This document shows, piece by piece, positions 1 through 25,992 of a stretch of 25,992 bases of DNA (position 1 is the stretch's first letter; every line of letters starts with the position of its first letter). The DNA is taken from the sequence record MT446416.1. The stretch is one strand, 5' to 3'. The translations under genes were made by a program, and so were the position numbers. Below the pieces are notes generated by a model that was given only the letters and a program-made list of their open reading frames with translations, ran no database searches and was not told where the DNA came from.

Positions 1-14
1 GCCCCAAATGAGGC
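1..14 (-). terminator. possible intrinsic terminator hairpin after clpP (U-tract would lie beyond the window edge)
   Basis: Minus strand GCCTC-ATTT-GGGGC hairpin 17 nt past the clpP stop; no U-tract visible. Confidence 0.3.
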
Positions 15-31
15 ATCAAATGAAATTCAAA

Positions 32-727
32 TTAGACCCACTCTTCCACGCCACCGCGACGTTTGACGAGATACTTACCTTCTTCGTTGCGTGGACCAAG
101 GATGATACCATCAATGAAACCATGTTCACCGTATTCGAGTGCTTCTTCAGCGTTCAACCACAGGTCACGGTCAGCATCTTTCAGTAGTTGTTCGTGTGAT
201 ACACCAACTGCTTCAGCAATTTCTTTCGTCAATAGTGTGTTCAATGCGTCAGAGTGTTTCAAAGAAATCTTCTGATCGGTAATCAGACCCTGAGTACCGG
301 AACTCACTTGGTGACACATGAAGTAAGAACGCTTACCACCTAGACGGAAACCTTTAGTTCCAACTACTGATTGTGTATAGCAACCCATTGATGCTGCATA
401 ACCCATTACTACTGTACGGATAGGAGATACACAAGACTTAGCAATGTCAGCGATACCCAAACCTGCGTGTACTGAACCACCAGGAGAACTAATGTAGAAG
501 GTAATTGGTTCAGAACCCTGAGAATCCAACCACACCAATTGTTGCTTGATGATATGTGCCATTTGGTCATTGAAGTCAGTATCAAGGAAAATGATACGGT
601 CTTGCATCATACGAGATGCTAGGTCATAAGTACGTTCTGCACCATTAACTTTTTCAACTACATAAGGAATAGAAATGTTGCGAACTTCACCACCAGCATA
701 ACCACCAAAATTGAATTGTTCAACCAT
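32..727 (-). CDS. clpP: ATP-dependent Clp protease proteolytic subunit (phage-encoded)
   Basis: DRIIFL, SPGGSV, AASMG (catalytic Ser), CHQ (His), downstream Asp (ITD), RDLWLNAEEALEYG; SD AGAGGA upstream. Confidence 0.92.
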   Translation of the reverse strand: MVEQFNFGGYAGGEVRNISIPYVVEKVNGAERTYDLASRMMQDRIIFLDTDFNDQMAHIIKQQLVWLDSQGSEPITFYISSPGGSVHAGLGIADIAKSCVSPIRTVVMGYAASMGCYTQSVVGTKGFRLGGKRSYFMCHQVSSGTQGLITDQKISLKHSDALNTLLTKEIAEAVGVSHEQLLKDADRDLWLNAEEALEYGEHGFIDGIILGPRNEEGKYLVKRRGGVEEWV

Positions 728-761
728 TGTTATTTTCCTCTATTGTTTCATTGATGTGAGT

Positions 762-787
762 ATTATATCACAGTGTTCGTATTTGTC
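762..787 (-). promoter_or_regulatory. promoter GACA-N16-TATAAT with TGn extended -10, upstream of clpP
   Basis: Minus strand TAGACA aatacgaacactgTGA TATAAT; -10 lies inside a TGTGA-N8-TCACA palindrome. Confidence 0.7.
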
Positions 788-1170
788 TACAAGTTTCTTA
801 AAAAATCTAGTAAACCGCAAATTGTATGTTTATTAAACATATCGTGGTCAATCTTTAACAACTTAACCATAGCATTATCATACACCGTAGAGTCGGTAAT
901 GTCAAACAAAGAATTTGTGTAATAACGTTCATTTTCTACATAAATGTATAATTCATTTGATTTGTCAAGATCTTCATAGAAGTTAGCATCAAAGTACTCT
1001 GCATTTCCATCAATCCAAACCTCAACTGAATCATCATATAAGCAGTAGTTTCTTGCTTCTTTTGAATATATTTCCAGCTTTCTGGCTGCACTGGAGTAAT
1101 GTTTATAACCATTAATCACGTACTTGATTTCATCATTGTACTCAATTATATATACAACAACATTTTCCAT
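787..1170 (-). CDS. hypothetical protein
   Basis: 127-aa ORF, start overlaps the upstream stop, phage-like composition. Confidence 0.75.
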   Translation of the reverse strand: MENVVVYIIEYNDEIKYVINGYKHYSSAARKLEIYSKEARNYCLYDDSVEVWIDGNAEYFDANFYEDLDKSNELYIYVENERYYTNSLFDITDSTVYDNAMVKLLKIDHDMFNKHTICGLLDFLRNL

Positions 1171-1565
1171 CAGTACACCCCTATTGACGCAAGAGCATGA
1201 AGAAATTCATATCGTATACCAACTGGGATGTCATCAAAATCAATCTCAATCATTCTTAGTGAATTTGAAAATTGTTCGTATCTAAAGAACATATTAATTG
1301 ATAAAGTACTGAATGGTAACACACCACCACGTCTATCATCATTAATTAGAACATACACCTTTCCCGTAAATGAATCTAAATCGTCTGCTTGTTTTACATC
1401 ACTGGTGAAGTGATGCCTATCTTTCATCACAGTACCAGTACCATCAGGATTGTAGTATTGGGTTTTGTCACAAGAGTATAGCATACGCATACCCAATCGT
1501 TGAAACATATAACAACTACCCAATATAACAAGCATTTTATCATCAATGTGAAGTGTATGTATCAT
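1170..1565 (-). CDS. hypothetical protein
   Basis: 131-aa ORF tightly packed with neighbours. Confidence 0.75.
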   Translation of the reverse strand: MIHTLHIDDKMLVILGSCYMFQRLGMRMLYSCDKTQYYNPDGTGTVMKDRHHFTSDVKQADDLDSFTGKVYVLINDDRRGGVLPFSTLSINMFFRYEQFSNSLRMIEIDFDDIPVGIRYEFLHALASIGVY

Positions 1566-1574
1566 AACATTACC

Positions 1575-2366
1575 TTAGATTTCAAATACAAATTTAGGAT
1601 CGTAATCGAAGTTCTCACATGCACCACTGTAAGATTCATAACCTCTTGGGTTACAAATGATACGAGTTTTCCCAATATTGTAGTCAAAGCTACTATGAAC
1701 GTGACCATGAATCCAAACATCAGCACCCAAATCTTCGATGTACTGGTCCATATCAGAACAATAACATCCATTCAGTGAGTCATTCTTGTATCTCGGAGAT
1801 ACACTCTGATAACTTGGTGCATGATGTGTTACCACCACAACCTTGAAATCATTATCATTCATTAGACGAACTGTGTCAACTGAATTTTTGATAAATTGTT
1901 TATCCTGATAATGCATGAACTCAACATCATCAGGTTTGAACTTACGTTTCCACGGTTCTGATGTTGTTCCATGACGAATGTGTTTATAATCATTCATCTT
2001 TTGTTGAGCATCAAACTTAACCAGTGCATTGCCTTTATCAAAGTCAGTCCACAGTGTACTACCAACCAGCAGTACACCATCCAGCCATACAAATTTGTTT
2101 TGCAAAAAGATGAAATTTGGAATCTCATCTTGCATATCGGACAGTACTTTATTAGTCTTGTGAATGTTTGAACCGTAGTACTCATGATTACCAGGAACCA
2201 GTACTACATTTTTGAACTGCTTACACAGTGATTCGATACCAGTACGGTAACGACTGCGTTTAACTTCATCGAAGTCCCCAGCAATGATCAGTACTGTATC
2301 ACTGTAATCACCACTATGGAGGTAATCAGTTCCACCGTGTACATCAGATGTTACGACAAATTTCAT
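1575..2366 (-). CDS. calcineurin-like metallophosphoesterase
   Basis: Motifs SDVH, AGD, GNHE, HHAP, HGHVH, NPRGY; start moved to ATG 2366 behind GGAGGT. Confidence 0.9.
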   Translation of the reverse strand: MKFVVTSDVHGGTDYLHSGDYSDTVLIIAGDFDEVKRSRYRTGIESLCKQFKNVVLVPGNHEYYGSNIHKTNKVLSDMQDEIPNFIFLQNKFVWLDGVLLVGSTLWTDFDKGNALVKFDAQQKMNDYKHIRHGTTSEPWKRKFKPDDVEFMHYQDKQFIKNSVDTVRLMNDNDFKVVVVTHHAPSYQSVSPRYKNDSLNGCYCSDMDQYIEDLGADVWIHGHVHSSFDYNIGKTRIICNPRGYESYSGACENFDYDPKFVFEI

Positions 2367-2380
2367 AATTACCTCCGTAG

Positions 2381-3461
2381 TTATTTTATTCTTACCCCAC
2401 CCCAATTCTCATATATTTCAATGATTTTGTCAATGTCTAAAGGTGATGTGGTTTCGGTATATCCGTCTTTCATTTCACGAGCATCAAGTACATGTGAAAA
2501 AGTTCTTTTACATTCAGCTTCTGCTGATTTACATAACGTGACCGATTCAAACTCCCATACGCCACAATTATTAACATCATAGATGGAATGTTTATTTTGG
2601 GATTTTTCTCTGGTTGTATAATTATTGGCAATACCATATTTTAATGCAATAGGAACCCCACTGTCAAGTACTAAATTTATGTAACATTGTTGTTGGTTGT
2701 TTCCATTACATGAACACGACACTTTACCACTTTTGAGATTACCCTGTTGACATTCACATACATCTCCACATACTGGACATTTATAAAACCAAAATATCGG
2801 ATGTCCATGATTATTCAAACGCTTAGATCTCCAAAACTTTGTACATGGATGGTATTTGCCAGTACTAAGAAAATCGTTTATATGAATATTATCATCAAAC
2901 AATCTACTCTGGCCTATTCTTTCATTACCACAATCATTACATGCTTTGTCATGAAACAGTAAATTGTCAATAGATGTTGTATTCCAGTATCCATGTTTTT
3001 TGCAATGCATTTTTAAATGCACCAACCCTTTTTGACGCACGGAATCCCATGAATCGTAAAAACCAAGGAAAGTATATCCTAACTGATTGCATTTTTCATA
3101 AACTTTCATCGTATATTGATATTTTGTCTTTTTAGATGAATTTGAACAATCACATCCTATTTTACCTTTTGAAATATTACTTTTCATTGATGCAAATATT
3201 CCAGTTCCGTGACATTTTAGGATTTTGTTTACATACATCACATTGTTCAAAATACATCTTAGTATAACCACCGACACCGGTTCTGACGAAACCAATTATA
3301 GAATCGTGGTTTGAACAATACTCATCAGTTTCAAGATTATTAATATCAAAATTTTTGGGAAGCCATTTGTATTTTTCTTCCCAAATTTTATATGATATTA
3401 ATAATGGATCTCCGCTATTATATAAATTGAAATAATCCGTTATTTCTTTATCAATTTTCAT
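2381..3461 (-). pseudogene. Zn-finger free-standing endonuclease-like gene (T5orf172/GIY-YIG-like C-terminus) split by a 1-nt frameshift near 3211-3221
   Basis: ORF 3177..3461 (CDVC) continues into ORF 2381..3295 (CDC, CKKH, CNDC, CPVC, KYGI...DGYTET) if 1 nt is removed; the 1081-nt span minus 1 is 360 codons. Confidence 0.6.
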
Positions 3462-4876
3462 TACTTTATAGAATTTAGTAGTTTAGTACTGAATACTTCA
3501 ATTGAACTCTCTTTAATTTCAAGGATTCGTTCGAAGCTATCACCAGTATCTTTATCATCACGTATACAATCAAATACAGGTAAAAACAAACTTGGTTCAT
3601 TAGTTCTTTTATCATATACAATATCATTACAAATACAAGTTACAATTTTGTCATATAATGAATTTCTGTTATTCCATATATCATCCAACATTTCATCAGT
3701 GAACCCAGTACCACAATTTGTTTTTAGAGTACCACATTCAGATTGAAGTGTCAATGCACCAAGTGTTCCTTTTCGTTTACCTGAACCTTCAATAAAATCT
3801 ACAATACGCAAATCAACCTCCATTTTCAACTTCACTTTTAGGCACGTTGGTGATGTGTGTGATTTAAATACAGAGTCACAACTTTTAATAATACTACCCT
3901 CTTCACCACGTGACATTAGTTCAGTATTGTAATCAAATGCATCTTTGAAATTTTTGAATTTTTTAAATTCAACCATACGAACAAATGTATTATTAACTTC
4001 TGAAATGGCTTTGACTAAATGTTCTCTGCGTTCTATTAGTTTGCAATTCCATGAACCATTATTATAATTATCTAATGGTATTGCATCCCATAAACAAAAT
4101 GCCACACTTTGTGCTTCCAATAAAGTTATAGTATTTTTGCCATCACCAGCTTTGGAAATTATACCATTATTATATGTTCGGGGCATTACAGTTTCACCAT
4201 CTTCACCACCAAGACACACACCCTCACCAATCAATGCAATACCATTAGCATACACAGGATCAATTTTAGCTAATTCCGAAGCAATAGCATTCAAAACATC
4301 ATCTTTTGTTCCAAGAAAATCATATACTTTTGCATTTCTACTGGTGGTTACAATTACACCATTTTTGATAGTGTGTGCAAGATAAGTTCCATCCATTTTA
4401 ACATCGCTGTAAAAATAATCATAATCTTTTAAGTTGATGTTTTTAATAGTTTTCTCGGTAAGAAGACTACAACGCTGGTATGGAACTTCTGAAATAAAGC
4501 CTTTACCGAATACATCATTACAGTTCTTTTCCTGAATACCACAATCAAGGTTCTTGGTAAGCATTTTACGAAGAACTTCCTGATCATCTTCAGAAACAGC
4601 ACCCAGTACTGAAGCAATGAAGTCACGTCCAGCATTTCCGGTCACACCACGTTTGTAAATGCATTCTAGCTTATCAATAGCTTCGTCTAATGTCATATGT
4701 TGATATACATCATCAGCTTGTGGTAGCTTTTTATACCCACTTACAATTGAAGGGTCTAGTGTATATTTCAGTACTTTTTGTAATGTTTGGTTATCTTTGT
4801 TTTGTTCAAGGATAGCTTTTTTACCCAGAGTACTGCTAGTATTTTTAATGCTTTCAAGAATTGCTAAAATGCTCAT
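3461..4876 (-). CDS. lig: ATP-dependent DNA ligase (T4 gp30-like)
   Basis: KMDG (motif I), IGEG, FCLWD, EGSIIK, LKVK; C-terminal OB fold with CGTGFTD. Confidence 0.95.
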   Translation of the reverse strand: MSILAILESIKNTSSTLGKKAILEQNKDNQTLQKVLKYTLDPSIVSGYKKLPQADDVYQHMTLDEAIDKLECIYKRGVTGNAGRDFIASVLGAVSEDDQEVLRKMLTKNLDCGIQEKNCNDVFGKGFISEVPYQRCSLLTEKTIKNINLKDYDYFYSDVKMDGTYLAHTIKNGVIVTTSRNAKVYDFLGTKDDVLNAIASELAKIDPVYANGIALIGEGVCLGGEDGETVMPRTYNNGIISKAGDGKNTITLLEAQSVAFCLWDAIPLDNYNNGSWNCKLIERREHLVKAISEVNNTFVRMVEFKKFKNFKDAFDYNTELMSRGEEGSIIKSCDSVFKSHTSPTCLKVKLKMEVDLRIVDFIEGSGKRKGTLGALTLQSECGTLKTNCGTGFTDEMLDDIWNNRNSLYDKIVTCICNDIVYDKRTNEPSLFLPVFDCIRDDKDTGDSFERILEIKESSIEVFSTKLLNSIK

Positions 4877-4887
4877 TGTATATTCCC

Positions 4888-6090
4888 TTATAGATAATAC
4901 TTTCCAATGTAAAGTGTATTACTTAGTGATAGCTGGACGTGACAAGGTTTTTCTTGGTAGTAACGAGTTGATGATGTTTTATTTTCTGTTGGTGGGAAGA
5001 AAGGAGAACGGTATCCATTCCATGTACCAAATGATACATGTTCGTTTAAATCCACATCCATTGTCATAATGCCATTAGCATCAATTTCAACTGGATACGC
5101 ACTGTATCGTTCAAATACATCAGTGTATTGAAGAATATAATCACCATTACGACCATAATAACTTCTGGTTGTATTGTTCTTTACACCAAAGAAAACACGA
5201 TATGCCTGTTCATCAACTTTACACATGAACGGTACGTTCTCGTTGAATCGTCCATTACTCATTATATCATCAGGATTGATTTCTTCGTACTTTACTTTCA
5301 AATCTTGTGCTTTAAACGACTTATCACTTATCAGTACTGGAATATTGCTTTCACATAATGGGTTACTGCGATTTCGTTGGATATTTTGCCAGAATGCATT
5401 AGCTTTAACAATTTCATCTTGAACTGTAGTTTTTACATTCAGTGCAGCACTTGGTTCTAACGCATAAGTTTCAAGACGAGCATTAAGAGCATATGTCCCA
5501 CGAGTAGTATTATATACTAAGTGATACTTGGAACTCTTATCAGAAAATGAAAACTCTTTAGTTTTCTTGATACAAATAGCATTTACTTTACCACAATAAT
5601 AGTAATCTTCCTTATTGTGTCTAAAACCATCACCCACTTTCAATTTAGAAACAACTTCTTTTTGATGTTCTTTCTTATTCTCCTTCTCAACCAATTTAGC
5701 AAAGGTTTTAGTTTTACCGTTAATTAGTTCTAAACTATTATTAAAGAACATAGGTTCAACAAATACACCCTTAACAATATCATTGTTGATGATAAGGTCG
5801 TTCATGTTTTTAGCACTCACCAAGAACTCGAAACCTTCAGGGTGACGTATGGTGAAGTATGTTTCACGAGCATGAACAGTGAGCTTATGTACCACAGAAA
5901 ACCCAATTGTAGGCACATTATCAATCCATAGTGACGGTAGATTGTTTTTCTTAGCCCAGTACTCGGCCTTTTCTTTTTTAGTCTCAAACGCTTTTGTGTG
6001 TGATTTTGTGGCATCTATAATATAACCAGTAACTTGGTTATGATTTACATATGAACGAGCCACAAATAACTTCTCTGGAAAATCCATCAA
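4888..6090 (-). CDS. hypothetical phage protein
   Basis: 400-aa ORF; no catalytic motif recognised. Confidence 0.85.
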   Translation of the reverse strand: MMDFPEKLFVARSYVNHNQVTGYIIDATKSHTKAFETKKEKAEYWAKKNNLPSLWIDNVPTIGFSVVHKLTVHARETYFTIRHPEGFEFLVSAKNMNDLIINNDIVKGVFVEPMFFNNSLELINGKTKTFAKLVEKENKKEHQKEVVSKLKVGDGFRHNKEDYYYCGKVNAICIKKTKEFSFSDKSSKYHLVYNTTRGTYALNARLETYALEPSAALNVKTTVQDEIVKANAFWQNIQRNRSNPLCESNIPVLISDKSFKAQDLKVKYEEINPDDIMSNGRFNENVPFMCKVDEQAYRVFFGVKNNTTRSYYGRNGDYILQYTDVFERYSAYPVEIDANGIMTMDVDLNEHVSFGTWNGYRSPFFPPTENKTSSTRYYQEKPCHVQLSLSNTLYIGKYYL

Positions 6091-6506
6091 ACAGTCCTCA
6101 TTGTACTAATTGCTTTTAATGTGTTAAACAATGCACCATATTTTACTTGCATTAGTTGATCCCCAGCAGGAAGATTCATACGCATAACAGACATGTCTTC
6201 AACCATTTCAGATGTACACAGTACTGCTACACATGTAGTTGCATCATTTAATCCGGCTTCATTGAATTTAGCGAATGGCACTTTTCCCTGCTTACAAAGG
6301 TCATCATAATAAGAATTTAACTTATCATGACCGCCAGCATTTAGTACTACAATAGTTTCGTGGTCATAATACCATTCATCAATAATAGTACTGAAAGCAG
6401 TACCTTCATATTCTTTAATTAGTTTTACGCCAGCATGAAATGCTTGAATTCCTGCTTGTACACCTTGGCAGTACATGTTTGTTAAGCAATATAATTTCAT
6501 TTCCAT
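6087..6506 (-). CDS. Pth2-like (peptidyl-tRNA hydrolase II fold) protein
   Basis: GIQAFHA, TIVVLN, EAG...TTCVAV follow the Pth2 pattern (AQxxHA, KVVL, DAGxT); catalytic positions diverged. Confidence 0.55.
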   Translation of the reverse strand: MEMKLYCLTNMYCQGVQAGIQAFHAGVKLIKEYEGTAFSTIIDEWYYDHETIVVLNAGGHDKLNSYYDDLCKQGKVPFAKFNEAGLNDATTCVAVLCTSEMVEDMSVMRMNLPAGDQLMQVKYGALFNTLKAISTMRTV

Positions 6507-6724
6507 ACCTCTTGTTTTTCTACAAACCCTTTACCATCACAATGTGGACAAGCATAATAACTGCGATAGTCTTCAGATGGTACTTGTTGTGTTCCATTAC
6601 ATGTAGGGCATACTTTACGTGCACCAGAAATAATACGTTCATGATGTTCAGCTTGTTTCGCTGAATCAAAAATACGACCATCTTCAGTTTGGTATTTTTC
6701 TACCATAACTTGAATTACTTTCAT
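6497..6724 (-). CDS. small protein with a DnaJ-type CxxCxG zinc finger
   Basis: CPTCNG and CPHCDGKG motifs. Confidence 0.65.
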   Translation of the reverse strand: MKVIQVMVEKYQTEDGRIFDSAKQAEHHERIISGARKVCPTCNGTQQVPSEDYRSYYACPHCDGKGFVEKQEVWK

Positions 6725-6734
6725 TTCTATTTCC

Positions 6735-7313
6735 TTATAAAAATGTTAAATCTTCAGTACTTAATTGTGATAATTTGCCATCATATTCAACTTCAACATA
6801 TATTGTTTGGTCTGAAATTATAACTACTCTTCTAATAACACCATAAACCACGACATTTTTGTTGTAATGGAATTTAACCTCTGCACCAATAAGTTTTTTT
6901 GATAGGAAGTTACGTACCTGTTTGATCTGGTCGGCAAGTATAGAATTGATGGTTTTTTTCATAATATATAAATCATACAATGATTTTTTAATATCATCAT
7001 GCATATTATTAACTTTTGGATCAGTTTCATCAAGTGCATTGTGAACATTCACTTGCATTTGAACTTCAACTTTAAGTTCTTCTTGTTCTTCAGGAATAAC
7101 TTTTTCAGGTTCTGGTGTAACCTGATCACGTTTATCATTAATCATGAAGTTGATATTACGTTCACCAAGTACTAATAAAGTAACAATGGTGAGTACTGGG
7201 GTCAGTACTAGACTAAGTAGTACATAGCCGATAACACTACGGTTGTAATTGTAGGCAAGCATACCTGCAATGACTACACCTAGTACACTAATAACTGCTG
7301 CGATTGTTAACAT
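6735..7313 (-). CDS. membrane protein, two N-terminal TM helices plus a C-terminal beta-rich domain
   Basis: Two hydrophobic stretches within residues 1-50, acidic linker, beta-strand-rich C-terminus. Confidence 0.75.
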   Translation of the reverse strand: MLTIAAVISVLGVVIAGMLAYNYNRSVIGYVLLSLVLTPVLTIVTLLVLGERNINFMINDKRDQVTPEPEKVIPEEQEELKVEVQMQVNVHNALDETDPKVNNMHDDIKKSLYDLYIMKKTINSILADQIKQVRNFLSKKLIGAEVKFHYNKNVVVYGVIRRVVIISDQTIYVEVEYDGKLSQLSTEDLTFL

Positions 7314-7617
7314 ATTCTACTCCTTTGTATATAAATTTACCAATATCTTCGATGTATAAACAGATTCCACCGCGTTCGTTTAACACAAGCCAATCACCAA
7401 AACCGCAACGAATGTTTTGTATATTAAATTCTTCAATACCATCCGGTGAATACGCAATGAATGGACATATTTCATCTGATATACCATTTACATAGTTATT
7501 ACATATTAAATCAAATGTATGTGAACTATAAGAATTATCAGTACTGAAAATGTGCATTAATGAATTAGATAGAATTACTATTGTTTTTTCCCACATTTTT
7601 AAAAAATCGTTATTCAC
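7288..7617 (-). CDS. hypothetical protein
   Basis: ORF 7288..7626; likely start GTG 7617, 8 nt after GGAG. Confidence 0.7.
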   Translation of the reverse strand: MNNDFLKMWEKTIVILSNSLMHIFSTDNSYSSHTFDLICNNYVNGISDEICPFIAYSPDGIEEFNIQNIRCGFGDWLVLNERGGICLYIEDIGKFIYKGVEYVNNRSSY

Positions 7618-7648
7618 AACAACCACTCCATGTCAGTGTCGTAATGAA

Positions 7649-7674
7649 ATTATATCACCGAATCAAGATATGTC
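7649..7674 (-). promoter_or_regulatory. promoter GACA-N16-TATAAT with TGn extended -10
   Basis: Minus strand GAGACA tatcttgattcggTGA TATAAT in the intergenic gap. Confidence 0.7.
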
Positions 7675-7980
7675 TCATGAGATTCGCATTTCATCCAGAT
7701 ATAAACTACATGCTTCGAAATTGTTGTCAGCACTTAAACCTAAATCAACCATCAGACCACAATGCGTTCCACAGAATTTCTTTATGTATAGTTTCTTATT
7801 GTTTGTACCTAAGTCATAAACATATTCATTTTCGAAAATAGTTTTTAAATCATTACAAATACTTTTTACTATCTTCATTACATCATTATGATACTCATAT
7901 GGTATTCCATCTAGTTCATTAATGATAATAGCAAAACCATTGTCATAGAGCTTTAATTTATTGAATGTATATGTATCCAT
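7675..7980 (-). CDS. hypothetical protein (helix + beta-domain small family)
   Basis: 101-aa ORF abutting its neighbours. Confidence 0.75.
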   Translation of the reverse strand: MDTYTFNKLKLYDNGFAIIINELDGIPYEYHNDVMKIVKSICNDLKTIFENEYVYDLGTNNKKLYIKKFCGTHCGLMVDLGLSADNNFEACSLYLDEMRIS

Positions 7981-8286
7981 TTAATATATAATCTCACTAG
8001 CTTCTGTTGTGTAAATGCCATTATCAGTCATTACCCTTACTGCAATCTTTATGTTTTTACCCATTTTGGCAACTATCAAACCAATGATAATACCATCCAT
8101 CTCAAACTTATTATTTCCAGCAGGATATCTAACTTTAATTTTAATTTTATTATCAATCAAGTATCTACGGATGATGTGGATTTCTGTTCTGAATAAATCC
8201 AAAAGAACTTCGCTCTGTTCCTTATCAGAACCATCAGCACAGCTATACAATAAATTTACTTGTTCAAATAATTTTTTTATATTCAT
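7981..8286 (-). CDS. hypothetical protein (helix + beta-domain small family)
   Basis: 101-aa ORF; ATGA-type overlap with the upstream gene. Confidence 0.75.
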   Translation of the reverse strand: MNIKKLFEQVNLLYSCADGSDKEQSEVLLDLFRTEIHIIRRYLIDNKIKIKVRYPAGNNKFEMDGIIIGLIVAKMGKNIKIAVRVMTDNGIYTTEASEIIY

Positions 8287-8585
8287 AAAAAACTCACAGA
8301 TTTAATATTACTAGTTGTATGTTTAAACACAGTATTATCAAACTTGTAAACAATAGTATTAAGAGATTTATAAAAATTAACATCAGTTATTACTGCTTTG
8401 GAACCATTGATTAAACACGATGATGACGGTAATTTATTTTCTAATATATTCTTTTCATCTGAACAAAGTGTTCCAATACAATCATAATATAAAGGTTCAC
8501 CAACTTTATCAGTACTAAGAAAATCGAAAGCAAGATCATCTATTAGTTTTATGTATTTGAATAAATCTTGATAGTACTCATTCAT
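8283..8585 (-). CDS. hypothetical protein (helix + beta-domain small family)
   Basis: Start moved to ATG 8585 behind AAGAGGA, overlapping the upstream stop. Confidence 0.75.
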   Translation of the reverse strand: MNEYYQDLFKYIKLIDDLAFDFLSTDKVGEPLYYDCIGTLCSDEKNILENKLPSSSCLINGSKAVITDVNFYKSLNTIVYKFDNTVFKHTTSNIKSVSFL

Positions 8586-8838
8586 GGTCGATCCTCTTGA
8601 ATTTAGCATTATTCGAATAAGTATATGAATGTCCAAAATCATTTACACCATGCACATTCAATACACCGTCGATGAAATAGATTCGGTCGATTGTTAGTTC
8701 ACGTTTATAATCTGAATTATCATACCAACACAGAACACGAATACCTTTGTACTTTGTAGTTAGCTCTTTTTCTAAATCAGTAATTAGACTATTGATAAGA
8801 TTACCTATCTGTGTTATATCTGTGTGAAATTTATCCAT
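8578..8838 (-). CDS. hypothetical protein (helix + beta-domain small family)
   Basis: 86-aa ORF with TAATG coupling to the upstream gene. Confidence 0.75.
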   Translation of the reverse strand: MDKFHTDITQIGNLINSLITDLEKELTTKYKGIRVLCWYDNSDYKRELTIDRIYFIDGVLNVHGVNDFGHSYTYSNNAKFKRIDHE

Positions 8839-8996
8839 TACAATAATCCTCTCACATAAAACATTGATGAAAATAGATAATCATCAGTACTGGAATTTAG
8901 TAGTTTATCAAAATTATAATTTTTATGTTTATTTTCATACAAAGACATTCTATAGAATCTTTCTATATTTTCTAAGTAGTCTTTTCGCAATAACAT
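8838..8996 (-). CDS. small hypothetical protein absent from the ORF track (52 aa, MLLRKDYLENIERFYRMSLY...YVRGLL)
   Basis: Translated by hand; its TAA overlaps the next ATG (TAATG); alternative GTG start at 9014. Confidence 0.55.
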   Translation of the reverse strand: MLLRKDYLENIERFYRMSLYENKHKNYNFDKLLNSSTDDYLFSSMFYVRGLL

Positions 8997-9027
8997 CTGT
9001 GTTGTTACATTCACTATAATGTACCTT

Positions 9028-9057
9028 AAAAGAAAAAGGGACCAAATTATGATCCCT
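9028..9057 (-). terminator. intrinsic terminator after the GIY-YIG gene
   Basis: AGGGATC-ataattt-GGTCCCT followed by TTTTCTTTT. Confidence 0.7.
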
Positions 9058-9082
9058 CAAAAATTATAATCCATAAAAATAT

Positions 9083-9769
9083 TCATTCTCTCCACTTTTG
9101 ACCACGTTGCCAATCTGGATCATTCAAACGTGGGTCATTTTCATTTTGTGTATTAGTAACTTTACCACTTTTATGAACTAACCAAATTCGTTTTGACGCG
9201 ACCGAAGAATATTTTTGTTTTTGAACATCAGTTCTCTTTTTACCAGTGTTTGATTTCTTTATATTGTTGGACCATGATGTTTTTTCTTCATCTGTCATTT
9301 TATATGTACAGGGTTTACCATGCATAGGATTTTTATCTCCAGGGAAACAACCTTTCATCCTCTGACTCATTTGAATACGTGTTTCTTCTGATACAGATTT
9401 ACCTTTATTCCAAGCCACAACACCTGAAGAATATCGCTTCTTTTGTGCCGTTGATATTTGTTTTTTCCAATTTTCTTTATCAATTACGCCGTAGCCACCT
9501 TCTCCACCACGTTTGATGTTATATGTGTCGCTTCTTTGTATAAATTGTTCATTAACAATTTCTCTTTCTTTGTTATACATTTCTTCTTTATTATCAAAAA
9601 TATAAAGTATTTCTTTATTGAATTTTTCAATTCCATATTTCTTAATGGATTTCTTTATCAGAACACCTGAACCCATATATTCATCATTTATGTCATCAGT
9701 CATATGAGCACCAATATAAATTTTATTATTAATTAAATTGGTTATTTTATATATAATATAATAGTGCAT
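9083..9769 (-). CDS. free-standing GIY-YIG homing endonuclease with NUMOD3-like DNA-binding repeats
   Basis: IIYKITNLINNKIYIG...YMGSG; WNKGKSVSEETR and KNPMHGK motifs; start ATG 9769 behind AAGGA. Confidence 0.9.
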   Translation of the reverse strand: MHYYIIYKITNLINNKIYIGAHMTDDINDEYMGSGVLIKKSIKKYGIEKFNKEILYIFDNKEEMYNKEREIVNEQFIQRSDTYNIKRGGEGGYGVIDKENWKKQISTAQKKRYSSGVVAWNKGKSVSEETRIQMSQRMKGCFPGDKNPMHGKPCTYKMTDEEKTSWSNNIKKSNTGKKRTDVQKQKYSSVASKRIWLVHKSGKVTNTQNENDPRLNDPDWQRGQKWRE

Positions 9770-9809
9770 ATAGAAAGTCCTTTTTGTCATATATGCACTA
9801 TTTATTTTA

Positions 9810-10742
9810 TCAAAAACGTCCAAAATCTACTTGAAATACCTTCAAACCAAGTAGCTTACGCCACATGAACGTCACGGCTTCGCGGTCATCATATACCTTT
9901 TTAACATCGTATTGATTAACCACATTTTTCATGTACAGGTCGAATTTAACAACATCATCAGGACGTTTATCATCGATGCCTCGCATAAACAATGCATCGT
10001 AAGGAACACCCCAATTCTTAAGCCACTGTTCGGTGTCAGTACGACACCCTTCAGTACGCCCACTCATGACGATAATCTTGCGTTTATGAAAAACTGCTTC
10101 TGCGATAATAGACAAAATAACTTCTTCGTCTGGTGTATCCTGGAGTACAGTACTTTCATCGAACGGGTTACGGCCCCATTTATGAGCAAGAGTTCCATCG
10201 ATATCAACGATGATAGCAGCTTCGCGTGAATTACCATAGTAACCAATGTGTAATGCCTTACTATAATAGTACGTATCTGCCATTGTGTCAATGATATTAT
10301 CTTGTACTGAACGCTCACGCTGGAGGTTATATTTCTTACAAAGTTTTACGAACTCTTTAATCTTAAAGAATTCATGAACATCTGCACCACGGTCTTCATT
10401 AGGTACAAAATCATCATAGAAGTTCTTTTCTTTGTAATCATAACCATTATCTTTAGCCCACATTTTCCATTGATCACGGAAATGTGGTTTAAGGTTCGTA
10501 TCGGATACGATGATATTCCAACTATTCTCCGCTGCTGAATTTGCTGCACTGAACTGTAAATTAGTTACGTACTTCTCATTAGCATCATTGAATTTGTAAG
10601 CATCATGTGACCCAGCCATAGATTCACGAATATCATCACGGTTGATGTTGATAGTCTTGGATTTGGCTTTTTTAATCTCTTGCACTGCCCATGTAGTTTT
10701 ACCACACCCAGGCAATCCAACTGTTAGTGTGATAGTTGGCAT
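9810..10742 (-). CDS. pseT: polynucleotide 5'-kinase/3'-phosphatase (T4 PseT-like)
   Basis: P-loop GLPGCGKTT, INRDDIR, HAD motif DIDGTLA, SGR, YDDR. Confidence 0.95.
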   Translation of the reverse strand: MPTITLTVGLPGCGKTTWAVQEIKKAKSKTININRDDIRESMAGSHDAYKFNDANEKYVTNLQFSAANSAAENSWNIIVSDTNLKPHFRDQWKMWAKDNGYDYKEKNFYDDFVPNEDRGADVHEFFKIKEFVKLCKKYNLQRERSVQDNIIDTMADTYYYSKALHIGYYGNSREAAIIVDIDGTLAHKWGRNPFDESTVLQDTPDEEVILSIIAEAVFHKRKIIVMSGRTEGCRTDTEQWLKNWGVPYDALFMRGIDDKRPDDVVKFDLYMKNVVNQYDVKKVYDDREAVTFMWRKLLGLKVFQVDFGRF

Positions 10743-10745
10743 CCT

Positions 10746-11057
10746 TTAATCCTCTAAAAATTTAACATGCTCTATATTATGATAGGTGAGCCATTCCTGT
10801 GGCGTTCCCTTGCGTATTAAAACACCAACATACGCAATACCATTAATTAGACCATTACTATCAGTATTCACATCAACTTTCACAATCTCGGAATCGTACC
10901 AGTGTTTGAATGTGTAATCCCAACATCTGACTTTCTTTCCAATAAGATTGCTCTTGTATTTGTCAATCATTTCATCGACGATAGTTTGTACTGAATTTTT
11001 AATTTCAGCTTCTACTGACTTTATATATAGTAAATTACTTTGTGCATTGTTTATCAT
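10746..11057 (-). CDS. hypothetical protein (helix + beta-domain small family)
   Basis: ORF 10746..11075; likely start ATG 11057. Confidence 0.7.
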   Translation of the reverse strand: MINNAQSNLLYIKSVEAEIKNSVQTIVDEMIDKYKSNLIGKKVRCWDYTFKHWYDSEIVKVDVNTDSNGLINGIAYVGVLIRKGTPQEWLTYHNIEHVKFLED

Positions 11058-11271
11058 TATATTTTCCAATCCCAAATCGCTTGGAGATTTTCACAAGTAC
11101 AGATTCATCACAACGAATACTAGCAGTATCATTGGTTGAACTGTACTTTAATGGGGTCCACTGTAATTGAGATTCTTCTAGGAACTTGATACATCTGAAA
11201 TAATCTTTTAAGGAAAGAAATTTAACTACTGACATATCCTGAACAATACTATGCTGAACTTCAACTTTCAT
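11035..11271 (-). CDS. hypothetical protein
   Basis: 78-aa ORF with GGAG SD. Confidence 0.7.
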   Translation of the reverse strand: MKVEVQHSIVQDMSVVKFLSLKDYFRCIKFLEESQLQWTPLKYSSTNDTASIRCDESVLVKISKRFGIGKYNDKQCTK

Positions 11272-11280
11272 ATGAACTCC

Positions 11281-11538
11281 TTATAGTGGGTCGAATTTAT
11301 TTTCACGTTTCGATGTATAGCGAGTTACATCATGTATTCTCGGCTTAACATCTTTTGGTTTCCTTTTCTTCTTGTATTCAGTACTACTACACCCGAAAGT
11401 ATTCTCGATTCGTTTCTTACTAATCTTCACACCTTTCTTAGAGCGTTTGTGCTGTAATTCATCGATTTCTTCTTGTATTTTCCTGAATTCTGTCGGAGAA
11501 AGGGAACCGTCATTTTTATACTTAGGTTTAGCCATCAC
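11281..11538 (-). CDS. small very basic (K/R-rich) hypothetical protein
   Basis: 85 aa, many K/R; AAGGAG SD before a GTG start. Confidence 0.7.
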   Translation of the reverse strand: MMAKPKYKNDGSLSPTEFRKIQEEIDELQHKRSKKGVKISKKRIENTFGCSSTEYKKKRKPKDVKPRIHDVTRYTSKRENKFDPL

Positions 11539-11564
11539 TTCTCCTTGTGCTAGGCTAGATAGTA

Positions 11565-12707
11565 CTAAAAATCCTTTAGTACAATTTTCATGTACTTAAT
11601 AAGAGTCTCTTTGTAATCGACTTTCTTATTGTTGTACATTGCAAAGGCCAAGCCCTGACGATTCAGTTCATTAGTTAAACACTCCTGAACCTTCTTAGCG
11701 AATTCCTTTCGCTCCAAGTGCTTGTGTTCCTTGACGAAGCTTTCAACTTCATCTTGTAAAGCATTATAGCACGAAAAGACTAGTTGTTCCATTCTTAATA
11801 TCTTTTGAGTAGCATATTCGTCAGTACTGAACAACTGTTTTAAATCATCACTCGAACCATTTAATACAGCTTCATATAAATGGGAATCGAATATAATACT
11901 GTCTTTCGTTAAATGCAAAGAACAATACCAGTCGGTTTTGATTTTGCACATTGTACCATTATTTAGGATGCACACAAAACCTTCAATGTCAAGCATTTTC
12001 TTAACTTCTTCAACACTTTCTTTGAATGTAGTACGAACAGGGAAAGTGTAATGAATATCTTTACCTGTCATATTAGTACTGTACTGTGCAAGGCATGGAA
12101 ACTTATTACGTAATGCAGAACCACATAATAGTTCACCACTCTTGCGATGGCGAACGTTTAGTACAAATAATTGTTCAACCTGGTATGGTAATACAATTCG
12201 GTACTCTGGACTTGTATACTCCAGATTAACAGTATAGCCCAAACGGTCTGCTTCGTCAATGTATTGATACAAATTTTGGTTCTCGGTGAGAAGACGAGTG
12301 CTGTTAATCGCATGGTCTGAATACAATGCAGTATGTGATTTACAACGAATCTCACCATCATTATCACGGTAAGTACTGATCACTGAACCATCCAACTTAG
12401 GCATCACTACCGCAATGTCATCGCAGGTGGTATCAGCAGGGAACATTGTAGCAGGATTCTCGTAAGCATTGAAGAACTTTTTCATAGTACGAGCAGCACA
12501 ACGAATCATATTACCTTCTTCATCAATTTCCCACATAGATCCACGGGTTTCTAATGCATTGGGTTGCATGAAATCAGTATATGATGCTAGACGATAACTG
12601 AATACACGATACGTTCCACCAGCAGGACTTTTATGATCCACATAAAAGAAAGCCTCACGGGTATTACATAAGTGCATTAAATCTTCATATATTTGTAAAA
12701 GGGTCAT
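11565..12707 (-). CDS. rnlA: RNA ligase 1 (T4 RnlA-like)
   Basis: ALETRG, KKFFN..EN, motif I KLDGS, EGFV, KIKTDWY, all resembling T4 Rnl1. Confidence 0.93.
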   Translation of the reverse strand: MTLLQIYEDLMHLCNTREAFFYVDHKSPAGGTYRVFSYRLASYTDFMQPNALETRGSMWEIDEEGNMIRCAARTMKKFFNAYENPATMFPADTTCDDIAVVMPKLDGSVISTYRDNDGEIRCKSHTALYSDHAINSTRLLTENQNLYQYIDEADRLGYTVNLEYTSPEYRIVLPYQVEQLFVLNVRHRKSGELLCGSALRNKFPCLAQYSTNMTGKDIHYTFPVRTTFKESVEEVKKMLDIEGFVCILNNGTMCKIKTDWYCSLHLTKDSIIFDSHLYEAVLNGSSDDLKQLFSTDEYATQKILRMEQLVFSCYNALQDEVESFVKEHKHLERKEFAKKVQECLTNELNRQGLAFAMYNNKKVDYKETLIKYMKIVLKDF

Positions 12708-12967
12708 TTTATTACCTCTATATCTACATCTGTGCCATAGTAGGAAACGTAACCATTATCTGACTTACATTGAATTGATAACTCTGATTCATAGTATGTT
12801 ACTTTGATCACTGTTAGTACTTTTTCTTCAATTTCTCCCGTTAAATAATCCATTTCACGAACACGAACGTTGGTTCCTTTTGGGAGTTCTTGTGCAATTT
12901 TATTAACAAGTTCAAAAGCAGCTTCTTCAAGTGTGTGCAACAATTGCAATCTATCTTGGATATTCAT
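12704..12967 (-). CDS. hypothetical protein (helix + beta-domain small family)
   Basis: Start moved to ATG 12967 just after the upstream stop. Confidence 0.75.
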   Translation of the reverse strand: MNIQDRLQLLHTLEEAAFELVNKIAQELPKGTNVRVREMDYLTGEIEEKVLTVIKVTYYESELSIQCKSDNGYVSYYGTDVDIEVIK

Positions 12968-12968
12968 A

Positions 12969-13658
12969 TTATTTCCACCAAGTTGTATCTCGACCACCAG
13001 ACAAAGATTCATTGTACTGATGCCTGAAATTAGTATTTGGATTATTTGTCATTGTACTAATAAAATCAAATTTAACATTCTCTTGAATGTAATTAATAAC
13101 ATTATCTTTAAATTTAATAGTACTGAAGTCTAAATCTAAATGTTCATACAATACCGGATGACAAAACTCATGTGTACGCAATGATGGCATGGTATCCTTA
13201 ATGTATTGCACAGTGTTAATCATTGCATTATATTCAGGCATAGCACGCATCATCATTAGCTGAAAGTGTTCTTCCTCTGACATTGATTCATCCAAATCAA
13301 TAACGACTTCATCATTTTTAGAGTCAAATACTTTAATGTCACTCTTTGTTGGATCAAGCATAGCCCACTCTGGATACAGGCATGTTTTCCAAAAAGGATT
13401 ATTGCACTGAAACATACTAATGAGATTTTGATCTTTATCAAAAATAGCAAATCCAAGATCCGAACTTGGCTGTACTTCACATACACAAATATCGTAAGGA
13501 GATTCTTCAGTACTGAATGATCCAACTACATTTGATATATGTGAATATGGAGTTTCTCTTGATTTTAATTCAAAGGCTCTCTCCATACGATTAACCTGTG
13601 GTTGTAATGTAATTACACCCCTCAGTACATATAAAATTCTATCTAAATCTTTAATCAA
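12969..13658 (-). CDS. hypothetical protein with an EEEHFQL motif
   Basis: 229-aa ORF. Confidence 0.8.
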   Translation of the reverse strand: MIKDLDRILYVLRGVITLQPQVNRMERAFELKSRETPYSHISNVVGSFSTEESPYDICVCEVQPSSDLGFAIFDKDQNLISMFQCNNPFWKTCLYPEWAMLDPTKSDIKVFDSKNDEVVIDLDESMSEEEHFQLMMMRAMPEYNAMINTVQYIKDTMPSLRTHEFCHPVLYEHLDLDFSTIKFKDNVINYIQENVKFDFISTMTNNPNTNFRHQYNESLSGGRDTTWWK

Positions 13659-14233
13659 AATTCTATCCCCGTATCGGTTAATTTCGTTCCGTCCATATAC
13701 TTAACAATTATTTCAATGCGTCGATCAGTACTCATTTTTTGAAGATCATTGTAGTACAATTTAAATTCTTCAAAGAACTCAAGTGGTGGAATATCGTATA
13801 AAGTACTAATCTGGAAGTGCTCATGTAATCCAAAATCCAATATATCAATCTTAGGTATAAGTCCATCGGCTGCTGCACCTTCTGGTGTACTGCTGTCTGC
13901 TACATAAAACATAGAATTACCATGACGCTGGATAACGAATACGCAATCATCTTCACTTATATAAATCATATTTCCAAGGCATGGATCGTTATCACACCAA
14001 TTGTCATGGACGAATTGATCAACTTGAAGTAAATCGTGTATAATTCCTCGACCACTATCATCGATTCTAATATGTAAACCAGAATCACTTTTGCTCAACC
14101 AGCGGTATTTTGAATCACATCCTGATTCCATAACTGGATATTTTGAAAAATTCATATCAGTACCATTATAAAACCAATCGTGCCACTCATTACGCATACT
14201 AATCAGCTTAGTACTTAATTCTAATACATTCAT
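13655..14233 (-). CDS. hypothetical protein with an EHFQI motif
   Basis: 192-aa ORF. Confidence 0.8.
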   Translation of the reverse strand: MNVLELSTKLISMRNEWHDWFYNGTDMNFSKYPVMESGCDSKYRWLSKSDSGLHIRIDDSGRGIIHDLLQVDQFVHDNWCDNDPCLGNMIYISEDDCVFVIQRHGNSMFYVADSSTPEGAAADGLIPKIDILDFGLHEHFQISTLYDIPPLEFFEEFKLYYNDLQKMSTDRRIEIIVKYMDGTKLTDTGIEF

Positions 14234-14240
14234 TTTAGTT

Positions 14241-14543
14241 TTATCCTCTTAGTTTAATAGTACTGGCTGGATAATCTACCATAGTACTATCTGGTAATCC
14301 TATACAGTAATAAGGAAAATATCCCATCTTTATATTAATACCAATTAACATTCCAGTTTTATATGAAGTATTAATTTCATAGTGGTCGTCTATATCAACT
14401 GCCAGTCCATATAAGGATATATTACAATCCTTGATGTATCGTTCAAAGATTTTATACATTGATGGGTATAAAGTTCCATTGGATTCTTTTACTACATCAG
14501 CCAACAACTTTATAGTACTGTTAATTAAATCTATACTGAGCAT
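14241..14543 (-). CDS. hypothetical protein (helix + beta-domain small family)
   Basis: 100-aa ORF. Confidence 0.7.
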   Translation of the reverse strand: MLSIDLINSTIKLLADVVKESNGTLYPSMYKIFERYIKDCNISLYGLAVDIDDHYEINTSYKTGMLIGINIKMGYFPYYCIGLPDSTMVDYPASTIKLRG

Positions 14544-14556
14544 CTTTGTACCTGCG

Positions 14557-14580
14557 AAAAAAGACCAGCAAACGCTGGCC
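14557..14580 (-). terminator. intrinsic terminator
   Basis: GGCCAGC-gttt-GCTGGTC followed by TTTTTT. Confidence 0.8.
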
Positions 14581-14587
14581 TATATTT

Positions 14588-14872
14588 TTATTTTAACTCA
14601 CTACAAGTGTATATACCGACAGTATCATCAGAAAATGTAATATAGAAATACACACCACGGGTATCAAATGAAATTTCATCAATTGTACCTGTTTTATTCA
14701 TAGTCTTATGTGTAACTTCTTTATTCACATAAAGGTATAAACTATTAAATTCCTTTGAATATTCATCAATCATATTGCTAAAATAATTGCAGTATGACAT
14801 ATCAGTATTATAAATTTCATTATACAAAGAAATATACTGGTAGAATGTCCAAGCATGTGAGTTAAAATCCAT
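14588..14872 (-). CDS. hypothetical protein (helix + beta-domain small family)
   Basis: 94-aa ORF with AGGA SD. Confidence 0.75.
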   Translation of the reverse strand: MDFNSHAWTFYQYISLYNEIYNTDMSYCNYFSNMIDEYSKEFNSLYLYVNKEVTHKTMNKTGTIDEISFDTRGVYFYITFSDDTVGIYTCSELK

Positions 14873-14881
14873 AACAGTTCC

Positions 14882-15610
14882 TTAGAAATATACCATACCC
14901 ATCAATTCTGAATCTTCAGGGCGAGTATAACCTTGTTTCTTAACTTTAAAGTAGAAGGATTCATTATCTTCTAAATTATAACGTTTCTTTAAGCAACGGG
15001 TGTATGTTTGGCAATTAGGTGAAACCCATTCATAAACATGAACACCATTTTCATCATAACCATTAATACTACAACGGTTTCCTTCGTGTTTCTTGAAGTT
15101 TTTACTCTTCTCAGTGAATTCTTTTACCGATGTAGTGGATGGTTTTTTATATTCAAATGGAACTTCTGTTATACGAAAATAGAAATATTGGTCGTCTTCA
15201 TCATATCCAACTAGCACTGTGTTAGTTTCACGTACATTGTAATGATTCTTACTTTTCAATTCATTTTCATATATATCTTTTAATACCTCATCGAATACAA
15301 TATCACTTGCTGCATTTGGGTCTGAAACCCCACTAATACGGCGTTCAATAATAAAATCGGTGAATTTGCGGTCTTCTGAAATATCTTCATTCATATAAAG
15401 ACTTACGAACTTATCCTTGTATGTCTTTACGCTATATTGTTTGCTTTGAACTTCACTATAAACATCAGCTAACATGTTAGCTTGTCCACATTGTATACCG
15501 CTAGATGAATATGCCGCAGCATGTTCAGCCATAACAGATGTTAACATTTGGAAATTTGCAATATTGAGTTGATTCGCCATTTCTGTTGCAAATTTTATAT
15601 TATCTATCAT
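14882..15610 (-). CDS. hypothetical protein
   Basis: 242-aa ORF with AAGGA SD. Confidence 0.8.
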   Translation of the reverse strand: MIDNIKFATEMANQLNIANFQMLTSVMAEHAAAYSSSGIQCGQANMLADVYSEVQSKQYSVKTYKDKFVSLYMNEDISEDRKFTDFIIERRISGVSDPNAASDIVFDEVLKDIYENELKSKNHYNVRETNTVLVGYDEDDQYFYFRITEVPFEYKKPSTTSVKEFTEKSKNFKKHEGNRCSINGYDENGVHVYEWVSPNCQTYTRCLKKRYNLEDNESFYFKVKKQGYTRPEDSELMGMVYF

Positions 15611-15635
15611 TTCACATTCCTTGTGTTTATGATTT

Positions 15636-16568
15636 TCATATTTTTAATTTATTTTCGAGTAAACATTTACATACATAATCAATAACAAGATTTATGTCTT
15701 GTAAATCAAATGTTTCAGTATACCCATCACCAAAATAATCCTTTGGCAATTTACTACTATTTTTAAGCAGATTTAAAATATTATATTCTACACTTTTAAT
15801 AACTTCGGTATTTCCAGTAAAATAATATAATTCCTCTACTATAAAATTAGTTTTTGACCTAATACTAATTAGTCTTGATTTATCAATCTTTGTAGAAATA
15901 CCAACTTTATATTTTATTAAAATATTTTGTTCATATATTCCTAAAATATATAATTTACTTTCTTCTGGGATTGGTCTGATACAATTGCAGTTAAGAGATC
16001 CACATTTAACTCTACTATAATTAATATATTTGTCAAAATTACACGCTGTACAATAAAATCTAACCTTATATTGTGTACCACGGTATGTAGATTTATCCAT
16101 ATATATTGTATTTGAGTAATCTTTTATTTTATTCATAATAGTGTTATATGCTTCGTCGATATCTAACGGCATACAATATGATGAATGACATTTACAATAT
16201 GAACCTCTAGACTTAACATCATGCACCGTCATATATCTTTCAAACGCACAATCGTCACAATAAAATCTAGATTTGTTTTTTGTAGTTGTGAATGTGGAAA
16301 TATCTAATTTTAATTTTGAATTAATTTCACCCAATTTATTATATAAAGTTTTAAATGTGGGACAGTGACAAAATATTCCATTTTTGTACACATTCCTAAC
16401 TATGATATTTTTACTAAACCCACATTCATCACAGAAAAAAGTTGATTTGTTTGATATGGTAGTGTATGTTGTTCTATCCATTTTTACCGATGAACCAATT
16501 GAACTCAATTTTTCATCAACCAGTCTGAATACTTCAGAATCTGGCTTTTTACTTGGCACTTTACACAC
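15636..16568 (-). CDS. Zn-finger-repeat free-standing endonuclease-like protein (T5orf172/GIY-YIG-like C-terminus)
   Basis: Three CxxC...CxC repeats, LYI...KVGIS...SRL, DGYTETF; start may be GTG 16559. Confidence 0.7.
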   Translation of the reverse strand: MCKVPSKKPDSEVFRLVDEKLSSIGSSVKMDRTTYTTISNKSTFFCDECGFSKNIIVRNVYKNGIFCHCPTFKTLYNKLGEINSKLKLDISTFTTTKNKSRFYCDDCAFERYMTVHDVKSRGSYCKCHSSYCMPLDIDEAYNTIMNKIKDYSNTIYMDKSTYRGTQYKVRFYCTACNFDKYINYSRVKCGSLNCNCIRPIPEESKLYILGIYEQNILIKYKVGISTKIDKSRLISIRSKTNFIVEELYYFTGNTEVIKSVEYNILNLLKNSSKLPKDYFGDGYTETFDLQDINLVIDYVCKCLLENKLKI

Positions 16569-16599
16569 TCCTTGTGTTAGTTATTGTTCCTCATCCAAT

Positions 16600-16625
16600 A
16601 TTATATCACTACTTGAGCCATTGTC
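16600..16625 (-). promoter_or_regulatory. promoter GACA-N16-TATAAT with TGn extended -10
   Basis: Minus strand GGGACA atggctcaagtagTGA TATAAT. Confidence 0.65.
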
Positions 16626-16920
16626 CCGCTTTGTAACAATAAAGATTCTCAAATTTAAAGTTCTCTATATCACATTCCTCACGTACTCGATTCTTGTTCC
16701 AGAATAAAATACGAATCCTTTCATAATCACGATAAACACTAATAATGCTTCTGTGTTTAGATTTATAATATTCTTTTACAATATCAAGATACATTGACCT
16801 AAGTAACGATTTCACTGGATAAGACAAATCCTGTGCCGTAGTAATAAAGTAAATCATCTTCATTGTTTCAGCAATAAGAACTTCATTTGTTGTATTTGTC
16901 ATTGTAATCCTTACATACAC
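16609..16920 (-). CDS. hypothetical protein
   Basis: 103-aa ORF; start uncertain (possibly 16902). Confidence 0.65.
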   Translation of the reverse strand: MYVRITMTNTTNEVLIAETMKMIYFITTAQDLSYPVKSLLRSMYLDIVKEYYKSKHRSIISVYRDYERIRILFWNKNRVREECDIENFKFENLYCYKAGQWLK

Positions 16921-17065
16921 TATGTAAAGTAAATCCTAAACCAACACCAACAATTGGGAATAGTAAATTAACATACCATGTGTTCATTGTTAAAAAGGAA
17001 TAAGCACCTGAAGCTGTCAGTACTGCAATAGAAAAAAGACTCCAGATAAAAAATAATGCTCTCAT
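16883..17065 (-). CDS. small two-TM membrane protein
   Basis: 60 aa with two hydrophobic helices. Confidence 0.7.
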   Translation of the reverse strand: MRALFFIWSLFSIAVLTASGAYSFLTMNTWYVNLLFPIVGVGLGFTLHSVCKDYNDKYNK

Positions 17066-17352
17066 AAAAATGTTACCTCGTTAGATGAGTAGTTACGATA
17101 TATTTGTGAATTATGTTCCACACCATGAATTGTTATATGCCCGTTGTAGAAAAAAGTAATATCTACAACTTTGAGTTCTTTACGTTTTTTAGTACTGAAA
17201 TATCTACCCACTAACGCAGCATATATATAATCCCTGTACTCTTGAGTAATGAATTTATACATATTATGATTTGCACTACACTTTTCATCATAAGTATTAG
17301 TATATTCTTTCATCAGTAGAGCATATGTTTTTTGTATTAATATGATATTCAT
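17062..17352 (-). CDS. hypothetical protein, divergent member of the QFTYK family
   Basis: N-terminus MNIILIQKTY; beta-rich C-terminus. Confidence 0.7.
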   Translation of the reverse strand: MNIILIQKTYALLMKEYTNTYDEKCSANHNMYKFITQEYRDYIYAALVGRYFSTKKRKELKVVDITFFYNGHITIHGVEHNSQIYRNYSSNEVTFL

Positions 17353-17624
17353 CTGTAGTTTAATATTGAAATGGGAAGACTATATATATGTGCGTAAAGT
17401 TTATCAACTCTTTCCATATTCACTTTTAAAGTACTTCCAATACGACTGATGCTATCTATACGATAAAGCACGTCATTCAGCATCATTACGGTATCGGTGT
17501 AATCTTCACTAAGAGATTCAATGTAGATATCTTCAAGTTTCACATCCATGCGTGGTATATCTAAATCCCTCAATAAACGCAGTGTTTGCACGATCAGTTC
17601 AGCTTTAGTAATGAATACGCTCAC
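17349..17624 (-). CDS. hypothetical protein (start uncertain)
   Basis: ORF 17349..17735 overlaps the next gene heavily; GTG 17624 gives a plausible ~91-aa product. Confidence 0.55.
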   Translation of the reverse strand: MSVFITKAELIVQTLRLLRDLDIPRMDVKLEDIYIESLSEDYTDTVMMLNDVLYRIDSISRIGSTLKVNMERVDKLYAHIYSLPISILNYR

Positions 17625-17805
17625 ATGCCAGACAATAAATGCACTCAATGTCAGGTCGCCATGATTTATCGAAATCTTTGTGCTGTTCTTCAGTGTATTC
17701 CGCATCATCATTGATAGGAAAGAAATCCCCAGCACCAGAGGCCCAGTCTGAATCTAAACGGAAACGAGCTAATTGAGTACTGTTGCAATATGGACATTTA
17801 TTCAA
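17605..17805 (-). CDS. small zinc-ribbon protein
   Basis: CPYC near the N-terminus and CIYCLAC near the C-terminus; AAGGA SD. Confidence 0.7.
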   Translation of the reverse strand: MNKCPYCNSTQLARFRLDSDWASGAGDFFPINDDAEYTEEQHKDFDKSWRPDIECIYCLACERIHY

Positions 17806-18082
17806 AATTTATTCCTTCTAACTGATATACGTTTAATGAAAATGACCCACTATTATTATCGCATCTGAAACACAGTGTTAAAGAACCATTATAACTCACG
17901 ACATCCGTACATATACATTTTTCACCATTGGATATGATAGATTTTCCTATATATAAATCTCTTACTATAGTACGGTAATGTTGCCATAAAAAATAATACA
18001 CACTTTCATAGTACTCATCTTTTACATATGACAAGTATAAGAATTTATAAAATACTTGTATTTCCTTTAAGTTGTTTTTCAT
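17798..18082 (-). CDS. QFTYK-family paralogue
   Basis: EIQVFYKFLY...VVSYNGSLTL. Confidence 0.75.
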   Translation of the reverse strand: MKNNLKEIQVFYKFLYLSYVKDEYYESVYYFLWQHYRTIVRDLYIGKSIISNGEKCICTDVVSYNGSLTLCFRCDNNSGSFSLNVYQLEGINFE

Positions 18083-18356
18083 TCTCCAACTCCAGTAAAT
18101 TTACACCAATCCAATCAACATCACTATCAGTACTTAATTCCAATCGTAGCTTACCGCTATGACTAACAATATCGCGGAATTTGTATATTTTATTATCACG
18201 AACTATACACAAATCATGGTAATATTCATGTAATTCATCCAAAAACTTTATCCATACCGAACGATAGATTTCACCGTAGAGATATTCTCCAGCATCAACC
18301 GTAGCGTATTGGATATACAAAAATTTGTATGTGAATTGTATATCATTAATATTCAT
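18045..18356 (-). CDS. QFTYK-family paralogue
   Basis: DIQFTYKFLY...IVSHSGKLRL. Confidence 0.75.
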   Translation of the reverse strand: MNINDIQFTYKFLYIQYATVDAGEYLYGEIYRSVWIKFLDELHEYYHDLCIVRDNKIYKFRDIVSHSGKLRLELSTDSDVDWIGVNLLELENEKQLKGNTSIL

Positions 18357-18366
18357 ATGTCAACTC

Positions 18367-18678
18367 TTATAGGTCCGTTAACTTCAAAACTTTGATCTCC
18401 ATAAATTCCCTATCAGTTTTTTCAAGAAATTCTACATGGATAATACCTTGATAAGATTTTACACCTGAATATTCAAATATGTCATCTCCATCAGTGTAAG
18501 TACTGTAATTCTTTTTTATATATTCAGCAATAGAATCTAAGTAATCATAGTAATTATTAATAAATGGTGATTCTTTTGATTCGACATGTTCACCAATCTT
18601 CCCACTAAAAAGATACATGTCATACAAACCATATATATTTTTATACGTGAATTGAACATCATTCAAATTTAATTTCAA
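18367..18678 (-). CDS. QFTYK-family paralogue
   Basis: DVQFTYKNIY...VKSYQGIIHV. Confidence 0.75.
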   Translation of the reverse strand: MKLNLNDVQFTYKNIYGLYDMYLFSGKIGEHVESKESPFINNYYDYLDSIAEYIKKNYSTYTDGDDIFEYSGVKSYQGIIHVEFLEKTDREFMEIKVLKLTDL

Positions 18679-18935
18679 GGGAATATCTCCAGAGGAACAC
18701 TCGTAAATCCAAAATCAGTGTAGAACTGTACCTCTACTTTACCATCGAGCTTAATGATTATATCTGAAAATTCTGCATGATCGTTGTTGATAATTACAGT
18801 ACTGAATTTTTCTTTAATCCTCTCACGCACAGTATTAATCATTTCAATACATGTATTTTCTAAAAATATACTATTATTTTTATCTGCTAGGTCACGAATG
18901 CACTTGAATGTTAATTGGAAATCTTTATAATTCAT
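18675..18935 (-). CDS. QFTYK-family paralogue
   Basis: DFQLTFKCI...IIKLDGKVEV. Confidence 0.75.
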   Translation of the reverse strand: MNYKDFQLTFKCIRDLADKNNSIFLENTCIEMINTVRERIKEKFSTVIINNDHAEFSDIIIKLDGKVEVQFYTDFGFTSVPLEIFP

Positions 18936-19201
18936 ATATTCACCAAATCAACAGAGAATAAGTCGTTATCAAATTTATATGAAAGTACTAATCTACCATC
19001 AAAACTATCGACACTAAGTATCTTTCGTTTTTTCCCATTAATGAAAATTTCAGTATCAATAAAATACTCACGTAATTCTTCTAGGTAATTTGACCATAAT
19101 TTATGAGTAAACGCATATTTATTAATTGTGTTAGTACTTCTGTGATTATGGTGTAATTTAAATAATTCCATATAAGTGAATTGTATATGTTTGTAATTCA
19201 T
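18932..19201 (-). CDS. QFTYK-family paralogue
   Basis: HIQFTYMELF...VDSFDGRLVL. Confidence 0.75.
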   Translation of the reverse strand: MNYKHIQFTYMELFKLHHNHRSTNTINKYAFTHKLWSNYLEELREYFIDTEIFINGKKRKILSVDSFDGRLVLSYKFDNDLFSVDLVNI

Positions 19202-19213
19202 ATTTCCCCTTAC

Positions 19214-19242
19214 AAAAATAGCCCGAACTTATGTCGGGCTAT
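19214..19242 (-). terminator. intrinsic terminator
   Basis: ATAGCCCGA-cataagt-TCGGGCTAT followed by TTTT. Confidence 0.85.
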
Positions 19243-19247
19243 ATGTG

Positions 19248-19865
19248 TTATTCATCGTCATCATCATCGTCGTCGAGATCTAGGTAAATGCCATCATCAC
19301 CATCATCGAAGTACTCAACCACTACACCAGGAATGTTCAGTGCTGTGAACATCGCATCATATTTTTCATCAGATGGGATAAGAACAAACTCATCAATACT
19401 TTGAATTTCAGGCATACGATCTTCAGGAATACCCATTTGCAACAAGGATTGGATGATTTTTTCCTTGTATTCTAGGAACTTCTCTTCTGATTCGAAATCC
19501 ATAATAAGTTGTGCTACATAACCATCTTCGTTACCAAATGCGATTGACATTTGTGCATCAGTACCGACATATGACCATGTACGCTTGCCAGTATTTTTCT
19601 CAATGAAGTTCTGAATTTCAAGAACGATTTCATGACGAGAACTATTGGCAATGTTGTTAAGGTTAGCAACACCAGCAATAATTTCTGAACTATCATTGGA
19701 TTCTTCGAATGTACCATAGTCACCTAATACATATTGAACACCATCACAATGTAATGCATATGCATAATCCAAATCAGCAAGTGAATCACACTTACCACGG
19801 ATTGGGCGTAGGGAAAGCCCTAGGCGAAGATAACGAAAGTATGTATTAGTATTTGTATTTGTCAA
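19248..19865 (-). CDS. acidic protein with a poly-Asp C-terminal tail
   Basis: Ends DDGDDGIYLDLDDDDDDDE; probable TTG start 19865 behind TAAGGAG. Confidence 0.75.
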   Translation of the reverse strand: MTNTNTNTYFRYLRLGLSLRPIRGKCDSLADLDYAYALHCDGVQYVLGDYGTFEESNDSSEIIAGVANLNNIANSSRHEIVLEIQNFIEKNTGKRTWSYVGTDAQMSIAFGNEDGYVAQLIMDFESEEKFLEYKEKIIQSLLQMGIPEDRMPEIQSIDEFVLIPSDEKYDAMFTALNIPGVVVEYFDDGDDGIYLDLDDDDDDDE

Positions 19866-20133
19866 CGTAATGCTCCTTAACAATATAAAAGTAGTTGCTG
19901 TTGTTGTCAAAAAAGATGACTAATCCTTTGTAGACATTTACACCAATCTTGATTTGGCATATTTTATTCGATTTACAAGCCTCAGTCAATAACATCTTGT
20001 GCTCTTTACTGAAAGTGTGGAATAGTGGTTTTACATGCCACATCTCCACACCATCTAGTACTGGAAAATGTTCACTGAATTTGATCATTGATTCTTGTAA
20101 AAAATAACCTGTTAGATTCGAATCATCAGACAT
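19846..20133 (-). CDS. hypothetical protein
   Basis: Likely start ATG 20133 overlapping the upstream stop. Confidence 0.7.
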   Translation of the reverse strand: MSDDSNLTGYFLQESMIKFSEHFPVLDGVEMWHVKPLFHTFSKEHKMLLTEACKSNKICQIKIGVNVYKGLVIFFDNNSNYFYIVKEHYVDKYKY

Positions 20134-20419
20134 GTAAGTTCGCCAGGAAGTCAATTACTTCTTCATGTGTTAACTTATCACTACGCTCTAGAACATTGAT
20201 GATGAATGGTGTTTGACTATATAATTCAGCCAGAAACGCAACTTCATCAGATGTATAAGAATATCCCATAGGAACAACTTGTGCAGTCCAGTTTCCTAAA
20301 GTTTTGTTTGCAATGATTGCAACCACCGTATTACCTTTGAATTCAACATGGATTGAACGGAAACCCGAATCCTCATTCTGATCCCAAAGTACTGGGTTAG
20401 TTTTAAACAGTACTGACAT
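20126..20419 (-). CDS. hypothetical protein
   Basis: 97-aa ORF with GAGG SD. Confidence 0.75.
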   Translation of the reverse strand: MSVLFKTNPVLWDQNEDSGFRSIHVEFKGNTVVAIIANKTLGNWTAQVVPMGYSYTSDEVAFLAELYSQTPFIINVLERSDKLTHEEVIDFLANLHV

Positions 20420-20421
20420 AG

Positions 20422-20955
20422 TTATTTCCTCATGTATTTTATTACATCTTCAAATAGTTTAGTTTTCAGTGCATCATCATTACCAGGTAGAAAAGTACTG
20501 AAGCTATTAAAATCTTCATTCTTGGCAAACTCACGCATCTGTGTGGAACTGTAGCGACTTACATTTCGGTCAATTCCAGCTTGAACTGCCTTGATTGAAC
20601 AAAAATTATATAACTTCCCATTGTACGTGTCAAGCGTTTTTTGGAATGGTTCAAGTCTGTCTGAACCACATATGAAAAGAACATCTAAGTACTTTCCATC
20701 CAGTTCTCTCATTATATCAAACAGATTATCTTCTGTATAGATATTTTCTTGTACAGATGGGTAAAATCCTTCTGTATAGTACATTTTCAGTTCAGGAGGT
20801 AATGGGTTTTTGACGGCATCAGTACTGGTACTAAGGAATATTTTCAAATCAGCATTGTACTGTTCTTGTAGTGCTTGGGCTTTTTCAAACACTAAACCAT
20901 GTCCATTGTGGACTGGGTTACATCTCATGAATGTCACTACGCATGTTTCTTTCAT
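20422..20955 (-). CDS. cytidylyltransferase-like (HxGH) nucleotidyltransferase
   Basis: RCNPVHNGH, KNPL, GSDR, SSTQMR motifs of the CTP_transf-like family; substrate unknown. Confidence 0.8.
   Translation of the reverse strand: MKETCVVTFMRCNPVHNGHGLVFEKAQALQEQYNADLKIFLSTSTDAVKNPLPPELKMYYTEGFYPSVQENIYTEDNLFDIMRELDGKYLDVLFICGSDRLEPFQKTLDTYNGKLYNFCSIKAVQAGIDRNVSRYSSTQMREFAKNEDFNSFSTFLPGNDDALKTKLFEDVIKYMRK
20605..20633 (-). promoter_or_regulatory. perfect sigma70 consensus promoter inside the nucleotidyltransferase CDS
   Basis: TTGACA cgtacaatgggaagtta (17 nt) TATAAT. Confidence 0.55.
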
Positions 20956-21476
20956 ATGTTCTTCATCACCTGACCAAGAGATTTAAGATAGTTGATTTTA
21001 GCTGGAGTCAAATACTTATCCAGTACTATTAAACAACTAGGGAATGGAGCACTGTCCGTCTTTTTATCTGGTTCTTCAGGGATACCGAATTTTAAGCGAC
21101 CTTTTATAAAACAAATACAGTCGCATTCTTTTGATGCATAGTTCTGAAACGCAACCGTATCGGTACGTGAAGGTACAAGTATCAGTACTGTAGCACCTTT
21201 GTTATATGCATCAACTGCCTTAGATAACCACGTTTTCAAATCACTGTACGGTGGGTTGAGCCACACGATATTGTTTCCCCAGTCCTGTTCAAGTGAATTG
21301 TCTTCTGGTGTAAAGAACTTATCACACAATGCTGTTTCTTTAACACATGCTGCATCTAGTGTAAATTCCCAGAGTTCATCCAAATCTTCAAAGAAATCCT
21401 TTGGAGTAGTCCAGTTATCTTTTCCAGTACTGAAATGTACTGATTGTTTTTTCTTCGAAGCATCCTTCTTCGACAT
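20952..21476 (-). CDS. phage Dam-family DNA N6-adenine methyltransferase (PF05869-like)
   Basis: WTTP..FF, FTLDAAC, WLNPPY, LVPSRTDT, FIKGRLKF; target specificity cannot be read from the sequence. Confidence 0.9.
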   Translation of the reverse strand: MSKKDASKKKQSVHFSTGKDNWTTPKDFFEDLDELWEFTLDAACVKETALCDKFFTPEDNSLEQDWGNNIVWLNPPYSDLKTWLSKAVDAYNKGATVLILVPSRTDTVAFQNYASKECDCICFIKGRLKFGIPEEPDKKTDSAPFPSCLIVLDKYLTPAKINYLKSLGQVMKNI

Positions 21477-21492
21477 ACATAATTTCCTTTGA

Positions 21493-22038
21493 TTATAGAC
21501 AGTTAAGTACTATGTCATCAAAAGTACTACTGTCAATGTTGTATTCATATAAAAATTTAAAATGTGATCCATAACGCATCATCAGATTAAACTCTTCTTC
21601 AGTATTAAATTTGTAATCATGAAGAGTTTCAAGGGTACATGTTAAACCTAAAAACTCAATAATTTCTGATGTTACATCATTTCCTGAATTGAAGTATTTA
21701 ACCCAAACACATTTTCCTTGTGGGTTGAATTTTCTATATTCTCCTTCTAGTTCTCCATTGACGATATGTGCTTTCGCACTGATTAGATTATTACTATAAC
21801 GCTCTTCGTAGTAGTTCCCATAACGAGCTTTAAGAATTGTAGGCTTCTTGGTTGGGAATAACTTAATGGAAGTTAATTCAAAACCGCACTGCAACTCTTT
21901 GATGTACGAAATACATCCCTTTTCTTTAATCACAACAAAACCAGTAAAATTCTCCTGGTCTTGGTTCTGATTGTCTGAATCAACAAATTCTAGTGTTTTA
22001 TAAGTGACGCTTTTAGATTTTTTAATAAATGACATCAT
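21493..22038 (-). CDS. hypothetical protein with a MORN-like repeat and an EEEFNL motif
   Basis: NGELEGEYRKFNPQG; start moved to ATG 22038 behind AGGA. Confidence 0.7.
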   Translation of the reverse strand: MMSFIKKSKSVTYKTLEFVDSDNQNQDQENFTGFVVIKEKGCISYIKELQCGFELTSIKLFPTKKPTILKARYGNYYEERYSNNLISAKAHIVNGELEGEYRKFNPQGKCVWVKYFNSGNDVTSEIIEFLGLTCTLETLHDYKFNTEEEFNLMMRYGSHFKFLYEYNIDSSTFDDIVLNCL

Positions 22039-22094
22039 TATTCCTATGGAAACATCAATGACTGTCCATGGCGTTGACTTCATCAACACCAGTC

Positions 22095-22125
22095 GAATTA
22101 TACACGCTTCGCATGTATAATTCAA
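22095..22125. promoter_or_regulatory. 13-bp hairpin containing a sigma70-like promoter on each strand
   Basis: GAATTATACACGC-ttc-GCATGTATAATTC; minus strand TTGAAT-17-TATAAT, plus strand TCGAAT-17-TATAAT. Confidence 0.55.
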
Positions 22126-22129
22126 CGAA

Positions 22130-22656
22130 AGTACTATGATTTGTTTTAATTAATATTGACGGGGTTTGCTTGAGCATATTTCATCCCCCCGCAGGGGAAA
22201 GAACAAAAAAGTTTGACGCTGGTGGCCTTCACATAGTTCATATCACGAATTCTCTTACGAGGCGAAAGCGGGTTGCTCTGTTTCTCTCTATCGCGGTTCT
22301 TGTAGCAACGGTCGTCGGTCTTAAACATCCCGACACATAATACAAATACCATATGACCAGTACTTGTATTTGATTTCACGAATTTTGGACGCAACTATTT
22401 TGTATAAATTACGACCGCAAATTTCTCATGAAATCTCCCTTAGATAATTGGTAAGGTGCGATCCTTATATGTCTATCGAGGAACTCTCTTTATCCTATTG
22501 GAGTTCTTTATACAGCCGCATTGCCGTGAGTGGTTCAAACTATGCCATCATCTAACGGGTTTCATTTGCTGTTCGTACTGAAAGGACTACTCATCTACCC
22601 TCTACTTTTCGAGTGGATTAGGCTTCAATCATTTCCATATGGAACCTTTCAGGATT
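22130..22656. ncRNA. candidate structured non-coding RNA or origin-like region, family not recognised
   Basis: Longest gene-free stretch, visibly more GC-rich, several hairpins, flanked by promoters. Confidence 0.4.
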
Positions 22657-22690
22657 AAAAAAAGGTGACAACATATTCTGCTGTCACCTT
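22657..22690 (-). terminator. intrinsic terminator overlapping a promoter start site
   Basis: AAGGTGACA-11 nt-TGTCACCTT followed by a T run. Confidence 0.8.
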
Positions 22691-22692
22691 AC

Positions 22693-22718
22693 ATTATATC
22701 ATAAACTTATGGTATGTC
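22693..22718 (-). promoter_or_regulatory. promoter GACA-N16-TATAAT with TGn extended -10
   Basis: Minus strand GAGACA taccataagtttaTGA TATAAT. Confidence 0.65.
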
Positions 22719-23582
22719 TCAGTTGTATTCTGTTTTTTCAGTGAAATTCGTTAAGATATCTGCACTTAAGCTTCTCATAACCTCAATCTTACTTGGCATG
22801 AACCTGTGCTTGTTTTTTACATACAACTCATCATCTTCAATGAAAGATGTGAACATGAATACCATATCTTCACGTGGAATTGAGAGAATATTACAGTTTT
22901 CATTTTCAGTAACAGGGGAATCCCCGTAGTACTTAGAGAATGCAGTACTTTGACGACCGATTATGATAGAATTTCGGATTAGAAAATTACTACAGTACTG
23001 AAAATCTTTGTAGTACTTGTCAAGGATATATGGCATTATCGCTTCTTTCACTTCTTCATATCCATTTGAACTATCAATTTCAGTACAATAATCTTCTCGG
23101 TCTTTTTTCCCTCGATGATTATCAAACTCGTACTCAAAGAATAAATTTTTATTTGATGAATCTGAATCATTTAAACCAACTGATCCACTATAGTATGAAT
23201 TTCGTGAATTTCTATCCTTCATTCGATCATCCGGGCATGATGCATACATAGAAATGTCATGTGTTGACGTACCGATATAAATTTTCTTAGTAATGTGATT
23301 GTACGCGATGTAATCATAATCTTGTACTCCAGTGAGCATTAACTGGAACATCAATTCATCAGGAACATCAATTAACGGGTACTCAAACTTCGAATATCTA
23401 CTACGACAGAAATTCTTTTCAAATGCTCGGTGTGCGATGAAATCTTTTAGATTTGTAATAGATTCATGCTCATGTGTATTACTGGTGCGTACATTGACAT
23501 TAGTAGACGAGCAATACCCTTCAGATTCTTCTGCGTAGACATAAAAACCCTTACTGTAGTCAACGATTAGATAAAGTTTCAT
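22719..23582 (-). CDS. hypothetical protein with a DELMFQL motif
   Basis: 287-aa ORF with GGAG SD. Confidence 0.8.
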   Translation of the reverse strand: MKLYLIVDYSKGFYVYAEESEGYCSSTNVNVRTSNTHEHESITNLKDFIAHRAFEKNFCRSRYSKFEYPLIDVPDELMFQLMLTGVQDYDYIAYNHITKKIYIGTSTHDISMYASCPDDRMKDRNSRNSYYSGSVGLNDSDSSNKNLFFEYEFDNHRGKKDREDYCTEIDSSNGYEEVKEAIMPYILDKYYKDFQYCSNFLIRNSIIIGRQSTAFSKYYGDSPVTENENCNILSIPREDMVFMFTSFIEDDELYVKNKHRFMPSKIEVMRSLSADILTNFTEKTEYN

Positions 23583-23594
23583 ATATCTCCAGAC

Positions 23595-23628
23595 AAAAAA
23601 AAGGACGAGATATTATATCCAGTCCTTT
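23595..23628 (-). terminator. intrinsic terminator with TATAAT in its loop
   Basis: AAAGGAC-tggatataatatctc-GTCCTTT followed by a T run. Confidence 0.7.
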
Positions 23629-23634
23629 GGTTTA

Positions 23635-23940
23635 TTAGTGGCTTGCCCAGCAGTAAACAGGACGTAGATTTTCCATTGGGTTTACTTCAGGCTTCAGTAC
23701 TGTAACACGAACTTCATACGGAGTACCATCTGCATGATGGAACGTTTCGTAATGAATACTCTCAATGAAGGTTTCATATTCTTCTTGAGAACGTGAACGA
23801 ACTGATGGGGAATATTTCTTTTTGGTATCTGATTTTAGCGTAACACTTACTAGTTCTGTTTCTTCACCTTCTTCAAGTTTATTGAAATCGAACTCTGGTA
23901 CACCTTCAAACATATCAAATTTCATTCCGTTGTCTTCCAT
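23635..23940 (-). CDS. hypothetical protein
   Basis: 101-aa ORF with AAGGA SD. Confidence 0.8.
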   Translation of the reverse strand: MEDNGMKFDMFEGVPEFDFNKLEEGEETELVSVTLKSDTKKKYSPSVRSRSQEEYETFIESIHYETFHHADGTPYEVRVTVLKPEVNPMENLRPVYCWASH

Positions 23941-23991
23941 TTTAAATTCCTTTTTATATAATGTTAGTTAGATAGTTTTTAATAAATCAGA

Positions 23992-24378
23992 TTAGATTAC
24001 GTCATACGGTAGAGTACCGTGACGGAATTTATCAAGTTGTGCAAGAACTTCTTTACGTTCGACAATCTCTGGCACATCTTCTTGCAGTTGGTCACATACT
24101 TCAACGATGAAATCCCAATCGCTCTCACAACTCACACGTACTGCTTCAATTGTTTTCCAATCAGCACTAATTTCACCTTCAGGATTTACATACGAAGGCC
24201 ATACCTTTCCATAGTCTTGTACTGATTTGTCGTTAAGAACACGAATAGCATTGAAAATCTGTCCAGTACTGAAGTGTTTAGTATTCTTCATGTCTTCTAA
24301 GCAACATAGCTTAGGTTCACCCTGGACTTCAATCAGAAGTACACCACCAATCGCTTTTAGAACAGAACTTGTATTCAT
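23992..24378 (-). CDS. hypothetical protein with its own promoter
   Basis: 128-aa ORF with GGAG SD. Confidence 0.8.
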   Translation of the reverse strand: MNTSSVLKAIGGVLLIEVQGEPKLCCLEDMKNTKHFSTGQIFNAIRVLNDKSVQDYGKVWPSYVNPEGEISADWKTIEAVRVSCESDWDFIVEVCDQLQEDVPEIVERKEVLAQLDKFRHGTLPYDVI

Positions 24379-24413
24379 CTATATCTCCATTTATCAAAAA
24401 AAAAGATGTGAAC

Positions 24414-24439
24414 ATTATATCACAAGGAATTGTTATGTC
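24414..24439 (-). promoter_or_regulatory. promoter GACA-N16-TATAAT with TGn extended -10 and a TGTGA-N8-TCACA palindrome
   Basis: Minus strand TGGACA taacaattccttgTGA TATAAT gtTCACATC followed by T9. Confidence 0.7.
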
Positions 24440-24451
24440 CACAATATTTTA

Positions 24452-24745
24452 TCAAATAGTCAAACTTTCGTGCCAGTTATTGAAATCGTTAATAGCCAGC
24501 ATAAACATATTCTCATCATTAAATTCTAGAATATGTTCATTGTATAAGTAGCTAATGTACTTATTACTACAGTGTTTGCTATTCATAATTAGCATTTCAA
24601 CTGCACGTTCATACGAACATGGGCTGAGATACAATTTTGTTCCATCAGGATGCTCAATCTCCACTGCACCAGGTGGAATAAAACGTTCACCAGTATAAGG
24701 GATATACGGTTCTGTTTTGAAAATAAGTTTGAATTTAGTATCCAT
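24452..24745 (-). CDS. hypothetical protein
   Basis: 97-aa ORF with GGAGG SD. Confidence 0.75.
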   Translation of the reverse strand: MDTKFKLIFKTEPYIPYTGERFIPPGAVEIEHPDGTKLYLSPCSYERAVEMLIMNSKHCSNKYISYLYNEHILEFNDENMFMLAINDFNNWHESLTI

Positions 24746-24761
24746 ACCAAATCCTCCATAA

Positions 24762-25619
24762 TTACATTGTTTCTTTTATGTTGCACAACATAGTATTAAC
24801 TATGTTCATCTTCCCGCCTAACTTGAAGTAATATTCCAATTTATTAATAATATTACTTTTTAATATCTCAAATAGTTGATATTCATTTGTTTCGAAACCA
24901 AGTTCGAATTGAAAAGTATATAAATTGTTGAATAGATGTACTAAAGATGCATCCGGTGAATGCATTGTAAATGTGTAGTTGGCACGATAACCAGTACTAA
25001 TCACTACTTCTGATATATCACCTTTCATGTATATGTCAATATTGTACATCATTGGTCTGCCTGTTGCAATATCTTTCATGCGAAAGAATGCAGTGCTACG
25101 ATAAACAACACCTTCTTCTGTAACTTTTTCTTGAATAGTGATATTTGAAACGTCACTCTCTTTGAATTTGGACTCGAATGAATGTGTGTAGCTTGTTTTT
25201 TCATTATCCGCGTGCATAGTACATGTGTACTTTCCAAAATCATCTCTAGATGTATATGATTTATCACTGGCGGTTTTATAGAACGAAACCCCATTGATGT
25301 GTTCTTCTTTGTACATCATAGTGTCATTGGATTTGTAGTATGAACAATTAGGTGTTGAAAGAGATTCAAAAATGTTCACATCATGACAGTAAGAAATAGA
25401 AGAATCGCTATACAGTACTACATCACGAATTGCAACTTCTTTTGAAGTACCTTTTTTGACAGAAATTTGAAAGTCATTGCATGGGAAGATTCTATATCCA
25501 TCGTATGTATCTGATGTACTGATGCCAAATGGTGTTGGGGAATTTAGAAATTCGTTGATATGTTCAAGTACTGAATACTTTTTGAAATTGCGAAAGTCAG
25601 TGCTATCTAACATATACAA
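24762..25619 (-). CDS. hypothetical protein
   Basis: 285-aa ORF with GGAG SD. Confidence 0.8.
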   Translation of the reverse strand: MYMLDSTDFRNFKKYSVLEHINEFLNSPTPFGISTSDTYDGYRIFPCNDFQISVKKGTSKEVAIRDVVLYSDSSISYCHDVNIFESLSTPNCSYYKSNDTMMYKEEHINGVSFYKTASDKSYTSRDDFGKYTCTMHADNEKTSYTHSFESKFKESDVSNITIQEKVTEEGVVYRSTAFFRMKDIATGRPMMYNIDIYMKGDISEVVISTGYRANYTFTMHSPDASLVHLFNNLYTFQFELGFETNEYQLFEILKSNIINKLEYYFKLGGKMNIVNTMLCNIKETM

Positions 25620-25642
25620 TCTCCATAAATTTGGACAAAAAA

Positions 25643-25774
25643 TTAGTCGAGAATAAATCTCGACTTGTGTTTTACTTTACCATTCTTCATTGCTTTCTTA
25701 CGGTCCACATGTGTTTGAGGTTTATTAAACTCATTCATATGCTTTTGTACAAAGTTGTTTACATTTTTAGCCAT
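25643..25774 (-). CDS. small basic protein absent from the ORF track (43 aa, MAKNVNNFVQKHMNEFNKPQTHVDRKKAMKNGKVKHKSRFILD)
   Basis: Translated by hand; starts 2 nt after the upstream stop; resembles small basic phage proteins with an N..K..THxDRKK pattern. Confidence 0.7.
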   Translation of the reverse strand: MAKNVNNFVQKHMNEFNKPQTHVDRKKAMKNGKVKHKSRFILD

Positions 25775-25776
25775 AC

Positions 25777-25992
25777 TTACTCCAAATCGGGATCTTTAAC
25801 TGTTAGGCTTTCAATATCACTTGCGTAAAGAACTACATTAGTTTGTGTCTCTGATACTTTAAAATCATGATAACTATCTTTCACTTTAAAATTATCCAAA
25901 ATAAACCCTTTACTACAACACATCATGATTTTATCATCTTTGATAGTGTATGTATTCTTTTTCTTACGCACTTCAGATTGTGGGGTAATATT
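25777..25992 (-). CDS. hypothetical protein, 5'-truncated by the window edge
   Basis: Frame stays open to position 25992. Confidence 0.6.
   Translation of the reverse strand, partial: NITPQSEVRKKKNTYTIKDDKIMMCCSKGFILDNFKVKDSYHDFKVSETQTNVVLYASDIESLTVKDPDLE

Follow-up and report, generated by a model that had tools for sequence, protein, structure and literature searches.

Why does a 350-kb Escherichia coli phage, which has purged almost every other short palindrome from its genome, carry the palindrome AGTACT as its commonest six-letter word? The question was raised by a 25,992-nt stretch of record MT446416.1 (hereafter, the window), which belongs to Escherichia virus TH47, an Asteriusvirus jumbo phage. 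A sequence-only reading of this window had described about 73 AGTACT sites and 17 copies of an extended 8-bp form, against roughly 9 and well under 1 expected. It had proposed a HIP1-like signal, maintained either as a methylation mark or as a binding site for a DNA-organising phage protein. Recounting gave exactly these numbers, at the following positions.

993 to 25572, no strand: 73 AGTACT sites, about one per 356 bp, starting at 993, 1305, 2143, 2177, 2200, 2290, 2667, 2861, 3485, 4605, 4770, 4829, 5333, 5958, 6220, 6343, 6387, 6756, 7168, 7192, 7204, 7540, 8511, 8573, 8886, 10149, 11380, 11561, 11823, 12075, 12372, 12816, 13119, 13509, 13727, 13802, 14210, 14259, 14283, 14514, 17019, 17191, 17430, 17776, 18010, 18129, 18499, 18798, 18984, 19133, 19310, 20057, 20388, 20409, 20494, 20688, 20821, 21022, 21184, 21426, 21506, 21523, 22130, 22359, 22928, 22944, 22994, 23012, 23696, 24265, 24993, 25414 and 25567.
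2289 to 24271, no strand: 17 copies of the 8-bp palindrome CAGTACTG, starting at 2289, 4604, 5332, 6219, 7539, 8885, 11822, 13508, 17018, 18797, 20408, 20820, 21183, 21425, 22993, 23695 and 24264.

The first step was to compare these counts with null models. At the GC content of the window (33.5%), 8.7 AGTACT sites are expected from composition (an 8.4× excess) and 13.0 from an order-2 Markov model, while 0.24 copies of CAGTACTG are expected. AGTACT is the single most frequent hexamer of the window, with 73 occurrences against 55 for the next. Only high-order Markov models absorb the excess (63 sites at order 4), because the sub-words AGTAC and GTACT are themselves common mainly through the motif. 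Synonymous-codon shuffles of the window that keep every protein give 29.1±3.8 sites (maximum 40 in 500 shuffles), against 66 observed in coding sequences, and 40.6±3.5 (maximum 52) when codon-junction dinucleotides are also kept. Loss of the signal under a codon- and dipeptide-preserving shuffle had been named beforehand as grounds for rejecting it, and this loss was not observed.

The same holds for the whole genome, which contains 917 AGTACT sites against 119 expected from composition (7.7×) and 189 from an order-2 Markov model, and 203 copies of CAGTACTG against 3.6 expected (56×). AGTACT is again the top hexamer, and the top 8-mers and 10-mers all contain it. Coding sites number 758, against 339±14 after a synonymous shuffle, 478±11 with junctions kept, and 129 after a codon-order shuffle. 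The initial observation is real, and stronger than first described.

The second step was to determine whether the signal resides in the DNA or in the encoded proteins. Sites fall in all three codon frames (371/141/246 genome-wide), and 159 lie in non-coding DNA, where their density is higher (3.9 against 2.4 per kb). The positional claims of the initial reading also hold, for all three frames, for the site at a stop codon, and for the two sites placed in non-coding DNA:

11561 to 11566, no strand: AGTACT overlapping the TAG stop codon of the RNA ligase gene (11565-12707, minus strand).
22126 to 22718, no strand: stretch between genes carrying the AGTACT sites at 22130 (intergenic) and 22359 (in a 600-bp stretch that is unannotated in phage PBECO4). 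PBECO4 has no annotated gene between gp149 and gp150, and an open reading frame scan finds only a weak 82-aa ORF with a TTG start here.

Flank preferences are symmetric (C at -1 in 47%, G at +1 in 44%) and persist in non-coding DNA. Information content is 0.3 bit at ±1 and at most 0.04 bit further out, so that the sites are not part of a dispersed repeat element. The motif has left a footprint on proteins, as Ser-Thr, Val-Leu, and Gln-Tyr dipeptides are directionally enriched (for example, Ser-Thr 1.51× against Thr-Ser 0.96×).

The third step was to examine whether the sites are maintained or turn over neutrally. In the comparison with PBECO4, 568 of 813 sites are kept against 365 expected (70% against 45%), which is the highest ratio among 179 words of the same composition. 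Synonymous third positions are 87.4% conserved inside sites against 72.3% outside, for example 86% against 67% for ACT (p=3e-11) and 94% against 53% for CAG. Conservation is graded with flank quality, CAGTACTG being the best-conserved form (82%, against 61% for sites without the C/G flanks). Between genera, 34-47% of sites keep their position against a 19% background, about twofold, while density is maintained. These results indicate selection rather than neutral turnover. Segments absent from PBECO4 carry fewer sites genome-wide (1.77 against 2.72 per kb), and two regions of the window are of interest in this respect:

14520 to 17018, no strand: 2.5-kb gap without any AGTACT (between the sites at 14514 and 17019), the largest in the window, with 29.5% GC. 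It holds a free-standing endonuclease gene (15636-16568, minus strand; phrog_681) and three ORFs of unknown function, and only 62% of it is alignable to PBECO4, at 80% identity.
2381 to 3295, minus strand: second phrog_681 endonuclease gene (E=7.5e-43), in a segment absent from PBECO4 (2377-3704 unaligned), probably a mobile insertion.

The enrichment is clade-wide. Coliphage, Salmonella, Cronobacter, Erwinia, Klebsiella, and Xanthomonas relatives show a 5-12× excess, whereas the Pseudomonas sister lineage, with the same GC content, depletes the site (4 against 31 expected, made up of 0 against 14.1 and 4 against 16.8 in phage Paride). The excess also stands against a purged background. GCGC occurs 0 times in the genome against 329 expected, and 25 of the 27 strongly depleted palindromic hexamers, including GGTACC and CGTACG, occur 0-1 times, the genome being otherwise almost free of GC-rich palindromes.

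The fourth step was to look for an enzyme that could protect the site. A candidate lies inside the window, paired with a second gene:

20952 to 21476, minus strand: orphan phage-type N6-adenine DNA methyltransferase, 174 aa, candidate modifier of AGTACT, itself containing sites at 21022, 21184, and 21426.
20422 to 20955, minus strand: cytidylyltransferase-like gene (phrog_3041, E=1.5e-53) overlapping the methyltransferase stop by 4 bp.

The assignment relies on a match to Pfam PF05869 'Dam' (E=3.5e-33, 115.1 bits against a cut-off of 28.1), and on an NPPY catalytic motif at residues 74-77. TIGR01712 scores 95.3 bits, just below its equivalog cut-off of 97.05. Orthologues occur in all enriched lineages, among them Asteriusvirus, Salmonella, Klebsiella, Erwinia, Serratia, and Xanthomonas jumbo phages, all sampled lineages being enriched 5-12×, and the gene pair is annotated in PBECO4, RaK2, K64-1, Hallingskeid, and Munch. 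No Pseudomonas record was found among 116 hits at E≤1e-30. Paride has an orthologue of the cytidylyltransferase-like gene, but the methyltransferase was not found beside it or anywhere in the 91 kb examined. The absence from PA5oct-like phages rests on these 91 kb and a collection-wide tblastn summary, not on a complete genome scan. A second orphan methyltransferase, a C5-cytosine enzyme (PF00145) encoded outside the window, matches the distribution of the enrichment less well. As for DNA modification, the RaK2 paper reports only that the RaK2 DNA resists methylation-sensitive enzymes and contains m5CpG, with data not shown (PMC3622015).

Two further features concern the terminal repeat, where site density is highest (6.6 per kb, with 16 sites in the first 1.76 kb of non-coding DNA). 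At least 19 early promoters of the form AGTACTTGCA-N17-TATAAT lie in this repeat, with the site abutting the -35 element and, in several of them, a second site abutting the -10 element 21 bp away. The bulk of the sites is, nevertheless, spread almost uniformly through genes. Moreover, two blocks just inside the terminal repeat replace AGTACT by a strand-specific variant (TGTACT/AGTACA). The sequence-only reading missed these blocks, as well as the palindrome-poor background and the depletion in the sister lineage.

The explanation we favor, although only tentatively, is that AGTACT, with CAGTACTG as its optimum, is a genome-wide, DNA-level recognition site kept by natural selection in the RaK2-like clade of jumbo phages. 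In this view, it would be read on double-stranded DNA by a two-fold symmetric phage protein, and could be so abundant in a genome that purges other palindromes because it is most likely protected by methylation, the conserved N6-adenine methyltransferase of the window being the best candidate, giving AGTm6ACT. The sites would then mark phage DNA at about 40 times the density seen in host DNA (3 sites in a 50-kb sample of E. coli K-12), and some may act as operators in early promoters. The analysis itself establishes the enrichment over null models, selection at the DNA level, the clade distribution, the depletion in the sister lineage, the presence and catalytic motif of the methyltransferase, and the promoter placement, whereas methylation of the site, the enzyme responsible, what reads the site, and the function served are inferred. 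Several observations weigh against this explanation. Characterized members of the enzyme family (T1 and Stx-phage Dam) methylate GATC, although GATC is depleted 2× in this genome, which would be unnecessary if the phage enzyme protected it; this is only suggestive. Staphylococcus phage 80 carries a 48%-identical homologue and is not enriched (9 sites against 13.7), so that the enzyme alone does not create the excess. Graded flank preferences that differ between lineages look more like a DNA-binding protein than a type II methyltransferase, and the AGTACT-free, TGTACT-rich block is not explained by a simple methylation mark. The interpretation given by the sequence-only reading is, thus, partly supported: the signal is palindromic, at the DNA level, and maintained by selection, a candidate methyltransferase with a matching phyletic distribution exists, and HIP1 is a fair analogy, while the methylation mark itself remains an inference.

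The alternative which that reading also named, a binding site for a phage protein, is equally alive, although as a complete explanation we consider it less likely. AGTACT would be the operator of a non-enzymatic dimeric regulator or nucleoid organiser, which coats or organises the 350-kb genome and switches early promoters, the methyltransferase being unrelated or incidental. The 8-bp palindromic optimum with its graded, lineage-variable flanks, the promoter placement, the high density in the terminal repeat, and a small excess of 20-23 bp spacings are in favor of it. However, no candidate binder was identified, and the almost uniform spread through genes is unusual for a regulator. Binding also does not explain how 917 ScaI-type sites escape the restriction pressure that removed nearly all other palindromes, unless binding itself protects them.

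A more doubtful possibility is that AGTACW is the template recognition site of the phage's T4-type primase, with a cryptic 3' base and a pppGUACU primer. The palindrome would supply priming sites on both strands at once, and the methyltransferase would only protect this indispensable site from restriction. The half-site AGTAC is enriched about 2× with any 3' base and 7.7× with T, and the phage has a T4-like replisome with a primase. In the two blocks just inside the terminal repeat, only one strand carries the half-site, and the orientation flips across a 2-kb AGTACT-dense core, as expected on either side of a fixed origin. The block variant is itself conserved (30 of 41, against a 53.5% background). 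Nevertheless, the idea is entirely inferential, and one of the two blocks is a tandem array of about 70-aa paralogues with the variant at paralogous positions, so duplication explains much of it. There is no genome-wide strand skew, the symmetric flank preference and the promoter placement are not predicted, and known primases need only 3 specified bases.

It is unlikely that the excess is a non-functional by-product of biased mutation or repair tied to a methyltransferase, such as very-short-patch-type correction regenerating the methylated palindrome, a kind of link that Elhai proposed for HIP1 (PMC4390886). Two orphan methyltransferases are present, one of them a C5-cytosine enzyme, and biased repair would also mimic purifying selection at synonymous positions. 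Nevertheless, none of the 18 one-mismatch neighbors is depleted, with observed/expected ratios of 1.04 for AGTATT and 1.20 for AATACT, the words that deamination repair would drain. No Vsr-like gene is annotated in PBECO4, and the C5 enzyme is not evident in the Erwinia group, which is enriched. Conservation depends on flanks outside the hexamer, and a block-specific switch to TGTACT is not expected from a genome-wide repair bias. Finally, although an order-4 model predicts 63 of the 73 sites and the proteome is rich in Ser-Thr and Val-Leu, a compositional, codon-usage, or dipeptide artefact, or a short dispersed repeat family, is refuted by the protein-preserving shuffles (z=26-30), the higher non-coding density, the directional dipeptide bias (a consequence rather than a cause), the lack of information beyond ±1, and the enrichment of the same hexamer in phages of hosts from E. 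coli to Xanthomonas alongside its depletion in a sister lineage of the same GC content.

A bolder reading, unlikely but compatible with the data, is that RaK2-like jumbo phages write a dense sequence code into their own DNA, a methylated palindrome read by phage machinery for replication priming, early-promoter switching, or self/non-self discrimination. This code would be strong enough to have reshaped the proteome, and would have a strand-specific dialect (TGTACT/AGTACA) on either side of a control region just inside the terminal repeat. This would be the first HIP-like system in a virus, and one with a tractable genetic handle. Hyper-abundant palindromes such as HIP1 have resisted explanation for thirty years, in part because they sit in large cellular genomes with several redundant methyltransferases. 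The present case is more tractable, as it occurs in culturable coliphages with one small candidate methyltransferase, a sister lineage that does the opposite, a natural variant block, and sites embedded in a defined set of promoters. It also shows that a phage under extreme restriction-avoidance pressure can hold one palindrome at 8× excess, which implies a function valuable enough to constrain hundreds of codons and even dipeptide usage. In practice, the motif is a simple diagnostic of the clade, and predicts the ScaI/Eco255I behavior of these therapeutic-candidate phages.

Several known systems can be compared. The primase sites of T7 (fully specified, 5 nt) and T4 (GTT/GCT with a cryptic 3' T) are short template words needed at high density on both strands, and AGTAC plus a cryptic W would fit this geometry. 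This link is a conjecture, as known sites are 3-5 nt, not palindromic, and not reported as the top word of a genome. Over-represented oriented words (Chi, KOPS, DUS/USS) are likewise dense, dispersed, and redundant, turn over in position while density is kept, and distinguish own from foreign DNA, but they are asymmetric and strand-skewed, whereas AGTACT is palindromic, with strand specificity only in the two local blocks. The Dam/GATC system of enterobacteria (SeqA, MutH, promoter control) combines an orphan adenine methyltransferase with a palindromic site read by other proteins, as is proposed for AGTACT, and sites inside promoters can make transcription depend on methylation state. However, GATC is not strongly enriched in E. 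coli, and no SeqA or MutH analogue was identified here. Restriction-site avoidance is shown to an extreme degree by this same genome, and the sister lineage treats AGTACT in this way, while AGTACT, the ScaI site, goes in the opposite direction in this clade.

The closest analogue is HIP1 (GCGATCGC), the highly iterated palindrome of cyanobacteria (PMC4390886, PMC5861425), no report of the AGTACT motif in phages having been found. Both are short palindromes, hyper-abundant against Markov and codon-aware nulls, present in all frames and in non-coding DNA, conserved beyond the neutral expectation, accompanied by orphan DNA methyltransferases, and of unresolved function. AGTACT differs from HIP1 in being carried by a virus rather than a cell, in its 6-bp core (8 bp at its optimum) of different sequence and composition, in its enrichment (7.7× for the hexamer and 56× for the octamer, against 15-300× reported for HIP1), in a methylation that is so far only inferred, in the lack of any quasi-periodicity in the spacings examined, in a genomic background of extreme palindrome avoidance, and in its local strand-specific variant block.

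The window is 100% identical to positions 27,245-53,236 of Escherichia virus TH47 (MT446416.1), an unannotated Asteriusvirus jumbo phage of 352,450 bp, and it is 86-97% identical to PBECO4, 121Q-like, and other coliphages of that genus. The whole TH47 genome and the annotated PBECO4 genome were included, so that the finding could be tested beyond 26 kb. The genes recognized in the window are all on the minus strand. They comprise a ClpP-like head maturation protease, two metallophosphoesterases, about 35 small ORFs of unknown function, a cytidylyltransferase-like gene, and the following located features:

2381-3295, minus strand, free-standing endonuclease gene (phrog_681)
3461-4876, minus strand, ATP-dependent DNA ligase
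9810-10742, minus strand, polynucleotide kinase
11565-12707, minus strand, RNA ligase 1
15636-16568, minus strand, free-standing endonuclease gene (phrog_681), paralogous to the first
20952-21476, minus strand, phage-type N6-adenine methyltransferase

The enrichment described in the sequence-only reading, about 73 AGTACT and 17 CAGTACTG, is confirmed and extended: the window contains exactly 73 and 17 copies, respectively. The expected number of AGTACT is 8.7 from composition and 13 from an order-2 Markov model, while 0.24 CAGTACTG are expected. AGTACT is the commonest hexamer of the window and of the genome, with 917 copies against 119 expected (one per 384 bp), and the commonest 8-mers and 10-mers (TCAGTACT, CAGTACTG, TTCAGTACTG, and others) all contain it. 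PBECO4 has 891 copies. High-order Markov models absorb part of the excess, but only because AGTAC and GTACT are common through the motif itself.

The signal is at the DNA level and is not a coding by-product. With 531 called genes, sites fall in frames 0/1/2 as 371/141/246, and 159 lie outside genes, where density is higher (3.9 against 2.4 per kb). Shuffling synonymous codons within each gene, which keeps every protein and each gene's codon usage, gives 339±14 coding sites against 758 observed (z≈30). Also keeping the third-base/first-base junction dinucleotides gives 478±11 (z≈26), while shuffling codon order gives 129. For the window alone, 66 coding sites are observed, against 29.1±3.8 and 40.6±3.5 for the first two shuffles. 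The gap between 129 and 339 means that the proteins themselves have been shaped, and directional dipeptide skews across the TH47 proteome match the three reading frames of the motif. Ser-Thr is at 1.51× expectation and Thr-Ser at 0.96×, Val-Leu at 1.33× and Leu-Val at 0.96×, and Gln-Tyr at 1.38× and Tyr-Gln at 1.02×. Of 712 Ser-Thr pairs, 371 are written AGT-ACT, against 108 expected from codon usage.

The flanks of the site are symmetric, with C at -1 in 47% and G at +1 in 44% of sites, while G at -1 (7%) and C at +1 (10%) are disfavored. A flank logo shows no information beyond ±1, which rules out a dispersed repeat. The C/G preference persists in non-coding DNA, but varies between lineages: it is strong in Asteriusvirus and K64-1, and weak in the Erwinia, Salmonella, and Xanthomonas relatives, although G at -1 is disfavored everywhere. 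Spacing analysis revealed no regular phasing, only a small excess at 20-23 bp, traceable to two-site promoters. No genome-wide strand skew of half-sites was found. The position of the sites relative to genes is nearly uniform, with dips just before start and stop codons and a modest peak after stops.

Comparison of relatives shows that the site is maintained by selection. TH47 and PBECO4 align over 304 kb at 85% identity, and 568 of 813 aligned sites are intact in PBECO4, against 365 expected from frame-matched background, the highest ratio among all 179 hexamers of the same composition. The same codons are more conserved at their synonymous third base when they lie in a site: 86% against 67% for ACT (p=3e-11), 82% against 63% for GTA, 86% against 58% for TAC, and 94% against 53% for CAG, or 87.4% against 72.3% overall. 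Conservation is graded, from 82% for CAGTACTG, through 67-74% with one good flank, to 61% with none. Between genera, at about 73% nucleotide identity, 34-47% of sites keep their position against 19% background, and most sites turn over while density is maintained, which is the behavior of a redundant, distributed signal. Neutral turnover among relatives, set beforehand as an outcome that would count against the signal, is, therefore, not what is observed.

Segments absent from PBECO4 are site-poor (1.77 against 2.72 per kb), and the 2.5-kb site-free gap of the window, which carries one of the phrog_681 endonucleases, is similarly site-poor, as expected for recently acquired DNA. The two endonuclease genes, probably encoding homing endonucleases, lie in segments missing or poorly aligned in PBECO4. 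Site density around 15636-16568 is zero, while window 2377-3704 carries 3 sites.

The phyletic pattern was examined in samples of about 41 kb, and indicates that the trait belongs to the RaK2-like phage lineage, not to a host.

Observed and expected numbers of AGTACT in samples of about 41 kb.
PBECO4: 66 observed, 13.9 expected
Salmonella PHA46: 65 observed, 13.7 expected
Cronobacter GAP32: 82 observed, 13.8 expected
Erwinia pEa_SNUABM_44: 86 observed, 13.9 expected
Klebsiella K64-1: 79 observed, 13.9 expected
Xanthomonas XaC1: 159 observed, 13.6 expected
Ralstonia RsoM2USA: 10 observed, 12.9 expected
Pseudomonas Paride, sample 1: 0 observed, 14.1 expected
Pseudomonas Paride, sample 2: 4 observed, 16.8 expected

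The strongest enrichment is that of XaC1, sampled at 30-70.5 kb, with 159 AGTACT in 40.5 kb (11.7×, one per 255 bp) and a different flank preference (107 AAGTAC, but only 11 CAGTACTG). RsoM2USA, a distant relative, is neutral. Paride, from the PA5oct-like sister lineage and with a capsid protein 66% identical, depletes the site. In its first sample AGTACT is the only AT-rich palindrome at zero, in the second it ties for the lowest count, and taken together Paride has about 0.13 of the expected number.

TH47 is otherwise almost free of GC-rich palindromes, and extreme palindrome avoidance is also seen in PBECO4, GAP32, and K64-1. In TH47, GCGC occurs 0 times against 329 expected, and twenty-five palindromic hexamers occur 0-1 times against 10-35 expected each, including CTGCAG, GAGCTC, GTCGAC, and also GGTACC and CGTACG, which share the GTAC core. 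GATC is at 0.51 of expectation. A few palindromes escape: GTGCAC is at 2.5× in TH47, and CACGTG at about 3× in GAP32, PHA46, and the Erwinia phage, while ACGT is at 1.0×, perhaps as the target of a C5-cytosine methyltransferase. The genome is evidently exposed to type II restriction, yet it holds one ScaI-type palindrome at 7.7× excess. This argues that AGTACT is specifically protected, and also that a general GTAC modification is not the protection. TAAATA is the most depleted hexamer of the genome against an order-2 Markov model (203 observed, 523 expected), which is consistent with avoidance of the T4-type late-promoter core TATAAATA inside genes.

The candidate modifying enzyme is the 174-aa methyltransferase at 20952-21476, which matches PF05869 (E=3.5e-33) and has an NPPY motif. 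Its gene overlaps the cytidylyltransferase-like gene by 4 bp, a pairing conserved across genera. Orthologues occur in jumbo phages of Asteriusvirus (85-100% identity), Salmonella (66-90%), Klebsiella RaK2/K64-1 (65-69%), Erwinia and Serratia (42-68%), and Xanthomonas (43-49%). No Pseudomonas phage is among the 116 records at E≤1e-30. In Paride, the cytidylyltransferase orthologue is present without a methyltransferase beside it, and no homologue appears in the 91 kb sampled. A scan of IMG/VR with the methyltransferase returned one close relative only, a sequence search of the PDB found no relative, and a literature search on PF05869 gave nothing on specificity. Staphylococcus phage 80 has a 48%-identical homologue and is not enriched, so that the enzyme alone does not generate the excess.

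A second orphan enzyme, PBECO4 gp416, is a C5-cytosine methyltransferase with homologues in Asteriusvirus, GAP32, and RaK2. Erwinia is not among the organism names with four or more records for this enzyme, although eight Erwinia jumbo-phage records carry the N6-adenine enzyme. The adenine enzyme, therefore, fits the distribution better. The RaK2 paper reports m5CpG and general resistance to methylation-sensitive enzymes, with data not shown.

The sites are densest in the direct terminal repeat, annotated as 21,525 bp (positions 1-21,525) in vB_Ec-M-J, which is 97% identical to TH47, and as 20,668 bp in Sharanji. This repeat corresponds to about 88-109 kb of the permuted TH47 record and is full of tiny early genes. 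It carries 6.6 sites per kb, including 16 in its first 1.76 kb, which is non-coding and also holds other short repeats. At least 19 σ70-type early promoters of the form AGTACTTGCA-N17-TATAAT, followed by GAGAGGGG-type ribosome-binding sites, are found there, and several have a second AGTACTG abutting the -10 element 21 bp away. A subset of sites is, therefore, built into early-promoter architecture, which fits an operator role or methylation-dependent promoter control. A 50-kb E. coli K-12 sample has 3 sites against 11.6 expected, and the phage is thus about 40× denser than that host sample.

Just inside the terminal repeat lie two blocks with no AGTACT at all. TH47 71,800-80,207 has 48 TGTACT, in all frames and in non-coding DNA, with the +1 G preference kept, while TH47 82,630-87,592 has 9 AGTACA, the reverse complement of TGTACT. 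A 2-kb core with 14 AGTACT lies between them. In vB_Ec-M-J the blocks lie at 21.4-26.7 and 28.8-37.3 kb. PBECO4 shows the same arrangement (about 116.6-124.3 kb), so it is not an assembly artefact. At paralogous positions AGTACT is replaced by TGTACT, and the variant is itself conserved (30 of 41 against 53.5% background) and never corresponds to AGTACT in PBECO4. The second block is a tandem array of about 70-aa paralogues, which explains much of its pattern, but the first is not so easily explained. The orientation flip is what a strand-specific reader, such as a primase using AGTACW, would produce on either side of a fixed origin, although this is treated as a minority hypothesis.

A repair-driven origin is unlikely, as none of the 18 one-mismatch neighbors is depleted (AGTATT has O/E 1.04 and AATACT 1.20), which is not the signature of VSP repair, and no Vsr-like gene is annotated in PBECO4. 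An SlmA-binding site (GTGAGTACTCAC) was rejected, because G at -1 and C at +1 are the least favored flanks (7-10%) and the trait extends to Xanthomonas phages. LexA-box half-sites were rejected on the arrangement of the half-sites.

The proposal that the motif is a methylation mark or a protein-binding site is partly supported by these results. The best-supported account, still tentative, is a selection-maintained recognition site that is protected, most likely, by the orphan adenine methyltransferase of the window, and read by an unidentified symmetric phage factor. The enrichment, its DNA-level character, and its maintenance by selection are established by the analysis, while methylation of the site, its protection by this enzyme, and its reading by such a factor are inferred. 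In the literature searched, no paper combines AGTACT with jumbo phages, a search on AGTACT with bacteriophage and palindrome gave only unrelated uses of ScaI, and the CBB, RaK2, Sharanji, and PA5oct papers do not mention the motif; no description of it was found for these or any other phages. The nearest known phenomenon is HIP1 (PMC4390886, PMC5861425), of whose defining features methylation is the one that remains an inference here.

What the first reader, a model, noticed from the sequence alone, without database searches (positions are those of the whole stretch)
20422..21476. Phage Dam-family methyltransferase (with adjacent HxGH nucleotidyltransferase) sits in the densest AGTACT patch and may be its writer
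Seen: an NPPY methyltransferase overlapping (ATGA) a cytidylyltransferase-like gene, with 11 AGTACT sites between 20057 and 21528, three inside the MTase gene. Established: PF05869-type phage MTases make N6-methyladenine; characterised members such as T1 Dam target GATC. Inference: this enzyme may have a new specificity (AGTACT or GTAC), and motif plus enzyme may form an undescribed phage epigenetic system. Any role for the nucleotidyltransferase (further base modification, or an unrelated NAD/FAD-type activity) is open.
Basis: inference. Interest (0 to 1): 0.68.

Follow-up and report, generated by a model that had tools for sequence, protein, structure and literature searches.

The report
AGTACT-rich jumbo phage and its methylase
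The two genes are a real small adenine DNA methylase and a nucleotidyltransferase of a RaK2-like jumbo coliphage. The AGTACT excess around them is a selected feature of the whole genome and the whole phage clade, with about 1,000 sites per genome, and whether this methylase marks those sites is plausible but unproven.

Summary
The window is Escherichia virus TH47 (Asteriusvirus, a RaK2-like jumbo phage).

**Genes.** Both are as described. A 174-aa PF05869 (T1-Dam family) NPPY methyltransferase overlaps, by ATGA, a 177-aa HxGH/SSTxxR nucleotidyltransferase.

**Local patch.** All 11 AGTACT sites are present. This is the densest stretch in the window, but random placement of the window's 73 sites gives a cluster this dense with P=0.21.

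**The real signal.**
- AGTACT is 7-13 times over-represented across whole genomes (937-1,356 sites) in six RaK2-like phages from four or more genera.
- It falls in all three reading frames (68 sites in genes against 14 after synonymous-codon shuffling).
- 86% of sites are conserved between TH47 and PBECO4, against 51% for control hexamers.
- It is densest in the terminal-repeat early region, where it sits inside sigma-70-type promoters.
- I found no paper describing it.

**Link to the methylase (circumstantial).**
- PF05869 is the only one of five informative DNA-methylase families present in all five enriched genomes searched for all of them.
- It is absent from three AGTACT-poor jumbo relatives.
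- This amounts to one phylogenetic event.
- 77 other viral contigs with 38-48% identical methylases avoid AGTACT.
- The nucleotidyltransferase linkage is loose.

I put the chance that this enzyme methylates AGTACT or GTAC at about 0.35.

The parts
20952..21476 (-). Orphan N6-adenine DNA methyltransferase, 174 aa, T1-Dam family (PF05869)
   Evidence: Pfam PF05869 E 3.5e-33, 115 bits against a cut-off of 28.1. phrog_111 'DNA methyltransferase' E 5.5e-57. TIGR01712 scores 95.3 bits, just under its 97.05 cut-off. Conserved at 42-97% identity in RaK2-like phages.
21246..21257 (-). Codons of the catalytic NPPY motif (residues 74-77)
   Evidence: N74, P75, P76 and Y77 are invariant in an 8-sequence alignment that includes Staphylococcus, Acinetobacter and Lactococcus phage homologues.
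20422..20955 (-). HxGH nucleotidyltransferase (cytidylyl/adenylyltransferase superfamily), 177 aa
   Evidence: phrog_3041 'cytidyltransferase' E 1.5e-53. No Pfam hit at E<=0.01. Weak NadD/TIGR00125 hits over the HxGH region only. AlphaFold model pLDDT 82. Best folds are PPAT/CoaD and NaMN/NMN adenylyltransferases, TM 0.5-0.55, E 5e-5. Protein-atlas neighbours are viral CTP_transf_like clusters.
20899..20910 (-). HNGH (HxGH) nucleotide-binding motif, residues 16-19
   Evidence: H16, G18 and H19 are invariant in 11 homologues.
20533..20550 (-). SSTQMR (ISSTxxR-like) motif, residues 136-141
   Evidence: S136, S137, M140 and R141 are invariant. That this motif marks the family is from my own knowledge of HxGH nucleotidyltransferases.
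20952..20955 (-). ATGA overlap of the methylase stop codon and the nucleotidyltransferase start codon
   Evidence: The minus strand at 20960..20945 reads AACATATGAAAGAAAC.
21493..22125 (-). Conserved upstream neighbour, 210 aa as the tool lists it (TTG start), function unknown
   Evidence: phrog_16210 E 2e-81. No Pfam hit. A gene of 172-203 aa sits directly upstream of the methylase in RaK2, BF, XaC1 and GAP32. I did not test whether these are homologues.
20126..20419 (-). Conserved downstream neighbour, 97 aa, function unknown
   Evidence: phrog_14956 E 1e-43. A gene of about 93-96 aa follows the nucleotidyltransferase in RaK2, BF and GAP32. I did not test whether these are homologues.
21492..21528 (-). 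Sigma-70-like promoter match (TTGATG-18-TATAAT) just upstream of the methylase start. One AGTACT lies in the spacer (21506) and one abuts the -35 (21523).
   Evidence: Consensus scan, 10 of 12 matches. This is a pattern match only. The offsets differ from those of the terminal-repeat promoters.
20057..21528 (.).
   Evidence: Listed. Densest stretch of the window, but P(max>=11)=0.21 under random placement.
993..25572 (.). All 73 AGTACT sites of the window, part of a genome-wide array of about 1,000 sites
   Evidence: 73 sites against 6.5 expected. By reading frame: 35 as Ser-Thr, 23 as xxA-Val-Leu, 10 as xAG-Tyr-Txx, and 5 between genes. 68 sites in genes against 14.3 +/- 3.5 after synonymous shuffling. 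AGTACT is the only palindromic hexamer enriched.

Best explanation
SHOWN. The locus encodes a small, intact, orphan T1-Dam-family N6-adenine DNA methyltransferase. It overlaps by ATGA, which suggests translational coupling, an HxGH nucleotidyltransferase, in a gene block whose order is kept across RaK2-like jumbo phages. The window is Escherichia virus TH47. AGTACT, with a weak preference for C before and G after it, is a DNA-level signal kept by selection over the whole roughly 350-kb genome and the whole clade. It is not a feature of this locus.

INFERRED, as the most likely working model. The methylase acts on replicating phage DNA and methylates an adenine in AGTACT or its GTAC core. About 1,000 ScaI-type sites would otherwise be a large restriction liability. 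The high, 4-mer-like site density then serves as a mark of phage DNA, read by a factor not yet identified. The likeliest reader is a phage-encoded dimeric DNA-binding protein, because the signal persists across hosts from Xanthomonas to E. coli.

The nucleotidyltransferase is most likely an adenylyltransferase of nucleotide-cofactor metabolism and is not part of the DNA mark.
For: - **Identity.** 100% match to TH47. PF05869 with an intact NPPY and conserved motifs.
- **Motif excess in the window.** 73 against 6.5 expected.
- **Whole-record counts against the reversed pattern.** 1125/149, 937/142, 1072/152 and 1356/130; 1011/169; 1235/187.
- **Not a codon effect.** 68 against 14.3 after synonymous shuffling, and 35 of 60 Ser-Thr pairs are written AGT-ACT against 13% expected. 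Ser-Thr and Val-Leu dipeptides are themselves in excess, while Thr-Ser matches expectation and Leu-Val falls below it.
- **Selection.** 44 of 51 sites are kept between TH47 and PBECO4, against 51% for same-composition hexamers, P about 1e-7. Sites sit at the same alignment columns of the methylase gene in BF, XaC1 and GAP32 despite amino-acid changes.
- **Candidate writer.** PF05869 is in all six enriched genomes. PF00145 is in three of the five searched, PF01555 in two of five, and PF02086 and PF02384 in none. XaC1 has PF05869 only.
- **Outgroups.** PA5oct, Atu_ph07 and XacN1 lack both the excess and PF05869.
- **Room for a different specificity.** The clade's methylases carry their own insertion after GRLKF and a C-terminal extension not seen in T1 Dam or the small-phage homologues.
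- **Restriction pressure on AGTACT is real.** XacN1 has 0 sites against 127 for the control pattern.
- **Promoter placement.** AGTACT peaks at -27 and -7 relative to TATAAT.
Against: - No methylation data exist. Only assembled contigs of public runs were on offer.
- The co-occurrence is a single clade, so it counts as one event.
- Characterised PF05869 enzymes (T1 Dam, VT2 Dam) target GATC. This is from my own knowledge.
- The closest homologues outside the clade (38-48% identity) sit in genomes that avoid AGTACT. The aggregate is 87 against 262 expected over 77 contigs, and four small phages show no excess.
- A 174-aa enzyme with no separate target-recognition domain would be unusually small for 6-bp specificity. 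This is inference.
- No reader protein was identified.
- Any dimeric DNA-binding protein could explain a palindromic motif equally well.
- The fixed promoter positions may reflect duplication of promoter cassettes rather than function.
Confidence: 0.4

Rival explanations
1. The methylase has nothing to do with AGTACT. It is an ordinary phage anti-restriction or Dam-like enzyme with GATC, another short motif, or relaxed specificity. AGTACT is the binding site of some other phage-encoded dimeric protein, such as an early-gene repressor, a nucleoid or packaging protein, or a replication factor. The clade-level co-occurrence is coincidence of shared ancestry.
For: - Known family members target GATC (my own knowledge).
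- Homologous methylases in 77 other viral contigs and four small phages go with AGTACT avoidance or no excess.
- The patch at the gene is not significant.
- AGTACT sits at fixed positions in early promoters, as an operator would.
- These genomes hold hundreds of proteins of unknown function.
Against: - GATC is under-represented (O/E 0.51) rather than neutral, as it might be if self-protected. This point is weak.
- No other DNA-methylase family is shared by all enriched genomes, yet about 1,000 ScaI-type sites need some protection.
- No candidate binding protein was found.
Confidence: 0.4
2. The AGTACT excess is a by-product of a biased mutation or repair process, in the manner of Vsr/Dcm very-short-patch repair that inflates CCWGG in E. 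coli. It is not a functional signal.
For: Biased repair can mimic both over-representation and apparent site conservation. The E. coli precedent is from my own knowledge.
Against: - No one-mismatch neighbour of AGTACT is strongly depleted. The lowest, AGGACT/AGTCCT, has O/E 0.45, inside the 5th-95th percentile range of all hexamers.
- Ser-Thr and Val-Leu dipeptides are enriched at the protein level.
- Density is higher still in non-coding early regions, at defined promoter positions.
- m6A is not a deamination hazard (my own knowledge).
Confidence: 0.07
3. The methylase-like protein and the nucleotidyltransferase form one pathway that attaches a larger, nucleotide-activated group to adenine in AGTACT. 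This would be DNA hypermodification rather than plain methylation.
For: - The ATGA overlap, and the two genes adjacent or nearly so in PBECO4, RaK2, GAP32 and BF.
- The clade already has a separate NMNAT-Nudix gene and a Nampt gene for NAD salvage, so the small enzyme is a second HxGH protein without an assigned job (PMC5259590).
Against: - Linkage is loose. Four genes separate the pair in XaC1 and one inserted gene in L117. L116 has no nucleotidyltransferase within 10 kb although that contig is AGTACT-rich.
- The methylase has the ordinary SAM-dependent NPPY architecture.
- No glycosyl- or acyl-transferase lies in the block.
Confidence: 0.05
4. The excess is a codon-usage or amino-acid-composition artefact.
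For: AGT, ACT, GTA and CTN are common codons in this AT-rich genome.
Against: - Synonymous shuffling that keeps proteins and codon usage gives 14.3 +/- 3.5 (maximum 25) against 68 observed.
- Sites occur in all three frames and between genes.
- The non-coding density in the early region is 10 per kb.
Confidence: 0.01

Closest known systems
Phage T1 Dam / Stx-phage M.EcoVT2Dam (PF05869 small phage N6-adenine methyltransferases)
   Same: Same Pfam family. Same NPPY and GRLKF/APFPS core. Orphan phage enzyme with no partner nuclease annotated beside it.
   Different: Only about 31% identical to T1 Dam. It lacks T1's insertions and has its own loop after GRLKF plus a C-terminal extension. Its specificity is unknown. 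T1's genome shows no AGTACT excess (3 against 25 for the control pattern).
Genome-wide over-represented short motifs with a dedicated reader (Neisseria DUS, Haemophilus USS, Chi, KOPS)
   Same: Hundreds to thousands of copies. Found inside genes in any frame. Kept by selection. Density far above chance.
   Different: Those motifs are asymmetric, 8-12 bp long and cellular. This one is a 6-bp palindrome in a virus, conserved across phage genera with different hosts, and its reader is unknown.
Dam/GATC epigenetics (SeqA, MutH, methylation-sensitive promoters such as Mu mom, IS10 and P1 cre)
   Same: A palindromic adenine-containing site at 4-mer-like density (one per about 330 bp), an orphan adenine methylase, and sites overlapping -35/-10 regions of promoters.
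   Different: Methylation of AGTACT is not shown. No SeqA- or MutH-like reader was looked for or found. GATC in E. coli is not 8-fold enriched genome-wide.
Vsr/Dcm very-short-patch repair (CCWGG inflation)
   Same: A methylase-associated process that raises the count of its own target.
   Different: Its signature, a depleted one-off neighbour, is absent here.
PPAT (CoaD) and NMN/NaMN adenylyltransferases (HxGH nucleotidyltransferases)
   Same: HxGH and ISSTxxR-like motifs. Rossmann-like fold with best PDB matches to PPAT and NadD/NMNAT.
   Different: TM is only 0.5-0.55 and identity 11-20%. It falls below all Pfam and NCBIfam cut-offs. The substrate is unknown. The clade has a separate NMNAT-Nudix gene.

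Membership tests
PF05869 Dam (phage N6-adenine DNA methyltransferase) | Profile match above the curated gathering score | tested here: met
   115.1 bits against a 28.1 cut-off, covering profile positions 7-154 of 169.
PF05869 Dam (phage N6-adenine DNA methyltransferase) | Catalytic (D/N)PPY motif IV intact | tested here: met
   N74-P-P-Y77, invariant in the 8-sequence alignment.
PF05869 Dam (phage N6-adenine DNA methyltransferase) | Makes N6-methyladenine in DNA | not testable with these tools
   Needs an enzyme assay or a methylome. Only assembled contigs were available from public runs.
T1-Dam-type GATC specificity | Methylates GATC | not testable with these tools
   Only 31% identical to T1 Dam, with different insertions. 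GATC O/E is 0.51 in the genome, which does not settle the question.
NCBIfam TIGR01712 phage_N6A_met (equivalog) | Score above the curated cut-off | tested here: not met
   95.3 bits against a 97.05 cut-off. This is a marginal miss, so family level is yes and equivalog is not assured.
Type II restriction-modification system | A cognate endonuclease gene next to the methylase | tested here: not met
   Both flanking ORFs have no Pfam hit and belong to PHROG families of unknown function. The neighbours are kept in the same order across the clade. An unrecognised nuclease cannot be excluded.
   All six enriched genomes have it and three non-enriched jumbo relatives lack it, but this is one clade. 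77 contigs and four small phages with 31-48% identical homologues show no excess.
PF01467 CTP_transf_like / HxGH nucleotidyltransferase superfamily | Profile match above cut-off | tested here: not met
   No Pfam family at E<=0.01. TIGR00125 scores 15.2 bits against 27.7. A relative in L118 carries a weak PF01467 hit, and atlas neighbours carry PF01467.
PF01467 CTP_transf_like / HxGH nucleotidyltransferase superfamily | HxGH and ISSTxxR-type motifs, Rossmann-like fold | tested here: met
   H16xGH19 and S136STxMR141 are invariant. Foldseek matches PPAT, NadD and NMNAT at probability 1.0, E 5e-5 to 1e-3, TM 0.5-0.55.
NMN adenylyltransferase (NAD salvage) | Equivalog-level match or substrate evidence | tested here: not met
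   TIGR00482 scores 17.5 bits against 112. The clade has a separate NMNAT-Nudix gene and a Nampt gene.

The most novel reading that the evidence does not exclude
RaK2-like jumbo phages carry a sequence-level identity code made of two parts: about 1,000 copies of AGTACT, and not one copy of GCGC. The PF05869 methylase writes m6A on AGTACT. A phage factor reads the dense mark to tell phage DNA from host DNA and to switch the AGTACT-bearing early promoters of the terminal repeat. The absence of GCGC lets a phage-borne GCGC-directed nuclease destroy host DNA safely.
Probability: 0.2. Interest if true: 0.85.

Novelty: new variant of a known kind. Interest (0 to 1): 0.68.

Why it matters
Phage genomes normally avoid short palindromes. 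Here one palindrome is held at 7-13 times expectation under purifying selection. This holds across phage genera that infect E. coli, Klebsiella, Cronobacter, Pectobacterium, Serratia and Xanthomonas, and the selection is strong enough to shift dipeptide usage in the proteins. That implies an unknown sequence-specific reader or writer that is central to this clade's biology.

The question is directly testable with a ScaI digest or one long-read methylome of a phage that many laboratories already hold. If the small methylase is the writer, it would be a new specificity for the T1-Dam family and one of the smallest 6-bp-specific methylases. It would also give a handle on early-gene control in a group of therapeutic-candidate jumbo phages.

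Tried and rejected
- **Direct methylation evidence from public reads.** All 24 runs on offer are kept only as assembled contigs, so I did not use read laying.
- **Error-prone assemblies as a proxy for modification.** Salmonella phage SD-6_S16 has a fragmented methylase gene. It keeps normal AGTACT density (79 sites in 24 kb), and its differences from PBECO4 are mainly deletions, not errors centred on the motif. Uninformative.
- **Hia5, Hin1523 and other non-specific adenine methylases as relatives.** The paper places them with Dam/DpnM/T4 Dam (DPPY enzymes), not with this family. Dropped.
- **PDB by sequence.** No meaningful match for either protein.
- **Literature.** Eight full-text searches (AGTACT with phage or jumbo terms, ScaI/RsaI with clade names, PF05869, Asteriusvirus) found no description of the motif excess or of the enzyme's specificity. 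The RaK2, CBB and Sharanji papers do not mention it.
- **Very-short-patch-like repair signature.** Absent.
- **Periodicity of sites.** There is only a modest excess at spacings of 20-23 bp, explained by promoter pairs.
- **MT-A70 (PF05063).** The search found nothing, but its controls did not ring either, so it gives no information.
- **Whole-record count of GCGC.** I counted it in fetched sequence instead.

Full report
**Identity of the window.** A 2.4-kb stretch around the finding matches Escherichia virus TH47 (MT446416) at 100%. It matches other Asteriusvirus jumbo phages of 348-386 kb at 83-98%. Every ORF of 101 aa or more in the window lies on the minus strand.

**The two genes.**
- ORF 20952-21476(-) encodes 174 aa and matches Pfam PF05869 (phage Dam) at E 3.5e-33. 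It also matches phrog_111. It misses the TIGR01712 equivalog cut-off by 2 bits.
- Its NPPY motif (residues 74-77), an FxLDxA block, GRLKF and APFPS are conserved with homologues from RaK2, Serratia phage BF, Xanthomonas phage XaC1, GAP32, Staphylococcus phage 52A, Acinetobacter phage AP22 and a Lactococcus phage.
- Compared with T1 Dam (31% identity), the jumbo-phage enzymes lack T1's insertions. They carry their own loop after GRLKF and a C-terminal extension. A different specificity is therefore possible, but it cannot be read from sequence.
- ORF 20422-20955(-) encodes 177 aa with invariant H16xGH19 and S136STxMR141. It matches PHROG 'cytidyltransferase' families but no Pfam model.
- Its model (pLDDT 82) resembles PPAT and NaMN/NMN adenylyltransferases only at superfamily level (TM 0.5-0.55). 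Its atlas neighbours are viral CTP_transf_like clusters.
- The genes overlap by ATGA.

**The motif in the window.**
- AGTACT occurs 73 times against 6.5 +/- 2.7 in dinucleotide-preserving shuffles.
- It is the only palindromic hexamer in excess. The next has 16 copies, and 25 of the 64 have none.
- Sites fall in all three frames: 35 as Ser-Thr, 23 as xxA-Val-Leu, 10 as xAG-Tyr-Txx, and 5 between genes.
- Shuffling synonymous codons, which keeps proteins and codon usage, gives 14.3 +/- 3.5 against 68 observed. Of 60 Ser-Thr pairs, 35 are spelled AGT-ACT where 13% is expected.
- Ser-Thr (60 against 33.7 expected) and Val-Leu (63 against 40.6) are themselves in excess. Thr-Ser matches its expectation (34 against 33.7) and Leu-Val falls below it (33 against 40.6).
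- This is a DNA-level signal strong enough to shape protein sequences.

**The 'densest patch'.** The 11 sites between 20057 and 21528 are all present, with three in each of the two genes. That stretch is the maximum for this window. Random placement of 73 sites gives a maximum of 11 or more in 21% of trials. The window's density equals the genome average. Co-location of the methylase with the patch carries no weight.

**Genome-wide and clade-wide scale.**

| Phage | AGTACT sites | Reversed control pattern |
|---|---|---|
| vB_Ec-M-J | 1125 | 149 |
| RaK2 | 937 | 142 |
| Serratia BF | 1072 | 152 |
| Xanthomonas XaC1 | 1356 | 130 |
| GAP32 | 1011 | 169 |
| Pectobacterium CBB | 1235 | 187 |

- Three metagenomic RaK2-like contigs are also enriched: 56 against 6.8 expected, 45 against 3.9, and 24 against 4.1.
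- In the full vB_Ec-M-J genome the density is 1-4 per kb everywhere. It rises to about 6.6 per kb in a roughly 27-kb zone of tiny genes that includes the 21.5-kb direct terminal repeat. XaC1 shows the same doubling in its first 40 kb.
- In that zone non-coding DNA carries 10 sites per kb. AGTACT sits at two fixed places in sigma-70-type promoters: abutting the -35 (AGTACTTGCAA) and just before an extended -10 (AGTACTgTATAAT). These are peaks at -27 and -7 from TATAAT. The promoters resemble each other, so shared descent may explain the fixed positions.
- They account for under 5% of all sites.

**Selection on the sites.**
- Between TH47 and PBECO4 (87% nucleotide identity over 16.6 kb), 44 of 51 AGTACT sites are kept. 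The figure is 51% for hexamers of the same composition, P about 1e-7.
- In the methylase gene, BF, XaC1 and GAP32 share sites at the same two alignment columns although the encoded residues differ.
- No one-mismatch neighbour is notably depleted. That argues against a repair-driven origin.

**Is this methylase the writer?**

*For:*
- Of the DNA-methylase families searched in five enriched genomes, only PF05869 is in all. PF00145 is in three, PF01555 in two, and PF02086 and PF02384 in none. XaC1 has PF05869 alone.
- The jumbo relatives PA5oct, Atu_ph07 and XacN1 have neither the gene nor the excess: 15 against 40 for the control, 25 against 82, and 0 against 127.
- XacN1's total avoidance shows that AGTACT-directed restriction is a real pressure. 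A phage with a thousand sites therefore needs protection.

*Against:*
- All of this is one clade and so one evolutionary event.
- Homologues at 38-48% identity in 77 other viral contigs go with AGTACT avoidance (87 against 262 expected).
- Phages 52A, AP22, 8V08 and T1 show no excess.
- The characterised family members target GATC (my own knowledge).
- No reads suitable for detecting methylation were available.

I put the probability that the enzyme methylates AGTACT or GTAC at about 0.35.

**The nucleotidyltransferase.**
- The pair overlaps or is adjacent in Asteriusvirus, RaK2 and GAP32, and is close in BF.
- Four genes separate them in XaC1 and one inserted gene in a metagenomic relative.
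- No copy lies within 10 kb of the methylase in another AGTACT-rich contig.
- GAP32 carries a separate NMNAT-Nudix gene and a Nampt gene, and the CBB paper reports possible NMN adenylyltransferases and a Nampt. The small enzyme is therefore a second HxGH protein of unknown substrate.
- A joint modification pathway is unlikely. I give it about 0.05.

**Literature.** The RaK2 paper notes two methylases and broad restriction resistance, with data not shown, but no motif. The CBB and Sharanji papers describe RpoD-like early promoters and a terminal repeat of about 20 kb, but no AGTACT excess. No paper in the searchable library links AGTACT to phage genome composition.

**Verdict.** AGTACT is kept by selection in about 1,000 copies per genome in all six RaK2-like genomes counted, and GCGC is absent from every member examined.

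Noticed in passing
whole window; loci L009-L027 (vB_Ec-M-J), L120-L137 (XaC1), L002, L003, L005, L116: GCGC is completely absent from RaK2-like genomes. Counts are 0 against 354 expected in 357 kb of vB_Ec-M-J, 0 against 327 in all of XaC1, and 0 against 19.8 in the window. It is also 0 in 40-kb samples of RaK2, BF and GAP32 and in a metagenomic relative. The outgroup PA5oct has 53 in 41 kb. GGTACC and CGTACG are also at zero in vB_Ec-M-J. This suggests a GCGC-directed nuclease, from phage or host, acting across all hosts.
   Followed up: partly
OQ718158.1 351.8-378.6 kb and 1-21.5 kb (loci L028, L009, L010): There is a 21.5-kb direct terminal repeat, plus an adjoining zone of 60-130-aa genes. 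Many of these genes follow a sigma-70-type promoter and a stem-loop. AGTACT density there is 6.6 per kb overall and 10 per kb in non-coding DNA, with the motif at -27 and -7 from TATAAT.
   Followed up: partly
AP018399.1 (Xanthomonas phage XacN1), whole record: There are no AGTACT sites in 385 kb, against 127 for the reversed control pattern. This is the opposite extreme to XaC1, which also infects Xanthomonas and has 1,356 sites.
   Followed up: no
window 2376-4389 and 3461-4876(-): TH47's DNA ligase is only 62-66% identical in protein to the ligases of other Asteriusvirus phages, although flanking DNA is 93-98% identical. There is no nucleotide match to vB_Ec-M-J over 2377-4388. This looks like a mosaic replacement.
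   Followed up: no
window, all minus-strand ORFs: Ser-Thr (60 against 33.7 expected) and Val-Leu (63 against 40.6) dipeptides are in excess. Thr-Ser matches its expectation and Leu-Val falls below it. Selection for the DNA motif has shifted protein sequences.
   Followed up: yes
L007 (Salmonella phage SD-6_S16, OR699182.1): The record is about 30 kb shorter than its relatives. Many genes, the methylase among them, are broken by deletions relative to PBECO4, while AGTACT density is normal. It is probably an assembly-quality problem rather than a natural knock-out.
   Followed up: partly
L005 28007-31213 (GAP32_112, GAP32_114): A bifunctional NMNAT/ADP-ribose pyrophosphatase-like gene and a nicotinamide phosphoribosyltransferase gene lie about 22 kb from the methylase block. 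NAD salvage in the clade therefore does not depend on the small nucleotidyltransferase.
   Followed up: no
L116 12145-13326, L117 4735-5841: Metagenomic RaK2-like contigs carry a PF26128 (Gad2) gene a few genes downstream of the methylase. I did not look at it further.
   Followed up: no

Follow-up and report, generated by a model that had tools for sequence, protein, structure and literature searches.

A predicted large pseudoknotted non-coding RNA family in Rak2-like jumbo phages and enterobacterial integrative islands

Our data indicate that a gene-free stretch of 680 bases in the Asteriusvirus (Rak2-like jumbo coliphage) sequence MT446416.1 holds a gene for an intricately folded non-coding RNA of roughly 500 nucleotides that matches no described RNA family. 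The RNA element lies on the minus strand, the same strand as the flanking genes, and is kept in four to five copies per genome in the Rak2-like phages. Full-length copies are also present in small integrative islands of enterobacterial chromosomes. Fifty-five non-redundant copies support 74 base pairs in 15 helices, four of which are pseudoknotted. The window analysed here is 25,992 nucleotides long, and the gene-free stretch lies at 22039-22718. The first-pass annotation described this region as a gene-free, hairpin-rich stretch, GC-richer than its flanks, and this observation is confirmed. Its interpretation, which offered an undescribed phage RNA of about 500 nt in the size class of ROOL-type RNAs, a sense/antisense pair or an R-loop-primed origin, is partly supported: the evidence supports the first alternative, whereas a sense/antisense pair is not supported and an R-loop-primed origin is not excluded. 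The annotation did not assign a strand, and the multi-copy nature, the pseudoknots and the copies in bacterial islands could not be seen from the window alone.

The 680-base query is 100% identical to Escherichia virus TH47 and 92-99% identical to other Asteriusvirus genomes such as 121Q, PBECO4 and phAPEC6, which are Rak2-like jumbo myoviruses of about 350 kb. All long ORFs in the window are on the minus strand. The element lies between two minus-strand genes, the upstream 22719..23582 (287 aa, hypothetical; 121Q gp415) and the downstream 21493..22038 (hypothetical; 121Q gp416). The downstream ORF most probably starts at the ATG at 22038, and the TTG start at 22125 proposed by the ORF finder is almost certainly too far upstream. 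The region is the only long stretch of the window without a plausible minus-strand ORF and the only gap over 300 nt that lacks a minus-strand ORF of at least 50 aa. GC is 0.37-0.43 inside and 0.28-0.37 in the flanks, a modest enrichment.

Absence of conservation in related phages had been named as grounds for discarding the idea, but the element is conserved far beyond its neighbours. A distant blastn search found the core (about 22150-22625) at 67-75% identity in other genera, including Mimasvirus (GAP32, CBB, XbC2), Eneladusvirus (Serratia BF, Yersinia fHe-Yen9-04, Erwinia phages), Salmonella 7t3/Munch and Xanthomonas XaC1, with 4-5 separate places in each record. Across genera the element is 65-69% identical, whereas the DNA of the adjacent protein gene is 41-47% identical. 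The window itself holds one copy. In 121Q we mapped four copies, at 192745-193422 (the orthologue of this window), 90332-90783 (after a sigma-factor gene), 247499-248041 and 326683-327149 (beside endonuclease VII), and all four fill annotation gaps or sit under doubtful small ORFs. A pattern taken from the most conserved block recovered 36 stretches from IMG/VR, 61 from metagenome contigs and 8 from bacterial genome assemblies. A tree of the 55 non-redundant copies showed that paralogue classes A-D are each shared by several genera, so the duplications are old and every copy has been kept. The copies lie at syntenic sites across Asteriusvirus, Mimasvirus, Eneladusvirus and relatives.

Homologues had also been proposed as a test of covariation, and this test came out strongly in favour of a folded RNA. 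A blind scan for complementary, covarying column runs found the same helices in three independent alignments. These helices were written as one structure on an alignment of 55 sequences and counted. Of 3938 cells, 94.3% form standard pairs, against 73.8% in shuffles (0 of 500 reach the observed value) and 31-41% when the partners are slid. Sixty-three pairs and 800 cells carry changes on both sides, and the covariation score is 0.537 against 0.174 in shuffles. Single-sequence folding energy is unremarkable (z = -1.47, not significant), as is common for pseudoknotted RNAs, and hairpin density alone would therefore not have been evidence beyond chance.

The 5' domain (22575..22652, minus strand, as for all parts below) consists of P1 (22652-45 with 22585-78), the variable hairpin P2 (22644-22633), P3 (22621-11 with 22602-22595) and P4 (22590-88 with 22577-75). 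The 3' strand of P1 lies in the loop of P4, giving the first pseudoknot. P1 has 6 of 8 pairs with double changes and P3 has 7 of 8, P4 is 100% paired with 2 covarying pairs, and P2 covaries in the column scans. The central domain (22452..22572) contains P5 (22572-68 with 22516-12), P7 (22521-19 with 22471-69), which crosses P5 to give the second pseudoknot, and the hairpins P8 (22506-01 with 22486-81) and P9 (22467-63 with 22456-52). P5 and P7 are 100% paired with covariation, and all 6 pairs of P8 have double changes. Invariant joining segments of this domain include GAAACCCGU, CACGGCAAUGCGGC and GAUAGACAUAUAAGG. P10 (22435-31 with 22376-72; region 22372..22435) has double changes in 5 of 5 pairs, is 97% paired, and encloses a variable arm that carries the module UACAAnAUAG..GCGUCCAAAAUUCG. 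This module is absent from some copies and is duplicated inside P16 in class D and island copies.

In the 3' domain (22237..22370), the loop (22357-51) of hairpin P11 (22370-65 with 22344-39) pairs 65 nt downstream with 22243-37 to form P12, the third pseudoknot. P12 has double changes in 7 of 7 pairs and is 99.5% paired. Hairpin P13 (22334-30 with 22318-14) is followed by P14 (22309-05 with 22276-72), which is 100% paired. P15 (22295-91 with 22248-44) crosses P14 to give the fourth pseudoknot, with double changes in 5 of 5 pairs, 98.9% pairing and 25 G.U cells. The domain also has hairpin P16 (22261-59 with 22254-52) and the invariant segments CGACCGUUGC and GAUAGnGAGAAACnGnGCAACCCGCUU. The long invariant segments between the helices are the signature of a compact, functionally constrained RNA. 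The fold is not yet complete, as P6, the box 2 hairpin and the 3' flank are still unresolved.

Six of the seven stems proposed in the first-pass annotation hold up. GTTGC/GCAAC is P14, GTCGG/CCGAC is P13, AATAC/GTATT is P11 and GAACTC/GAGTTC is P8, and all four covary across the 55 copies. The palindrome TTCCATATGGAA is the variable hairpin P2, and the CCCC/GGGG hairpin at 22185-22198 shows only C-G to U.G changes. The seventh, 'GC-GAAA-GC' at 22262, is not supported as a hairpin. On the RNA strand it reads GCUUUCGC and lies in an invariant joining segment, and its reading as a GNRA hairpin pointed to the wrong strand. The direct repeat TCACGAATT is present at 22243-22251 and 22376-22384 as claimed and belongs to an internally duplicated module whose role is unknown. 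The claim that promoters point into the region from both ends is half right, because the minus-strand promoter is conserved but the plus-strand site at 22074 scores only 9 of 12 and is not conserved.

The plus strand was considered initially as the RNA strand, from a G(A/G)AA 'tetraloop' and one G.T pair, but this reading was rejected. Within the supported helices, wobble pairs are G.U in minus orientation far more often than in plus orientation (G.U 122 against A.C 52), and the same trend was seen in other alignments. The minus strand is 33% A and purine-rich, as structured RNAs usually are. The positions of promoter and terminators also point to the minus strand. Comparison of the minimum free energy of the two strands did not discriminate between them, nor did RNAalifold energy.

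The predicted promoter (22693..22720) has a -35-like GAGAC (22720-22716), a 14-nt spacer and the extended -10 TGATATAAT (22701-22693), and it overlaps the stop codon of the upstream gene. The same G(A/G)(A/G)AC-N14-TGnTATAAT layout lies upstream of the phage copies in every paralogue class, whatever their neighbours, whereas the island copies and those of a fifth phage class ('x', as in XaC1) carry a TATACT variant of the -10. All nine TGNTATAAT sites in the window are on the minus strand. The start is inferred, not measured, to be near 22686. In class A copies of all genera, this one included, the promoter is followed within about six bases by a terminator-like hairpin (22690-22662) and a U-run (22661-22654), which lie before the first helix of the RNA. 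The order promoter, hairpin, U-run, RNA is kept in class A copies of three genera with different hairpin sequences, and the record of GAP32 annotates the equivalent hairpin as a terminator. It either ends the transcript of the upstream gene, forms the 5' hairpin of the RNA, or does both. The hairpin probably stops read-through from the upstream gene, but it should also stop much of the RNA's own transcription, and its role for the RNA is unexplained.

At the other end, box 2 (CGUCA, 22218-22214) is followed by a U-run (22209-22204), a likely 3' end or attenuation point. In class C, class D and island copies, a variable, covarying hairpin plus U-run, a canonical intrinsic terminator in minus sense, is inserted exactly here. 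Next comes a region (22150..22198) with a G-rich hairpin (CCCC UGCG GGGG, 22198-22185), then AUGAAA..CAAAnCnCGUCA, which is box 1 (22162-22158). The five pairs of the G-rich hairpin vary almost only from C-G to U.G (29 wobble cells), so it forms on the minus-sense strand, and box 1 is invariant. The RNA ends either at the U-run at 22209-22204 or beyond the G-rich hairpin and box 1, at about 22150; these ends are inferred, and the roles of the two CGUCA boxes are unknown. The 3' flank (22069..22126) has a hairpin GAAUUAUACA/UGUAUAAUUC (22123-22095), detected by self-match, with the loop motif GCGAAGCG, a small hairpin (22087-22073) and a TTGAAT-17-TATAAT promoter (22125-22097) for the downstream gene. 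Comparison of the flanks by eye, without a formal covariation test, showed different stems around a conserved ACGnAGUG loop motif, in bacterial islands too. For consensus folding of this flank the alignment was too gappy, and only the G-rich hairpin was recovered.

The element is not coding. Variability by codon position is flat at 0.52/0.53/0.53, against 1.14/0.99/1.24 in the upstream flanking gene used as the coding control, and many indels between orthologues are not multiples of three. The comparison with Rfam that had been suggested in advance was carried out with Rfam 15, which includes ROOL, GOLLD, OLE, HEARO, raiA, RNase P, tmRNA, group I/II introns and 6S. There was no hit in the window at the gathering score, and in 16 copies from phages and bacteria the only hits were an unrelated TPP riboswitch and STnc450, both elsewhere in the loci. 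A search with E up to 10 gave only chance-level hits in the window, DapZ on the terminator and Hatchet at E = 9.8, and no hit inside the element in five diverse copies. ARAGORN found no tRNA or tmRNA in the window. Literature searches on jumbo phage ncRNA, structured RNA covariation, Asteriusvirus/PBECO4/121Q, fHe-Yen9-04 and phage satellites found no description of the element, although the search on phAPEC6 transcriptomics was too broad to be informative, and genome papers on these phages do not mention ncRNA at all.

Copies in bacterial chromosomes were unexpected. All eight hits in bacterial genome assemblies are full-length, and they include the complete chromosome of Serratia fonticola GTA-SR07 and a 484-kb contig of Enterobacter chinensis. 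Islands of Serratia, Enterobacter, Silvania, Buttiauxella and E. coli carry the element. In five of the loci it sits beside a CI-like HTH plus S24 peptidase repressor. In four of those a serine or tyrosine integrase lies on its other side, and a Cro-like gene follows where this was examined. These islands are inserted at different chromosomal sites. In S. fonticola the element follows a serine recombinase and two ParB/RepB-like genes, next to rof and tilS. Two of 5426 complete E. coli genomes carry it, and in strain LR-29-1 it lies in an island of about 11 kb beside ffs, with a broken tyrosine integrase and the candidate defence genes PDC-M45A and PDC-M45C. No copies were found on plasmids. 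Most island copies cluster with phage class x, but the E. coli island copy nests inside phage class C, so transfer between phages and islands happened at least twice. BLASTP of all ORFs found no relevant protein shared by islands and phage, only an unrelated DUF4326 pair. The RNA is the shared element, and the islands also keep the promoter, the terminator and the 3'-flank hairpins.

We consider the minus strand of 22143-22701 to be a stand-alone gene for a large non-coding RNA with a core of about 450 nt and a total of about 520 nt including its 3' extension, one of four paralogues in this phage's genome and a member of a family not described so far. Its function is not established. The analysis itself establishes the conserved fold of at least 15 helices with its four pseudoknots and invariant junctions, the folding strand, the non-coding status, a constraint much stronger than on the neighbouring genes, the syntenic copies and the full-length copies in islands. 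The remainder is inference: that host sigma-70 RNA polymerase transcribes the gene early from the extended -10 promoter, that the transcript has one of the two ends given above, that it acts in trans as a protein-binding scaffold or ribozyme-like RNA in the manner of ROOL, GOLLD or OLE, that several copies supply dosage, and that the islands copy it because it engages a phage function which they exploit or block. We are highly confident that this is a structured minus-strand RNA element, but only moderately confident of the whole statement including the trans-acting role, which is an analogy with other large RNAs and not a result, although the complexity of the fold and the invariant junctions resemble RNAs that act as molecules rather than as mere transcripts. 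A missing transcript had been named as a point against an RNA gene; no transcript data of any kind were found, and promoter, start and end are predictions.

The main rival, which we regard as possible but unlikely, is an RNA-primed replication origin. In this view the promoter would make a structured pre-primer, as for ColE1 RNA II or the transcripts at T4 oriF/oriG, whose 3' part would stay hybridised to the template near the U-run, G-rich hairpin and AT-rich stretch and prime leading-strand synthesis. The 4-5 dispersed copies would be the origins of a 350-kb genome, and islands would carry a copy so that an infecting jumbo phage replicates and so packages them. The copies are dispersed at about 90, 193, 248 and 327 kb of 348.5 kb in 121Q, and all copies in every genome seen have one orientation. 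The layout of promoter, about 450 nt of structured RNA, U-run or terminator, invariant G-run hairpin, two CGUCA boxes, AT-rich stretch and hairpins with a conserved loop motif is kept even where no gene follows, and the 3' flank fits an origin-like layout as well as it fits an RNA tail. The phage encodes RNase H-type enzymes. Islands captured the element independently at least twice, as satellites do with cis-acting helper sites, and satellite-like islands moved specifically by a jumbo phage were reported in 2025 (PMC12595487). However, fifteen helices, four pseudoknots and long invariant junctions are far more than known primer RNAs need, and T4-type R-loop origins need only a promoter and an unwinding element. 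No conserved plus-strand promoter like that of RNA I was found, the only plus-strand site (22074) lying outside the RNA. No replication data exist, and neither a replication start at the 3' end of the transcript nor RNase H processing was examined. The GC-skew profile, proposed beforehand as a check for an origin, shows no switch at the site, although this is weak evidence in a phage. A broader and equally tentative possibility is that the RNA, either as such an origin or as an RNA bound by the phage replication or packaging machinery, is the handle that links jumbo phages to their satellites, copied by islands so that an infecting Rak2-like phage replicates and mobilises them.

Other explanations are much less likely. 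The two invariant direct CGTCA boxes, the conserved motifs in the flanks and the presence in islands might suggest a DNA-level packaging signal or an array of protein-binding sites with only incidental structure, but compensatory double changes in 63 of 74 pairs and the strand-specific G.U excess are signatures of a folded single strand and not of duplex recognition. Five hundred nucleotides would also be very large for such a site, and one genome would hold 4-5 of them. A long structured leader acting in cis is largely refuted. A same-strand gene does follow in this window and at two other loci of 121Q, but the downstream genes are unrelated between paralogue classes, a convergent endonuclease VII gene is the neighbour in class C, the CI-like repressor gene converges on the element in most of the islands, and the downstream gene here has a promoter of its own. 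A decayed coding sequence or small-ORF cluster is refuted for practical purposes. An 82-aa TTG ORF (22146..22394, minus) and small plus-strand ORFs exist, and several GenBank records annotate up to five ORFs there ('hypothetical protein x5'), but codon periodicity is lacking, indels break the frame and nucleotide conservation is higher than in real genes. The annotated ORFs differ from record to record and many records annotate none. Our finding also corrects annotation that places up to five invented small proteins on the element.

Large RNAs with many pseudoknots are rare, and each one found so far (ribosomal RNA, RNase P, self-splicing introns, tmRNA, OLE, ROOL, GOLLD) has taught new biochemistry. 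The present element is kept in several copies by a whole clade of 350-kb phages that infect E. coli, Salmonella, Klebsiella, Cronobacter, Erwinia, Serratia, Yersinia, Pectobacterium and Xanthomonas, and because the hosts include laboratory E. coli it is open to direct testing. Its presence in integrase-bearing islands gives a concrete candidate for how islands might hitch onto jumbo phages, a question raised only in 2025.

The closest known systems in kind are the ROOL and GOLLD RNAs (PMC12286853), which are large ornate RNAs of phages and prophages with stand-alone genes of about 500-800 nt, many covarying helices and unknown function. The present RNA belongs loosely to this kind in being longer than 400 nt, non-coding and rich in helices supported by covariation; neither abundant expression nor oligomer formation was measured here. 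It does not match their models in sequence or structure, occurs in Enterobacteriaceae and Xanthomonas jumbo myoviruses, has 4-5 paralogues per genome and is not next to tRNA genes. The tmRNA, RNase P RNA and group I introns are comparable in length (350-500 nt), with several pseudoknots and invariant junction nucleotides, but apart from the negative searches above the element does not interrupt a gene and so is not an intron. In the related jumbo phage PA5oct, RNA-seq found four lncRNAs at ORF-free loci of 236-619 nt that are transcribed during infection, two of them abundantly (PMC7318152), which shows that phages of this broad clade do make long ncRNAs. The two of similar size, ncRNA002 and ncRNA004, showed no homology by nhmmer at maximum sensitivity and lack the family's invariant motifs, although no covariance-model search was run. 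ColE1 RNA II and the T4 oriF/oriG R-loop origins share a promoter about 450-550 nt upstream of a U- and AT-rich zone, a structured transcript, a G-run and downstream hairpins, and T4-type phages use several origins, but the fold here is far more elaborate and the resemblance is one of layout only. For the cis-acting helper sites copied by phage satellites (P4 cos, cos/pac of PICIs) and for jumbo-phage-transduced islands (PMC12595487), there is no evidence that the islands described here are induced, replicated or packaged by Rak2-like phages, and the published islands are in Pseudomonas with no shared RNA reported. The similarity is that the same non-coding element is present in a lytic phage and in small integrative islands with integrase and repressor, which acquired it more than once.

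In the window, at 22654-22701, an extended -10 promoter is followed within about 6 bases by a terminator-like hairpin and a U-run. The same arrangement was found in the class A copies of five other loci (L006, L008, L010, L011 and L012), and the order is conserved across three genera although the hairpin sequences differ. This element may insulate the RNA from upstream read-through, form a 5' hairpin, or act as an attenuator. All nine matches to the extended -10 sequence TGNTATAAT in the whole window are on the minus strand, which is the coding strand, whereas shuffled sequences give about 4 on both strands together. These sites look like the early promoters of the phage, and several of them lie inside ORFs. 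Several of the deposited GenBank genomes that match the element annotate two to five small 'hypothetical proteins' on the plus strand across this RNA, for example in two of the class A loci, L011 (1335-1935) and L012 (1418-2152), and these are almost certainly artefacts. In the 121Q record, a gap of about 2 kb with no annotated gene lies at 135194-137161 (37195-39160 in the stretch L004), in a region of many tiny ORFs, and it is not a copy of this RNA by blastn.

A module resembling UACAAUAUAGAUCCGUCCAAAAUUCG (window 22380-22412 and 22244-22251) occurs once in the P10 arm, and a second full copy is inserted in hairpin P16 in class D and island copies (columns 575-615 of alignment A1). The repeat TCACGAATT pointed out in the first-pass annotation is the tail of this module. 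In the 3' flanks of all copies (window 22095-22123, and loci L007, L009 and L055-L062), hairpins with quite different stems share the loop motif ACG(A/T)AG(T/C)G. In classes C and D, a second hairpin is embedded in TTGACA...GGCAAAT.

The copy on L061, a 2.8-kb contig of a MAG labelled Clostridium sp. UBA10317, is nearly identical to the Buttiauxella and Enterobacter island type, and the contig is probably mis-binned enterobacterial DNA. Ordinary host features lie beside the islands at L056 5385-5481 and L058 4270-4326, namely a TPP riboswitch upstream of thiM/thiD and the sRNA STnc450. In the chromosome of E. coli LR-29-1 (L124, 3473213-3483557), an island of about 11 kb lies between ybaA and ffs and has a tyrosine integrase split by IS3, the RNA, a small serine recombinase, and genes matching the candidate defence system PDC-M45 (A and C), plus DUF4326. 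The DUF4326 protein is 42% identical to 121Q gp497. In the chromosome of Serratia fonticola GTA-SR07 (L060), the order is a serine recombinase, two ParB/RepB-like genes, the RNA, then two tandem rof genes and tilS, and this island architecture differs from the integrase, RNA and CI type seen elsewhere.
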